Origin: Cyanophora paradoxa CCMP329
Lineage: Eukaryota; Plantae; Glaucophyta
Reading direction: 5' to 3'
DNA length: 64,000 nt
NCBI GenBank assembly: GCA_004431415.1
Contig: QPMI01000049.1
Coordinates: 1-64,000 of the forward strand
Part shown: piece after piece, positions 1 to 64,000 of the stretch
Layout of the letters: each line of letters starts with the position of its first letter
Position numbering within the stretch: position 1 is the first letter of the stretch
The notes under the pieces: model-generated
Told to the model about the DNA's origin: nothing
The model's input: the letters and a program-made list of their open reading frames with translations, nothing else
Databases searched by the model: none
Program-made: the position numbers and the translations under genes

Positions 1-127
1 TGGCGCGCGTGGGCGGGCGGGCCCGCCTCGTCTGCAGGCGCTGCGCGCGCGGCCTCTTCGCCGACTTTCGCAGGATCCGCGACAGGGAGCTCACGGCAGT
101 ATTTCTAAGTCCTCCCCAAATTAAGAA

Positions 128-379
128 ATGGCCTCCCTGCTGTTCGATAGGGATATGTACCAATGCGCAACCATTTCGAGGGCATCTACCGCCTCGCGTG
201 CGCAGAGCAGTTCCGCGCCCGCACTACACGGACCACCGCACGCACGGGCTGAGCAGGCCGGGGGCCGCCAGCTGCTGCAGCACCACGGGGGCGCGGCGGC
301 GGAGCGCGACTGGTCGCCCTCTGGATTATAGCGGGGATCCTGTGGGTACCTCCTCTTCGACCAGTGTAATTCTCAGTGA
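128..379 (+). CDS. Small viral hypothetical protein with C-terminal hydrophobic segment (frameshifted)
   Basis: ATG at 128 follows ATTTCTAAG (101). Frame-corrected reading gives MASLLFDRDMY..NHFEGIYRLACAEQF...LVALWIIAGILW. Confidence 0.4.
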
Positions 380-390
380 TCCCGTACCCG

Positions 391-725
391 ATGTCTCGAT
401 CTGTCCCTTACTGGGCCCCAATTGATACGCAAATTGAGATGCTGCGCGCTCGCATGCAAAAGCTGACGCTCGAAGAGGATCCCACGGATGTGCCTGAGCT
501 GAAGGCGGGTTGGCCACGCTGCCGACGGATATCGTCGAGACATTCGCGATTGGGTGTACAGACTGCAGGACGAGGTCCGTGCACGGCTCTGGCAAATCGT
601 GATGGGCCAGAGGGCCGCGGCTACCGTAGCCTCGACGACCAGAGGGACGCGGCCATGCGCAGGTGGGAGAGGCAGTTCCCGAGACGTACGGGGGTGCGAA
701 CCCATATTTTTCTGGCGGTGGTTAA
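391..725 (+). CDS. Viral hypothetical protein (frameshifted)
   Basis: MSRSVPYWAPIDTQIEMLRARMQKLTLEEDP...YRLQDEVRARLWQIVMG, preceded by TAATTCTCAG at 367. Confidence 0.5.
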
Positions 726-728
726 GCT

Positions 729-992
729 ATGCCGGAGACGCAGAAGAGCCCGCGAAAAAGGCGCCCACGAACGGACAGGAGAAGCCGACAAAGGCGGAGG
801 TGAAGGAGGCGAAGGAGAAGCTGAAGGGCCCGCCCGAATTTCCAAAGGGGCCGAAGCCGCTGTACGAGGACGTCTCGCCCGGCGAAATATTCGTGGCGAT
901 GCGCCCGACGAAGCAGGGGAAGAAGGGGGGCGATAAGAAGGACGGGAAGGAAGACAAGGCCAAGACCGATAAAATTTCAAAGGCCACCCTAA
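729..992 (+). CDS. Small Lys-rich viral protein
   Basis: ATATTTTTCT at 704 then ATG at 729. K/E-rich reading EKPTKAEVKEAKEKLKGPPEFPKGPKPLYEDVSPGEIFVAMRP. Could instead be fused to its neighbours. Confidence 0.4.
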
Positions 993-1001
993 GAAGAGCA
1001 A

Positions 1002-2829
1002 ATGAGGGGCTCGCCTCGCGTTTCGCGCCCGCAACGTGCTGGCAGTCCGGGGGCGGGGACTCGCACATCACGCCCTTTGAGAGCGAGAAGTACGCGCGCT
1101 TCCAGCAGATGGCAAAGACGGCCTTGCACCGGTCCGACGACGTGCGTCGCATCGAGGATAGGCAAAAAGTCGATAAACTTGCAGAGGTAGAGGCGCAGGC
1201 AATTGCAAATGCGTACTACATCAACAAGTTCAAAGACATGGAACAGGAAATCGACGGAGAGTACGAGGAGGGCTTCCGCGCTTGGCTCATGGGCCAATCT
1301 GCCTTCACGTCTGGAACGAAAGCGCTGGGGCCGGCGCTGCGACGTGGACGGTAAGAATCTAACTGTTCTCCCGGCGTACGTGAATTTTGCATGTCGAAGG
1401 AAGACCAAGTCACGGAATTCTTGAAGCGCAAGAAGCGCCTTGAGACGCTCGGCCCGATGAACTCGATGATGCCTACTATTATTACAAGTACATCATCAAT
1501 GGCGAAGAGTTCAAACCCACTAGCATTTACGCACACGCAGCATTCCCCGATGGCAAGCCGCCCGATTATTCGGAGAAGAACACCTACAAACCCTTTGCCC
1601 AGGCCGATCCGCCGGACGAAGACGATGAAGGCCCCGGGCCCAACGAGAGTCGCCAGCGCGATGAACGTGCAGAGATCCGACGCCTGACCAAGAACCTCTC
1701 GCGGCTCAGCGGAATTTTAGAGAAGGAGAGGGACCAGCGTGCACGACTTACGCAACGCGACAATGATGCGTCGATGAGCGCGGCGCTCAGGCCCTTAACG
1801 GGAATGGCGCCAAGGAAGCGCTCATCCAGGCAGAGCTGCCGTACAAGAAGCCGAGCGTGGCCTTTCGCGCCCCCGCAGGCCAAGGCCGCCCCTGGCAACG
1901 GAGACGGCGATGTAGATATGGGCGATGGAGGGGGAGGCCCAGCGACGCGCCACCGAGGCCGCCGCAGACGCCCCACTGGCGCCCAGCCGGCCCTTCCAGC
2001 CCCGGCGACGGTGGCCAGGCCATCCGCGCCCCCGCGGAGCAGCAGCCCCCGCCCCGCCCCGCCCGAGCCGCAGGCGGGGCCCTCGCGCCCGCCAGAGGTG
2101 GTAGCGGCCGAGGCGGCGGCCACGGCTGCGGCCAACGCCGTCGCGCAAACTTTTGCCAGTGCCGGGGCTGCCCTCCCCCCGGCGGTGGCTGTACCCCAGC
2201 TCTTCGATCCCGGTCAGCGGCCCTCGTCACCGCGCGCACCCATCGAGAACCTCATCGACCCCAAGAGAAACGCAAGGGGGTTCGAAGCAGGGCACCGCGG
2301 CATCCATGCTTCTGCAGGGTTACAACAGGCGCACGGACATAGCCAGCGAACGGTTGGGACAGGGCCGCGAAGAAGTGCTCGCAAAGCGGCGCAGCGGCAC
2401 TGCGGAGCAGTACCGCGCCGTCGTAAGGGAAGACCATCGCCAGGAACTGGAGGCGGCGGTGGCCCGCCAGTTGCGATGGAAGAAGAGGCTGTGAATGAGG
2501 CTGTGCAGGCACTCGAGGCAAGCATCGCGAACGAAATCGAAATGGAAGATGCACCCGAGACTGCCGAACGTGAAGCCATCCAAATGGAGGAGGACCTCAA
2601 AGCGGCAAAGGTGAGAGTCGTGTTCGACGAGCTCGTGGCGAAGGTTCAGCGAGCCGACAATCTGGAAGAGTTCCAAAAGACGGAATTGAAGAAGAGGTTC
2701 GTGATAAAAGCAAAGATGCTGCTGGACTTGCCGAACGACATAATCGAGGCCGTTCCCGAAATTGCAATTCGAAAGTTCATGAGGGTGACTTCGACGCGCG
2801 TAGCCTGTACAAGGTTGCCGAGCAAGTGA
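1002..2829 (+). CDS. Large viral protein with conserved N-terminal domain and low-complexity/coiled-coil C-terminus (multiple homopolymer frameshifts)
   Basis: Corrected reading EGFRAWLMGQSAFN...WDGKNLTVLPGVREFC...LETLGPDELDDAYYYYKYIING. I recall this motif pattern from mriyavirus-like conserved proteins (not verified). The acidic coiled-coil end lies directly upstream of the MCP. Confidence 0.6.
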
Positions 2830-2877
2830 AACGGGCTGGCGGTGCCTCGTAAAATTTTCTCAACGCACCCCTAAACC

Positions 2878-4320
2878 ATGGCTTCCGCGCTCATCTCCGC
2901 CCCCACCACCGCCCTCGCGCAGTCGCTCCTGAGCTCGAACTCGTCCGTGCACGTGAACGACTCCTTCGACACCGCGACGCCCTTCGTGGACGAGGTGCTG
3001 GAGGTCAGCCCGTCCAGAGCGGCATCAGCTTCGGTCAGACCCTCGATTTCATCATCCCGCACTCGGCGCCCCTCATCAACGATATTTGGCTCAAGGTTAA
3101 GCTGCCTGCGGTGGCCTCCGGGAAGATTTACCTCCCGAAGGCCGGCCTCATCCTGCTGAAGAAGGTGAAGGTTTTCGTGGGCACGCAGCTCGTCCACGAG
3201 TACGAGGGCGCCTACGATGCCATCTACGACGAGCTCGAGCAGGATCGTTCCGTTCCGCACACGGTCAACCTGATCAACGAGTGCTGGGCGACACAGGTTC
3301 TGCTGCGCCGCTCCCAGCGGGCGCAGGTGCTTCACATCCCGCTCCGCGTTCTCACCGGTTACGGTCGCAAGTTCGCCGTGCCCTCTATAAGCTCCGCGGC
3401 TCGGGCAACGACCTCAAGATTCAGATCACGTACGCGAGCCACAAGGATGTTACGGCCACCTGGGTCACCACCGGAATCCACACCGACAGTGGCCTGACGG
3501 CGACCACCGACCTCGATTCGAAGCTCGTGCTGCGCTACACCCACGTGAGCCCGTACGAGCTCAGCCTCCACCCCAACAGCGTCACGTGGGCTGGCAAGTA
3601 CATGCAGTCGTACAACGTAAAGTTCACGAGCGGCACGAGCTTCCGCCTGCCGTTCACTGGCGTCTGCTACGAGATGGTAATTGTCGTACGCGACGGCGCC
3701 GCGACGGACCAGGGTACAACTTCTGGAAGTTCCGCCCCTTGAGCAAAATCGACCTCAAGTGCGATAACATCAAGGCGCTCGACAGCTCTATTCACGACGC
3801 GCATTTCCTGCGCACCGCCATCGCGAACCGCGAGCACCGCAACGTGCCCACGCGCAAGTACCTCGAGCTGCTGCAGGGCTTCGCCGACAACACCGACGCC
3901 AACGGCGCAAAGGCCCTGGCGGAGGCGGCCGATACGACGTACGGTACCAACGAGGTTTCCATCATTAATGCGCTGCGCAATGCCCTTCACCCGCACCCGT
4001 GGTCGGGCAACGACACCGCCATCACCACCCTTGACACCCAGGATTACAACAACAGCGACATCATGCCAGCGGTGCAGAACGGCGCGGCAACCGCCGCCTC
4101 CGCTCAGTACGGCACCGAATTCATCTACGCTATTCCCTTCGGCACCGAGGTGGCAGACGACACGAAGATGTTCGGCGGCCTCGACTTCGGCGCCTTCAAG
4201 ACGATCGAGCTCACGCTCACCACGGCGGGGACGCTGACGACGCCGATCGCCGATATCTACTGCCGCTACTACAACGAGATCAGCTTCATCAACGGCGGCG
4301 CCTACCGCCGCTTCCATTAG
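2878..4320 (+). CDS. Major capsid protein, NCLDV-type double jelly roll (~480 aa, several frameshifts)
   Basis: Joined frames give FGQTLDFIIPHSAPLINDIWLKVKLP, LLKKVKVFVGTQLVHEYEG, LHIPLRVLTG..AVPLYKL, FRLPFTGVCYEMVIVVR, IYAIPFG...GGLDFGAFKTIELTLT and IYCRYYNEISFINGG. These follow the order of Capsid_N/Capsid_NCLDV motifs (FG...GDL...L...LP; IGGQ.ID; LYIPL.F....ALPL.AL; NHPVKEL; YSF...PSG..NFSRI; YA.NYNVLRI..G). Confidence 0.9.
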
Positions 4321-4411
4321 ATTGCCAGCTAGCCAGAGTGTGAGAGGGGGCGAGCCTCGGTCGCCGATGTGAACCAATAAATTTTCCCACTGGGATCCTA
4401 ACCGAGGCACG

Positions 4412-5527
4412 ATGACGAAGGGCCATTCCATGATGGACATCGGGGAGGGCTCTAAGAAGCAGCGCCAGTCGCTGAAGAACGACCTGAAGGGCGAGGTGAC
4501 GGGCATCATTGAGAAGTATGCGCCGGCACGATCCTACCCGAGGTGCACGTCACAGATCCGGGCAAGGCGGACATCTACACGCCGGAGGATCAGGCGCGGG
4601 GCCTCGGGTTGACGGCCCTTCCCACGAAGACCCTGCCCGCGATGAAGTACACCCCGCAGATGGAGAAGCTGATGCGGATGGGCATTCGGCAGCAGCTGCA
4701 GAATGCCTATCCCAACCGCCAGATCAACGAAGAGGACGTCGAGAATGCGTTCGCGCTGCGGAAGGAAATCATGATTCGCGATTTCGACCAGTGGGCCATG
4801 ACGGCCTTCGACCTGAAGCAGCCCGGCGTGGCTAAAATGCTCGAGGAATATTACCCGAGCTGCTCGAGCGAATTACGAACATGATCGAGCAGGATATCGA
4901 AATTCAGCGTTTCGATAAGTACCAGAAGGTTTTCTTCCCGATGAACTACGACGATCTCGTCATGAAGTGGGCACGCGAGCGCGGCTGGATCAAGACGATG
5001 GAAGAAATCGAGAAGGAGAACCTGCTGGGGCCCGCCGGGCGCTACGGCCCCGTCGATGCTGCCGGCAAGGGCGGCTTCCGCGCCGGCTACACGCCCGACC
5101 TCTCGCCCATGTTCAACGCGCAGACGGCGAACATCAGCAGCGAGCACAACAGGCCGTACGGACGGAACGACGTCGACTTCAGCAAGGGCAATCCCTTCGG
5201 AGCAATGCTCATGGACCAGCAAGGCACGCGGGCCCTGCGCTGCCGACGGCATGGCCGTATGCGGACCAGAATCTGCTGCCGAGGGTGGTGAACCCCAACA
5301 ATCGCGTAGGGAAAGACTTTACAACCTCGGATCAGCGCGAAGCTCTCAACCAGGTGCGACAGGAGGGTACTGTCGCAGGGATGGAAACCGACGATCAGTT
5401 CGACATCCAAAAGGCATTCCAAGCCATGGTCGTGGAGACTCAGGACAGACAGAAGAACATCCGACGGGAAACCAACGCACGCATGGCGGAAATGTACCAA
5501 AAGGCGGCGGCATCCCTGGCCCGCTAA
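4412..5527 (+). CDS. Conserved viral protein downstream of MCP (frameshifted, ~370 aa)
   Basis: Four overlapping ORF pieces join via 1-nt indels. Core FDQWAMTAFDLKQPGVAKMLEEYYPELLERITNMIEQDIEIQ...DDLVMKWARERG; recalled as a mriyavirus-like core gene pattern (unverified). Confidence 0.65.
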
Positions 5528-5549
5528 TTTCTAAAGCCCCCTTAGCGAC

Positions 5550-5879
5550 ATGGCAGCGACGGAGGCGACGCTGGGCGAGCAGATCGAGGCGCGCTGGGGC
5601 CGCTTCCTCGACCTGCTGGAGCCGGAGGCCAAGGAGCCGGGGGTGCGGGCGCAGATCCAGTCGCTGCGCGGCATAGGCGCCACGGCGGTCATCGTTCTCT
5701 TTAGGAGGCACATCAACGCGGAGGCCGAATTAATTAAGGCGCGGGACGACGGAGTTTTCGAGAAGCTGCCGCAGGAGTACGCCTCGGCCGTGCGCTCGCT
5801 CTTCTACGGGAGCGGGCCCGAGCTGCGCGAGAAACTGTGGCTTTACATCGAGCTCTTCGTCGAGCTGACGTCGGAGTAA
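5550..5879 (+). CDS. Small helical protein resembling a conserved NCLDV family (F...I..RD...F...K.W.Y...L)
   Basis: Intact 109-aa ORF with RFLDLL...FRRHINAEAELIKARDDGVF...REKLWLYIELFVEL; upstream TAATTTCTAAAG at 5526. Confidence 0.7.
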   Translation: MAATEATLGEQIEARWGRFLDLLEPEAKEPGVRAQIQSLRGIGATAVIVLFRRHINAEAELIKARDDGVFEKLPQEYASAVRSLFYGSGPELREKLWLYIELFVELTSE

Positions 5880-5914
5880 AAATCCGAGGAAATTTCTAAG
5901 GGGCAAGCGTAACC

Positions 5915-6717
5915 ATGGACCCCTCGGCGATGCTGGGCTTCGACGCGCTGGCCGTGGACGGGCCGAACCCGGTGGGGATCCCGCAGCCTCGGAAGAAGGG
6001 CCGCCCCGCGAAGGAAGGCAAGGAAAAGGGCGAGAAGGCGCCGAAGGCCGACAAGACGTCGCTACCGGGCGACGGGCCCACGGTGCCGCCGACGGCGCCG
6101 AGCAAGGGCGCGAGCTTCAGCGTGCAGGAGCACATCGAAATGACGAAGAAGAAGGAGCAGAGCGTGAAAAAGGCGCTGGGGATCGACCTGCAGGAGAGGC
6201 CGCGCGACGAGGCGCAGGTGGACGTGGACGAGAAGAAGCAGGTTCTGCGGCAGATCGCGCAGTACAGGCGCTCGTTCGGGGCGAGCTGACGTCCACGAAG
6301 AAGCTGAGCCTCGCCACGCCGCTGGACGAGCTGAAGGAAGAGTACGAGGAAATTCAGCGCGAGCTGAGCACGCGGGGTTCGCTGGAGGCGGCGCGCCTCT
6401 TTCTGATCGCGGGCATGCACTCGCTGGAGCACCTTAACAAAGCGTACGATCCGATCGGCCTGAAGTTAGACGGGCTCGGGCAGGCGACGCTCTCTTCCAT
6501 GGACCAGGTGCAGCCGATCTTAGAGGAGCTGGTGATTAAGTACTCGCGCTACGTGACCCTGGGGCCCGAGGCGCGCCTGGGGATGGCCCTGGTGCAGACG
6601 GTGCTGGCGGTGCACGCGGCCAACGCGAACCCGGAGATGATGAAGGAGGTGACGGAGGCGGCGGCCTCGACGGCGGCGGAGCCCAGGGCGGTGGGCGGCA
6701 AGTTCAACGGCCTCTGA
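5915..6717 (+). CDS. DUF5767-like conserved NCLDV protein (one frameshift near 6285)
   Basis: ELKEEYEEI...SLEHLNKAYDPIGLKLDGL...ILEELVIKY...GPEARLGMALVQTVLAVHAAN matches the NCLDV pattern E.LN..FDP...KLDG...EL..KY...PE..L...H..N. Confidence 0.7.
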
Positions 6718-6758
6718 TTGTAAACGCTTGTAATCAATTGCACCAGAGAATTTACAAT

Positions 6759-7552
6759 TTATTCGTCTAAACTACTGCATGGGGTGGTGTACATAGACTC
6801 GGGGTTTAGGTAGGGCTCGAAATCGGCCTCGTTGTCGTAGGGCTTGAAGGCCAGCTCGGGCGTGCGGCCGGCGAAGCGAAAGGCGCCGACCTTGCACTGC
6901 TGCACGGCGAGGAAGGACCACTTGAGGCCGAACTTGCCCTCGGGATGGCGTAGGCGGTGTCGATTTTAACGAGGGCCGCCACCAGGTCTCCGGTGCCGAT
7001 GGTGGCGCGCTCGGTGATGAGGTAGTTGGACATGTCGACGACTGGGATCGTCTTGCGCTTGCCCGCCATCGTCTGCGTGCGGATGCGCATGTTGAGGTAC
7101 TTGTAGAAGGCCTGGCCCGACTCCTTGTCGACCTTGATGCGCACGCTGGGCGTCTGCAGCACCGAGATCTGATCCTTGGAGAGGGCGCGCCCGGGCGAGA
7201 CCTTGAGCTTGGCCTGGTTCTGCTGCACGAACTCGCAGAATTTCGCGTCCAGGGCCTCCAGCAGCTTGAGGAACTCGTCCGCGGCTGGGTTCGTCTGGCC
7301 GTCGACGGCGCTGAGATCGGTGAGGTCCAGCGTGTAAAATCCGCCGTTTTCTTCCATGACGAAGGCCTTCTTCTCGTCGCTCCACGCCTTGCCTTGCTCG
7401 GTGTTGATGCACGGGTTGATCGTGACCATGGGCGGCGCGTACATCATGAGGCCCTGCAGGCCGTCGTACTTGGCCTTGATGCGGCCGTTGGCATCGATTT
7501 CGAAGGCGAGCTTGGCGGGGTCGATCTCGGTGGCGTTGCGGACGGTGGCCAT
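6759..7552 (-). CDS. ssDNA-binding protein, NCLDV DUF2738 / T7 gp2.5-like OB fold (frameshift near 6942)
   Basis: YTLDL...EFLKLLEALDAKFCEFV...IPVVD...GDLVAALVKIDTAYAIP then EGKFGLKWSFLAVQ and an acidic/aromatic tail (YDNEADFEPY). Confidence 0.75.
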
Positions 7553-7617
7553 GTTGTCTGAGCTTAGTGTGCGATCAGCCTAGCGCTAGAAAATATTTAA
7601 GGCCGCCCCACCTGACT

Positions 7618-7956
7618 TCAGGCTGACCTCGGGTGAGCGCTCAGGTGATTCAGGTAAAACACGTGTTCAATTCGTCTCACTGGGGAGGGGAGAGCCTCAA
7701 TCACGGCTACGCGAATATTCGAGAGTCTAAATCTGGCGCTGGGGCTGGCGACGGCGTACAGGGTGATCTCGTTCTTGGCGGGATTGAGCATGATGTGCTG
7801 GAAGCAGTCGCCCTTGCGGCACTCCAGCGAGATGTTGCGCAGCAGCCTGCAGTAGTTGAAGCAGATCTCGCCGTTCTCGTCGAGATCCTCGTCCATGGCC
7901 TCGTACTCGAAGATGCCGAAGGTCAGGCAGCAGGTCTCGTACTTGGGGGCGCACAT
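7618..7956 (-). CDS. Small Cys-rich viral hypothetical protein
   Basis: Intact 112-aa ORF with coding-like GC3 bias, co-oriented with the SSB. Confidence 0.55.
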   Translation of the reverse strand: MCAPKYETCCLTFGIFEYEAMDEDLDENGEICFNYCRLLRNISLECRKGDCFQHIMLNPAKNEITLYAVASPSARFRLSNIRVAVIEALPSPVRRIEHVFYLNHLSAHPRSA

Positions 7957-8053
7957 TCTTGATTTCTCTTGGCTGTGAAGTGTGAGCGAGGGCGCGGCGC
8001 GGCTGCGGTTTTGAGGCCGTTCAGGTGAGGGTCAGGTGAGCGCTCACCTGAAG

Positions 8054-9508
8054 AGGGGGGGGGAAGTGACGCGGACGCGAATACGTCATAGTCGAATACG
8101 TCATAGTCCAAAACCTGGACTCGGGACTCGGCCCAGGCCCCGCCGGTAAAAAAATAAGCTCGGACTTGGCGCCATTTTCTGAACCCCGGCTAGCTGCTTA
8201 ATCCAGTACCATGGAGCCCGCCATCTCCCAGCTAGTCTCCCAGGGCGCCAAGCTCGACAAGGCCCTCAGTATCTACCTTCAGCTGATCGAGCTGGCCTGG
8301 CCGGAGCCAATGATAGCTCAGGCCTGCAAATCGCTCCACGTGGCGTTCGATGCGCCGTTCTCAGGTGACCCGACTCAGATGACATCCTGGACCAAGGAGG
8401 AGATAAAAGCCGACTTCGAGGCGCTTTTCTCATTTATGAGCAAGAAGTATGCCGAAATCGAAGCAGCTAAAGCCGCAGCCGCAGCCGAAGACGAAGGCGC
8501 AGAAGGCACCGAAGCCTCAGCCGAAGGCCCTGCCGGCGACGAAGGCACCGAAGTTCAAGGCGCTGGGCCCTCTGCAGAAGGCCAAGGCCAAGGCCGACCT
8601 GCTTCCGCGTAGGCCCAAGGACATAGCCAAGGAGGCCAGCAGCCACAGGCCCGACTGGCCGGCGCCGGCGCCCTACCGCTACCTCAAGCTGGACAAGCGC
8701 AACGATACCGGCTTCACCAGGAGGAGGTGGCCTGAGCCCCTTCGGTGGCTGAAGCCAAGGGAGATCAAGTCTGGAGGCGGTATCGAGCTAGCGCTAGCGC
8801 TAGGAGGAGGCGGTGCAGACTTAGAGGAGCAGGCGCTGCTAGATACCATCAACTTGGGCAGGGTAGAGCTGAGCTAGCTAGCTGGTATCGATATCTAGCT
8901 AGCCTAGCGCTAGCCCAGTGCTTAATTAATTAACTGAAAGGTTGCGGAGGTTGCGGACGCGTCACAAATACGTCATAGTCGAATACGTCATAGTCCAAAA
9001 CCTGGACTCGGGACTCGGCCCGGGCCCTGCCGGTAAAAAAAAGAGACTTGAACAAAAACACCGTACCCCGGTATTTAACTTGAAATCATCATGACATCAT
9101 GTTCAAGTTGCTATGACATTAACTACATTCAAAAGCAATGAATGCAATAGTGTAGTCAAGCGATCGCGAAAGGATAGCGATAGGATCGGGATAGGATAGG
9201 TGACACGATAACGATAAGATAAGCTTGCAGATAACAGGGGTACAGTATTATTATTTGAAACTTGGCGAGAGTCTGGGCCCAGGTCCCAAGTCCAGGTTTT
9301 GGACTATGACGTATTCGACTATGACGTATTTGTGACGCGTCCGCAACCTCCGCAACCTTTCAATTGGACATTTGGACATTTGGACATTTGGACATTTGGA
9401 CATAACATGTACCCCCCTCCCCAGGGCCCGGGCCGAGTCCCGAGTCCAGGTTTTGGACTATGACGTATTCGACTATGACGTATTCGCGTCCGCGTCACTT
9501 CTCCCCCC
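8054..9508. repeat. Nested inverted-repeat locus: four copies of core AATACGTCATAGTCGAATACGTCATAGTCCAAAACCTGGACT (two +, two -)
   Basis: 8063-8134 is the reverse complement of ~9429-9501. 8935-9008 is the perfect reverse complement of 9289-9362. (TTGGACAT)x5 lies at 9364-9403. Confidence 0.95.
8211..8877 (+). CDS. Viral hypothetical protein (stop at 8612, or frameshifted to 8877)
   Basis: MEPAISQLVSQGAKLDKALSIYLQLIELAW...; CATTTTCTGAA at 8172; lies between the two direct copies of the repeat core. Confidence 0.55.
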
Positions 9509-9565
9509 ATCCTACGTTCGCAGCCGCCGGGCACCTCCCACAATTTTCCGAGGTACCCAGCAAGC

Positions 9566-9858
9566 ATGGACTTTACTGACTGCGCAGGTATCAAGCAGGA
9601 GCCCGAGGACCTTCTCTCCGCCGCCGCCGCCGCCTCCGCCCCCAAGCAGCGCCGCCGCCGCGGGCCCAAGTCCCTTAGCTCCGAGCCCGAGATCCTGGCG
9701 ACGCCGGCCCGCGAGCCAGAGACCGTGGACTTGACCCTGGAGGAGCCCGCGCGCGGCCCGCCGCGCCTTCTGATCCTGGCCGCCGCGGCCGCCGCGCTCT
9801 ACTACGCCGCCGGCGCCTGGGCCCGCAGCTCTCGGGCCTGGCCCGGAACCTTTTCTAA
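9566..9858 (+). CDS. Small viral protein with NLS-like basic patch and C-terminal transmembrane segment
   Basis: PKQRRRRGPK and LLILAAAAAALYYAAGAW; upstream CAATTTTCC at 9541. Confidence 0.5.
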
Positions 9859-9868
9859 GTCTTGCCCA

Positions 9869-10209
9869 ATGGAGGCCCTGCTAGATCTCATGGCCTTTGC
9901 GCTGCCGATCTTCTTCCTGGTGGGCCTCAGCCGCATGGAGCGCGAGGCGCGCCAGCCCGAGCGCGTCGAGCGCGGCCTCACCCCGAAGAGCAGCGCGGCC
10001 TCACCGAGTGGGACCTGGCGCTCATGGCCGGCCGCATGCTCAACGGCGATCGGCTCGAGGCGGGCCACCGCCTCAAGCTAGAGGACGGCGGCACGGCCGT
10101 CTGGACGGGCGAGGCCTGGACGCACGACTCGACGGGCGAGCCGATGAAGCTGCTCGCCTCCGGCAACAAGTACTGGCGCGGCGACTCGATGGAGTACCGG
10201 CGCCCGTGA
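9869..10209 (+). CDS. Small viral protein with N-terminal hydrophobic segment (one frameshift)
   Basis: MEALLDLMAFALPIFFLVGL...EEQRGLTEWDLALMAGRMLNGD...KYWRGDSMEYRRP; TTTTCTAAG at 9851. Confidence 0.6.
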
Positions 10210-10235
10210 TTTTCTAGCCCTTCTACCAGCAAAGA

Positions 10236-10520
10236 ATGGCTGACCCCTCGCCCGACCCGGCCGCAGGCGTCGAGAGCGCTGGCAGCTCGGACGAGTACTC
10301 GGAGCTCTCGGATCCGGATCCCGACGAGCCCTCCGACGCCTTCGCGACCGAGAACGAGCGCTCCCTCATGCGCATCTACGAGTCCCTGCGCGAAGCTATC
10401 TACTGGGAGGACCCGCGCCTAGGGACCCTCATGAACTTCTCCAAGTTTGCCGAGTTCATGTTCGCTATGACCGTGCCCTTTACCCGAGTCGTGCTCTGGG
10501 ATAGGAACAGGAACTGGTAG
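10236..10520 (+). CDS. Small acidic viral protein
   Basis: Intact 94-aa ORF. The acidic N-terminus followed by L..IY..L...FSKFAEFMF is reminiscent of small phycodnavirus hypotheticals (recalled, unverified). GATTTTCTAG at 10208. Confidence 0.65.
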   Translation: MADPSPDPAAGVESAGSSDEYSELSDPDPDEPSDAFATENERSLMRIYESLREAIYWEDPRLGTLMNFSKFAEFMFAMTVPFTRVVLWDRNRNW

Positions 10521-10537
10521 TATTGAGTACAGAGCCC

Positions 10538-10939
10538 TACGAGCTAGAGCTGCTATCGCCCGAGTCCAGGCGCGCCTTCTTGGCCTTGGAGCGGCGGAGG
10601 CGGGAGACGTACTGCAGGCGCAGGTTGCGCACGAGCAGCTCGCCGGCCGTGGTGCCCGGCAGCCCGGGAACCGCGTCCGTGGGCAGCAGCTGGCCCTCGC
10701 GTATCGCCTTGTACGTCTTGCGCTTGTTGAATGCAACCTTCTCCGTATCTTCCGTGCCGTCGTACTCGGACGTGGGAAGGAACTGCGAGGCGGTCTTGGG
10801 GACTTCTAGAACCAGCGCGCGCTTGGCCTTCTTGACGGAGACTGCGTTCGCGCGCTCCAGCTTGACGCCGGGCTCCAGGGGGTAGCGGCGACTTCGTTCT
10901 CAGCGAAGGAGACACGGGGGAAGAGCCGCCGCGGGGCAT
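10538..10939 (-). CDS. Basic viral hypothetical protein (frameshifted)
   Basis: Corrected frame RRYPLEPGVKLERANAVSVKKAKRALVLEVPK...LRRSKAKKARLDSGDSSSSS; upstream CTATTTTCTAAA on the minus strand. Confidence 0.55.
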
Positions 10940-10955
10940 GGTTCGCTCGCTTTAC

Positions 10956-11282
10956 CTAGCGTTTAGAAAATAGCGCGCGAGCCTCGAGCACCAGGAGACC
11001 CGCCACAACCGCTGCGGCGATGACCACGGCAACCTTGAGCCAGTGCCAGAAGCGCTCGGCCACGTCCGTGAGCGCGCGGCCCGCCTTGCCCGGTGCGGTG
11101 AGTGCGGAGCCCAGCGCGCCCGCCGCAATGTCCGCCCACGCGCCTCCGTCGCCGCGCAGCACGTTCTCGCGGTTCTTCATCTCGACTGTGGCGCCGATCG
11201 CGGCGTTGAGCTCACCGAACTGCAGCCGCGGCGCGCCCTTGGGCCCAAAGGTCTTGGTGAGCAGCGCGTCGAGCCAGCTCAT
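10956..11282 (-). CDS. Small membrane protein (C-terminal TM)
   Basis: WLKVAVVIAAAVVAGLLVLEA; intact 108-aa ORF. Confidence 0.65.
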   Translation of the reverse strand: MSWLDALLTKTFGPKGAPRLQFGELNAAIGATVEMKNRENVLRGDGGAWADIAAGALGSALTAPGKAGRALTDVAERFWHWLKVAVVIAAAVVAGLLVLEARALFSKR

Positions 11283-11311
11283 CTCTACTAGCTAGCGCTT
11301 CGAAAATCTAT

Positions 11312-11805
11312 CTAAATCGCGAAGCCGCGCAGGTACCAGACCATGAGGAGCGAGCCGCCGAGCGCCACGAGCAACGGCAGGTGCCCGTCGACCGCGCGCC
11401 GCGCCTCCCAGGCCCAGATCTCCTGGCGGCTCAGCTCGTTCGCGCCGTCGAAGTAAGCGCTGACGCCGTACTCGCGCGCGGGCGCAGGCTGCGACCAGAG
11501 GCCGGCGCTCAGGCGCGGCGCCCCCTCCCTCTGCTGCTGCGAGGCCAGCGCCGCCGTCGCCGCGTGCGCCGCCTCGCGCTGGCCCGGGGCGATCGCCACG
11601 AGGGGCAGGGGCCCGACGCCGCGGCCCTTGCCCGCAGCCTTAATCGACTTTAGCGCCGGCGGCGCCGGGTCCGCGCCCTTATCTTAGGCCCCTCCGCCCG
11701 CCGCCGGCCTTCGCCCGCCCCGCCCTTGGCAGCCTCGCCGATCTTGCTGCAGCGCGAGTCCGATTTGAACACCGTACACAACAGCTTCTCTACGGCGTTG
11801 GGCAT
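11312..11805 (-). CDS. Membrane protein (C-terminal TM; true start probably ATG 11805, frameshifted)
   Basis: MPNAVEKLLCTVFKSDSRC...LPLLVALGGSLLMVWYL; AAATTTTCTTC motif upstream on the minus strand. Confidence 0.6.
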
Positions 11806-11926
11806 GTTTAGACGTGTACAGACGATGAAGAAAATTTAAATGCCAACGGACTCAAAAGGACGTCGCAACTTTGAAAAGGGAAAGGGGGGAATGAACTTGG
11901 GAAAACTTTGAAAAGGGAGAGTTAAC

Positions 11927-12118
11927 TTAGCGCCCCGCGGGGCGCATGCCGGCCGTCGCCATCGAGACGGAGCCGGGGGCGTAGAGGGACTTGGCGGCAT
12001 AGCCGAAGCCCACGCCTATGACGGCCGAGGCGGTGGGGGTGCCGCCGAGGAGCCAGGTGAGGGTCGCGGCGAGGGCTCCAAGGGTGTAGTGCTGTGGGTA
12101 GCTGTCAGCGAAGGCCAT
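11927..12118 (-). CDS. Very small two-helix membrane protein
   Basis: 63 aa, YTLGALAATLTWLLGG..SAVIGVGFGYAA; TATTTTTTCTCAA upstream. Confidence 0.6.
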   Translation of the reverse strand: MAFADSYPQHYTLGALAATLTWLLGGTPTASAVIGVGFGYAAKSLYAPGSVSMATAGMRPAGR

Positions 12119-12166
12119 CGCGGGACCGATTTGAGGGAGGGTTGAGAAAAAATACCGCCTCGGGCC

Positions 12167-13700
12167 TCAGTGGTGGAGGTGGCGGAAGGTCTCGGCGTGG
12201 GCCTCCGTCGCCGCCGCCACGTCCTCCGCCGCGTCGATCTCCGCGCGCGAGGCCTCCAGCGTCGCCCGCCGCGCGTAGGACTGCGGGACGGCCACGCGCC
12301 GGTAGCTGTAGCCGAGGCCCTTCGACAGCCCCGCCGTCTCCGCCTCGAACGCCCGCCAGCGCTCCGAGGCCTCCGCGCCGGAGATCTGGCCGGCGCGGAA
12401 GCCCGCCTCCAGCTCGGCGCGGAAGGCGAGGGTGTGCTGGAGGCGCTGGGCCCGACGGCCCTGGCGCCGCTCCTCCGCCTCGCGCGCCAGGCGCGCCGCC
12501 AGGGCCTGCCGCTCGGCCTCCTGCTGGGCCCGAAGCCCTGGATCGCGGAGAGGACGGCGCCGGGCCGGGGACGGGGCTGGGGCCGTCGGCGCTCGCGGGG
12601 AGGCGGAGGTACCCTGCCCTTGGATCAGGAGGGGGCGGGGGGAGGGGGGGTACGGGAGGGAAAGCGGGGGGTACGCGGGGCCGGACCTGGCGCGGCAGCA
12701 TCTCGTCGATGCGCTGCTGGCCGGGGCGCTGCTGGGGGGCAGTGGCGGGGGGCTGGGGCGGGAGGAAGGCCGGCGCCGAGTTGCGGGTGCGCTTGCCCTT
12801 GCCCTTGGTGTGGGGCTTGACGAGGAAGGGCCCGACGTCGGCCACCGGGTCCTTGAACTGGGCGACGGGGATCGCGATCGCCTCCAGCGCCGGCTGGCTC
12901 TCGCCGAGGGAGAGCGGGGCCTTGGGGACGATGCCGCGGATGTAGGTCTGCCAGACGCCGCCGAGCTTGTAGGAGTAGAGGCGGCACGAGGAGCCGAAGC
13001 CGGCGAGGGTCTCGTCCAGCCGGCCGTTCTCGATGTCAGCGCCGACGGCGGCGGAGGTGTCCGGGCCCTCCGTGCGCGCGATGTACTCGACGATGCCCGC
13101 GACGCTCGTCATCCAGCCCTCCGTCTCCGAGCCGACGAGGAAGGTGGTGGGGTCGACGACGCAGTGGGTGATGATGAAGCGGGTGAGGGGGCAGGAGGCC
13201 GTCTCCTGCCAGAAGGCGAGGCGCTTCTCCCGCAGCCACACCGGCTCGAAGGCCTGGATGCAGGAGGCCTGGCGGCCACCTGCGGCGCGGGCGACGTTAG
13301 CGCGTACGACGTCGGGACGGGCGGGGAAGGTGCGCGGCTTCGAATCCAGCGGCTCCCCGCGAAGCTGCCTGCGGCCCAGTGAGCGTGCTGCGAGCGGGAG
13401 GTGGGAGGGATTGGGCGGGCGGGCCTGCGTCCAGCGCTGAAACGTAGCTCCACTGATGCTATCCGCGATGCGCGTAGCCCGCGACTGGCCGCGGACAAGG
13501 GAGGGCTTAGCTAGGACAAGAACGGGTGTGGGGCGCGGGGCTGGAGGCGCGGGGAGGCGAGCCGGAGCCGCCGAATCGATGCGCGGGCTTGAGAACGAGA
13601 TCTAGAAGCGTGCGCAAGTCGCCGCGAACGTCGGCTCGAGTTGCGGAAGGCGCGGCGGCCAATCTCGGCACCTGCTCAGAGACCAAATGTCAGCGGACGC
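12167..13700 (-). CDS. Large viral protein of unknown function (globular domain, Pro-rich linker, coiled coil); start uncertain
   Basis: CIQAFEPVWLREKRLAFWQETASCPLTRFIITHCVVDP...LYSYKLGGVWQTYIRGIVP, then AERQALAARLAREAEERRQ...HAETFRHLHH after frame correction. Confidence 0.55.
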
Positions 13701-14423
13701 GGGCGAATCGAGCGCGAGGTTGCGGGGCATGTTCTAGGTGCTAAATGCAAGGGATAGAGCGGCAAGAGAGCGAGCTGGCACCTGCGGGATGCGGCGGAGT
13801 GCTCCGGCTCGGGCGCCATCGAGCTTTCGAAGGTCCGCGGCCGGCGCGAGCGACCCTGCGCGTGGCGGCGTGAGTGCGGCGTCGAGAGAGCTTTCCAGCG
13901 CCCAAAATCTGAGGTCCGGAGCTAGCCGTGGTGCGGAGAAAGAGGTTGCGAAGTGAGGCGCACCTCCGAATCGAAAGGAGCGAGGCGGCGGCTCTCCGGG
14001 CTGAGCGGAATGCAAGCTAGTGCCTCTGGCAAGTGCTGCAAGGAGCGCTGGGCCCGGGCGCTGCGAGATGCGCTGCCCGGGCGCTTTTTTTCGGGTTGGG
14101 GTACTGTGTTTTGAGTCGAAACACGTGGAGCAACCGCGTGAGCCCAAAACTTTCTGAGCTTAGGAGCAAAGGCGGTCGAGCGCTCGGCCGCGCAAGCTAG
14201 CTCCGGCGCGCTCTGCCTTCTCTCTACACGTGTCGCATTCACGTGCGCTCAAAACTTTCTAAGCTTCGGTCAAGCAAGGGCTAGCGCTTCCGAAGTTCTA
14301 CGCGCGCGCCTCCCCGTCCGCCGGGCCGACGGTCTGCGCGTCACATCGTCCGCTGCGCCAAGAAGGAGAGATCAAGACGGTGTCAACCGGGTCTAGTTGA
14401 GCGCTTAAGGTCGGACCAAAGCC

Positions 14424-14558
14424 TGTCCCGACCCTCCAGATCTTTAAATTAATATCTCAGAAGGTCGAGACAGCCGCTGAGCAGTCCGGATCCAGACGGA
14501 CCAGAGCCTGTCCCGACCCTCCCAGATCTTTAAATTAATATCTCAGAAGGTCGAGACA
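14424..14558. repeat. Two ~50-bp imperfect palindromes with AT-rich centre (origin-like)
   Basis: TGTCCCGACCCTCCCAGATCTTTAAATTAATATCTCAGAAGGTCGAGACA at 14424-14472 and 14509-14558; duplicated at 18887-18936 and 18973-19022. Confidence 0.9.
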
Positions 14559-14648
14559 GCAGTCCAGACGTCGACTATAGCTAGCCAACAGACGTTGACT
14601 AGCCTAGTAGATCTAGAATTTTCCAAGCCTAGCTATAGAGAGACGACC

Positions 14649-16740
14649 ATGGCAACCGGACGCGTGTCTCTCGACGTCGACGCCTTCCTGGCCCGTATGC
14701 CCGGGCCCGGGGTACAGCAGATAGATCTGAGCGAGCAGGAGTGCAGCTTTTTCGTTCGATTCCCTCTCGTCGAAGTCCAGAAGGCCTGCAGCCCGACCCT
14801 GGGGACGGCTTTCTGCGTCTTCCACCCGCCCTGCATCACCCCCAGCCACTTCTCGGGTGCCGAGGATGAGACGAGCACCGCGGCAGCCTGCGCCTTTGCA
14901 ACCAAGTTCGGAGGCTTCACTTTCTCTCGCCCCTTGGATAATGGATTCAAGGCTGCCTACGTCCTACAGAGCCCGGAGGCTTGCGATCTCATGGCATGGT
15001 TCTTTGGGAGCTCGAGCGGCCTGGAGCTCGGTGTGGATGGCACGGGGGGCTACGTTCTGCGGGGGCCGGCGCCCGGGCCGCGAGCGGAGCTCCTCCCCAC
15101 TCCATCCAGAAGCTCGGCGCCCCGCGCTAAGCCCATCCCGGAGCCGGGCGCTCTCCTGGATTCGAGCCCAAGCCTGCCGGCCTTGGAGCGGCTCCTGGAC
15201 CGCCTGCGCAAGAACAAGGCGGTGAGGGACGAGATCTGGAAGGCGGGGCAGAGCTGCGCGCGGACCTTGGCCTGCACGACGCCCGCCGCGTTCAGCACCT
15301 TGGAGTCGAGCCCGACGGGTCCATCACCCTCGTCCTGGGCGGGAGTCAGCCGGGGCGCCGGCGGCTCGAATCTCCATCCAGGCGCACGGTATTGAAGTCG
15401 AGCTCGAGGGGGAGGGGACCGGAGGGGAGTCGGGCAGCGTGGCACAGACCCGCTATGTGACCGATCCCTCGCAGCCTGTCGCCTTCGACATTGCCCTCCC
15501 CTCCCTCCTGATCGCGCTCGAGTCGACGGGCCTGGAGGCTTGCGTCAATGCAGTGGATGAACGCCACCTCTCGTGCAAGATCCTTACCTCCGCATTCGGG
15601 GCGCTGGAGCAGAACCCGAGATCCGCTCAGCCGCAGGTCGACGTCATCTGCTCGGGACTCAACACGGGGAAGACGCAGGCGCTGATCGATGCGTACCTGG
15701 ACCCGGCCCTCGCAGGCGGCTGGCGAGTGATCCTCGTGACTTGCCGCCGGGCCTTCTCCCGCGACCTCAAGCGTCGCATTGATGCTGCGGAGTTGTCAAA
15801 GGACGCCGTGCTTTACATGGACATCAAGAAGCCACCGGAGAGCTCAAAGGGATCGCATGGCAAGTGGGGCTTCCGCCATGAGGAGTGCAGGTGCGTCGTC
15901 ATCACATGGGACTCGCTGCACAAGGTGCTCGAGGACTGGGAGGGCTGGTCGACGGCGCCGCTACTGGTCGTGCTGGACGAGCTCTCCTCCCTCACGAAGC
16001 ACCTCACCTCGAGCGGCACCCTCGAGCCCACCGGCCTGCACCTAGGTATGCGGTCAGTGCCTCGAAACGCGCGCTGCGTGGGCCTATGGCGCGGCGTGAT
16101 GAAGGCATCGCGCATCGTGGCGATGGACGGCTTCGTTCGGTCGGTCGATCTCGCGTACCTGGCAGAGTCGGCGCAGGAGGTCGGGGCGCGCCTGGGGCTC
16201 CTGTACAACTCGCATCGCACCTGCGACTGGAAGATGCGCGTGTCAGACAGCCCGGCGCACGTCGAGGCGGACATCATGGTGCAGTGCCGACCTGGGCGCT
16301 CGCGGGCCATGATCATCGCGGAGACGCCGGCCAAGGCGATCGAGCTGCAGGAGAAGATTGCGAAGCAGGCGCTGGAGCAGCTCAGCCTGGGCGGCGCTCA
16401 GTACGTGACTCAGCTCGAGGCAGGGCCCGAGGACGGCAGCGGCGCACCGTTCACGATCGGGCTCATCGTTGGGCAGGCCAAGGAGAAGAGCGTGCGCTTC
16501 ACGAACGAGGGCCCAGTGCGCATCGTGTCGATCGATGTGTCTGAGGAGGGCGCGTACAAGGCCTGCGACGTGCTCATCGCAACTTCCGCGCTCGGGGCAG
16601 GCGTGGACTTTTCGGACGCGCACTTTGACAAGGTCTACGGCGTGTTCCAGGCGGAGCCCGCGCAGCTGGAGGCGGACGACATCGTGCAGCTGCTGTTTCG
16701 AGTCAGAAGGCTGCGCAAACGCAGCGCCCGCCGCGCGTAG
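14649..16740 (+). pseudogene. UL9-like origin-binding helicase, copy 1, truncated by the duplication junction just after helicase motif VI
   Basis: Same sequence as copy 2 up to QLLFRVRRLRKRS, then reads into the duplicated antisense segment and stops at 16740. Confidence 0.8.
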
Positions 16741-18160
16741 GACTGCGGGACGGCCACGCGCCGGTAGCTGTAGCCGAGGCCCTTCGACAGCCCCGCCGTC
16801 TCCGCCTCGAACGCCCGCCAGCGCTCCGAGGCCTCCGCGCCGGAGATCTGGCCGGCGCGGAAGCCCGCCTCCAGCTCGGCGCGGAAGGCGAGGGTGTGCT
16901 GGAGGCGCTGGGCCCGACGGCCCTGGCGCCGCTCCTCCGCCTCGCGCGCCAGGCGCGCCGCCAGGGCCTGCCGCTCGGCCTCCTGCTGGGCCCCGAAGCC
17001 CTGGATCGCGGAGAGGACGGCGCCGGGGCCGGGGACGGGGCTGGGGCCGTCGGCGCTCGCGGGGGAGGCGGAGGTACCCTGCCCTTGGATCAGGAGGGGG
17101 GCGGGGGGAGGGGGGGTACGGGAGGGAAAGCGGGGGGTACGCGGGGCCGGACCTGGCGCGGCAGCATCTCGTCGATGCGCTGCTGGCCGGGGCGCTGCTG
17201 GGGGGCAGTGGCGGGGGGCTGGGGCGGGAGGAAGGCCGGCGCCGAGTTGCGGGTGCGCTTGCCCTTGCCCTTGGTGTGGGGCTTGACGAGGAAGGGCCCG
17301 ACGTCGGCCACCGGGTCCTTGAACTGGGCGACGGGGATCGCGATCGCCTCCAGCGCCGGCTGGCTCTCGCCGAGGGAGAGCGGGGCCTTGGGGACGATGC
17401 CGCGGATGTAGGTCTGCCAGACGCCGCCGAGCTTGTAGGAGTAGAGGCGGCACGAGGAGCCGAAGCCGGCGAGGGTCTCGTCCAGCCGGCCGTTCTCGAT
17501 GTCAGCGCCGACGGCGGCGGAGGTGTCCGGGCCCTCCGTGCGCGCGATGTACTCGACGATGCCCGCGACGCTCGTCATCCAGCCCTCCGTCTCCGAGCCG
17601 ACGAGGAAGGTGGTGGGGTCGACGACGCAGTGGGTGATGATGAAGCGGGTGAGGGGCAGGAGGCCGTCTCCTGCCAGAAGGCGAGGCGCTTCTCCCGCAG
17701 CCACACCGGCTCGAAGGCCTGGATGCAGGAGGCCTGGCGGCCACCTGCGGCGCGGGCGACGTTAGCGCGTACGACGTCGGGACGGGCGGGGAAGGTGCGC
17801 GGCTTCGAATCCAGCGGCTCCCCGCGAAGCTGCCTGCGGCCCAGTGAGCGTGCTGCGAGCGGGAGGTGGGAGGGATTGGGCGGGCGGGCCTGCGTCCAGC
17901 GCTGAAACGTAGCTCCACTGATGCTATCCGCGATGCGCGTAGCCCGCGACTGGCCGCGGACAAGGGAGGGCTTAGCTAGGACAAGAACGGGTGTGGGGCG
18001 CGGGGCTGGAGGCGCGGGAGGCGAGCCGGAGCCGCCGAATCGATGCGCGGGCTTGAGAACGAGATCTAGAAGCGTGCGCAAGTCGCCGCGAACGTCGGCT
18101 CGAGTTGCGGAAGGCGCGGCGGCCAATCTCGGCACCTGCTCAGAGACCAAATGTCAGCGG
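16725..18160 (-). pseudogene. Second, 3'-truncated copy of the unknown 12167-13700 gene
   Basis: Duplicate sequence lacking the last ~95 bp of the gene. Confidence 0.6.
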
Positions 18161-19041
18161 ACGCGGGCGAATCGAGCGCGAGGTTGCGGGCATGTTCTAG
18201 GTGCTAAATGCAAGGGATAGAGCGGCAAGAGAGCGAGCTGGCACCTGCGGGATGCGGCGGAGTGCTCCGGCTCGGGCGCCATCGAGCTTTCGAAGGTCCG
18301 CGGCCGGCGCGAGCGACCCTGCGCGTGGCGGCGTGAGTGCGGCGTCGAGAGAGCTTTCCAGCGCCCAAAATCTGAGGTCCGGAGCTAGCCGTGGTGCGGA
18401 GAAAGAGGTTGCGAAGTGAGGCGCACCTCCGAATCGAAAGGAGCGAGGCGGCGGCTCTCCGGGCTGAGCGGAATGCAAGCTAGTGCCTCTGGCAAGTGCT
18501 GCAAGGAGCGCTGGGCCCGGGCGCTGCGAGATGCGCTGCCCGGGCGCTTTTTTTCGGGTTGGGGTACTGTGTTTTGAGTCGAAACACGTGGAGCAACCGC
18601 GTGAGCCCAAAACTTTCTGAGCTTAGGAGCAAAGGCGGTCGAGCGCTCGGCCGCGCAAGCTAGCTCCGGCGCGCTCTGCCTTCTCTCTACACGTGTCGCA
18701 TTCACGTGCGCTCAAAACTTTCTAAGCTTCGGTCAAGCAAGGGGCTAGCGCTTCCGAAGTTCTACGCGCGCGCCTCCCGTCCGCCGGGCCGACGGTCTGC
18801 GCGTCACATCGTCCGCTGCGCCAAGAAGGAGAGATCAAGACGGTGTCAACCGGGTCTAGTTGAGCGCTTAAGGTCGGACCAAAGCCTGTCCCGACCCTCC
18901 CAGATCTTTAAATTAATATCTCAGAAGGTCGAGACAGCCGCTGAGCAGTCCGGATCCAGACGGACCAGAGCCTGTCCCGACCCTCCCAGATCTTTAAATT
19001 AATATCTCAGAAGGTCGAGACAGCAGTCCAGACGTCGACTA

Positions 19042-20001
19042 TAGCTAGCCAACAGACGTTGACTAGCCTAGTAGATCTAGAATTTTCCAAGCCTAGCTAT
19101 AGAGAGACGACCATGGCAACCGGACGCGTGTCTCTCGACGTCGACGCCTTCCTGGCCCGTATGCCCGGGCCCGGGGTACAGCAGATAGATCTGAGCGAGC
19201 AGGAGTGCAGCTTTTTCGTTCGATTCCCTCTCGTCGAAGTCCAGAAGGCCTGCAGCCCGACCCTGGGGACGGCTTTCTGCGTCTTCCACCCGCCCTGCAT
19301 CACCCCCAGCCACTTCTCGGGTGCCGAGGATGAGACGAGCACCGCGGCAGCCTGCGCCTTTGCAACCAAGTTCGGAGGCTTCACTTTCTCTCGCCCCTTG
19401 GATAATGGATTCAAGGCTGCCTACGTCCTACAGAGCCCGGAGGCTTGCGATCTCATGGCATGGTTCTTTGGGAGCTCGAGCGGCCTGGAGCTCGGTGTGG
19501 ATGGCACGGGGGGCTACGTTCTAGCTAGCCAACAGACGTTGACTAGCCTAGTAGATCTAGAATTTTCCAAGCCTAGCTATAGAGAGACGACCATGGCAAC
19601 CGGACGCGTGTCTCTCGACGTCGACGCCTTCCTGGCCCGTATGCCCGGGCCCGGGGTACAGCAGATAGATCTGAGCGAGCAGGAGTGCAGCTTTTTCGTT
19701 CGATTCCCTCTCGTCGAAGTCCAGAAGGCCTGCAGCCCGACCCTGGGGACGGCTTTCTGCGTCTTCCACCCGCCCTGCATCACCCCCAGCCACTTCTCGG
19801 GTGCCGAGGATGAGACGAGCACCGCGGCAGCCTGCGCCTTTGCAACCAAGTTCGGAGGCTTCACTTTCTCTCGCCCCTTGGATAATGGATTCAAGGCTGC
19901 CTACGTCCTACAGAGCCCGGAGGCTTGCGATCTCATGGCATGGTTCTTTGGGAGCTCGAGCGGCCTGGAGCTCGGTGTGGATGGCACGGGGGCTACGTTC
20001 T
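19042..20001 (+). repeat. 480-bp in-frame tandem duplication of the helicase 5' region
   Basis: TAGCTAGCCAACAGACGTTG at 19042 and 19522; ORF 19059..20072 contains the 160-aa block twice. Confidence 0.95.
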
Positions 20002-22710
20002 GCGGGGGCCGGCGCCCGGGCCGCGAGCGGAGCTCCTCCCACTCCATCCAGAAGCTCGGCGCCCCGCGCTAAGCCCATCCCGGAGCCGGGCGCTCTCCTG
20101 GATTCGAGCCCAAGCCTGCCGGCCTTGGAGCGGCTCCTGGACCGCCTGCGCAAGAACAAGGCGGTGAGGGACGAGATCTGGAAGGCGGGGCAGAGCTGCG
20201 CGCGGACCTTGGCCTGCACGACGCCCGCCGCGTTCAGCACCTTGGAGTCGAGCCCGACGGGTCCATCACCCTCGTCCTGGGCGGGAGTCAGCCGGGGGCG
20301 CCGGCGGCTCGAATCTCCATCCAGGCGCACGGTATTGAAGTCGAGCTCGAGGGGGAGGGGACCGGAGGGGAGTCGGGCAGCGTGGCACAGACCCGCTATG
20401 TGACCGATCCCTCGCAGCCTGTCGCCTTCGACATTGCCCTCCCCTCCCTCCTGATCGCGCTCGAGTCGACGGGCCTGGAGGCTTGCGTCAATGCAGTGGA
20501 TGAACGCCACCTCTCGTGCAAGATCCTTACCTCCGCATTCGGGGCGCTGGAGCAGAACCCGAGATCCGCTCAGCCGCAGGTCGACGTCATCTGCTCGGGA
20601 CTCAACACGGGGAAGACGCAGGCGCTGATCGATGCGTACCTGGACCCGGCCCTCGCAGGCGGCTGGCGAGTGATCCTCGTGACTTGCCGCCGGGCCTTCT
20701 CCCGCGACCTCAAGCGTCGCATTGATGCTGCGGAGTTGTCAAAGGACGCCGTGCTTTACATGGACATCAAGAAGCCACCGGAGAGCTCAAAGGGATCGCA
20801 TGGCAAGTGGGGCTTCCGCCATGAGGAGTGCAGGTGCGTCGTCATCACATGGGACTCGCTGCACAAGGTGCTCGAGGACTGGGAGGGCTGGTCGACGGCG
20901 CCGCTACTGGTCGTGCTGGACGAGCTCTCCTCCCTCACGAAGCACCTCACTCGAGCGGCACCCTCGAGCCCACCGGCCTGCACCTAGGTATGCGGTCAGT
21001 GCCTCGAAACGCGCGCTGCGTGGGCCTATGGCGCGGCGTGATGAAGGCATCGCGCATCGTGGCGATGGACGGCTTCGTTCGGTCGGTCGATCTCGCGTAC
21101 CTGGCAGAGTCGGCGCAGGAGGTCGGGGCGCGCCTGGGGCTCCTGTACAACTCGCATCGCACCTGCGACTGGAAGATGCGCGTGTCAGACAGCCCGGCGC
21201 ACGTCGAGGCGGACATCATGGTGCAGTGCCGACCTGGGCGCTCGCGGGCCATGATCATCGCGGAGACGCCGGCCAAGGCGATCGAGCTGCAGGAGAAGAT
21301 TGCGAAGCAGGCGCTGGAGCAGCTCAGCCTGGGCGGCGCTCAGTACGTGACTCAGCTCGAGGCAGGGCCCGAGGACGGCAGCGGCGCACCGTTCACGATC
21401 GGGCTCATCGTTGGGCAGGCCAAGGAGAAGAGCGTGCGCTTCACGAACGAGGGCCCAGTGCGCATCGTGTCGATCGATGTGTCTGAGGAGGGCGCGTACA
21501 AGGCCTGCGACGTGCTCATCGCAACTTCCGCGCTCGGGGCAGGCGTGGACTTTTCGGACGCGCACTTTGACAAGGTCTACGGCGTGTTCCAGGCGGAGCC
21601 CGCGCAGCTGGAGGCGGACGACATCGTGCAGCTGCTGTTTCGAGTCAGAAGGCTGCGCAAACGCAGCACGCCCGACGGGGAGCACCTGCTCGTCGCCGTG
21701 CGCAAGAACCGGACGCCCTCGGTTGCGGTCGGCGCGGCGGCTGCGCACTGGCGTGAGAGCGACGACGACGAGAGCTCGGACGACATGCAGCGCTACCTGG
21801 ACCTGAAGGCTAGCCACCGCGGGAGCCGCCGCGCCGGCATGCCCACTCGGCGCCTCGCAGTGGCAGCGCGCCTGCGGCTGATGTCGACCTGCGCGCTGAT
21901 GAACGTGCAAGTCACGGAGGATCAAAACCCGAGCGGACCGAAGCAGGAGAAGGAGCAGCGGCTGCGCGAGATCAGGAGCGTGCTGGAGGCGGGCGCGCTG
22001 GAGCCCGTCGATCTGTGGAGCACGGTGCTGGCCTGGAGGCAGTCCCGCGAGTCTCTCGCTAAGCTGGACATCGAGAAGGTTGCTTCGCTTGCTCGCACGT
22101 CGATCGCCGCGTTCCTGGCCAAGGATCCGAGCGAGCTGACCGAAGGAGACGTCGCCTGGATGTGGGATTCGTTCTACTCCATCCCGCTCACTGCCGTGGT
22201 CACGCTGGTGCTGAAGCATGGCGCGGACGTTGCCGAGATCGTGCCTACTGCTGAGCGCCTCAAGGTATCGAAGGTCGTCGCGCTGTTCAAGAAACTCTTC
22301 GGCTGGCGGGGTATGGAAAGCTCGCGGGGCGTGCTCTGTGGTCGGACGAAGCCTACGCGGCCCTGGCGTCGCCGGAGGGTCGGGAGGCGTACGCGGCTCT
22401 GCAGAGTCTGGACGAGCGCGCGCCCCGCTTCGATGCAGCGGACGGTGAGAAGAAGCGGCTCTCGCAGCAGTCTTGGCAAGTCATCAAGTACCTGCTGGAG
22501 AAGTACCTCGGAGTGAGACGCGCTTTCTCCGACGCGGACGGAGGGCAAATGGGCAGCCGAAAGCGACGCTACATCACGTGGGAGGAAGACATGCTCGACG
22601 ACGCAGTAGAGCGCCAGGCTAAGCAGGCAAGGGCAGGCATGGCGCCAAGCTTCCCAGAGGTTTACAACGTTTTCTCCGACTGCTATGCTCTCATTCACAG
22701 GCGCGTGTGA
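19113..22710 (+). CDS. SF2 helicase, herpesvirus UL9/Herpes_ori_bp-like replication origin-binding protein (full-length copy, frameshifted)
   Basis: Motifs CSGLNTGKT (I), ILVTCRRAF (Ia), VVITWDSLHK, LVVLDELSS (II), IVAMDG (III), VLIATSALGAGVDF..HF (V) and QLLFRVR (VI) are typical of UL9-like helicases of herpesviruses and NCLDVs. Confidence 0.88.
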
Positions 22711-22811
22711 TTGTCGGATGTCACAGTGTGGACTTCGCGAACGGGATGCGCGTGCCAGTGTGTAAATACGAACGTGCGAATTCAAGTGACGTCATGCATA
22801 TGATCAATGAA

Positions 22812-22860
22812 TGTCTCGACTTTTTGAGATATTAATTTAAAGATCTGGGAGGGTCGGACA
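22812..22860 (-). repeat. Inverted copy of the 50-bp palindrome downstream of the helicase
   Basis: TGTCTCGACTTTTTGAGATATTAATTTAAAGATCTGGGAGGGTCGGACA is the near reverse complement of the 14509 copy. Confidence 0.9.
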
Positions 22861-23139
22861 TTGCGAGGCGGACGAGAGTGAGGGCATGCACTCTCTATGT
22901 GTCCCGACCTTTTCTGAACAACTCATGATTGCCGTATCATCGATCTGCATTTACTCACTTCGTTCTCTGTCGCTTGCACATGCGCGGTGTGGGATTACTA
23001 ATTAGATCTAGTCTCCCTAGCCCTCTGCGGCCGCCTTCCTGCCCCCTGCAAAGAGCAGCTCAACCAAATCCTGTGGGGTCTGATTCATTGCAGACTCGCC
23101 TTCCCGCCTGGGCCTGAGCTACACCAAGCTACGGTGAGT

Positions 23140-23402
23140 CCGACCAAGAGACGTGTCCGGACCCTCCCTACTTTCTTTATAGATTATTGGAAAGGTCCGG
23201 ACACTAGAGGAGGGAGGGCGTACATAAGTAGTCTGACCAAGAGACGTGTCCCGACCCTCCCAGATCTTTAAATTAATATCTGAGAGGGTCGAGACACTAG
23301 AGGAGGGCGTACATAAGTAGTCTGACCAAGAGACGTGTCCCGACCCTCCCAGATCTTTAAATTAATATCTGAGAGGGTCGAGACACTAGAGGAGGGCGTA
23401 CA
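23140..23402. repeat. Three 89-bp tandem units, each carrying the 50-bp palindrome
   Basis: Palindromes at 23154-23203 (diverged), 23247-23296 and 23336-23385; the period is 89 bp between the last two. Confidence 0.92.
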
Positions 23403-24047
23403 ACTTAAACTCGCGCAGCGCCGCCTGCTCCTCGCTGAGGTTCTCTGACTTCATTCGATCGCTGTAGGGCTCGGGCGGAGTTCCAGCCTTCACGTGCGAC
23501 CAAAATAGATGTAAGCACCGCCGCATGAGCTGAATGTACCTCTCGTCCCGTCTGACGTACCACGTTCGCACGCGCAGAGGCGTGAAGCAAAAAAGTTCGG
23601 CCCACTCGCGGCCCGTTATGTCTAAAAGTCCTTGCAGCTGCGTCATGTAATAGGTAGGAACCTTGTCGTAGAGTTCTTGTTTGTACGGACATTTTATTTC
23701 GAGTATGCGATCGTTTCCGATTAGCCCGTCCGGGCTCCCGCCAGGAAGGCAGTTCCTTATGTTCGTGCAATCCAGTATGTTGCACGTCCACGTTATTGTT
23801 CAACGTTTTGTAGAGAGAGACGCGAAGGGCTCATAGTCATGCCGTAGGTTAGGGCAGGGTTGTCAAAGTTGTTTTCCTCCGCTATCCCGCTTAGCTCCGC
23901 CCACAGGCGGGCCCTGGATTTCCAGGGGTTTATACCGCACGCAGCCGCAAAATTAGATGCAGTTAGTTTTTCACGGCGCGCCGCGTGCCACGCCGCGCTC
24001 CCCTGTTGTAAGTTCTCGCAAGTCTCGCAATCTGTATCGGTATGCAT
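23386..24047 (-). CDS. YqaJ-like / lambda-exonuclease family PD-(D/E)xK nuclease (frameshifted)
   Basis: QGSAAWHAARREKLTAS...YG...FLAGSPDGLIG...LEIKCPY...YYMTQLQGLLDITGREWAELFCF after frame correction. Confidence 0.9.
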
Positions 24048-24097
24048 AGCTTAGCCTCGCAGTAGCGTTTAGAATTTCTTGATGTGTGCGAATGCAT

Positions 24098-24827
24098 ATG
24101 TCTGATAATCAGACTACCCTCCCACCGCTATCGGGGTACATCCGAGATTACACTAAGCAGGTAAACGGGCTGATCGGCTGGGTGAAAGAAGAGATCCCCA
24201 ATACAATGCGAGACGGGGGCATGGCTGCGACGTATTTGCGCGATGTGGCACGCAGAGGCCTCGGGTCCAGGGTAGACATCCGAACGTATGAGCCGCCGGT
24301 GTACGAAATCGAACACAGGGACGACATGGGCAGGGTTCGCGATGAACTTCGCAAGCTCTGGTGGGCGTTCGGCTCGCGCAAGAGCCCCATGACCTACCTG
24401 CCCAAGACGTTCAGAGAGTTATACTGGATCTCTTCCTGAATGCGGGCACTCGCACGGAGATCATCAATCGCCCGCTCAATATTTTGAAGCACTACTTCCA
24501 AGGCTTCGTTCACCACGCCAAAAACAAGGAAGATGAATGGGTGGTACCCTATGTCCCCCATCGGATTTGATCCCTGAAGGATGGGACGAAGAACAAGACA
24601 ATATGGAAGAACGGTTCAAGAGATACAAGTATAGAAAACTGACGCCTGCCGGCCCACCGTACGGCCCACCGGCGCCCACGGCGGAGCAGCGCCAAGAGAT
24701 ACTGCGGGAGGGTCAGATTCGCAGGTGGATGGAGTACAGCAATGATCCGACGAGCTGGTCGCCAGACGAGGCCGAGCTGCGGAAGCGCGCGAGGCTGCCA
24801 GGCCCTCGATACCCCGACCGCGAGTAG
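24098..24827 (+). CDS. Viral protein with internal F-box-like motif, paralog 1 (frameshifted)
   Basis: LRKLWWAFGSRKSPMTYLPKDVQRVILDLF...EQRQEILREGQIRRWM...WSPDEAELRK. Confidence 0.6.
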
Positions 24828-24861
24828 GGGTACAGGTAGAAATTCTCAGCGAGCCGCGAGC

Positions 24862-25599
24862 ATGGCGCGAACACGCGAGTCCGACGTGCTGTACAACAAC
24901 GGCGACCTGGACGGGGAGATTCGACAGCGGAACGTGGACTTGGAGGATGCGAACGCAGTGCTGGAGGGGAGGCGCACGTCCTCAGGGGGCGGCTCGCCGG
25001 CGGAGAACTTCATGGAGCGCGTGCTCTACCTTGTGCGCTGGATTAGAGACGAATTCCACGACGAGCGAGAGCTCCCGGACAGGGAGATGATCAGGGCCGC
25101 GGGCTTGATGGGTATGACAGAGAACCCGAGATCGTACCTGAGGCGCGAACGCAGGGATCTGAACGGCGATTGGGCCGACCTGCAAGCGCTGTGGACGGCC
25201 TTTGCGAACCGCAAGAGCCAGATCCTTGCCCTGCCCGCGCAGGTACAGCAGCGTATCATTGATTTCGTAGCCCCCTGGCGCGACGAGTCCCTCCAGCAGC
25301 CATTCATGCAACCACGCTTCCTCTCCGGGCTCAGGAGCGCGTTCTTCCACTTGGCCGTGAGCAGCGACCGGTATTTCACACCGCAGAGGATCGTTCACGG
25401 CGAATTCGGCATACCCCCCGAGTGGCTGAATTTTGCCACCGTACCCCTTCCCCACCCCGCCTCGAAGGCCCCCCTCCCCTACCCCGAGCAGCGTGAGTCA
25501 CTCAAGCGTCAGAGGGAGGTACGCGAATGGATGGACGACACCAGCCACTGGGTACAGGGCGAGGCCGAATTACGCAAGTTCGGAAGGTCCGGGCAGTAA
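24862..25599 (+). CDS. Viral protein with internal F-box-like motif, paralog 2
   Basis: LQALWTAFANRKSQILALPAQVQQRIIDFV...EQRESLKRQREVREWM...WVQGEAELRK; GAAATTCTCAG upstream. Confidence 0.65.
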   Translation: MARTRESDVLYNNGDLDGEIRQRNVDLEDANAVLEGRRTSSGGGSPAENFMERVLYLVRWIRDEFHDERELPDREMIRAAGLMGMTENPRSYLRRERRDLNGDWADLQALWTAFANRKSQILALPAQVQQRIIDFVAPWRDESLQQPFMQPRFLSGLRSAFFHLAVSSDRYFTPQRIVHGEFGIPPEWLNFATVPLPHPASKAPLPYPEQRESLKRQREVREWMDDTSHWVQGEAELRKFGRSGQ

Positions 25600-25813
25600 C
25601 AGCGGGGGGTACAGCATTCAGTTAGAGCCTGAGCATCGTTAGAGGCCGGGAGGCCCCCCGAGGGGTACACCGGCTGTTACTCCCCGCGTCGGTTAGTGCT
25701 AGCCCCCCTGTTAGTGCAGCGTGTACCTGATCGCAATATAACACCCAAACCTCCGCGACGCGTGACTCATGCAACCTCCGAGGGTTAACAATGCATTGAC
25801 AGCGAAGGGGCAA

Positions 25814-26800
25814 GCTCGAGAGCTCAACGCTTCACAAAGGCCCACATATATATTTGTAATTACGTATACGTATACGTATACATATGTGTGCATGTATACG
25901 TATACGTATACGTGCCGGCATTGCGTGTGGGGCCTTATAATTAAACACAGAGTTGATGGAAAGAAAGCTTGAGTAAACGTATTATTTCGAATCGGTGAGC
26001 TCGAGCGAGAATTACAAAGGGGGAGAAATATATATATATATATAATTTGTTCAAATACGATTGCGACTCCCTCGGTGCGGCCGTGCGGCATGCGCGCGTA
26101 ATCGCAACATCGATATCGATATCGTAGCTGAAATCATAATCGCAACATCGTAGCTGAGACTTGAAATCGTAATCGCAACACCGTAGCTGAAATCGTAATC
26201 GCAGCATCCGATGATCACAGCATCGTTACTGATTGCGAATTCTAAGCCTTAATTAAGCTTGGTGCTGGTGCCGCAGCGCTAGATGCGAGATTCTGATCAA
26301 TCGTAATCCAGCTTACTTCTTTATATATATAGCTAGCTTTGTGAGGACCCCTTTTTATTCGCGCCGGGGGCGCCGCGGGGCGGGGACAGGATCATAATTT
26401 GGAGATCGACGTCATTCTTAAAATTTCTACAATTAAAGAAGCTTATATACGTATTATATATATGATAATATATACAAGGTCCGAGTTAATAATTGTATTA
26501 AGACATAAATTTGACCGTCGATCGACGTCGACGTCGAATCGTCGTCGATATTATTTGTTTTTATACGGGCATGTCGAGCCGATTAGGAAAAAAACGAGCT
26601 GTGGTATATATACGTACGTACGCGTCGTCGACGTCGTTCAACTCGTCGAAGACGAACCGATAGGTGATTCGTATACGTATGGAATCGTATCATAGTATAC
26701 GTATTCGACGTCACGGCGTATACGTATACTACGGTATACTACTAGTAGTACGTATATATACGTCTCAGCTACGTAATACGTATACCTGCCCGGATACCTG
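25814..26800. repeat. AT-rich hairpin/palindrome and short tandem repeat zone at the virus-host boundary
   Basis: Perfect 22-bp stem 25862-25883/25892-25913; ~26-bp repeats AATCGTAATCGCAACATCGTAGCTGA x4 at ~26097-26207; dense TATACGTATA and CGACGTCG words. Confidence 0.8.
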
Positions 26801-27081
26801 CCATGCCAGGCTGCAGCCTGCAGGCTGCCGGGCGCCGCGCGGCGCGCGCCGGCCGCCGGGCTCGAGCTCAGCGCAGTGCGAGCGAGCCTCGGAGAGCACT
26901 AGCCGCTGAGCTGGCGGCGCTCATCGCGGCGCCGGGCGGCGGGCATCCTCATCGCCATCACGGCGCGGGCCGGGCGTGGCACTTGATTCAACGCCGCCTA
27001 GCCTAGTACTACGGTATATACGCAGGCCGCTAGCCGAATCGCAAAATTTCTCAAGTTTGAAGGCCGGCAGCGACTGGCATC

Positions 27082-30000
27082 ATGGGGTGCTGCTGCTCGT
27101 GCTGCGGCAAGAAGGAGGGCGAGGGCCACACGCCCCTGCGTTCCGTTGGAAAAAGCTCGGTGGTCGATCCAAAGCAGGTGGTCATGAACGTGAACCTCGA
27201 CGGCGCAGCCACGCGCCGCGGCAAGCCGCATGTAACGGCCAAGGCCATGAGTTTCAGCTCGGTTGCGCAAATCAGCTACGCCGACCTTGAAAAGACACAT
27301 CACCGGATGGCGACCCAGCGCGACAGCAAGATCGTTCGCGTCTTTCTCTCCTCTACTTTCAGTGCGTGGTTGTGTGTCGCATTTGTGTGTCGTTGTCGTG
27401 ACCGCGCGTTGCCATCGTCAGAGGACATGGCGCGGGAGAGGCAGGTAAGTCTCTCGGTTGCAGTTGCAATTGGTGATGAAGAGTTCCAGTACGAACTGAT
27501 CCGGATGTTTTGTCCGACAGGCAATCGTGGAGAAAACAATCCCGCGCGCTCGGGCCGAGCTATCGAAGAGGGGTCTGCAGTTCGTGCCCATCGACCTGCG
27601 GTGGGGAATCACAGAGGAGGAAGGGGAGAACGGGCAGGCAAGCGCTGCGCCCCACCTCTCATCAACCGAGCTGACGTTCGATTCAGACAGTCTACTTGTG
27701 CTTGAAGAATGTCGTAAATTCTCGGTATTTCATTGGATTTCTGGTTCGCATTATCTCGTATAGATCCTTGGGATTTGGTTTTTGAGACCTCGCGCAGAAA
27801 GCTCGGTACGGCTGGCATCAAGATCCTCAGAAGCCCGATGATGTCAGCCTCCAGAAGTGCGTCACATATGCTCCCCTCGTCTACTTCCCTAATTATATGT
27901 ATAAACTCATATGGCAAACAGATGCATCAAGGTCGCCATCGACGCTGGATATCCTTTCTTGGAAAAGTACCGCCACAGATCTGTCACCGAGCACGAAATT
28001 TTATTGGGGGCTTTTATGGACGAGCAGGTGATCATGATGCAAGTACTAGCACTGATAACTGCAGATGCCTTCGTGACATGTATGGCGAGCGCAGGGCAAC
28101 GAGCGCCTGAAGAAGGACAGCACCAGGTTCTTCTTTGCAAGCAAACAGCTCTGCGAGCAGTCGATCAACGAGACGCCGGAGGATGCAAGGGAGTCGAAGT
28201 ACGCAGAGGAGATGCTCGCCAATCTCAAGTCCAGCGTTATCCAAGCTGGTATGCACAATGCCGAGTACACAAGCGACACGCAGCTGTCCTCTGCCATGTT
28301 CGACGCCCTGATGGAGGTGCGGATCTGCTGTCTGAACCTGGAAGCGATCGTGCCAGCTCGAGCTTGCCCGCGCAGATGGTGAACAGAGACTACCCCGTGA
28401 CGGCGGCCAAGACCTGGCTTGAGCAAGAGCGCCAGAAGCAGCAAGTCTACCGCGAGATGTTCCTCGACGGCTACATTCCGCTGGAGAACGACTTCAGGGC
28501 GCTTGATGCCTACGCTCTCGGCTCGTATCCAGACATCCTCGTCGTCGAGGGCTCTGGGGGAAGTGGCAGATCCGGTGCCTGCGCTTTAAATCTTTCGCAA
28601 GTCAAGCCGAGACGCTGATCAGATCCATCTGTGCTCTGCAGCGCTGCTCGCAAACTGGCTCACATTCCACAGCGAACGTAATCCGAATGATGTGGTTGTT
28701 GCATATTCGGTTGGCGCTTCAGAACACAAACTTCAGAATTTTTTGAGGTTCGCTTCTCACAATGGATCCAAGATTAAAGATACTTTTTAATTCATGCACT
28801 GTGATCAGATATGCGTACGAGGAGTTGCAGCAGCGTTTCCAGATCAGAACCAAGCTCGATTTCGAGAAGAAAGTCACCCTCGGCGGTAATAGCGAAGGAG
28901 ACGATTCGGTCCAGAACCAGGTGGCATACCGCGGCTGTGCTTCTGTGTGCTTAGACGCTTACTTCCATTGATATCCAGAAATTCAAGAAATGGGTTCTGA
29001 GCAACATGCCGTCTTTTAAAAATCGGGTCATACTCATTGCTGACGGCCTGGACGATCTGAAAGAGGACACAACAATGCTCTGGCTCTCCACTCGTGCGAG
29101 TGCCAACTTCCGGATCATTGTTTCTGCAGATTCTTTTGACTTCAATGAGGGTGAGCTGGGTTCTTCGACAGTGATTCGGTCAACTCTAATCGCCCTATGT
29201 ACAGAGAGCGCTGTGTATGGTGCACTCAAAAAGCAAGAATTGCAGCACAGGGTGCTCACCGTCCAAGGGCTCGACGCAAGCAGGAAAGAGAAGATGATCA
29301 ACTTCAACCTGCAACTGTCCGGGAAAAATCTTCTTCCGGAGTTGAAGCAGCGCATGATCGACTCTGATAAAACATCCAAACCCCGATTCCTTTCTCTGGT
29401 GCGATCTATATAAGAAATTATTTGCCATTGTGTCGTATGGCCTTTGCTTACTGCATATTTTCTCATGCATTTTTTTCAGGTTCTAGATCAGCTCAAAGAG
29501 AGCCAAAACGTTACTCACGAGGTGCTTGGCGATGTTTTGGACCGTCTATTGCGCTGCAAGGACGTATCTGCCTTGCTGACTGAATTGGTGGGCGTTTCGA
29601 ATTCGTTTTTGCTTGACATCTCAGTCAAACTCAGTCTCACTCCGCGATCAATGTCAGATTTTCATGTGGACAAAGGCACATCCAATCGGCTTGACGAAGA
29701 CCGTTCTGAGCTGCATCGAAGAGGAGTCGAAAGGGCTGTTGGAATCTGAGCTTCAAGCGATTGCTGGGGGTGAGCGGAGAACGAAAGAACTCGAGCGGTT
29801 TTGCCGGGGCTGACTTGAACTCCGTCTTTGGACGCAGTTGGCACAAAAGTCAGTATGCTTCAGTGGGTCGAATTTCAGGCCGCCACTTCAATCATCTTAA
29901 AGACCACAGCCGGTGCGTTGCGGTTTGAATTCCCCTGCATGTTTGCGTGCACACTGATCTGGTCTCGGGCTGAATATTCTGCGCACACAGACGGTCTGAC

Positions 30001-31569
30001 TGTCTTCAGTCATTGGACGGCTGGGGCTGCGGTCAGAGCAGTGTACGACCTCAACAACGAGGTGGAAGAAAGGGATGTTCACAGCTTGTTGGGAGAATTC
30101 TTCTTCAACTCTGATGTGCCGGTGGCGCGGCGTGCTAGTGTTGGCGTCACTCACTTGCGACACGCAAAGGACTGGCAGCGCCTATGCCAGCTGCTCCTCG
30201 AGCCGGACGTCATAGGCGAGATCGTTGGATCGGGCATCGTCGAAGACATGGCAGCCATCTCGAACCTCCGCGAGGAACACGCACATGCCTGGCTGCAGAT
30301 GAACAAGGAGCGCGAAGCCGTCCAGCTGTACCGGCAGAGCCTCGAGCGGTTCGCGAATTCGAAGAGCAGCCCGGCTCCATCTGCCGTGCATCTGGCGTCG
30401 TGCTACGTCGCTGCCGGCAGCGTGCTGAAATTCATCGGAGAGGATCTGCGTTTTCATCCAGCCTACAAAGATCGACGGGATCAAGCATCGGACGCAGAGA
30501 GAGGAGGGGTATCGCTTCTCCAGACAGCAATAAGTCTGTTTGAGCAGGCAGCCCGAGGTCGAGTGGATCAGTCTTTCTACTACAAGTACGCTTTTGCGCA
30601 CTTCTCGCTTGGCTCACTGCATTTTACACTCGAGAATTTTGATGACGCGCTCGATCATTTCCGGGTGCGTATAATCTCAAGCTGCCGGTCTGCTTAACTT
30701 GTACGTGTCGACACTCCTTTAAGTGGCGTTGCAGAAAGCCCTCAAGACTGTTCAGGACGTGGGCCCCAACTCTCTATCAGCCATTAAGTACACGGCAAAG
30801 ATTGCAGACACCTATTACAAAAAAAGTCAGTATGATGAGGCAATACGGCAATACAATGTGCGTGATTTTGACTGATGCATGAATGCTTGAATTTTGACGT
30901 TTTCGTTAACGAAATCTCAGCGTATCATCGAGTTGCTTCTTCGGCTTCACGGAAACATCGACGATCACCCCGACATTGTGGCCTTTTACAGAGAGCGAGG
31001 GAAGGCCTATGAGCTCAATAGCGATTACGAAGAGGCGATCACAGATTATACGGTGCCCCGTTCGGCACTCCCTGGTTCGTGCACTACAGCTGATGAGGCC
31101 CCCTCGCGATGCGCAGAGAGTTCTCAAATTTTACGAGGCTTCTTTCGGCGACGAGTTCGAAAGCAGTGATACGGCGATCATTTTATATACTCTTGGAGAC
31201 GTCTACTTGGATATGGAGAAGTACGACGTTGCGGAGACCTATTTTGAGGTCAGGAACATTATAACTTTGTTTTGCAATCCACTATTAATCCTCCATTTGC
31301 TTTCCCTGTGCAGAAAGCAATGGCAGGTTTTCGCGCTCAGCAGGATAACGATTACATTGCGAGAATGATGGAGTTCTTCATCAAACTCTACATAAAACGG
31401 AAAGGTCGTGGGGACTCTAAGAAGAAGGACCAGATGCTAAAAGTGTGCAAATATTTTTGCTGGAAACTCGCTAGCACGAGAGCCGCTAACGAGAGTATGT
31501 GCACAGGAGTACAAGGCCCTGAAAGAGAGTATGGGCGAGGAGCCTGATGAATTCTCTGATGATGAGTAG
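27082..31569 (+). CDS. Host DUF4062 + NACHT-like STAND ATPase + TPR protein (NPHP3/TTC41-like), multi-exon
   Basis: MGCCCSCC acylation motif; VRVFLSSTF.DM..ER, PIDLRWGITEE, SVTEHEI; P-loop VEGSGGSGRSALLANW; Walker B VILIADGLDDL; C-terminal TPR-like repeats; short introns. Confidence 0.85.
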
Positions 31570-32447
31570 TCCCTGATTTGAGTCGTTAAGCAACAGTCGT
31601 TTAATGCCTACAGAGCTATCCTGCTTGTGTTTTTCCCGCAAGCGAAACCGCACGGCCGGATTGCCGGATTAACTTGCTCACCTCCGTTCAAGAAGAAGTG
31701 CAAGCGAGTACAGTCAGGGACAAGAAGCGCAAGCGGGTAGCTGCACGGCACGATTGCTCTCTATTTCACTCAGTGACTGTGCCGACTCTGGAACTGAAGA
31801 ACCGCGAGACACGACGAGGGACTTGGGGGTCTCCACGAGGGGCGTTGCACCCCACCGCCATTCTCCTCCCACCTCTAGGCCTAGGCCTATAAGAGCAGGC
31901 GCTGCCTACATGCCGGCGAGCCCCCCCCGGAGGGGGCCGAGGCCGGCGGCTGGGCGTGGGCGTATCAGGGTTTGCCCTGGGCAAAACAAGGACACAAGCT
32001 CAAGTTTCACTCAGGATTACTCATTAAAAGCAGCATCTGCCATAACAACGGAAGAAAAATTAGACTCATGATCAGGATCAGAATTCCGCGAGCGCTTATT
32101 AGCAGGAGCAGTAGAAGACTGGGCCTGGGTCTGTGTCGAGTAGGAACACACCTGAGGTGAGTCGAAGGAGGTGTGCGACAGCGTCCGACTGCGGCATGCA
32201 GAGCAAGCGAGGTGAGTCGAGGGAGGTTTACAACAGCGTCTGACGGCGGCGATGCGCAGCAAGCAGGTAATGCTATGCCGAAGCGCACGCAGCAGTTCGG
32301 CTTGTTAGCGATGCGATCGGCTACCGGACGACACAAAGATGCAGAAATGCAATGCGCACTGAAGGAGAGCAAGCAATGACGTCTAACACCGACGAAGCGG
32401 TAAGCGGGAAAAGGCGCCAGGCGACGGCGTGACGTAGGCATGTCAGA

Positions 32448-33286
32448 GGGTGCATTTCAAACGTGTTGCATCGAAGATGAAGTATACAGCCGCGACAGGC
32501 AGAGAATGGGCACAACGGCCAGGAGAAAGGGCGCGAACGCCGGCGGGACACAGAGCGCAGCCAGACCACGGGAAATAGAGCACAGAGAACACGAACCGAC
32601 TGTGAGAAGTTGCGCAGAGCGGCTGTCGGGCGCGGAGACAGATGCGCCCGCGTGGGGGGTGCATTTCAAACGTGTTGCATCGAAGATGAAGTATACAGCC
32701 GCGACAGGCAGAGAATGGGCACAACGGCCAGGAGAAAGGGCGCGAACGCCGGCGGGACACAGAGCGCAGCCAGACCACGGGAAATAGAGCACAGAGAACA
32801 CGAACCGACTGTGAGAAGTTGCGCAGAGCGGCTGTCGGGCGCGGAGACAGATGCGCCCGCGTGGGGGGTGCATTTCAAACGTGTTGCATCGAAGATGAAG
32901 TATACAGCCGCGACAGGCAGAGAATGGGCACAACGGCCAGGAGAAAGGGCGCGAACGCCGGCGGGACACAGAGCGCAGCCAGACCACGGGAAATAGAGCA
33001 CAGAGAACACGAACCGACTGTGAGAAGTTGCGCAGAGCGGCTGTCGGGCGCGGAGACAGATGCGCCCGCGTGGGGGGTGCATTTCAAACGTGTTGCATCG
33101 AAGATGAAGTATACAGCCGCGACAGGCAGAGAATGGGCACAACGGCCAGGAGAAAGGGCGCGAACGCCGGCGGGACACAGAGCGCAGCCAGACCACGGGA
33201 AATAGAGCACAGAGAACACGAACCGACTGTGAGAAGTTGCGCAGAGCGGCTGTCGGGCGCGGAGACAGATGCGCCCGCGTGGGGGT
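32448..33286. repeat. 209-bp tandem repeat, 4 identical copies
   Basis: TGCATTTCAAACGTG starts at 32451, 32660, 32869 and 33078. Confidence 0.97.
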
Positions 33287-33825
33287 CACGTGTGAAACCT
33301 GCAGCAATCAGCCATGTCATCAGTCTCGTAGTCAGTGATAAGCACCATTGGAAAACCTGGGTCATCAGCGAGATCCATAGGGGCAGCAAATGAGAGAGTC
33401 GCAGGAAGTGAGGGCGCAGCTAACACGGCATCAGCTTCGAGAAGTATGATCCGATTAACGGCAGCTGGCTGAGTCGACGCCCGCACATGGCGAGACTCTG
33501 AGAGCTGAGCCTCGGAGCTGGACGTACGCATGACGTCCTCTCAGTTGAACTTGGAACTTCACGACTGTGCCGCCTTCGTTGCACCCAGGTCAGTTTAATT
33601 TCGCCATGATCCTTCAGGAAATTCTGCCGCTGACCCCGAAATGCATTAGCACCCTTGCAGTGCACATTTAACTGAGAAACATGTAAACCAGACCAAAATT
33701 GCGACTCACTATCTAAGTGCTGGCTAGAGCCCTGAGCCTAGGCCTAGCAATCTAGCGGCGCTTTTCAGAAATCGTAATCGTACTCTGCCTCTTGTAGGTG
33801 CTGATAGTTTGACGGGCGTGGCGTA

Positions 33826-35702
33826 TCACACACCTGCGCGACGGGCACCACACTGGCCACAGAACTTTGCGGCAGATCCGAAGCCGGCGCCACAGCCCGT
33901 GCAGAAGCGGGCAGGGCCCCCGCCGCCCCCGGCCATTGCGCCCGCCATGGAAGACGGTTGTGGAGACAGGGCTTTTGGAGGCTGAGGCGAGCGTGGGGGA
34001 GGTTGCCGTGGACCAGAGCCCAAGGCTGAGGTGACCTTCGGGAGGGAGGGTGTGGTGTACGTGGGCTGGCGTGAATGCTGTGCCGCGAGAGCCTGAGCCA
34101 TAGCACCGCCTGTTCGGAACGACTGTTAGAAAAAGAAACGACAACATCAGCCACGTGGGTTGCACACCACGCTGTGGGGCGAGCATAGCAGCAGTTGGAC
34201 CACTTGCTCGAAGATGTGGTGGAGGAGGGGGCTTGTTGACGGTGGTAGCACATCGTGGCTCGTGGCGAGAGTGTGCCTCGGGTGCAAAGCGACGCGCACA
34301 GTAGCGACACTGAATGTAGTTGGGGTTCTCGGACCGCGATGGTGGAGGAAGGGTCCTCAAATCACGGCCTTCTTTCTGGTACTTCGTGATGAGGCGTGCC
34401 TCTCTCACCTGTGTGCCCAACACGGTCAGTTTGCGGCTAGCTGAGTGGCCAAGCAAGGCAGCAGGCATACAGCCTTCTGGAAGTCAGAATGCTGAGCACG
34501 CCACGTCGACTTAGCCTGCGCCTTGCTGGGGCCTACGTTGCTCCTTGTTCCCTTGTAGTATGCAGCAGCTTCTGTCCCGCTAACTCTGTGTTTGCCGGCA
34601 TCAAACACCTAGAAAAAAAGTCAGTTGCACTGGGGAAAAACAAGCATCAAGAAAATCATCTTACTTTGCGTTGTTTCGAACTTTTGGCGCATGCATTCTG
34701 ATGGACGCTGATTCGATCTGAAGCAAAGCGACGTCCGCACACTTGACATTGCACGAGATCCAAGTTTGCTTCATTCCCATCGTCCTCGAAATTTGAGCCA
34801 CCACCCCCTCCGCCGCGAAGAGCCATCGATCCAGCGCGCGGAATGCCAGATGAAGAAGAAGGGCGAATTATGGAAGAGCTCTTTGGAATTGCAGCACTCG
34901 AAGGCCCAGCGGGTGCACCGATGGGCTTGGCCCTGCAAACAATTTAGATACAGCACTGCACAAGCTTGCTGTGAATGAATGCACGTGTTCCCAGGGCGAC
35001 AGCTTCGAAGATGCACGGGCAATCGATCTTGGGCGAACTTGCGCCCGCAGTTTTGACAGGGAACCTGCGTCAGACGGGCGCTAGGTCAGACGAGCGCTAG
35101 GACAGACGGGCGCTAAGTCAGACGGGCGCTAGGTCAGACGGGCGCTAGGTCAGACGGGCGCTAGGTCAGACGGGCGCTAGGTCAGACGGGCGCTAGGTCA
35201 GACGGGCGCTAGGTCAGACGGGCGCTAGGTCAGACGGGATGCGTGCGCACGAGAGTCTCCTTGTATGCACTAAATGCTTCTTCATTGTACTGATCGATTG
35301 CAGCCCCCTGATGCGCGCGTCAACGCCGACGGCAAATGGCGCGCCGGCGCGCGTTACCTGGCCGCCAATTGGAGCTGCAGCCTGGGGCTTTCTGTGGAAC
35401 TCTGAGTGCCTCCGGGACAGTGCGATCAATGACACGCACCTCGGCAGCGGCCGCCGTTCGTTTCTAGGCAGCAGACTCTGAGCCTTCAGAAACTGCGGCA
35501 GGCGCAGGCTACTCAGCTGCAGGCAAGCAGGCGCAGGCTCAGAAACATCACCTTCTCGGCGCATTGCGTCTCGTGAATCGCAAGGCTCGCCGTGCCAAAC
35601 TGTCGTCCTGCGCGAGGTCGTGGTTACGCGCGGAAGGATGCGCCCTAGGTTGGAGTCAGCTGCACCGCAAATGTAACAAAAAGGTAGATTCGGGCGCGGC
35701 AT
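33826..35702 (-). CDS. C2HC zinc-finger protein (ZC2HC1/ZNF474-like), multi-exon
   Basis: MPRPNLPFCYICG, VPCQNCGRKFAQDRLPVHLRSC, QCQVCGRRFASDRISVHQNAC, IQCRYCARRFAPEAHSRHEPRC, terminal RFCTGCG...KFCGQCG zinc ribbon. Confidence 0.85.
35069..35238. repeat. 16-bp minisatellite (CAGACGGGCGCTAGGT) x ~10.5 inside an intron
   Basis: Units every 16 bp from 35071 to 35231; intron 35065-35250 on the minus strand. Confidence 0.95.
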
Positions 35703-36120
35703 CCGCGTATGCGGGGCGCCGCACGCCTCCGGCGGGCGTACAGAATCCCGGCGACAACGATGACGGTGCTCCTCGCCGCGCTGACTCGACGTTACCGGTC
35801 CAGTTCTGTCGCGCAAGTGCCAGCCGGATTCGACGCGAAACGGCTGCGTAAACTTCGCCCAAGTGTTGTCGCTGCGTGGATGCCGTACCCCCCGCCGTTC
35901 CCGCGGCGGACCCGCGCGGAGCTCGCCCGACGTTGCGAGAGATTCCGCGGCCGCGTCGAGCATGCAAAACTAGTTCCGCAACGGCTTCGCTTGCGTTCCA
36001 GCCCCGATTGACCCCTGCGCGGCCCAGTGCGGCGCTCAGCCCGACCGGCGCGCTTTGCGGCGTGCGGTTTGTCAAGCCGGGCAGTACCGTTAGCTACGTA
36101 TCACCTAGGCCGCGTTAGTG

Positions 36121-39100
36121 ATGGAAGATGGCGACGCCCCGCCCGCTGATGCGGTTGTCCCGAAGAAGCGGAACAAGATTCCTACCGAGCTTCGTGCGCG
36201 CTCTCTTCTGAATCTAGACTTCTTTACTTCTTGTTTCGATCACTGAGACTACAGCAGCTAGCGCAGCGGAGGATCACAACATTCCAGGGCCCCGGCGGCT
36301 GGACGCGCCAGCTACCGTGCAGCGCTCGCGGCTGCGCGACGTTGAGAATCCGGAAGAGAGAGTTGTTGGAACAGGGGCGAACACGTTTGAGGAACTTCTT
36401 GAGCGTAAGCTCCGCGAGGGCGAGTCTCAAGATGCTTTTTCAAGGCCAAGGCAGTCAGTTTTTACGTGTCATGTGCCATGATGCTTCCCTGATCGCCTGA
36501 AATAGGGCTAACGAGAAGCGAGAATTTCTACGCAAGGGCTCACGTACTGCCCGCACAATGCCATCCTCCTCGCATCTTGTCAACAGATCATCCGTCTCAT
36601 CCAGCCACTCCAGCACAAGCGGAGCCCAGCCACATGCTGTACAAGGAACGCAGGCAGCCACGAGTAGGTCGGAATTGCCGCAGAGTTCCATCACAGCCGT
36701 GTCACAATCATCCCGCTCGCTTGTTCCACGCCAGCTTTCTGTGGAACCACCAGGGAGGGGAACACAGCCGCACACTTCCCAACCTCGCCCTTTTTTGAAG
36801 AAGGGATCGGGTCAGCTTGGATCTCAGCGAGGTGAGAGTAGCTCTCGGCCATCCTCAAGCACCCAGCTTCAGCCGAAAGATGTCAATGCTCAAAAAGCAC
36901 GGAAGTCCAGTCCAGTGAGTCCTCTAAAGACAATTTCCTCATGTAGAGTTAACCGACAACGCAGAGCAAACCGTATGTCCCTAGTGCCAGTGGCTATGCA
37001 GCTATGATGCCTGGAGCTGAGAGTGATGACGAGGATTTTGAGAACTTGGAGCGAAGGGTGATGGAAGAAGATGATTTGCGCCCCACTCGCACAGCTGCAG
37101 CTGCGCCCAGGTCAGTGACAGAGGCTCATCTCTTCTTCCAAAGTAACCCTGTTTTGCAGACCTTCTCGAATGTCCGACGCTTCGGTTCCCCAGTCTTCTC
37201 CAGGCCAGTACACAAGTGAAACAGACCCATGTTGGGCAACATACGCAAGTGACGAAGCAGATGCTGCTTTCGAGTCTCATGCTCAGGTGAAACTTCTTGA
37301 CGGAACGGGGTTCTCTAAAAAGGCCGCGCTGGTATTCATCTGAACAGCAGACTTTCCATGACTCGCAAAAGTGGGATGACGTGGAGGAAGAATTTCTGTC
37401 CGATGGTGATGAAGCAACCATCACACATCAAGCACGCTTGAGGACATCAGGTTCACTGTACTGTTCCATTCTGCTCGAATCTATTTTTCATACGATTTGT
37501 TTGCCAGAAACAGCGAAATTAAGCGAACCACCAGTATCTGGCCTGGTCGAGAGGCTGTTCAATAAGCGGCAGAAACCAGGTATGGTTTTGTAGCAGAAAC
37601 TATTTCGTGGAGCTCATGGAGAGCACAGGCAAGAGACTGGAATCGACACAGAAGCAAAGAGGACAACAAGAAATTGCTCATGCAACACCAAAGTCTTCTG
37701 CACCGCTGGAATCTACGTCTGCAGTTCTGCCTGATGACCTAGAGGTCGTTCTCAGGCAGAAGCTTCGTGCTCTCGATGATGAGATCATACGCTTCAAGGC
37801 AGAGACAGAGCGCCTCAAGAAGCTTTCAGATGCTCACGACAAGGAGCATGCTCAATTCGAGCAGGCCAGGGTCTGCAGAACAGGTTAGTTGACTTTTTCA
37901 GGAACCCGTTTTAATCCTTTTGCAGGCTGCATTTGAACGTTCAAGAGGGGAAGAGATTGAGCAATTCGAACTACTGAAAGCTGATGAATTAAAAAAGCTC
38001 AAGAAGGAGAGACGACTGGTTGAGCAGCAAGCTAAAATGAATGCAATGTATGCAGCAAATGCAAAGAGGTGCGTTGGTGCCCAGAGTTCGATCCCACTGC
38101 AAAGTTCATTCTGTTGTGATAGGGAAAGAGAGGAGCTGGACAGCGTGCGAGCAGAGCTTTCAAAACTCAAAGAAGAAGCAATAGTGAAAGAGTCCAAGCT
38201 CAAGGCGACTGCAGACAGGCTTCAGCGCCGTGTTGATGAACTCTCTGCAAAGACGAAGGAGCTTGAAAGAGAGCTTGCGGACAAGGTGAAAACATGTTTT
38301 GAAGTGCCTCAAGGGTGCACTTATCTGGTCGCCAGGATGCTATGCTTGTCAGCTATGAGCAACGAGAGGCATTGAGGAAGAAGGAAGCACTGCGAAGCAA
38401 GAGCCCACTTGTCCGGTAAGAAAAGAATCTGCTGGTTTTGGTTTTTGTACAGGACTGCTGACTCTTTTTCGTGTCAGCTACCCAACTCTGCGGAATGATG
38501 ACTACGCAGAGGCGGCATCTTCAGAACATCACAATTTCAATGGGACACAATCTGCATCAGAGTCTGGCCCAGTTGTGCGTCATACGGAAAGGCGATCCCC
38601 GATTGACAGGAGCACTGTGAGTTTTAAAGTTGATGTGATCCCTACCTTCTTGCTAACTTCCTACACATGTAGCAATCGACACCCGATGCACACGTGGACC
38701 TTCCAAGACATGCACCATTGACCACGAAACCTGGCATCGTGGAGCCAAGCACAAGTATGGCCGACAGTCCAGCACAATGTGCGAGTTTTTTTGCACACGA
38801 ATCAAGCTTGTTATATCTTTTCTGATCCTTGTGCAGACCTGAAAGAAGCTTTCAAGGAGAGTTTTGCTGTGGTTGAGCGCATGCAGGAGAGGAGAAAAAA
38901 GGTACTCTTGGTCCACTCCCGGTCTTCAATTGTTCGACTCGTTTGCAGTTACAAGAAAGCTCTTCGATTCGAGAATCGATTCTCCCGGATGGCAAGGTTG
39001 AGCACGAGTTCTCTGACGGATCCAAGCTTACGTGCTTTGTGAATCAAACGAGAAAGATCACGGAAATAGATGGAAATGTGGCCCTCTACTTCACAAATGG

Positions 39101-39395
39101 AGATATCAAGAAGGTTCCAGGCACTCTTGTCCTTCACGTAAAGCACTGTAGTTACTCGCAGCACAGACTTATCCAGACGGGAAGGTCCTGTACTTCTACG
39201 CAGAGGCGCACACTGTGCACACCACGCTTCCTGATGGCATTGAGGTTAGCATAAGTGTCTTCTGCCCGAAAGAGTGTGTCTGATTCATGTGCTCAGATTT
39301 TCGCCTTCTCTTCCGGTCAAGTTGAGCGCCATTTTCCTTCAGGTAGAAAGCAAATCCTGTTCTCAGATGGTACACTCAAGAATATGGGCAGGTAG
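36121..39395 (+). CDS. Centriolar protein CENPJ/SAS-4-like with C-terminal TCP10 (G-box) repeats, multi-exon
   Basis: RTFEELLERKL, KREFLRKGS and RPFLKKGSG motifs; central coiled coil; C-terminal LPDGKVEHEFSDGS..FTNGDIKK..YFYAEAHTVHTTLPDG..FSSGQVERHFPSGRKQILFSDGT. Confidence 0.85.
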
Positions 39396-39749
39396 CATAT
39401 AGTACTAGCGCTGCATTGGTACTACGATCTTTCTAGGCTACGAGCACGTCTCTGATTGCGATTACGATTACGTATACGATCAGGGGTTGGGCAACTGAGC
39501 TCTAAGGTTGGACGACAATCATGTGACCATGATAGTGGAGGAGGCGATTTAACAGCGGGGGGCGGGCTAGAGGGATCCGGAGGCCGTTCAGTTAGCTGCG
39601 CTTCAAGGCTTGAGGCCGTTGAAAAGCGTTCTAATTGTGATCGTAATCACCGCCGCCAATGCCACTGGCGCGCCCCCTTAGTTCATTCGAATGCCCATCA
39701 AACAGCAACAGAAGTACTACGCAAAACTCATCGCTTATGCTGCACGCTT

Positions 39750-41859
39750 CTAAGAACGGCTCACAGCACGCCAGCCAATATCCCTCCTGCAGAAGCCCTC
39801 TGGCCAGTTGATCTTGTCCACAGCAGTGTATGCAAGCCTTTGAGCCTCCTTCACAGTTGTAGCACGGGCAGTCACACCCAGCACCCGACCACCTAAACGG
39901 AAAGCATAATTCTTCAATCAGGTGAGATGCGAGATGCTGGGAACAGAGGAGAGCACCAGTTGCAACAACTTCCTCCTTGCCATCCACAGTTGAAAAGGCC
40001 GTCCCAGCATGGAAGACACTGCAAAGCGGATAAGCACTATCCAGAAAAGACACAATGAATATTTGACAACGACACGCACTCGACACCTGGAACTGCATCA
40101 GCATCCCCGAGGCCACGAATCACAGTGCCTGATTTGTAAGAGCCAGGATATCCTTGCGCAGCCATCACAACACACAGGGCCGTGTCAGGGCTCCACTGCA
40201 TCTGAGGAAACTTCTCAGGCGATGCTTGTGAATGTATTTTCACAACGTGAAGAAAGTGCACCTCAGGCATTGACGAAATCCGGCCTGTGGCTGAGCTCAT
40301 CAGAGGGATCAGAAGATCCGACTGAAGCCGTGAGCACAGAGCCTGACACTCCGGGTCTCCGAAGCGAATGTTGAATTCAAGCAACTTCGCCTTTCCATCC
40401 TTGATCATAAGACCGGCAAACAAGACGCCCTGACACAAATAGAGAGAACATAAATTACAAGTGAGACCAATATCAAGTTAGGTGTGAGAACCTTGAAGGG
40501 CCGCCCCTCTGATGCCATACCATCCACAGTCGGCTGAATAATGTCACGCATAACGGCCGCTTCGATCTCCTTTGACATAACGGGAGCTGGCGAGTACGCG
40601 CCCATCCCACCAGTATTTGGCCCAGTGTCACCCTCGCCCACGGCCTTATGATCCTGTTCTCGGGTGTGTTAGTCTCCACGTGAGGGCAGATGGATTCGGC
40701 AGCGAACCTGGGCGGAGACAAGAGCAACAGCCGTCTTTCCATCAGTTAGAGCGAAGAAGCTCGCCTCCTCGCCCTCAAGAAACTCTTCAATAACGATCTC
40801 ATCACCTGCAGAACCGAACGCCTGATGCACAAATGAATGTGGCGGTCGGCATCAATGCATGGATCCAGGAGATTTTTACCTTGTCCTTCATCATGGAATT
40901 CACTGCCGCGATCGCCTCATCCTCAGTTTGTGCAATGATGACACCCTTCCCAGCAGCGAGCCCATCCGTCTTGATGACAATTGGGGCGCCCTGAGTCTTA
41001 ATGTACTTCTGCGCCTCATCCACAGATGTGAAGCGAGCGTAAGCTCCCGTTGGAATGTTGTTTCGTGCGCAGAAATCTGTCGTAGGATGCTCAGATGCCG
41101 GATCGGGTGACAGTTTGTTTTTCGCGCACCTTTCATGAAGGCCTTTGATCCCTCCATGCGAGCGGCCTCCTTCGATGGACCAAAAGCGGGGATGCCCTCC
41201 TTTTCCAACGCATCGACAAGCCCAACGACGAGGGGGGCCTCCGGCCCGACGACAACGAAATCGATCGCATTGCTCTTGCAGAAATCGACAACACCCGCGA
41301 CGTCGGTTGCGGACAACGAGGTGACACAGACTGCATCATCTGCAATTCCAGCGTTCCCAGGAGCGCAGAAAAGCTGCTGGCACAGTGGGGACTTCCGGAT
41401 CGAGCGGCAAAGTGCATGCTCGCGTCCACCAGAGCCAACAACAAGGACCTTGAGAGCCGCCTTGCCGAAAAGCTCAGCCCCGAGATCCGACAAGTTCATC
41501 GTGATAATGACGCAGGTAGACGAGCCGGGTCCCTCCCTGGTAGCCTCGATCTGGCGGATACTAGCGCCGAAGAACTCCTTTGTGAGGGAGGCGGCGTGGC
41601 CGAAGGTGAAGCTACGTGCAGTGACCGATCCGCGACTGACGCAGAAAGCTCGGAGCCTGCGAGTCGCGCCCCGCGCGGTGTGCCAGGCCGCGCTCCGGCA
41701 GGCGTGATCGGCCGCGCGGGGAGTCGAGAGCCAAGAGAGCTGTGATGGGGCGAGGCCAGAGCGACCGAGCCTGTACGCGCGAATCCGAGTCAGATCGGCT
41801 TCGCGCAGAGGACGCTCGCCAATCCGTGCGCACGGGACGATGGAGACGAAACCGGCCAT
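39750..41859 (-). CDS. purD: Phosphoribosylamine-glycine ligase (GARS) with N-terminal organelle-targeting peptide, multi-exon
   Basis: [88 protein letters not shown]. Confidence 0.95.
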
Positions 41860-42266
41860 GATGCGCGCGGTCGAACCACGTGCACGTGCCCGCCGAACGT
41901 GCAAATTCTTGCAACTAGAGCGCTAACTCTTGCGAGCAGCCGAGCTTCGAATTCGCTATGCAGTGCTGGGTACGTACACGTACACCAGCAGAGCGATCAA
42001 ATCTGCCACTTGAGCTCCTTTATCGACACTTTATCGCCCCGAGCTCGAGAGTGCCGCAGCTGCTATTGGGTTATAGGCTGCTCGAGCCCCGTGCGCAGCG
42101 CATCGGAATTCTGCCTACCCGGCGACCCCCGCCTTTTGGCTGACCACAGAAAAGGCGCAGCGATCTGTCTTTAACACACGTAGGGAGGATATGAGAGATA
42201 GCGGGGGTTGCGCCGCTCCTGGGGAAAGGAAACTTAAAAACCCAGAGTGCAGCCACGGCGAGACGT

Positions 42267-43357
<1,091 letters not shown>

Positions 43358-43730
43358 CTAAAACTGGGCTGATGCGCATGCGCCTCGCATCCTTCGACGA
43401 GGAAGGGCCGCCCGGGCGCACCATTTCGAATGCGCGACTGCGAACGACCGATCACGGTACCCGGGACGATCGCAGTACTACTCCGCATGCGGCAGTACCC
43501 AGGGACGTGGCGACGCCGCGACGTCGACGTACGCGGCCGCGCGCCGCGCGGGACGCGATTCTCATGCAGTCGCGTGAAAATTTATAAAATGCGCCTTATG
43601 CATCTGATTTGAACTCAGCTAGCGCTAGCACTAGGCCTAGGCACCTGTTCAAAGTGACAAAGTGACACCTAGTACTAGTACAGGTCGCGATCAAAGTGAC
43701 ACTGTTCGACGTTCTAGTTGGCTAGGGGCT

Positions 43731-45529
43731 CTACTCCATGTGAACACCCTCCTCGACACCAGGCATAGGTGGTGGCATTTGCTGCGGGACCATGAACGGG
43801 GCCTCCGGATACAAGCGTGCTGCAGGAAGCTGCAGGGGAAGACTTAATCCGACGATATGTGAAGTGATTGGGAAGGTCCTAGCAAACCTGAAGGTCACCA
43901 CGAGGGATCTTCGTCCAGTCAATGGCCTCTCTGGCAAGCTCTGTCACCAACTGCAGCGGGTTTAACCCTCTTCAGCGACTGAACGCCCTGAGCTGAGCTG
44001 CGTTGAAACTGGTGACTTGCCTGCTCAGAAACCCACAGCGTTGCAGCCGTGTGAGCGCGCTGTAGCCATCTCGCTCTCGAAGTAGCCCGCCACCAGGGCA
44101 CAAGCACTTGAGATCTGAAATCGAGAATCGGAAGACAATGAATAAGAATTCGAATCATTATCCCACCAATCCCGACGAACCTCAGGTCGGACTCCAGCAC
44201 GATGAGCCTGTCGCACAGCTGCTTGTAGGTCTGGGCATTTCGAAGCTCATTCCGCCACCCTGCCAGATTAGAAGGCGAAGCAGTCTTGAAAGCCAGCTGA
44301 GGCTTGCGACCGCAGTCGGTCAACCGGTTCTCTGTAGGAACATCATTTGCTTACATTCTCCAAGAGAAGATAAAACCAGGTACCAAGATCAAGAATGGAG
44401 TCCGAGAGTATGCGAAGTGCAGTGAGCCGTGGGGTTGTTTCCGAATAAGCTGTGTAACAGTCAGCTGCGTCACTCACGGGCAGAATAATCAGCAGCGAAA
44501 AGACGCACGAGCTCCGCGGCCCATTTTGCAGCCTTCCGCGTAGACCTCGGTCTGAGAAGAGATGCAATTAACTAAACCTGGCGAGCATTCCATGTCACAT
44601 ATTCTGCATGGTACCTTTGCGATGTCAAGCAAAGTTTTCGGATTATCGGTAGGCGAAACACTGTCAGGGAAAGCCTCCTCGAACGACTTGATTAGGTCGG
44701 GATTCGCCCAAATGCTGTCGAGTCCATGAGATGACACGGCACAAAAAACTGTGATCCTGGGTTCTCGTACAATTTGCGATAGCCGAACAGGTAAAGAAGG
44801 TGCGGGCTTTTCTCTGTAGTTCGCACTGAGAGCATGTACATGCTCACATCTTCATGCGCAGTGATCTTTCAGAAAGTCAGCGACAAGAAGTAGCCAAAAA
44901 AAAGTGCAGAAAACGTGCCATAGCGGGCCAGAACTTCTCGCCGTCGGTATCAAGCACTTTGAAACCAACGAGAGTACCTTCCCGAAAAGGGTTCACTGGC
45001 TCAGCCTGCTGTTCCATGATGTGCTCGTAGTTCTGAATGTTAAAATTCGTCTTCGCCTTCTTCCCCCGCATCTGTACTACCTTCTCGTCGTAAGCCCTGA
45101 TGCGAGGCTACGATTACTGCACGTTCAGAGTTGAGCGACACAGCAGAGCGTACCTGGCTGCCTCATCCTCGGTGTTGAACGTGCCAAGGTAGTGAGTCTT
45201 GCCACCCATCGTTAGCTGCGCACGCCATTTCTTGTCGCTCCTGCGTGCGGTGCGCCCATCAGATCCCGGCTGCGCTGGGCGAGGGGCGCGCTGCGACGCA
45301 CACTGACTTCGACACGCCCCTGAACTCGAGAAAGGTAATCAGCTAGCTCCTGTTGGCTAAATACGCAGCTCGAAGAGTCGCATGCGCACCTGTATTTGCT
45401 AGTTCTGAGCTTGTCGAAGCGCTCAGAGTCGGACTCAGCCCCTGGCGAAACTCGTTGGTGCGATTCGGCAACACGCGTCGTTCGAGGTGCGCTTTTCTCA
45501 CCGTGAGCCTCTTCTCCCTCGTTTGCCAT
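43731..45529 (-). CDS. AP2-domain protein with PWWP-like and WHIM/WSD-like chromatin domains, multi-exon
   Basis: [54 protein letters not shown] (AP2); GTLVGFKV...FWPAM; WRNELRNAQTYKQLCDRLIVLESDL...WW...RARWL. Confidence 0.8.
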
Positions 45530-45961
45530 CGCTCGCTAGCTACGACGCGCGCAAACAACCAGGCCCGCGGTCGTTTAACCGCCTTGCGAAGGACTGGCTG
45601 CAATGACGGACTGCCAATACTAGTGAGCCGACGACCAAATGTTGCTCCGCGGCCGTGCCCCAGTGAGCCCGCGGCACTTCGTTCGCTCTCTCAGGGGGGG
45701 GGGGGGGGGGGGTGCCGGGGGAAGGAATTGCAAATTGAGTCATGAGTCATGAGCATGTAGATGTGTCAAGTGCAGGCGTGCGAGTAGACGGCGTACTTGC
45801 ACGCCCGCAGCTTTAGTTGGCAGAGCACGGACTCTGACAGCTTGCATTCGTAATCCTCACTTCTTTAATTTCAAAGCTGCATGGATTCGTATTGTATGGT
45901 TCGAAAACACTGGCCCCATATCGGAAGCGATGTGGACGCTTTGTACTAATCGAGACTATAG

Positions 45962-46044
45962 CTAATGCTGGAAGTGGGGGAAGAATGAATTGTACGAAAA
46001 CTGCTGGTGCTGCTGCTGCTGCTGCTGCTGCTGCTGCAGCAGCA

Positions 46045-46115
<71 letters not shown>

Positions 46116-48796
46116 AGCTGCTGCTGCTGTTGCTGCTGCTGTTGCTGCGGCGGCTGCGGCTGCTTCTGCTGTTGCTGATGATGTTGTTGTTGTTGCTGCT
46201 GCTGCAGCAACAGCTGCTGCTGCTGCCGCCGCCGCCTCTGCTGGAGCTGCAGGGCGTGCTGTGCCTGCTGGCTGGTGGTGGGCTGCATGGGCGCCCGTTG
46301 TGCAGCGGCTGCCGCGGAGAGTGTCGTGGGATGCATAGCCGCCTGCATAGCAGCCACGGAGCCCATCTCGGCTGCTTCAGGAAGTGGCGCGACGCGCAGC
46401 TGTGACGATGAAGATGCCGCCTCGCCTGCCTGATGTTGGTGTTGGCTGTACGCCATCGGGAGATTGTGGCCCAAAGATGCAGACGGGACGCCTTGGCCCC
46501 AGGCCGCCCCCAGGGCAGTGGGATCCATCTCGCCAATCGCCTGTGTGCGAGTGTAGCTTCCCTGCACCCGGAGTTGGCAGAGGTGGGAGAGACGGATCGC
46601 CACCGTCGAAAGAGCGCTACCTGAGGGTGGAATGGCAGCCGGATGCGGATTCGTTCCTGCAAGGAGCCGCCAGCTGTGGCGTACGCGGCGCGCTGCAAAG
46701 CCTGCGCCTGCACCTGTACCTGCGCTTGAGCTTGCACAGCCTGCGCCTGCGCCTGCACACCGACAGGGATCAGCGCGTCAAAGCCCCGCTGGGAGAGGAG
46801 AGGGAGAGGAGGGGGGGGAGCAGAGCACACCATGCGTACATTGTAGGCCCCAGCAGGCGTGGCGGGCGCCTGCACTATGCCCGGGGCGAGGTCGAGGGGC
46901 ATGTGCAGGCCGGGCGCTTCCATCGGCACCGGGTCGAGCTGCATCGCCATCGTGGCGTGCCATGAGCCCGTGCGGCCCATATCGACGGGGGCAGGGAGCA
47001 GCTGGGCAGGGGGCTGCAGCCCCTGGCCCTGCGGCGACAGCAGCTGCTGCTGCGGCTCCTGGCCCTGGGGCGACCGCAGCTGCGTGTGCAGGGAGGTGGG
47101 GGAGTGCATCGGGTGCTGCACGGACGGCGAGTGCTGTGGCTGATGCTCGGGCTGCTCGCTGGGCGGCGCTGCAGGGACGTGCTCCTCGGGCGCGGGCCGC
47201 GGCGAGGCGGGGGCGAGAAGTGGCGGCGGCTTCTGCGCTCCAGCGTGAGCGGTATGCGATGAGGGTCAGCGGAAACCAAGCGCACTGGCCGCCTGCGGCG
47301 CGCGGGCTTAGCGCCCAGGTCCATTCGACTCGGCTGCGCCGGCTGCCAAGGACCGTCAGCAGGATGTGAGGGGAGGGCGGAGACGGCCCAGGCCTGCGCA
47401 CGTATTCGGAAAAGAAGCGCGTCCGGACGCCGAATGGGCGAATCTCCGCGTGCTTGGGGAGGGGCTTGTCGTCCGTCTCCCCTGCCCGGAGCGTTAGGCG
47501 AGCTCGAGTGCGGAAGCGAGAGCCCGGGTGAAGGGATCGAGCGCACCCAGCACGCGGTCGCGCCTCGGAATGCCCACCGCCTCGGAATTGGGCTGCAGGG
47601 GCACGGATCGGGGGCGCCGGAGCCAAAGCGGGGCGCAAGCGTTGCTCGCCTCGTCGGCTGCATATCCCTCGCGATCAGGCACGAGGTCATGCGGCGGGGT
47701 GGCATCCTGCAGCTCGATCCGCGGGGGGCGCGGGGCCGGACGGAGGCCAGCGAGGCGGGCGGCACGGGAGGCCAGGCTCCGCTCCACAGCCGCCCGGGCG
47801 GACTGCGCGGCCAGAGCGACGGTCTCCTCCAGGGCGGCCCACGGCTCTGTCGAATTTTCCGGCTTTGCCGTCTCTGCCACGCCCGACGACGAAGCTGGCG
47901 CGCTGGGGCCGGAGCCCTGTTCCGGAAGAGGCGGCGCGGGCGGTAGCGGATCGTCCGGTGGGGGGAAGTCGCCCGGCTTCGAGCTGCCGCGCGGCGCGCC
48001 CGCGCCCTGGCGGCCGGCGATCAGAGCCAGGGCGGCGTCGACGCGCTTTTTGAACTCCACTGCGACGCGGCGTGTCGGGGTTCGCCACGGCACAGGCGCG
48101 GCGAGGGCGCGGCGTGGGGCGGGGCACGGGAAGCGCACGCTTCGAGCACCACTTCATGACCTTGCGAATGCCTTCCTGCGCCTTCTCCGGGAAGACCCCG
48201 CGCTGCAAGCCGCACAAACGTCAGGCCGGCCGAAGAGGGCGGGCGGGCGGGAGGGCCGGCGCGGCACACGCACCGTCAGCATGGCGGCGCGGGCCTCACA
48301 GTCGCCGTGCGTGGGCTGCGCGAAGCGGCCCCGCCGCGCGCTTGCGCCGCTGACGGCCTCGCTGCAGAAGGAAGGGCGGGCGCTCAGGCGAGCGAGCTGC
48401 GCGGACGTCGACAATCGGGGGCGCACGCAATGATCGCCCACTCTTTGCCATACGCTTCGACGGCAGCCAAGAGTGCAGAGTCCTCGCTGCGGCAGGCGGG
48501 CAGAAACGTGAGGGGCGGCGCGGCGAGGCGGCGCGGCGGGGCGTGCAGGCACCCCGGGGACCAGTCCGTGAAGCGAACGAAGGCGTCGAACCGCTCGGGG
48601 AGCGCGTTCGCGCGCTGGGTCTTGAGCGTCGGCCAGGGCTTGGCCCACAGCGAGAGGGGCTCGACGCGCGCGCGGGCCGCAGCCGCAGCGGAACTGCACC
48701 GGCGTTGGGACGGAGCCGGAGGGCGCGGGCGCGGGCGGGGAGGGCGTCTGGGCGCACGCAGCGTTTTCGGGAGCCTCAGAGGCGGCTTCGGGCCCC

Positions 48797-48828
<32 letters not shown>

Positions 48829-51800
48829 TGCGGCGGCGGCGGCGGTCACACGAGGCGGCGGCGAGGGGCCCAGGCGAGAGGCCGAACACGGCGGACCGAG
48901 GCGTTTCTTCTTGCGAAGGAGGCGGTAGGCGCGCTCGGCGGCCTCGCCCGTGGGCGGCGGCGGCGGCGGCACAAGGGTGGCGTCCGAGTCGCAGCCGGCG
49001 TCCCCCTCCACGGGAGGAGCGGGACGGAAGAGGACGCGGCTGGAGTTCGGGGTCGGCTTCGGGATGCGGATACGGTGGGAAGGAGGCGGCTCGGGGGGCG
49101 GGGGCGGCGCGGGTGCCGCGATCTCCCCCGACCGGAGCCGAATCTTGACCTTCTTGATGGGCTGTGCGGGCTGCGCGCGGCCCGCGCGCGTCGATACGTG
49201 CGGGAAGCGCGGCACATTCCAGCACGGCCTAACATCAGAGCTCGGGCGGGAGCGCACGGAGGGGTCGGACTTGGGGCGGCGCTTGGCGCCGGGGTTGTCG
49301 CAGGGCATGCCCGGCGGGAGGGAGACGGGGAGCTCGGGATAGAATTCTGCGGGGCGCGCTCGCAAGAGACAAAAGCGGGGGGCGTGCGGTGCGGGGCGGC
49401 CGGCGGCCGCGCACCGTAGTACGTGTCGAGGGGGATGGAGTCGCCGGCGTGGAGGTCCACTGCGGCCGGCCGGGTGTCGGGGGCGGCCGGGCGACGGGAG
49501 GCGGGGAGGGCGGGCGGACCGTCGTCGAAGGCGGAGTGGGGCTGGGGGGGCGCGTAGAGCACGATGGTCCGGCGGACCACCACGTACTCATTCTGCTCCT
49601 GCGCGGGGCGTCGGACCTCCGGGGCGGCGCGAGGGGCGGAGGGCGGGCGAGGAAGAGTGCCGACCTCCCCAGCCCCCATCGCGTTTCCCTCCAGACTGGC
49701 GTCTTGCTCGCGGCCCGCCCCCGGGGCGGGCGTGCCGCCCCTGTCGGGGGGCACCTCGTAGAACAAGGGGTCGTCGTCGTCGAACTGCCGGTCCTCCACC
49801 TCCCGCTGCCGCTCCATCTCCGACAGGTTCCACTCCTGCGCGCCCTTGAGCCCCGCCCTCCAGCGCCCCAGCCGAAGCGACGCACCCGGTCGGCGAAGTT
49901 GGGGAGGAACTGGTCCACGTCGACGCTGGAGGTGCCGTGCAGGTTCTGCCAGTACCGGTACGCGAACCTGCTCCCGGCGAGTCTGGTTCAAAAGGGCGCG
50001 GCGCGGCGGAGCTAAAGGGAAGGCCGCCGCGCACAGCTCGACGGGGCGCAGGGCCGCCTCGACGTCGATGTAGTCGGGGTCCGCGAACCGCCCTTCCTCC
50101 TCCGCCGCCGCCGCCGTCACCGGCCGGCCCTCCTCGTCCTGCGCGCACACGCGCCGGCGGCGCGTCAGCCCCGGGCGCCCGAGCGAGCGGAGAGCGCGGA
50201 GCGCGCCAGCTGAACGATCTCCTCGGTGAACTCGCGCGCCTCCTCCGCCTCCTCCCGACGAACGTTCTCCGCCGCTGCCGCCCCCCGGGCCGCTCAGAAC
50301 ACCCGAATCGAGCAAGAGCAAAGTGAAACGGCTCACCGATGCGGTCCGTCTCGTCCTCGGCAGCGTCCAGGGCCTCGTCGAGGTCCCCCAGGCCCGCCTC
50401 CTCCCCCCCCTCCTCCCCGCCGCCCGCGGCGGCCGCGGCGCGCGCGGCCGCGGCCGGCGGGGAGGCCGTCGGGGCCCGCGCCGACCCGTCGGGCGAGACG
50501 CCGGGGATGTTTGGGAGCCCCACGAGCGTCCTGCGATGGCCCCCGCGCGTCTCAGCCGCGCCTCTCCCCTCCCCCCTCGTTTCGGAGCGCACCCGGCCTC
50601 GGCGGCGGACTGCTCGAAGAGATCGCGGATGTCGAACTTCTGGGACACGCCGGCCGCCAGCGCAGCCTCCATCGAGAAGTTGCCCGCCTGCCGAGCGGCG
50701 CGGCGCGCTCGTCAGGACCCGCTCGTTGTTCCAAGCCAAGAGGGCGCTTCCTAATTCTTTCATCGAAAAAGGTTCGTCCAAGAGCGCGGACCTTGATGAC
50801 GAGGTCGTTGAGGAAGCGCTTCTGGTTGGCCTTCTTCAGGATGTTCTCCTCGACGGTCCGCTCCGAGACCAGCCGGTAGATGTGCACCTGTTCGGAGCGA
50901 GAGAGTCAGGAAAGGGACGGGTGGGGAGAGGCGCTCGAAGGGAGGGGCCCGCCTCGCGGGTCTGGCCGATGCGGTGGCAGCGGTCCTGCGCCTGCCGGTC
51001 CATCGCCGGGTTCCAGTCCGAATCTGAGGGGCCGGCGGCCTCAGCGCCCCGCCCACCCACCCCAGCCCTAGCGCTGAAGCCTCGTCAGCGCGGCACGGTG
51101 CGCACCGTAGAAGATTACAGTGTCGGCGCCCGTGAGGTTGATGCCGACGCCCCCGGAGCGCGTCGAGAGGATGAAGATGAAGTACCTGCTCGGCGGGAGG
51201 GGAGGGCGGCGAGGATCAGCGCGAGGGGATTCGGGAGGGGAAGGCCAGGCCGCACTTGTCGCTCGAGTTGAACTTCTCCATGAGTTTCTGGCGCTCGTCC
51301 ACCTTGGTGGTGCCGTCCAGGCGCAGGTACGTGTACCCGTAGATCGACAGGAACTTCTCGAGGATGTCCAGAACCTGGAAAGGGGTCGTGTCGGGCGCTG
51401 CCAGGGCTCTTTCGGAGGATCGTTCGGACCTTGGTCATTTGGGAGAAGATGAGGGCGCGGTGGCGCTCGGCCTTGAGCTGGACGAGGAGCTTGGCGAGGA
51501 CCTGGAGCTTGCCGCAGTCGAACTGGACGAGGCGCTTGTCCGGGAAGAAGAGCTGCGTGCGGATGAAGGCCGGCCGCAGGATGTCCAGCGACCCGCAGAA
51601 GGCGTCGTGGACCTCCACGGCGCGCCGCCGCTCGCCCAGCGCCGCCGAGGGGAGCGGGTGCGAGCAGTGCGACGTGATGGGGAGCGCCCGCACGCGCGGG
51701 ATCACCATCACGAAGTGCGAGACGACCTCCCGCATCCGCTCCGCGCGCTCCTCGGTCGTCGTGCAGGCGTCCCGCAGCGCGCGCGTGTAGTCGAAGTAGC

Positions 51801-54800
51801 GGCGCGGGTCCGACGCCACGGCGCGCACGTCCTCGGGCCCCAGCATGCGCGCCACGCGGAGCAGCTCCGAGCCGTAGACCGGCGCCGCCGCGCAGCGCCG
51901 GTCGTTCAGGGTGGCCCAGAGGGCGCCCTTGGCTGCGGCGCGCGCCCTCCACTCCTCCCGGTCCGCCGCGAACTGGGCCCGCAGGAGCGCGGCCGTCGCC
52001 GCGTCCAGCTCCTTCGGGATCGGCGGCGGCGCCGGCGGCTCGACGGCGCCGATCTCCTCGATCAGCTTCCTGGAAGTGCACACGAGTCAGGCGCGGCCCA
52101 AGGCGAGCGGCGGGGCCGGGGGCGGACTTGGGGCAGAGCTCGCGGGTGCGCTCGGCGGCCAGGCAGCTCATCTCCTCGAACTCGGAGAGCACGAAGTTGA
52201 GCGCCGCCGGCGAGACGTGCTCCCTGCGCCGCCGCCGCCGCCGCTTTAGGAGAAGAAGAAAACGACGAAGGCAGGGGACGGGGGTGCGCACAGCGGGTGC
52301 TTCTCGAGGGCCCGGAAGGCGAGCGAGGCCGTCCAGTACCTGCGAGGCCGTGAGGAAGGCGGCGGAGCGGGGAGCGATCCCGCGGGGGCGCACGAGATGG
52401 CGGGCGGGTCGAGCGAGGAGACGATGGGCCGCTCCTCGAACATATCCGGGTGGTTGCACACCTGCAGGGCGGGATCAGAGGAGTCCTGTGGCGGAGCGGA
52501 AACTGAGGCGGCTCGCGCCTTGCGGAGCTGCATGAGGACGTTGGCGATGGCCATGAAGTTGCCCGAAGCCAGAGCCTCCTTCGTGTCCGAGCGGCAGATG
52601 ACTGCGGGGAGGGTACGTTGAGAGGCGAAGAGGAGGCGGGCGCGGCGCGGCGCGGCGCGGGGCGGGGCACGCACAGTCCTCGTACAGGCAGCGCTGCCGC
52701 TTGGAGAGCGGGCACATGATGACGTGCTCGAACTGCGGGGGCGGCCGGTGAGACGGGCGTGGCGGGGCGCGAGAGGAGGGCGGCGTGCCTTGGGCGGCAG
52801 GGACTTCTCGACCTCGGACTTGAGGCGGCGCAGGAGGAAGGGCCGCAGCACGTTGTGCATGCGCTGCGGGGCGCGCGCCTTGTCGGGCAACGAACGCTGC
52901 GGTGGAGGGCGCGGGGGGTGCGAGGGCACCTGGACGATGTCGGAGCGGACCGACTCGCTGCCCTCCACCATCCCCTGGATCGGGTTCGCGAACCACTGCG
53001 CGAACTCCTGCTTCGATTGGAAAACTGCGCGGGCGGGCGGCGCCGTCAGCCGCGGCCCGGGCGCTCGCGCGCGCCCCCGCGCCGCGCACTGGTGGGCATG
53101 AGGAAGTGCATGAGGGACCAGAGCTCCATCATGTTGTTCTGGAGGGGGGTGCCCGTGAGGAGCAGGCGCCGCCGCGTGTTGAAATTCAGCAGCATCTGCC
53201 AGCGCTGCGACTTCCAGTTCTTGATGTTGTGCGCCTCGTCCAGGATGAAGTACTGCCACTGCGGGCCGGCGTCGCCGAGAGAGCGGGAGGGGCTGAGAGG
53301 GCGGCCATCTCTCTACCTTCTTGCGCCGGAAGATGAACTGGTCCTGCACGACGAGCTTGTACGACGTGATGCAGACGTCTGCGGGGCGGGGCGGGCCGGG
53401 GCGTCTGAGCGGGATCCGCGCGATCGACGAGGCCGGAGCGGGGCGCACGGAAGGAGTTGGGGTTGTTCCACCCCTTGCGCTTCTCCTTGCGCTCCTTGAG
53501 GGAGCCGTGGTAGCAGAGGACCTGCGGGGCCGTCAGAGCCGAGCTTATCGAATGCATTTGGAGACGGCAGGGGCGGCGCGCCTTGAAGGCGGGGGCCCAC
53601 TTGTAGAACTCGATCTCCCAGTTGAGCATGACGGATGTGGGGACGACGATGAGGTGGGGGCCCCAGACGCCCCGCTCCACCGCCGCGTGCGCCAGCATCG
53701 AGATCGTCATGATCGTCTTGCCTGCGCGCGCGCGCCCCCGGCGTCGGCGGGCCGCGGGGCGCGGGGCGCGGTCAGGGCCGGTCGCACCGAGGCCCATCTC
53801 GTCAGCGAGGATGCCGTTTAGGCGCTTCTCGTACATGTTCACGAGCCAGTCGAGCCCGATCAGCTGCGGGGCGGCTCAGCAAAGCGGCGGAGAGGGCCCG
53901 CCGGCTCCGCGCGCCTGGTACTCGCGGAGCTTCCCGCGGAGGATGGACGGCTCCTGGACCTTGATGCGCGTCGTCTCGAGCGTGTACCCCGTCGGCTGCG
54001 CGGGCGGGCGGGCGGGTCGGCGAGGAGACTCGGGCGGCGAGTCAGTTTGGAAGAGCGCACGGCAGCGGAGGCGGCCATGGCGGCGGCCGCCTGGATGCGC
54101 TCCGTCTCGTTCTGGGCGGCCCGCCCGCCCGAGACCAGCAGCTCGGCGGTCCCCGGCGCGTCGTCCCCTTCCTCCTCCTCGCTCCCGGCGCCGCCCTCGC
54201 CTTTCCCGTCCGCCTCCGGCTTCGCCTCCTTCTGCTCCGCCTCGGCCTTCGGCCCCTTCGGCTCCTCCTCGGCCTTCGCCGCAGGCTCCTCTTTCGTCTC
54301 CTCCTTGGCCGCGGACGAGGCGGCGGGGGCGGGGGCGGGGGCGTCGCCCATCTCGGCGTCGCCGTCCGCGTCCGCGCCCGCGTCCGCCTCGCCCCCAAAG
54401 CCGTAGAGGCGGCGCAGCTCCTCGATGTCCATCTCGCCCTCGGCCTTCAGGTCGTCCAGCTCCGCCGCGCTCGATGACTTGCCCGCCCTCGCCGCCGCCG
54501 CCGCCGCCGCCTCCTCCTCCGCCTCGTCCCGCGACAGCTGCGGGCGAGCGCGGGCCGGACCCGGCGTGAGCGGCGCCCCATCCAGCGCAGGGTGGGGCCC
54601 ACCTCGGACTCGTCGTCCTCGTCCTCGCCCTCCGCCACGTCGGGAACGAACTCCTTCCCCGCGCCCTCCTCGTCCTCCTCCTCCTCCTCCTCCTCCTCGT
54701 CTTCCTCCTCCTCCTCCTCGGCCTTGGGCTCCTGCTTCACCTCCGCGGCGGGCTTCGCCGGCTCGGAGCTCGGGGCCGCCGCAGCCTCGGAGGGGTCGGC

Positions 54801-57350
54801 AGCGGCCTGCGGGGGCACGGCGGCGGACTCCGAGGGGCCCTCCGCGGCCTTGGACGGGGCCGGGGCGCCCTCCGCCTCGGCGCCCGGGGCGGCCTCCTCG
54901 CCTCCGCCCTCGCCCCCGCCCCCGCCCTCGCCCTCGCCCCCGCCCCCGCCCTCGTCGCCCTCCTCCTCGCCCCCTTCGCCATCCTCGTCCTCCTCGCCCC
55001 CCTCCGCCTCGCTCCCCTCGGCGCTGTCCTCGTCGAGCTCCATCGCGTCGGCCCCCGCCGCGCGCGCCTCCTCCGCCAGGCGCCGCTTTAGCTCTTCTAC
55101 GTCGATCTCCGCTGCGGCGCGCGTGAGCGGGGCGGGGGCCTGGAGACGTCGCCGCGGCTCCCGCACCCTCATCGCGCAGGGCCTCCAGCTCGTTGGGCGC
55201 CGGCGTCTCCTCGTCCTCCGCCGCTTCCTCGTCCCCGCTCTCTTCCGACTCCGAGCCGGCCGCCGAGTCTGCCGCACCGCACTCACTCCCGCGCCCGCAG
55301 AGGACGAGGTGGGACGCGCTCACCGTCCGGCTTGAACTCGCCGTCCTGCTCATCGCCGGAGCGGGGGCGCTTGGCCGGCTCGACGCCGGCGCCGGAGCCG
55401 GCGGCGGCGGCCTCGGCGGGGCTCGGGCCGGAGGGCCCCGAGGCGAGCTGCTCGGCAAGCATGTTGCTGTAACGCTCCGTCTGCCCGACGAGAAAGTCCA
55501 GGTGCTTGTCCAGGGCCTGCCCGGCGCCGCGGCGCCGCCTCAGCGGCCGCCGAACTCTCTGGATCCGGAGGAGGGAGGAAGGGCGCACCTGCTGCTTCTT
55601 GTACTTGATGTCCTGCTCCGTCTTGTAGCGGAGGACGAACTCGATCTGCGGCGCACGCGCGCTGGGTCGGCCGGGGCGAGGCGGGCCGCGCCGCGCGCCG
55701 CGCGGACAGCCGCGCCGACCTGCGTCCAGAACTTCTTGACCATCTTGGAGAGGTCCGCGGCGACGCGCCGCTGGCGGTTCTCCGCCTCCTGCAAGCCGAG
55801 AGTTCGGCGGGGCGGCGCGGGACGGATGCGTCGCCGGGGGCGGCGGAGGGTTCGGCGAACCTTGTCCTTGTTGCGCTCCTTGCCCTCCTTGTCCTGCCAG
55901 TACTTCTGGATCGCCTTCGAGACCTGGGCGGCGCCTCAGCGCGCGGGACTCGGGTCGAATCGCGGATCGGCGGCTCGCCTTCTTTGCGGCGGCCATCTTC
56001 CACTTGCGCTCCTCTTTGAAATCGTTCGAAAGCCAGAGCTGCATCGGGGAAAAAAGAAAAGTCAAGGAAACGAATGCGTTCTGGTGGCGCGCAGGCCTCG
56101 GGCCGACCGCCTCGTCGATGACATAGTCCCAGTGGCACTTGTTCCGCTGCGGCTCGGGCGCCCGGTTGCGCCGCAGGGCGGCACGCTCCTTCTCGATGGC
56201 GGCGGCGCGGAGGAGGATCGACTCCTCCTGCTCGCGCGTGTACTTCTTCCTGCGCGCCGCCGCGGCCGAGGCGGCGAGGGCGGCCAGAGCCTCCGGGGTC
56301 AACGTGGAGGGGTCCACGGGGCCGGCCTGGCGTCATGGCAAAAAGTCAGCGGGAGAACCAGCTCGGCTGTGGAAAAGGGGAAGCCGGCCCACCTGATCTA
56401 TTTCCATGTCGGTCGGGGCGGTCGTGGCCGGTACGGAGGGGACTTCGGCCGCGGGCGTGTCGTTGTCAGGGCCAGGGGCAGGGGGTGAACGGCTTGGCGA
56501 GACCGCCGACAGGAGTGCCCCGCGGGGGGTTTGCGCCCCGCCGGGAGGCTCCCCGCTGGGGGTCTGAGTTGAAGGAGAGGCCGGAGCTGTAGGCAAAGGA
56601 GAGCTGGTCCCCGCTCGGGCCCCGTCCGCCTCCTCCTTCACCTTCTGCAGCTCCGGGGAAGAGACCGCGGGCAGTTTCCGCGCGGCCCGCCCGCCCCCCT
56701 TCGCGCGCGAGCCTTGTCCGGATGGGATCTGCGCGCACTTAGTTCGTAGAAAGGATGCCGGGGCCGCGTCGGGCCCTGCACCTTCGGCTCAGGCTGACTG
56801 CGGTCGATGTTAAAACGAAAGCGAAGAACAGAGAGTGGCGTTGTGCACCCTTCTGCATTTGCAGAGCTGCTTGGCGTTCCGGCGCTGTCCAGTGCCGCCT
56901 GCTGAGCAAGGATGCCGCTGATCAGACGCGTGAAGGCGGACAAGTCCAGGCCGTCCCCGGGCTTGATCGTCGCGACGAACTCGGGGAATTCCTTCTCTTC
57001 CTCTTCCTTTCGTTGTCTGAAGCGGTTGAGAGTCAGGCGCCAGCTGGGGAGAGCGCGCGAAGCGCTCAGCCGGACCCGAGTTGGGCCTCCTTCTCGCGGA
57101 GCAGCTCCGGGCCCGCCGCTTCGCTCTTGCATGACTGCGAAGCTTCGCTTTTGCCATGCCTTCCTGCGGGCTGTCGAGTTCCAGCGTCAGCGCCCCGCGA
57201 TGCGAGCGCCCGGCTTCGCGGGCGATGGGCATTCGAGGAGGAGCTAGCCGCCGCAGGCGGCTGCGTCAGATGTACGCGCGCTTCTCGGGGCATTTCTGCA
57301 CGCGCCAGCGCGCCGAGGTTGGCTGGGTTGGGCGATGGCACCTTGCCCAT
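45962..57350 (-). CDS. SWR1: SWR1/PIE1/SRCAP Snf2-family chromatin remodeller (HSA, split ATPase, SANT, Q-rich tail); ends approximate
   Basis: [21 protein letters not shown] (HSA), [142 protein letters not shown] (SANT). Confidence 0.93.
46003..46230 (-). repeat. (CAG)n microsatellite encoding polyQ
   Basis: Long CTG run on the plus strand, in frame with ORF 45962..46603. Confidence 0.9.
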
Positions 57351-57558
57351 GCCAGGCAGCCCGTAGGAGCGCGAGGCTCCCTCTTACGTGTGCAGAATCG
57401 ATCGAACAGCGATCGAGCTGGGTTCGGATGGGGGGTGGAGCCTGGCCTTCAAGGGGGTACAGCAGTACTCGCCTGGGACGCTCGCGAAGGTGCCTCTCAC
57501 AACGTGCCCCGCGCCCCTCCGGCTAGCTGCTGACCGCTGATACCGCGTGCTTTTGCAG

Positions 57559-57821
57559 ATGGACGCGCAGGTGAGGCCCTGGCGCCCGCTGTCTCCGAGG
57601 CCGTGATTCGCGCCCTGACCTGCCGCTCGCAGCCCGTCAAGCTCGCTAAGGTCACTAAGATCCTGGGCCGCACCGGCTCTCGCGGTGGCATCACCCAGGT
57701 CCGCGTCGACTTCCTGGACGACCAGAACCGCTCGATCATCCGCAACGTGAAGGGCCCCGTGCGTGAGGGCGACATCCTCACCCTCATGGAGTCCGAGCGC
57801 GAGGCCCGCCGCCTCCGGTGA
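57559..57821 (+). CDS. RPS28: 40S ribosomal protein S28 (eS28), one coding intron
   Basis: MDAQ|[62 protein letters not shown]. Confidence 0.97.
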
Positions 57822-58700
57822 GCGGCGATCGCGGCGCTCCGCTGCGTGGCTTCGCTCACCCGCGTGCAGGTAATCGATCTCGCGTGTTCGTATGCCGCGA
57901 GCTACGCTTTCGTACCGATCGTTAGCATGGCCTAGCTGCACCTCTAGCGACCAGCACGAGCGCTCAAACATGTCGTCCCTTGTCGTCCCATGGCAAACAC
58001 TCTGACAACGTGCTGGCTCTATTCTGGAGTACGGCGGGCCCTATGAAGCGAGCGGCTGTCGTCTCGAGGGCCATGGGTTAGCTGCTTGCGGACCCTTTTC
58101 ACCACGGGATGGGGGGCGAGCTCTCTGCGGAACCTCTCTTGCGCCTGCTCTCCTAGATCCTCTCATGCGGGCCACCAGAGCCCTTTGCCTTCATTCATGT
58201 GCTAGAACTGCTACACACCGTTCACATTGCACTGGCGCCTCTACCGTTGGTGCCGAAGCATTAGTGTGCCAGCTGCAGGGCCAGAACTAGATCTAGATCT
58301 AGAGGGGGCCCGAGCTCGAGGCTACAGCAGCAGTCGGACTAAGGATCATTAAGCTCTAGCATAACTCTGTTAGGAATGCCAACTGCATGCGCAGCTGGCC
58401 GCATGCATGGACTATCGACCCTGACTCAGTGACCCACGGTACTAGTCCACAGTACAGTACATGTGGAGCCTCGAGCTTCATGCACGTGCACGTGCATCAA
58501 CAACTTGAATTATAATTACGTTACGAAGGGCAAATTACAGCCGTCGTGTCTGGGATCCGGGATACTGTGGAGCCTCGCGATTGAGCTCGAGCTTCATGCA
58601 CGATTGAGCGTAGTCTTCTCCCTTCTGTATGCCATCTGCGTGCAGTGCTGCCGCTAGATATCAAACCAATGCTATTAAATAGAAGGTTCAGAAGCAGTAA

Positions 58701-59448
58701 CTACGCATGCAGATTGCAAAGAGGAAGCTTCAAACGATAAGCATGAGTCCCGTTTAGATAGTACCTAAAAGAACGAGGGGGCCGTCAAATGAGGATTTTT
58801 ACGTTGCAAAGTGAGGAAATTCGAGTTGCAACGCGCATGACTGTCGCCCTTACCTGTGTAATCTCTTTTCCCTAATAAATCCAAGGTTCTCGTACAGGGC
58901 TAGGGCACCAGCGTTCTGGACCTGCGCAAAGCGTGTGATGCCCAGAAATGAGTTGAATAGAGAAAATTATTACCTCGGTCTCTAGTACAACCTCGTTCGC
59001 GCCCTCGGCCTCCATCTGCTGGATAGCTTTTGACACCAGCAGGGATCCTATGCCGCGCTTCCGATACGCCTTGTCGACGGCGAGCATCGCGATGTAGCCC
59101 CGGTAAGATTCTCGGTGCATGTCAAGCTTGCATACAATGACTCTGCCAGGCCGGTCAACGGATGCAAAAACAATGCAAGTCGCTTGATGTTCGCTGCGCA
59201 CCCAATGCACGAGCCGGCGCTCATTGCGAGGAAGCAAAGCTGCGGCCACTGGTTGATGAAGTAGCTACGCATTCGGTCAGTGGCACTCTGGGCGCTCTGC
59301 GCATGCGTGCCGCCGCTGCGCACCGGTAGGTGAAGATTGTGTAAGGCTCGGAGAGCTCGTCGCTGATCAGCGCCGTGATGAGCGGCAGCTGCGTCTCGTC
59401 TACGTACTTCTCGATCCGGATTTCAGCACCCGCCGCAGCGCCCGCCAT
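58701..59448 (-). CDS. NAA30: N-alpha-acetyltransferase 30 (NatC catalytic subunit, MAK3), multi-exon
   Basis: [35 protein letters not shown]...[46 protein letters not shown]. Confidence 0.95.
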
Positions 59449-59858
59449 CGTCTTGGCGCTGTGCGGCGAAGCGCGGGGCTCGTCCGGCGCGCCGCGGCGC
59501 TCGTAGGCCGCGAGGATGATTTGCTGTAAAGCTGAAGCTCGAGAGCTAGATCCTGGCGGGCTCCGCTCGACTACCCACAACAAGCCAACCAATCGTGTAC
59601 CCCATTCGGGGCTCCAAGCCGGCAGCTTGCTCCAAAGATAGAACCATCAACGCGGCGGGCGGTCGGTGGCCGAGCGCGTCAGTCTCACACTCCCGCCGGC
59701 GCACACTCAGTCAGCACGTGGAGCTTAGCTAAATATAGTTAGCTTTCACAGCTTTCCATTACCGTGTGAGCTGCTTTGAAAGGCGTCTTAACGGCTCGAA
59801 AGCTTAGCTGGAGACTGCCCGCGCCCGTGCACAGATCCAGCCCCGAGATTACAGAGCG

Positions 59859-60510
59859 ATGAACAGCACACAATCACAGCCGCTTCATTTACAGAGGAAC
59901 GGCAAGCGGGCGCAGCTGGAGCGGGAACGGTCCGCCAAGATTGACAAAGAGAACGCGATCCTGGTAGATAAGCTGAACAAGATCTTCATCGGGCCTTCGC
60001 GGCAGACATCTGCCTCTGCTGGTCCCAAGTCTTTGAAGTGCGTCAGCTTTGCGCACAGCGCCCTGTCGTCCTGTGCTGATTTCATGGTATGCAGTATCGG
60101 AGCAAGGCGTAAACAAGCACAGACTATCACAGCTGAGAACCAGCGGATGCTCAAGCGGCTACAGTCTATAAAACCAAGCGTGACCGCGAATGGTGCGAAG
60201 GCTTTTGCTCTCCAGCGCTTGCATCTTCTAATCGGCATCGCAGCGCAACTGCGGGAAGAAAGACGACAGAACCTAGAGTATATGAACCGGCGGCGGGCTG
60301 TACGGCCAGGAGCGTCCACGCTAACTAGGCCTCGATCGGTGGACGCAAGGGTTGCGGGCAACACAGTACCGGTTCGCTGCAGCTACGTTTCCTGACATCT
60401 ATCTCAGCTGTAGGCTGTAGCTAACCTCCATTAATGCAGATGCAGCACACAGGTTTGACACAGCAGCCGCAGTGGCCAGATGCTGCTCAATGGGATGAGG
60501 AGGAGTACGA
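59859..60510 (+). CDS. CFAP97/Hemingway (KIAA1430)-domain protein; ends uncertain
   Basis: HLQRNGKRAQLERERSAKIDKENAILVDKLNKI...RRKQAQTITAENQRMLKRLQSIKP. Confidence 0.7.
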
Positions 60511-60581
60511 TGACGAGCTCGAGTACTATTAAAAATGTAGCATGCTTGTACAGTGCATTCTGAGGGTCGACAAAGCCGTAT

Positions 60582-61685
60582 CAATCAATCTGCTGGCATT
60601 GTTGCTTGGGGGGGGAGGGCCATGCATATGTTCAGAGTCGTGAATCGTGAGCATCCGAGATGATATGATCCCGACTCTCGAGCTTGAATTAATATTGCGA
60701 ATCGATATATCCCGACTCTAGATCTCACGGGTCCGGGGTAGCTGTTTATTTTCATTTGTTTCAGTATCAAAATGGGGTTGGAAAGGTCTAATTGACCTCG
60801 CATAAATTGGAGTCCGGCCACGTGGGCCGTTCTCACGGGAATTGGTTTAGTTTTCAACTAGCAATTACAGCCACTCGGTTGCCCTCATTGTGAACTGTTT
60901 GCCCGAGCGCAAGGATAGAAAACCCGTCTCGCGAGGTTGTATAAGTAGGCAACGTGGCTGAAGGTACAAATGGCAACGCGCGCACCCCCTCATGATCATG
61001 TCACAGTGTCGCATCGATATCACATCACATCACACCATACCACATCACACCACACCACACCATCACCGCGCGGGGTTCAGAGACCGCTGCAGGTACCCCT
61101 CATGCCACACCACATCACACCACACCACATCACATCACATCACACAATCAATCTGCTGGCATTGTTGCTTGGGGGGGGAGGGCCATGCATATGTTCAGAG
61201 TCGTGAATCGTGAGCATCCGAGATGATATCGATATGATCCCGACTCTCGATCGAGCTTGAATTAATATTGCAAATCGATATATCCCGACTCTAGATCTCA
61301 CGGGTCCGGGGTAGCTGTTTATTTTCATTTGTTTCAGTATCAAAATGGGGTTGGAAAGGTCTAATTGACCTCGCATAAATTGGAGTCCGGCCACGTGGGC
61401 CGTTCTCACGGGAATTGGTTTAGTTTTCAACTAGCAATTACAGCCACTCGGTTGCCCTCATTGTGAACTGTTTGCCCGAGCGCAAGGATAGAAAACCCGT
61501 CTCGCGAGGTTGTATAAGTAGGCAACGCGGCCGAAGGTACAAATGGCAACGCGCGCCGCGGCGCACCCCCTCATGATCATGATCATGTCATGATCACAGT
61601 GTCGCATCGATATCACATCACATCACACCATACCACATCACACCACACCACACCATCACCGCGCGGGATTCAGAGACCGCTGCAG
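60582..61685. repeat. ~560-bp tandem duplication with CACAY microsatellite at unit ends (possible transposon remnant)
   Basis: CAATCAATCTGCTGGCATTG at 60582 and 61145; the copies differ by small insertions. Confidence 0.9.
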
Positions 61686-62738
61686 CACCGGGCTGCAGCC
61701 AGACTTCCTGCTGTCTCGCTGTCTTCCGCTGTCTCGCTGCTCGGAAAGAGAGAGACCGAAAGCGCGCGCTAGCTAGCACTATTGAGCGCTTGAGCGTCTC
61801 TTGAGCGTGTGGGCTCTCGTTTAGACTCTGCCCGTCTTCCGAAGTTCTCGCCATCGCCCGCGCATGCGCCCCACTGGGCCAATTTGGCGACTGACACGCC
61901 GCACAGCCAACGGCAGACGCTCATCATTGCGTACGTGACCCCGCGCTGCCTCGCCGCAGGGATCCAGGCCTCATTCACGCCGTGCGCATGTCCCCGAGAC
62001 TCTGACCCCCCTCCATGACGTGTTCCTCACGTGCACGGCTTGCCGCAGAGCGCGTCGATGTCGTCCGCACCCGGCCGCGCTGCCGCAGAGCGCGTCGACG
62101 TCTTCCGCACCCGGCCACGGCGCAGTCTACGTATACTCCCGGGCCCCCGCGGCATGGGCTTGAAGACGCCCGCCCAAACTCCTCTCCCCTGGGGCCATTG
62201 CTGAAAAGAGCACACCCGGTCTCCCGGAGTCCTCCTCTCCGTGGCCTAAGCTAGACTAGGCTCGCCTGGATCCGGCCTCCGCGCCGGACCCCTTAACGTT
62301 GCCACCCCGGAGGCGAAGGTTGCGTACCCCGCGGTCGCTTCTCCTCCGTCGCTCCTCTGCCCCGTGCTCCCGGCCCCCAACCGCCCTCCGGCGTCCCACG
62401 CGCCCCGCCCCCGCCACCCTCCCCCTGCGCCCCGCCCCGATCGCCCCGTGCCCAGCTCGCAGCCGCCTTCTGGGGCTCTGCGCGCCCCGCCCCCGTCACC
62501 CTCCCTTACGTCCTACCCCCGTCGCCCTCGGGCGCCCCGCCCCTGCTGCCCCGCCCCCCTGCGCCCCGCCCTATCACTCCCAAGCGCCCTGTGCGCCCTG
62601 CTGCCCGCCACCCCCTCGTCGCCCTGCTCGCCTTGCCTTCATCGTCCCCCAACGCCCCGTGCGCCCCGCCTCCTACCACCTTACGGCGCCCCGCTTGTCC
62701 CGTCCCCCGCCACCCTCAGCGCTCAGCGCCACTACCCC

Positions 62739-63147
62739 AGGCGCTCTACTTGGACCCGATCATCGAGAACGGCATCGTCCGCCACATCATCATCCCGCCC
62801 CGCCCCGGCGTGGTCCCCTTCCTCCCGAACGTCGCCATCATCGGCCGTGAGATGGCGCCCCACCCCCCCCCCCCCCCCCCCTCCCCCGATGCCATCTACG
62901 CTGATCGTGCAAGCGCAAGGCCACAGATCTAGAGGCCGTGGCGGACGGGGCAGCCCCCGCCGCCCCCGCCCCCGCCCCCGCCCGCGCGAACGCCGGTGCA
63001 GCAGTCCGGCTTCTCGACCTCCTCAAGCGCGAACCCGCCGCCATCGCGCGCTTCCCCGCCCTCCAGGCGGCCATGGCCGGGGCGCCACCATCGAGGACGA
63101 CGCGGCCGCAGCGTAGAGTCCCGGATCCCTCCGGCCGCCCGACCTAG
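62739..63147 (+). other. Possible exon(s) of an unidentified gene
   Basis: Acceptor-like CCCCAG followed by ALYLDPIIENGIVRHIIIPPRPGVVPFLPNVAIIG with C-rich third positions; no family recognised. Confidence 0.25.
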
Positions 63148-64000
63148 TGCGGAACTAGGCAGCAAGCTCAAGTGCTTAACTGGGCAGCTAGCGGCAGCAC
63201 TTGGGCCGTTAGCTTTTCACCCTCCGAGATGCATTCCCCTCTCTCTTTTCCTCCCCCTTCTCCTACCCAGCCAGTGTCCTCCCCTCTCCCCCCTCTCCCC
63301 CCCCGTACAGGGCCAAGGACAACACCACTCCCAGACTCTAGATCTCCCACGCCCCAGACCAATATACTATGATAGCTATTAGCTAGCTATAGGGTATACG
63401 TAGAGCAGCAGGACGCCTTCCCGCTATGCTATCGCGATCGTGCTGTCGTGCTAGCTAGCCTAGTGGGTGCCCACCCAGTCGATGACAACGACGGGGCGGC
63501 TGTTGTTTGTCCTTAAATAAGAACGTTAACATTGCCCGGTTGGGCTTTTGCAAAAAGAAAAAAATCTAAATGATATCGATGTGGCCGAACTTCGGAATAT
63601 ACTAGCTTGCAATTGCCAAAAAAAAAGGTTGCCTGGACTCGTAGACTTATAATTAGAGCTCCGACTCGGCAAGGCTCCTGCTGTCATGCCATGATGATCA
63701 TGCACTGGCCCCGACTCAGATCGAGCTCTCAGAGTCTCGGCGGGCGCCGGGCGCCCCCAAGGCTTCAGACCCAACTGCAGCCTGGTCCTGGCAGCAGGCT
63801 CTGATCATGCCACGGCCATGATGAGACAGGTACCGGTCCCTGAGACTTGGACGTGGGAACTCGGAACTTCGGAACTTCGGAAGGGCGTAGGGCGTGCCGC
63901 ACGGTGAGCCGCTGAGCCGACTAGGCGATGTCACAGTACTATAGCTATAGCTAGCCTAGTAGTGTTCCCTCACTCAGTGACTGCTCAGCTGCAGATTAAT

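Follow-up and report, generated by a model that had tools for sequence, protein, structure and literature searches.

In this study, we have analysed a stretch of 64,000 nucleotides of the glaucophyte Cyanophora paradoxa CCMP329 (contig QPMI01000049.1; hereafter the window), which contains only the right arm of a small endogenous dsDNA virus, in one of the many copies of this virus; the left end lies outside the window. Our preferred interpretation, which we consider probable, is that of a multi-copy endogenous virus with an NCLDV-type capsid, one that likely depends on host polymerases for its replication in the nucleus and that a spliced antisense RNA likely helps to keep dormant. Two elements are new here: the spliced antisense transcript over the helicase gene, found in two datasets judged to be RNA, and the AT-cored palindromes that flank this gene. 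The viral block (positions 1 to ~25,850) is made of compact genes of viral type and is followed by a TA-rich spacer and host genes (Table 1).

Table 1. Features of the viral block and its flank (positions of the window)
Feature	Position	Strand	Remarks
Endogenous small dsDNA virus, right part	1..25850	.	From gene content and depth drop; right end approximate
ORFs upstream of MCP, broken by missing bases	128..2829	+	Short reads carry additional bases here
NCLDV-type double jelly-roll major capsid protein (MCP)	2878..4320	+	Three frameshifts in window; 481 aa in intact paralogues
Conserved gene immediately after MCP	4412..5527	+	Same place in P0010 and P0039; no family match
109-aa ORF	5550..5879	+	99% identical in copies with other MCP types
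DUF5767 protein	5915..6717	+	Pfam PF19071, E=4e-13; one base missing near 6277
SSB candidate	6772..7552	-	Region covered by X17 and X18 contigs
112-aa ORF	7618..7956	-	GC3 0.83
Four copies of 55-90 bp repeat with 15-bp iterons	8053..9511	.	Around AT-rich gap; 8056-8154, 8932-9041 direct; 9273-9365, 9422-9511 inverted
133-aa ORF	8211..8612	+	Between iteron blocks
Five short ORFs	9566..11282	.	9566+, 9869+, 10236+, 10939-, 11282-
Frameshifted ORF	12108..13300	-	GC3 0.97 in 5' part; no family match
Two copies of 50-bp imperfect palindrome, AT core	14424..14558	.	Just upstream of helicase
Spliced antisense RNA over helicase gene	14516..22854	-	Extent approximate; from joints and loose ends in X17, X18; introns 1-5 of 11: 15204-15265, 15335-15387, 15532-15587, 15648-15696, 15785-15835; introns 6-11: 16042-16158, 16227-16291, 16387-16447, 16563-16623, 21632/21635-21685, 21741-21796
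UL9-like SF2 helicase	14649..22710	+	14649-16725, then 21668-22710 with duplicated block skipped
Tandem duplication of 12263-16725	16725..21667	+	Inner 480-bp repeat
Palindrome copies after helicase	22812..23402	.	Inverted 22812-22860; three direct in 89-bp units 23137-23402
YqaJ-like (lambda-exonuclease-type) nuclease	23386..24047	-	Convergent with helicase; short reads show extra bases
Two weakly paralogous terminal genes	24098..25599	+	24098-24827 in two pieces; 24862-25599
TA-rich low-complexity host flank	25850..27050	.	First host gene starts 27,082

The right limit of the block is drawn from three DNA runs, in which contig depth drops from thousands to the single-copy level near 25,855; single-copy contigs begin at 26,071. 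On the host side, 7 of the 13 ORFs scanned have Pfam matches (TPR, zf-C2HC, GARS_N, SNF2, HSA, CFAP97). Block and host are contiguous in the assembly, with all 30 depth bins covered in the three runs, and no short-read contig bridges 25,801-26,071 among those listed (32 of 663 pieces, repeats skipped). A Helitron-type end at 25,850 was considered by eye and not seen. The original prediction was of at least 26 kb of compact intron-less genes: the compact block does extend to ~25.85 kb, but 4.9 kb of it is a tandem duplication, so that the unique viral DNA amounts to ~20.9 kb. The two duplicated copies differ by 14 one-base gaps and 0 substitutions, and at 16725 short-read contigs run on in unduplicated form; the duplication is either peculiar to the present copy or an assembly artefact. 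The frameshifts that we checked do not hold up: they are long-read assembly errors, as short-read contigs have an extra base there and intact 481-aa paralogues exist. Between 10 and 12.3 kb, cover is deep in run X1 and close to nil in X14.

Looking for other copies in the genome, as had been proposed, revealed many copies rather than a lone insertion. MCP gene models are present on at least 30 distinct C. paradoxa contigs (the window's own locus possibly included), and these, with C. paradoxa EukProt accessions, support the reading of a small virus, endogenous to a glaucophyte and with a capsid of NCLDV type. In a tree restricted to C. paradoxa copies, the MCPs form three clades, 55-67% identical between clades, and gene order, judged by gene-model number, is the same on 8 contigs. 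In three runs, single DNA contigs of the viral part have 8-129 times the depth of the host contig next to them (41, 38 and 129 for the 3' part of the helicase), a rough sign of many copies, and the element recurs in DNA sequenced in 2012, 2019 and 2024. On tig00021428, a window-type MCP and its neighbours (100% over 72 and 111 aa) stand beside a helicase that is only 35-47% identical, and on tig00020608 the 67% MCP type occurs together with 98-99% identical small ORFs. The element is thus a family with conserved gene order and swapped modules.

The prediction that the MCP follows NCLDV motifs is supported at several levels. Capsid_N (Pfam) matches the window piece at E=0.0057 and four intact paralogues at E=1e-8 to 1e-4 (3 of 4 above the cut-off, the fourth at E=9.5e-5), ESM features place the protein at 0.98 to Capsid_N/Capsid_NCLDV clusters, and Foldseek, with a model of pLDDT only 36, returned 75 matches at E<=1e-3, the named top ones being mostly NCLDV MCPs; the best match among PDB sequences has E=0.23. 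A double jelly-roll MCP of NCLDV type is one of the traits of Mriyaviricetes. Contigs covering the MCP gene are absent from X17 and slight in X18, which is no evidence of silence. As predicted, DUF5767, UL9-like and YqaJ genes accompany the MCP (Herpes_ori_bp, E=3e-9; YqaJ, E=1e-10 and 8e-6, with PHROG 434 RecE-like at E=3e-15). The SSB gene of the same prediction is unsupported: the candidate has no match in Pfam, PHROGs or PDB, and a fold search gave 0 at E<=0.001 (model pLDDT 40). It may resemble T7-type NCLDV SSBs. A Pfam scan of 150 of the 155 six-frame window ORFs of at least 75 aa matched five, to Capsid_N, DUF5767, Herpes_ori_bp and YqaJ only; DNA polymerase (PolB), RNA polymerase, protease and integrase therefore went undetected in the window, in agreement with the prediction. 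The ORFs before the MCP have no Pfam, PHROGs or usable ESM match; a counterpart of 1007-2097 likewise precedes the MCP of another copy (tblastn of P0031). Three short ORFs (10236+, 10939- and 11282-) have 98-99% identical homologues on other contigs, and the terminal genes fall in a cluster of 6 gene models. A short AT-rich motif, picked after reading the sequence, lies 18-41 nt before the start codon at 10 of 18 candidate starts.

Without the duplicated block, the helicase measures ~1,040 aa (1007 aa in its paralogue P0063), with Walker A at 15,655-15,680. It is a UL9-like SF2 enzyme, one of the two helicase types of Mriyaviricetes (SF3, or UL9-like SF2 with an N-terminal extension), and a search with it gave 2 matches, both from C. 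paradoxa. The AT-cored palindromes on either side of the gene appear origin-like by analogy, the upstream one folding as a DNA hairpin of -11.5 kcal/mol on the minus strand, and the iteron region may be a second origin-like region.

The sense genes look intronless, as predicted. From the strand opposite the helicase gene, however, a spliced transcript is made. The introns of this antisense RNA are short, with GT..AG ends and branch-point-like words on the minus strand. Nine joints are common to X17 and X18, one more is in X18 where X17 has no alignment, and the eleventh intron is deduced from loose ends that both sets show, their NAG acceptors being different. The DNA runs have none of these joints, and the chance of a random skip having such splice ends is 0.4%. 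X17 and X18, from two separate studies, were judged to be RNA from their own splice joints, none of the listed runs being catalogued as RNA; since both are contig sets, the antisense strand is read from splice signals and levels cannot be ranked. Across the helicase, the assembled form is the spliced one in both sets and, because one intron spans the Walker A codons, it cannot be the helicase mRNA. We rejected a reading of the skips as CT..AC introns of a sense mRNA: Walker A would be lost with one of them, and it is the minus strand that carries the canonical signals. The antisense RNA is probably non-coding (every frame has 7 or more stops in 720 codons), although its spliced form does contain a 301-codon ATG frame.

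We consider it likely that this RNA helps to keep the virus dormant. Small RNAs and four RdRP homologues are on record for C. paradoxa (accessible text of PMC3700990), and its virus-derived genes are described as methylated and silent (accessible text of PMC12344493). The chances are slightly under even that the RNA is leaky read-through trimmed by the host spliceosome at chance sites, without effect on the virus. Antisense splice signals are no commoner than in 300 synonymous shuffles (4 observed vs 2.6 +/- 1.3 expected), so that the splicing looks cryptic; the same number of shuffles gave no sign that the sense strands avoid splice signals; no clear coding frame is seen; and one more intron of the minus strand, close to the right end (24398-24455), suggests general leftward transcription. 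Against read-through alone, the nine joints recur in two studies, in both of which the spliced form was assembled across the helicase.

Taking a dormancy role for the RNA as the preferred reading, a possible life cycle can be proposed by comparison with herpes simplex virus, where UL9 is an origin-binding SF2 helicase acting at oriS, the UL12 nuclease acts with ICP8, and LAT is a spliced antisense RNA over a key gene. Host RNA polymerase II would transcribe the viral genes from the AT-rich motif, the UL9-like helicase would bind and open the AT-cored palindromes as UL9 does at oriS, and host DNA polymerase would copy the genome. The YqaJ nuclease and the SSB candidate would drive recombination, which could account for the module swaps and, with host repair, for the insertion of the virus, which would need no integrase, into TA-rich DNA. 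Transcription of the minus strand would come in from the right, out of either the palindrome region or the convergent YqaJ unit, and cross the helicase gene, the host would splice the transcript at cryptic sites, and the product could dampen the helicase by transcriptional interference or RNAi. The likeness (origin-binding SF2 helicase, AT-cored palindromes, nuclease with candidate SSB, spliced antisense RNA) would be one of operation, an analogy and not membership; the capsid lineage is unrelated and no viral polymerase is seen. The most far-reaching version, which we regard as speculative and rather unlikely, is a still-functional latent family of glaucophyte viruses, a deep new branch of small NCLDV relatives with UL9-bound palindromic origins instead of HUH rolling circle, integrase-free integration, and latency by a host-spliced antisense RNA against the origin-binding helicase, in the manner of a herpes LAT switch but in a virus with a double jelly-roll capsid. 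If true, a glaucophyte virus would be open to study in a laboratory alga.

With regard to its relatives, the family most likely represents a new, deep-branching lineage that falls within Mriyaviricetes or next to them, and its placement inside this group is, in our estimate, slightly better than an even bet. All 14 MCP homologues are C. paradoxa gene models, and a search of 1.84 billion representatives gave 5 matches, namely the 4 known paralogues and one 98-aa piece, which reads like the 456-aa type. The original prediction of an integrated mriyavirus-like element is partly supported. The NCLDV-like MCP, the UL9-like SF2 helicase and the PD-(D/E)XK-type nuclease fit it, as does a window in which no polymerase was seen; the genes that define the group, however, were not found in the window either. 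No packaging ATPase, VLTF2, VLTF3 or RuvC was detected by Pfam in the 150 window ORFs (right arm only, with frameshifts lowering sensitivity), nor an HUH endonuclease in the same arm, where a motif scan met two H-x-H words only, in the end of a family-less ORF and in an antisense frame. Mriyaviruses are without DNA and RNA polymerases, their SF3 and SF2 helicases are mutually exclusive, and a subset of Yaraviridae has a UL9-related SF2 helicase (PMC11253617). Our element resembles this subset in its small genome (here inferred), NCLDV-like MCP, absence of a polymerase from the window, UL9/R8/F1055L-related SF2 helicase with N-terminal extension, and PD-(D/E)XK-type nuclease. It differs in having no detectable MCP sequence relative, in the HUH, ATPase, VLTF2/3 and RuvC genes being unseen in the right arm, in its integration in dozens of copies, in a helicase N-terminus where no primase domain was seen, in carrying DUF5767, which is not among the named mriyavirus core genes, and in a nuclease that passes the Pfam YqaJ cut-off and is apparently YqaJ proper, whereas Yutin et al. 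called the mriyavirus nuclease not orthologous to YqaJ (PMC11253617). Mriyaviricetes are also marked by a 35-45 kb genome and the Mriya_1, _48, _50 and _51 proteins. The Gamadviridae/NDDV (Pleurochrysis endemic viruses) share an algal host, small NCLDV kinship and an SSB gene (here a candidate), but have an SF3 helicase (SF3_hel2) and two HUH genes where the right arm of our element has an SF2 UL9-like helicase. Polintons and typical PLVs, which are marked by a PLV-type MCP, a pPolB or helicase-polymerase fusion and an RVE or tyrosine integrase, are a poor fit, as the MCP here scores as NCLDV type and no polymerase or integrase was detected in the window.

A real but weaker possibility is that the integrated, multi-copy virus is not a mriyavirus and belongs to another NCLDV-like cluster of small viruses (Zoravirus, Zephyrvirus, VC40 and kin) or to a lineage of its own, with UL9-bound origins without HUH. 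In its accessible part, 10.64898/2026.06.19.733378 presents viruses of 15-45 kb whose MCPs are NCLDV-like as forming a continuum; beyond MCP, helicase and nuclease, no mriyavirus core gene was seen in the window; IMG/VR and JGI scans gave no locus with an MCP relative; and no yaravirus is among the named Foldseek matches, many rows being nameless. Those clusters, similar in NCLDV-like capsid and small genome, mostly carry RVE or tyrosine-recombinase integrases, with pPolB/TV-Pol and other replication genes common (same part of that source), and none of these is seen in our right arm. Membership in Mriyaviricetes, our favoured placement, also draws on 10.1101/2025.04.19.649669, whose accessible portion assigns regions embedded in host DNA of a Glaucocystophyceae assembly to this group by MCP tree. 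They are probably the same family as ours; the passages concerned (one sentence, beside the Fig. 5f map) mention no copy number, mosaicism, palindromes or antisense RNA.

With such regions already in a preprint, the predicted novelty of the lineage, in a host group held to be barely characterised for viruses, was overstated: PMC12344493 (accessible text) reports giant-virus-type endogenous elements in C. paradoxa, and supplement 2 of Bellas et al. 2023 (PMC10120064) lists 366 MCP hits in 2 clusters for PLV-type endogenous viruses of its genome. The latter share host, many copies and double jelly-roll MCPs with our element, and their six example MCPs, compared by eye only, look unlike ours. For its part, the earlier sequence-only reading missed copy number, duplication, palindromes and antisense RNA. 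Mriyavirus-like viruses are candidate relatives of the giant-virus ancestor, and for almost all of them, known through metagenomes, there is no host. The alga studied here, a cultured model at the base of the plant lineage, carries dozens of copies, among them intact capsid genes of three variants, so that replication mode, integrase-free integration and latency become directly testable. For the quieting of such elements, whether by host or virus, the spliced antisense RNA opposite the helicase gene offers a concrete candidate that can be checked.

It is very unlikely that the block forms one end of an endogenous giant virus of larger size, with polymerase genes upstream. The NCLDV-type MCP, DUF5767, the giant-virus-type elements of PMC12344493 and a left end outside the window are compatible with it, but tig00020936 has only 13 gene models between MCP and terminal gene, a small genome is in keeping with the very short genes and with similar copies by the dozen, and no giant-virus MCP close in sequence was found in the searches. 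Least probable of all is a free or episomal virus in culture joined to host contigs by misassembly: the junction lies in TA-rich repeats, unbridged by any listed contig, and the viral-to-host depth ratios vary between runs, but divergent copies with three MCP types are spread over 30 contigs, the element recurs in DNA from three different years, and its transcripts are processed by the host spliceosome.

The element is a real, multi-copy endogenous small virus of a glaucophyte, related to the NCLDVs. From position 1 to ~25,850 the ORFs are short and densely packed, with a third-codon-position GC of 0.61-0.98 (27 segments), and beyond this lies a spacer rich in TA followed by host genes, where 7 of the 13 ORFs scanned have a Pfam match (TPR, zf-C2HC, GARS_N, SNF2, HSA and CFAP97). 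The original prediction assigned at least 26 kb to viral genes; the block does extend to ~25,850, but its unique DNA amounts to ~20.9 kb, because 12263-16725 recurs at 16725-21667, with an additional 480-bp inner repeat. The two copies differ by no substitution and by 14 one-base gaps. At 16725 the short-read contigs run on in unduplicated form, so the duplication either belongs to this copy alone or arose in assembly. About six bases at the joint (16720-16732) are, by eye, common to both parent sites, the pattern expected of microhomology-mediated repair. Near 25,855 the contig depth drops to host level in all three DNA runs. None of the short-read contigs listed spans the viral-host junction (25,801-26,071, where repeats were skipped), so the case for integration comes from the assembly and from the many capsid-bearing contigs.

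Five of the 150 six-frame ORFs scanned with Pfam (from 155 of at least 75 aa in the unique viral part) gave matches, namely Capsid_N, DUF5767, Herpes_ori_bp and YqaJ (twice), which bears out the DUF5767, UL9-like and YqaJ genes proposed beside the capsid gene. The same scan of the 150 ORFs found no polymerase, integrase or protease, in agreement with the original prediction for the window, and no packaging ATPase, VLTF, RuvC or HUH. That the major capsid protein (MCP) is of NCLDV type is upheld by its intact paralogues of 456-485 aa, since three of the four scanned pass the Capsid_N cut-off, and by ESM features scoring 0.98 to clusters in which 12-33% of the members bear Capsid_N or Capsid_NCLDV. 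Its AlphaFold model is poor (pLDDT 36); Foldseek gave 75 matches at E<=0.001, the named ones mainly NCLDV capsids, a result that supports the capsid type and not the family. The claim of an SSB gene found no backing in Pfam, PHROGs, PDB or fold searches, and the ORF is kept as a candidate, named for a putative resemblance. At the frameshift sites listed, short-read contigs carry one extra base, which at many sites has full depth and recurs across several runs; the breaks there are hence due to errors of the long reads, not to decay.

Genes of the viral block discussed in the text
Feature	Position	Strand	Length	Remark
MCP	2878-4320	+		four pieces in window
SSB candidate	6772-7552	-		
UL9-like helicase	14649-16725 + 21668-22710		~1,040 aa	1007-aa paralogue aligns along its length
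YqaJ nuclease	23386-24047	-		
Terminal genes	24098-25599	+		weak paralogues of each other, E=1e-4 and 3e-6 (pairwise BLASTP)

The named protein relatives are all EukProt gene models of Cyanophora paradoxa. It had been suggested that the host be searched for further copies, and MCP gene models were found on 30 distinct contigs (14 + 15 + 1), among which the window's own locus may be. The MCP copies form three clades with a between-clade identity of 55-67% (tree of 18 full or near-full rows), and the window's gene order, judged by gene-model numbers, is reproduced on 8 contigs, tig00020936 having the MCP as g16179, a homologue of the short viral ORF-11282 as g16187 and a terminal gene as g16192. 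On tig00021428 the MCP and its neighbours are of the window type, yet the helicase, ten models downstream as in the window, is merely 35-47% identical; on tig00020608, the 67% MCP type adjoins small ORFs that share 98-99% identity with those of the window. Modules are thus swapped between copies. Single DNA contigs over the viral part exceed the adjoining host contig in depth by a factor of 8 to 129 (17 and 12 for the MCP, 37-129 for the helicase), which is only a rough sign of many copies, as contig depth does not equal copy number. At 21700-22854 the ratio is ~129 in the DNA run X14 vs ~40 in X1 and X11, through either biased libraries or additional extrachromosomal copies. Joints in the DNA runs indicate that some copies are without parts of the right end that holds the terminal genes, and two skips without splice signals, at 10754-10799 (DNA run X1 and X17) and 10211-10271 (X17 and X18), are probably indel variants of other copies.

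An MCP profile search returned 14 proteins, every one from C. paradoxa and none from outside it, exhaustive searching with the last 203 aa of the protein gave 5 matches, and no related locus emerged when IMG/VR and JGI metagenomes were scanned for patterns; the lineage seems to be deep. The Mriyaviricetes, which are without polymerases, are defined by an MCP, ATPase, VLTF2/3, RuvC, HUH, PDDEXK nuclease, a helicase and four Mriya proteins, and a subset of the Yaraviridae has a UL9-related SF2 helicase (Yutin et al., PMC11253617, in the part available). The element, known here from its right arm, which the window holds, shares their capsid type and helicase, and we lean slightly towards membership. 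The accessible text of Bellas and Sommaruga (10.64898/2026.06.19.733378) describes other small viruses that have NCLDV-like capsids, and notes that mriyaviruses have no integration genes. A preprint, as far as its available text goes, reports a Glaucocystophyceae assembly with embedded Mriyaviricetes-related regions (10.1101/2025.04.19.649669); these are probably the family described here, whose presence is thus anticipated. The portion consulted of Bellas et al. 2023 (PMC10120064) gives 366 C. paradoxa MCP matches in two clusters, the six examples of which look, by eye, unlike the window MCP, and PMC12220804 mentions a C. paradoxa PLV in its accessible part. In supplement 2 of PMC10120064, a different MCP is placed at 8432-9370 of tig00020936, the contig of the C. 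paradoxa protein P0001, and belongs either to a neighbouring element or to the family's left arm as a second capsid gene. Outside subscription journals, we found no account of how many copies the family has or of its mosaicism, palindromes or antisense RNA, and the element's anatomy and spliced antisense RNA appear to be new.

In X17 and X18, two presumed RNA runs from different studies, the helicase gene is crossed by skips that are missing from the DNA runs. Nine antisense joints are common to both, one more is seen in X18 (in a stretch to which X18 alone of the two was aligned), and one intron was deduced from loose ends in both runs, with acceptors 3 nt apart between them. All 11 introns have GT..AG on the minus strand (the chance of such ends in a random skip is 0.37%), from which the strand is read, as the contigs carry no strand, end or level information; they measure 49-65 nt, with one of 117 nt, and in most a branch-point-like word precedes the acceptor. 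The Walker A codons fall inside one of them, so the spliced RNA is not the helicase mRNA. Joined in silico, the antisense RNA has at least 7 stops per frame over 720 codons, and it is probably non-coding, because the longest reading frame from an ATG (301 codons) falls in the codon-antisense register, which is likewise fully open over the 3' parts of the MCP and helicase genes. Its splice signals are no more frequent than codon usage predicts, which points to splicing by the host at cryptic sites. A twelfth minus-strand intron (24398-24455, in X18) shows that leftward transcription also occurs near the right end. Whether this RNA has a regulatory role is, in our estimate, evenly balanced. With the 11 introns removed from 14516-22300 (+), one plus-strand frame is open across all 720 codons, its product being without Walker A; when splicing downstream of 15,388 was frame-randomised, ~2% of cases stayed open likewise (computed post hoc), and the open frame may be chance.

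As the antisense RNA undergoes host splicing and an AT-rich motif precedes starts, the viral genes would be expressed by host RNA polymerase II. This short motif, picked after reading the sequence, lies upstream of 10 of 18 candidate starts and, by eye, before the host gene at 27,082. Antisense transcription could restrain the virus via interference or RNAi. For C. paradoxa, the available part of PMC3700990 describes four RdRP homologues and an abundance of small RNAs, and that of PMC12344493 and its preprint 10.1101/2025.04.15.648976 describes methylated, silent virus-derived genes; in the accessible supplement text, six gene/contig ids of the family had no match. Two copies of an imperfect, AT-cored 50-bp palindrome precede the helicase gene, one inverted copy follows it, and three more lie farther to the right. 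On the minus strand the palindrome forms hairpins with energies from -11.5 to -17.7 kcal/mol (folding without shuffle control); a second repeat family (8053-9511) has 15-bp iterons in direct and inverted pairs. Herpesvirus UL9 and oriS are the model for helicase binding at palindromes. By analogy, the UL9-like helicase may bind the 50-bp palindromes and open an origin, after which a host polymerase would replicate the genome. YqaJ and the SSB candidate could drive recombination, giving mosaics and, with host repair, integration.

The host part of the window has repeats of its own: four tandem 209-bp copies at 32448-33285, the first ones 100% identical, about ten 16-bp tandem repeats in an array at 35069-35238, and a ~540-bp unit in two copies, with short CA-rich repeats, at 60582-61685. 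A purD-like GARS_N lies at ~41.2-41.5 kb (-), and the GC-rich gene at 51000-56500 (-), with HSA and SNF2 domains, is presumably SWR1/EP400-like by its domain set.

Follow-up and report, generated by a model that had tools for sequence, protein, structure and literature searches.

The window analysed here is a 64,000-nucleotide stretch of the Cyanophora paradoxa CCMP329 genome (contig QPMI01000049.1, positions 1 to 64,000). Judged from sequence, it carries a multi-copy endogenous DNA virus of this glaucophyte alga, to which a helicase gene and a set of palindromes belong. The features concerned are:

2878..4320, + strand: probable major capsid protein gene of the NCLDV double jelly-roll type (Capsid_N), with frameshifts in the assembly but intact in model P0003
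14410..14418, + strand: third box-like motif, G(T/A)CNGACCA, 5-7 bp 5′ of the left box
14424..14472, + strand: palindrome site 1, boxes TGTCCCGACC / GGTCGAGACA
14509..14558, + strand: palindrome site 2, ending 90 bp 5′ of the helicase ATG
14516..22673, − strand: spliced antisense RNA over the helicase gene; introns: 11 GT..CAG (49-65 nt) and one likely GT..TAG (117 nt)
14649..16733, + strand: helicase gene, first assembled copy, an N-terminal domain without family match and an SF2 core (motifs I-VI)
16725..21677, no strand: tandem duplicate (4.46 kb) of 12263-16733, with a further 480-bp repeat inside it (19042-20001)
18887-18936 and 18973-19022, + strand: duplicates of sites 1 and 2, inside the tandem duplication
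19593..22710, + strand: helicase gene, second assembled copy, including the entire C-terminal ~350 aa
22812..22860, − strand: palindrome site 3, inverted, 100 bp 3′ of the helicase stop
22900..22909, + strand: lone half-site TGTCCCGACC
23154..23203, + strand: palindrome site 4, variant, boxes TGTCCGGACC / GGTCCGGACA
23247-23296 and 23336-23385, + strand: palindrome sites 5 and 6, in 89-bp tandem units
23386..24060, − strand: gene of the YqaJ / lambda-exonuclease family, with assembly frameshifts and an approximate 5′ end

The capsid gene marks the element as an endogenous virus. Capsid_N was matched with E 1e-8 by P0005 and with 1e-4, below the cut-off, by P0003; the PBCV-1 capsid was the top structural match, for a model of pLDDT 35. 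The named close homologues come from C. paradoxa. Among the ORFs scanned in this element, which is frameshift-rich and runs off the left edge of the window, none matched HUH endonuclease, VLTF2/3, RuvC or packaging ATPase. Searches of viral contigs (with helicase, capsid and palindrome queries), metagenome contigs and phage records found no relative with DNA. The element is mosaic: identity to the read contigs is 99-100% in the helicase module and about 95% in 9551-10195.

Two helicase copies had been reported in the initial annotation. These reduce to one gene, doubled by a near-identical 4.46-kb duplication that the read contigs do not support. The segments 12263-15058 and 14578-16733 recur at 16725-19522 and 19522-21677, respectively, with 99.6-99.7% identity, and the copies differ almost solely by homopolymer indels. 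In all four runs compared, contigs follow the unduplicated form from 19522 onward, and in both DNA runs they lead from 16725 straight to the C-terminal part of the helicase. Among the read pieces listed, from contigs that drop rare variants, none joins or bridges either duplication junction. The duplication is either a locus-specific rearrangement or an assembly artefact. Because the read contigs follow the unduplicated form, we count one helicase gene and six sites. The first assembled copy is truncated at the duplication junction and has a one-base frameshift near 15352; the second has several one-base homopolymer frameshifts, the last bridged by gene model P0010 (9 members). The unduplicated gene has about 1,040 codons.

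In each palindrome an AT-rich centre, which is an imperfect dyad, lies between two inverted 10-bp boxes set 30 bp apart. The pattern TGTCNNGACC-N28..32-GGTCNNGACA gave 7 matches in the window versus 0 in 100 shuffles; the 50-bp AT-centred palindrome first noticed here is real. The eight copies then counted are present in the assembly as eight starts (14424, 14509, 18887 and 18973 on the + strand, 22812 inverted, and 23154, 23247 and 23336 on the + strand), but they represent six sites, two of them doubled by the duplication. The 22812 copy escapes the pattern because its outer box has one substitution and is short of a G that is supplied at 22855 by the read contigs in three out of four runs; site 1 has one C fewer than its duplicate at 18887, a homopolymer indel. 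Elsewhere in the window an ungapped 51-mer scan gave no score above 26/51, and, apart from the lone half-site at 22900, the palindrome indeed occurs nowhere else. As an indirect view of its spread in host DNA, the loose ends listed at palindromes in DNA runs are flanks already present in the window; those listed in one RNA run were mixed. All sites lie within about 700 bp of the one helicase gene, and no other gene in the 27-kb viral part has one. Arms of about 19 bp, as initially described, hold for 23247 and 23336 (18 of the first 20 positions pair) but not for 14509 (14/20) or 23154 (the 10-bp boxes only). Likewise, what had been taken for three 89-bp tandem units proved to be units of 93 and 89 bp, the first being a diverged variant. 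The near-palindromic third motif accompanies five of the six sites (also at 14495, 23138, 23231 and 23320) and is missing at site 3. A search of positions 1-30000 against Rfam gave no match. Cumulative GC skew, proposed earlier as a check, has no switch at the sites and was uninformative.

Site 4 carries the most informative variation. Both of its boxes are altered jointly and symmetrically, with the 30-bp spacer and an 85% AT centre retained, while the inner arms have decayed and no longer pair, leaving only the outer 10-bp boxes fully paired. This coupled change with kept spacing suggests selection on boxes and spacing, not on a hairpin, and fits what would be expected of a protein-binding site. 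It bears on the idea that the palindromes are 3′-end hairpin signals, like the polyadenylation palindromes of Mimiviridae (hairpin rule, accessible part of PMC4402537). Four sites do lie between convergent genes, site 6 ending right at the stop codon of the convergent YqaJ nuclease gene, and the sites fold as DNA with z of -2.3 to -5.5. However, inner-arm pairing is not kept, two sites lie 5′ of the helicase between divergent genes, and the remaining convergent gene pairs of the element have no site. We regard this explanation as very improbable.

The arrangement of the sites could also point to recombination or resolution sites, as the initial annotation had proposed in second place, by which the helicase gene would invert, excise or be swapped between virus subfamilies. 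Sites 1-2 are inverted relative to site 3 around the gene and direct relative to sites 4-6, the helicase falls into four subfamilies within a mosaic element (99-100% vs about 95%), and the YqaJ nuclease gene adjoins. Tyrosine-recombinase sites have 11-13-bp arms around a 6-8-bp core. The palindromes depart from this format with 10-bp boxes 30 bp apart and a centre that is no perfect dyad. No recombinase family was matched among the 23 window ORF pieces scanned against Pfam, and no joint at a palindrome was found among the joints listed in 8 runs. Since the 30-bp spacer is unfit and neither duplication junction falls at a palindrome, this possibility is weakened, and we consider it improbable.

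The helicase core resembles those of replication initiators. Its core matched the Pfam family PF02399 (Herpes_ori_bp) with 36.5 bits (cut-off 20, E 2e-9), and the only PDB sequence matches with E <0.01 were four UL9 chains (E 0.001). The predicted structure of the paralogue P0001 had HSV-1 OBP (9hgj_B) as best match (Z 14.7, rmsd 3.2, 190 aligned; next 12.7), and the named top matches in BFVD were mostly origin-binding proteins. Foldseek on PDB ranked generic SF2 helicases on top and UL9 38th; fold matches to the predicted structure (mean pLDDT 44) span residues 109-459 only. The likeness to UL9 noted at the outset is thereby borne out for the core. Outside the core, RVKNL, the recognition motif of UL9 (accessible part of PMC12543377), is missing in all aligned paralogues (15-row alignment), and the C-terminal domain had no match to known domains in the searches run, with only unnamed clusters at 0.84-0.85, a lead-level score, in the ESM Atlas. 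For the N-terminal domain, neither window positions 14649-15350 nor the same part of P0002 had a Pfam match, hence no DUF3854, and no primase family matched in family profile scans. The aligned paralogues form four subfamilies, the others being of the P0015, P0018 and P0001 types. A search of 1.84 billion representatives returned 5 matches, three of them ids already found in EukProt and two near-copies of these subfamilies with no source given.

The highest family score of the core was for the cyanobacterial plasmid protein CyRepA1 (Slr7037; NCBIfam NF042913), with E 1.4e-16 and 60.6 bits (43.5 for P0019) against a cut-off of 200. Profile-profile comparison gave a probability of 97.8% over 340 columns, the match ending about 250 residues short of the helicase C-terminus, and blastp gave 22-29% identity over the core. 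Among plasmid records 64 matched, those listed being cyanobacterial. Unlike CyRepA1, of which an N-terminal Toprim-like DUF3854 domain is a feature (PMC10079941), the viral helicase has no DUF3854 match.

We propose, with a probability of about 0.55, that the UL9/CyRepA1-type helicase likely recognises the six palindromes next to its gene as replication origins. In oriS of HSV-1, inverted boxes flank an AT-rich spacer and a third box is present (accessible part of PMC12543377); the third box is inverted to box 1 and forms the oriS* hairpin. The viral sites have the same geometry of boxes and spacer, with a third box-like motif beside the first; the helicase core is homologous to that of UL9 by sequence and fold, and an exonuclease gene lies nearby in both systems. 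The viral box is TGTCCCGACC, compared to GTTCGCAC in HSV-1. The viral protein further differs by the absence of RVKNL, a C-terminal domain without detected homology and an extra N-terminal ~270 aa, and the six sites hug the initiator gene of a probable double jelly-roll virus integrated in an alga. Baculovirus hrs are repeated imperfect palindromes in short tandem units, able to act as origin and enhancer. They differ in being spread round the genome and bound by IE1, whereas the viral sites all lie within about 700 bp of the helicase gene.

In such an origin module, the inverted 10-bp boxes, spaced by about three helical turns, would both be contacted by the helicase, probably via its C-terminal domain. 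Once bound, it would melt the ~20-bp AT-rich centre, and host polymerases could act at the resulting bubble. With origins kept on either side of it, the gene would form a self-contained module together with the sites, initiator and target staying matched. The analysis shows how the sites are built and spelled, that within this window they are confined to the surroundings of the helicase gene, how the helicase is related, that CyRepA1 genes contain a related repeat and that the antisense RNA is spliced; binding, melting, origin activity and regulation are inferred.

Helicases of the same class are known from Yaraviridae and mriyaviruses, mimivirus (R8), ASFV (F1055L) and SmDNAV, for none of which, nor for PLV-like helicases, is a cognate origin named in the accessible parts of the literature. 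Like the Yaraviridae/mriyavirus set, as far as the accessible text describes it, the element appears to be a small Nucleocytoviricota-like virus with the helicase as replication gene and no polymerase in its visible part. An intact N-terminal AEP primase is a feature of Yaraviridae SF2_hel, R8 and F1055L (accessible part of 10.1101/2024.02.29.582850); the N-terminal domain of the window helicase matched no primase family in the scans run. In PLV-like EVEs, PF02399 was recorded in Streptophyta (15/34), Rhizaria, Ochrophyta and Chlorophyta, and in 0/156 glaucophyte EVEs (Table S6, PMC12220804).

A similar repeat was found in CyRepA1 genes, nine of which were selected through a protein match or their name. 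In 8 of the 9, the top-ranking inverted repeat of the final 400 nt has the form C-rich / AT-richer / G-rich and lies 117-316 nt 5′ of the stop. Compared to shuffles it is strong in five genes (0-10 of 200) but not in L003, L005 and L023 (82-93 of 200); the gene of pSYSA, a proven initiator (L021), has a half-site only. Lineages differ in both arms, the core falls in two different codon phases (L001 vs L003), and the L003 arm TGTCCACACCC matches the window's TGTCCCGACCC at 9 of 11 positions. A pattern tuned, like the relaxed pattern, after L001-L005 had been seen occurred 5 times in five whole plasmids (952 kb), always at CyRepA1 3′ ends; its reversed control did not occur. A box pattern derived strictly from the window had the 3′ site as best match in 5/9 loci, at modest strength (2-31 of 200 shuffles), and a strict sequence-free scan recovered it in 4/9 loci against about 1 chance match per 7.5-7.9-kb locus. 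In a scan of genome contigs 11 of 15 matches fell in CyRepA1 homologues, which mostly reflects conservation within Nostocales since the pattern was built from L001/L002; the other four were hairpins from actinobacteria that have no AT centre. A CyRepA1 gene has one site, located inside the gene, whereas the virus has several, located between genes. CyRepA1 is essential for pSYSA replication, whose priming is placed upstream of the rep gene (accessible part of PMC9978351).

This related repeat inside distant homologous initiator genes, of which the initial annotation was unaware, is extra support. The annotation's suggestion that the palindromes are the cognate origins of the helicase is partly supported. 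It gains from the UL9-like core, the oriS-like geometry and this repeat, while two helicase copies with eight sites have become one with six and RVKNL is absent.

A second origin-like structure lies at 8053-9511, where nested inverted repeats and a 15-bp iteron cluster separate divergent genes: four ~90-bp arms, two facing each way and each with two copies of a 15-mer, surround a 246-bp centre of 61% AT. This might be the true origin, the palindromes then being autoregulation operators or passively duplicated remnants. The structure could equally consist of transposon ends nested in one another, nothing links it to the helicase, and the symmetric box change at 23154 and the similar CyRepA1 site would be left unexplained. 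We find this quite improbable.

The helicase gene is covered by a spliced antisense RNA, its splicing being seen in runs from three studies, with further minus-strand introns past sites 1-2. Subject to assembly indels and unlisted introns, a protein-coding antisense gene was not supported: the spliced model has 8-25 stops per frame and a longest ATG frame of 235 low-complexity codons. The run search listed no matching run registered as RNA. Another possible reading is that the palindromes act as directional promoters or enhancers, in which activator boxes flank a TATA-like centre, with sites 1-2 driving helicase mRNA and inverted site 3 driving antisense RNA. Site 2 ends 90 bp 5′ of the ATG, and the sole copy in inverted orientation lies 3′ of the gene and faces into it. 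In run X17 a deep antisense contig starts at 22673, some 140 bp away from that copy, and the summed depth drops from 944 to 25 in the next bin. Contigs, however, cannot reveal transcript starts, and the antisense RNA may start elsewhere since a second X17 contig exits the element at 22673 with at least 255 letters not on 8000-27500, the first 22 of them not in the window. Moreover, no further gene in the 27-kb viral part has a site, and minus-strand spliced RNA also extends beyond sites 1-2. We judge this explanation unlikely. Origins and promoters often overlap, so both roles may hold.

With the palindromes as origins, the spliced antisense RNA probably keeps the initiator repressed in the integrated state. 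Antisense RNA also takes part in pSYSA replication control (accessible part of PMC9978351); there it is unspliced and overlaps a small upstream gene, not the rep gene, whereas the viral one is spliced and covers the helicase gene. A wider scheme, which we hold tentatively and think more doubtful than probable, is that UL9-type initiators of cyanobacterial plasmids and eukaryotic viruses alike use one origin design of ancient date, in which the letters of the boxes are partly shared. The CyRepA1 3′-end repeat would then mark where those plasmids have their origin, so far unmapped, the glaucophyte virus would have inherited protein and site together, and the alga would silence dozens of integrated copies with spliced antisense RNA over the initiator gene.

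In the literature searched, with subscription papers and bioRxiv supplements outside its scope, we found no description of the element's helicase, palindrome or antisense RNA, and its accessible parts name no DNA target for UL9-like helicases outside herpesviruses. Such helicases occur also in giant viruses, ASFV, mriyaviruses, PLV-like elements and cyanobacterial plasmids. Through this locus, a single cultured alga provides a 50-bp candidate target, natural variants of it and four helicase subfamilies, which makes recognition directly testable. For CyRepA1 plasmids, which are used as vectors, it predicts a defined site within the 3′-terminal part of the rep gene, and the antisense RNA hints at how alga or virus may control an integrated replication gene.

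The initial annotation placed eight copies of a palindrome around two helicase genes. The palindrome is present at each of the eight places; the number of copies was overstated, as a duplication, possibly an assembly artefact, adds two sites and a helicase gene. Segment 12263-16733 recurs head to tail at 16725-21677 with 99.6-99.7% identity, an extra 480-bp repeat lying within the duplicate, and the 16 differences between the copies consist of 14 homopolymer indels and two junction changes. Contigs of four public runs continue in the unduplicated form past 19522, and past 16725 contigs of both DNA runs lead into the helicase C-terminus. Among the contigs listed from the four runs, which can lose rare variants, none spans either duplication junction. 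Since the read contigs follow the unduplicated form, the element in its common form carries a single helicase gene of ~1,040 codons, with two sites upstream and, downstream, one inverted site, a half-site and three tandem sites:

14424 and 14509: palindromes upstream of the helicase (duplicates at 18887 and 18973)
22812: palindrome, inverted
22900: box half-site, unpaired
23154, 23247 and 23336: palindromes in tandem

The invariant part of the palindrome is two inverted 10-bp boxes, TGTC(C/T)(C/G)GACC, spaced by 30 bp, around a centre of 84-85% AT. The single box occurs 15 times in the window against 0.43 expected, and the paired pattern seven times against none in a shuffled control. A 29-bp spacer in two copies reflects one missing homopolymer base in each: the base missing at 14424 is present in its duplicate, and the G missing from the 22812 copy is supplied at 22855 by read contigs. 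Five of the six sites also carry a third motif, G(T/A)CNGACCA, ahead of the left box; its only other occurrence is at 3703. At site 23154 both boxes are altered to a perfectly symmetric pair, with spacer length and AT content kept, and the inner arms no longer pair; at site 14509 pairing is limited to 14 of the first 20 positions. Judged from the one diverged copy, 23154, selection seems to act on the boxes, their spacing and meltability. This would suit protein binding and fit poorly with hairpin signals or recombinase cores. That the palindromes are recombination sites is unlikely, and that they are hairpins marking 3′ ends, of the kind treated in the available part of PMC4402537, is very unlikely.

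We propose instead, with a probability of roughly 0.55, that the palindromes are the cognate origins of the helicase. By analogy with oriS, the herpes simplex virus origin, the helicase would bind both boxes, the AT-rich centre would melt, and host polymerases would then copy the DNA. The helicase core matches Herpes_ori_bp (E 2e-9) and, among PDB sequences, UL9 chains (E 0.001). HSV-1 OBP is the top structural match of the paralogue P0001 (Z 14.7, rmsd 3.2, 190 aligned, helicase domain only; model mean pLDDT 44) and ranks 38th by Foldseek alone. Among the families, CyRepA1, an initiator of cyanobacterial plasmids, scores highest against the core (E 1.4e-16, far under the family cut-off; 340 profile columns), and 64 plasmid records match the helicase. 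No family match was obtained for the N- and C-terminal domains in Pfam and family profile scans, and in the paralogue alignment the helicase lacks the RVKNL motif, with which UL9 reads oriS according to the accessible text of PMC12543377. Helicase and palindrome would work like UL9 and oriS, yet by the tests run they are members neither of that system nor of the CyRepA1 one. UL9-like helicases are described in mriyaviruses, mimivirus, ASFV and SmDNAV (available parts of 10.1101/2024.02.29.582850 and 10.64898/2026.08.29.747986), and frequent switching of replication modules in PLVs (available part of 10.64898/2026.06.19.733378). We found no published description of the palindrome system, most subscription papers and bioRxiv supplements lying outside the scope of the search.

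Searches of viral contigs, metagenome contigs and phage records yielded no viral relative for which DNA is available; nine CyRepA1 loci were therefore compared, eight of them picked from the 64 records for their protein match, and pSYSA chosen by its name. They represent about six lineages, with 24-56% identity between lineages. In eight of the nine genes, the best inverted repeat of the last 400 nt is a site with a C-rich arm, an AT-richer centre and a G-rich arm, 117-316 nt before the stop:

L001:5504-5565, L002:5397-5452 and L003:5466-5508: 3′ inverted repeat with AT-richer centre
L004:5338, L005 and L023:5147: 3′ inverted repeat with AT-richer centre
L022 and L024, ~300 nt before the stop: 3′ inverted repeat

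At most 10 of 200 shuffles matched the site in L001, L002, L004, L022 and L024, and 82-93 of 200 in L003, L005 and L023; remaining tiles of the genes scored up to 12. The arms vary on both sides from one lineage to another, and L001 and L003 read the CACACC core in differing codon phases, which makes it unlikely that protein constraint is the sole cause. One of the L003 arms agrees with the viral arm in 9 of 11 positions. With a pattern derived strictly from the window, the 3′ site was the best match in five of nine loci (2-31 of 200 shuffles), and in six of nine once the pattern was relaxed after inspection of the data. In five whole plasmids a tuned pattern occurs five times, always at CyRepA1 3′ ends, the second occurrence in plasmid W01 falling in a split CyRepA1 copy. 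pSYSA has a half-site only, followed by AT-rich DNA; its authors proposed priming upstream of the gene (available text of PMC9978351). The terms 'palindrom', 'AT-rich' and 'iteron' are absent from the available text of PMC9978351 and PMC10079941, as are 'repeat' and 'UL9' from that of PMC10899382. The repeat inside the CyRepA1 3′ end is a candidate plasmid origin, and the comparison is suggestive of a shared site, not decisive. Downstream, the gene is followed by diverged additional copies of its 3′ end (L001:6650-6780, L002:6803-7016, L013 and L017), which look like leftovers of gene replacements.

The helicase gene is also covered by RNA from the opposite strand:

14516-22673, on to the equivalents of ~17706-18426, minus strand: spliced antisense RNA, deep coverage in runs of three studies

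Among the joints listed, contigs of run X17 skip at least 12 pieces within the helicase ORF; 11 of the 12 are GT..CAG on the minus strand, 49-65 nt long, and the remaining one is probably a 117-nt GT..TAG intron. Runs X15 and X18, each from a further study, show the covered introns again, along with more minus-strand introns on the far side of the upstream palindromes. None of these joints is found in the DNA runs; the RNA status of the three runs is a guess backed by the splicing. Across the skipped pieces the sense ORF stays open and conserved, and the spliced antisense model holds no long frame, so the transcript is probably non-coding. It either starts near the inverted site 22812 or derives from an exon for which the window has no match, and may represent silencing or viral self-control. 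A role of the palindromes as oriented promoter or enhancer is possible, if rather doubtful, and would be compatible with origin function. An X17 contig departs from the element at 22673; beyond that point at least 255 letters have no counterpart on 8000-27500, and they may come from an exon farther upstream or from a truncated copy next to a host promoter.

The stretch from 1 to ~26,100 is an endogenous DNA virus. Its genes include a capsid with an NCLDV-type Capsid_N match (top fold match the PBCV-1 capsid, from a poor model), DUF5767 and a YqaJ nuclease; intron-rich host genes, including purD and a TPR protein, lie beyond. All close homologues with a recorded source are EukProt gene models, and the five homologue clusters checked are Cyanophora paradoxa; helicase homologues number 31 sequences in twelve clusters and four subfamilies. 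Helicase contigs have, as a rough figure, ~30-65x the depth of the flank contig in three runs, an excess that may stem from integrated copies or from episomes. Endogenous viral elements of C. paradoxa were catalogued earlier (available part of PMC12220804); its Table S6 gives PF02399 in 0 of 156 glaucophyte elements, a set that may include the present one, versus 15 of 34 in Streptophyta.

Read contigs are 99-100% identical over the helicase module (13241-22854) and ~95% over its left neighbour (9551-12400), a step that makes this copy a mosaic of subfamilies. Gene models P0014 and P0017 fuse helicase parts to sequence located downstream of the helicase in the window, and P0011 to sequence from the opposite strand, a hint that more rearranged or tandem copies exist. 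At 6806-7552 (minus strand) a 248-aa ORF has no significant family match and may, from its resemblance, encode an OB-fold single-strand DNA-binding protein. The right end of the element lies near 26,070-26,230, and in an AT-rich, TACGTA-rich zone (25860-26900) depth drops to host level. The host side carries tandem repeats:

32448-33285: 4 x 209 bp, identical
35069-35238: 10.6 x 16 bp
60582-61685: 2 x ~570 bp

The cluster at 8053-9511 comprises four arms of ~90 bp, two direct and two inverted, with a pair of 15-bp repeats in every arm, nested round a 61% AT centre; it is a candidate second origin or a set of nested transposon ends. That the origin lies in this cluster instead of the palindromes is very unlikely. 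As putative origins, the palindromes provide targets that can be tested for non-herpesviral UL9-like helicases, and likewise for CyRepA1 plasmids.
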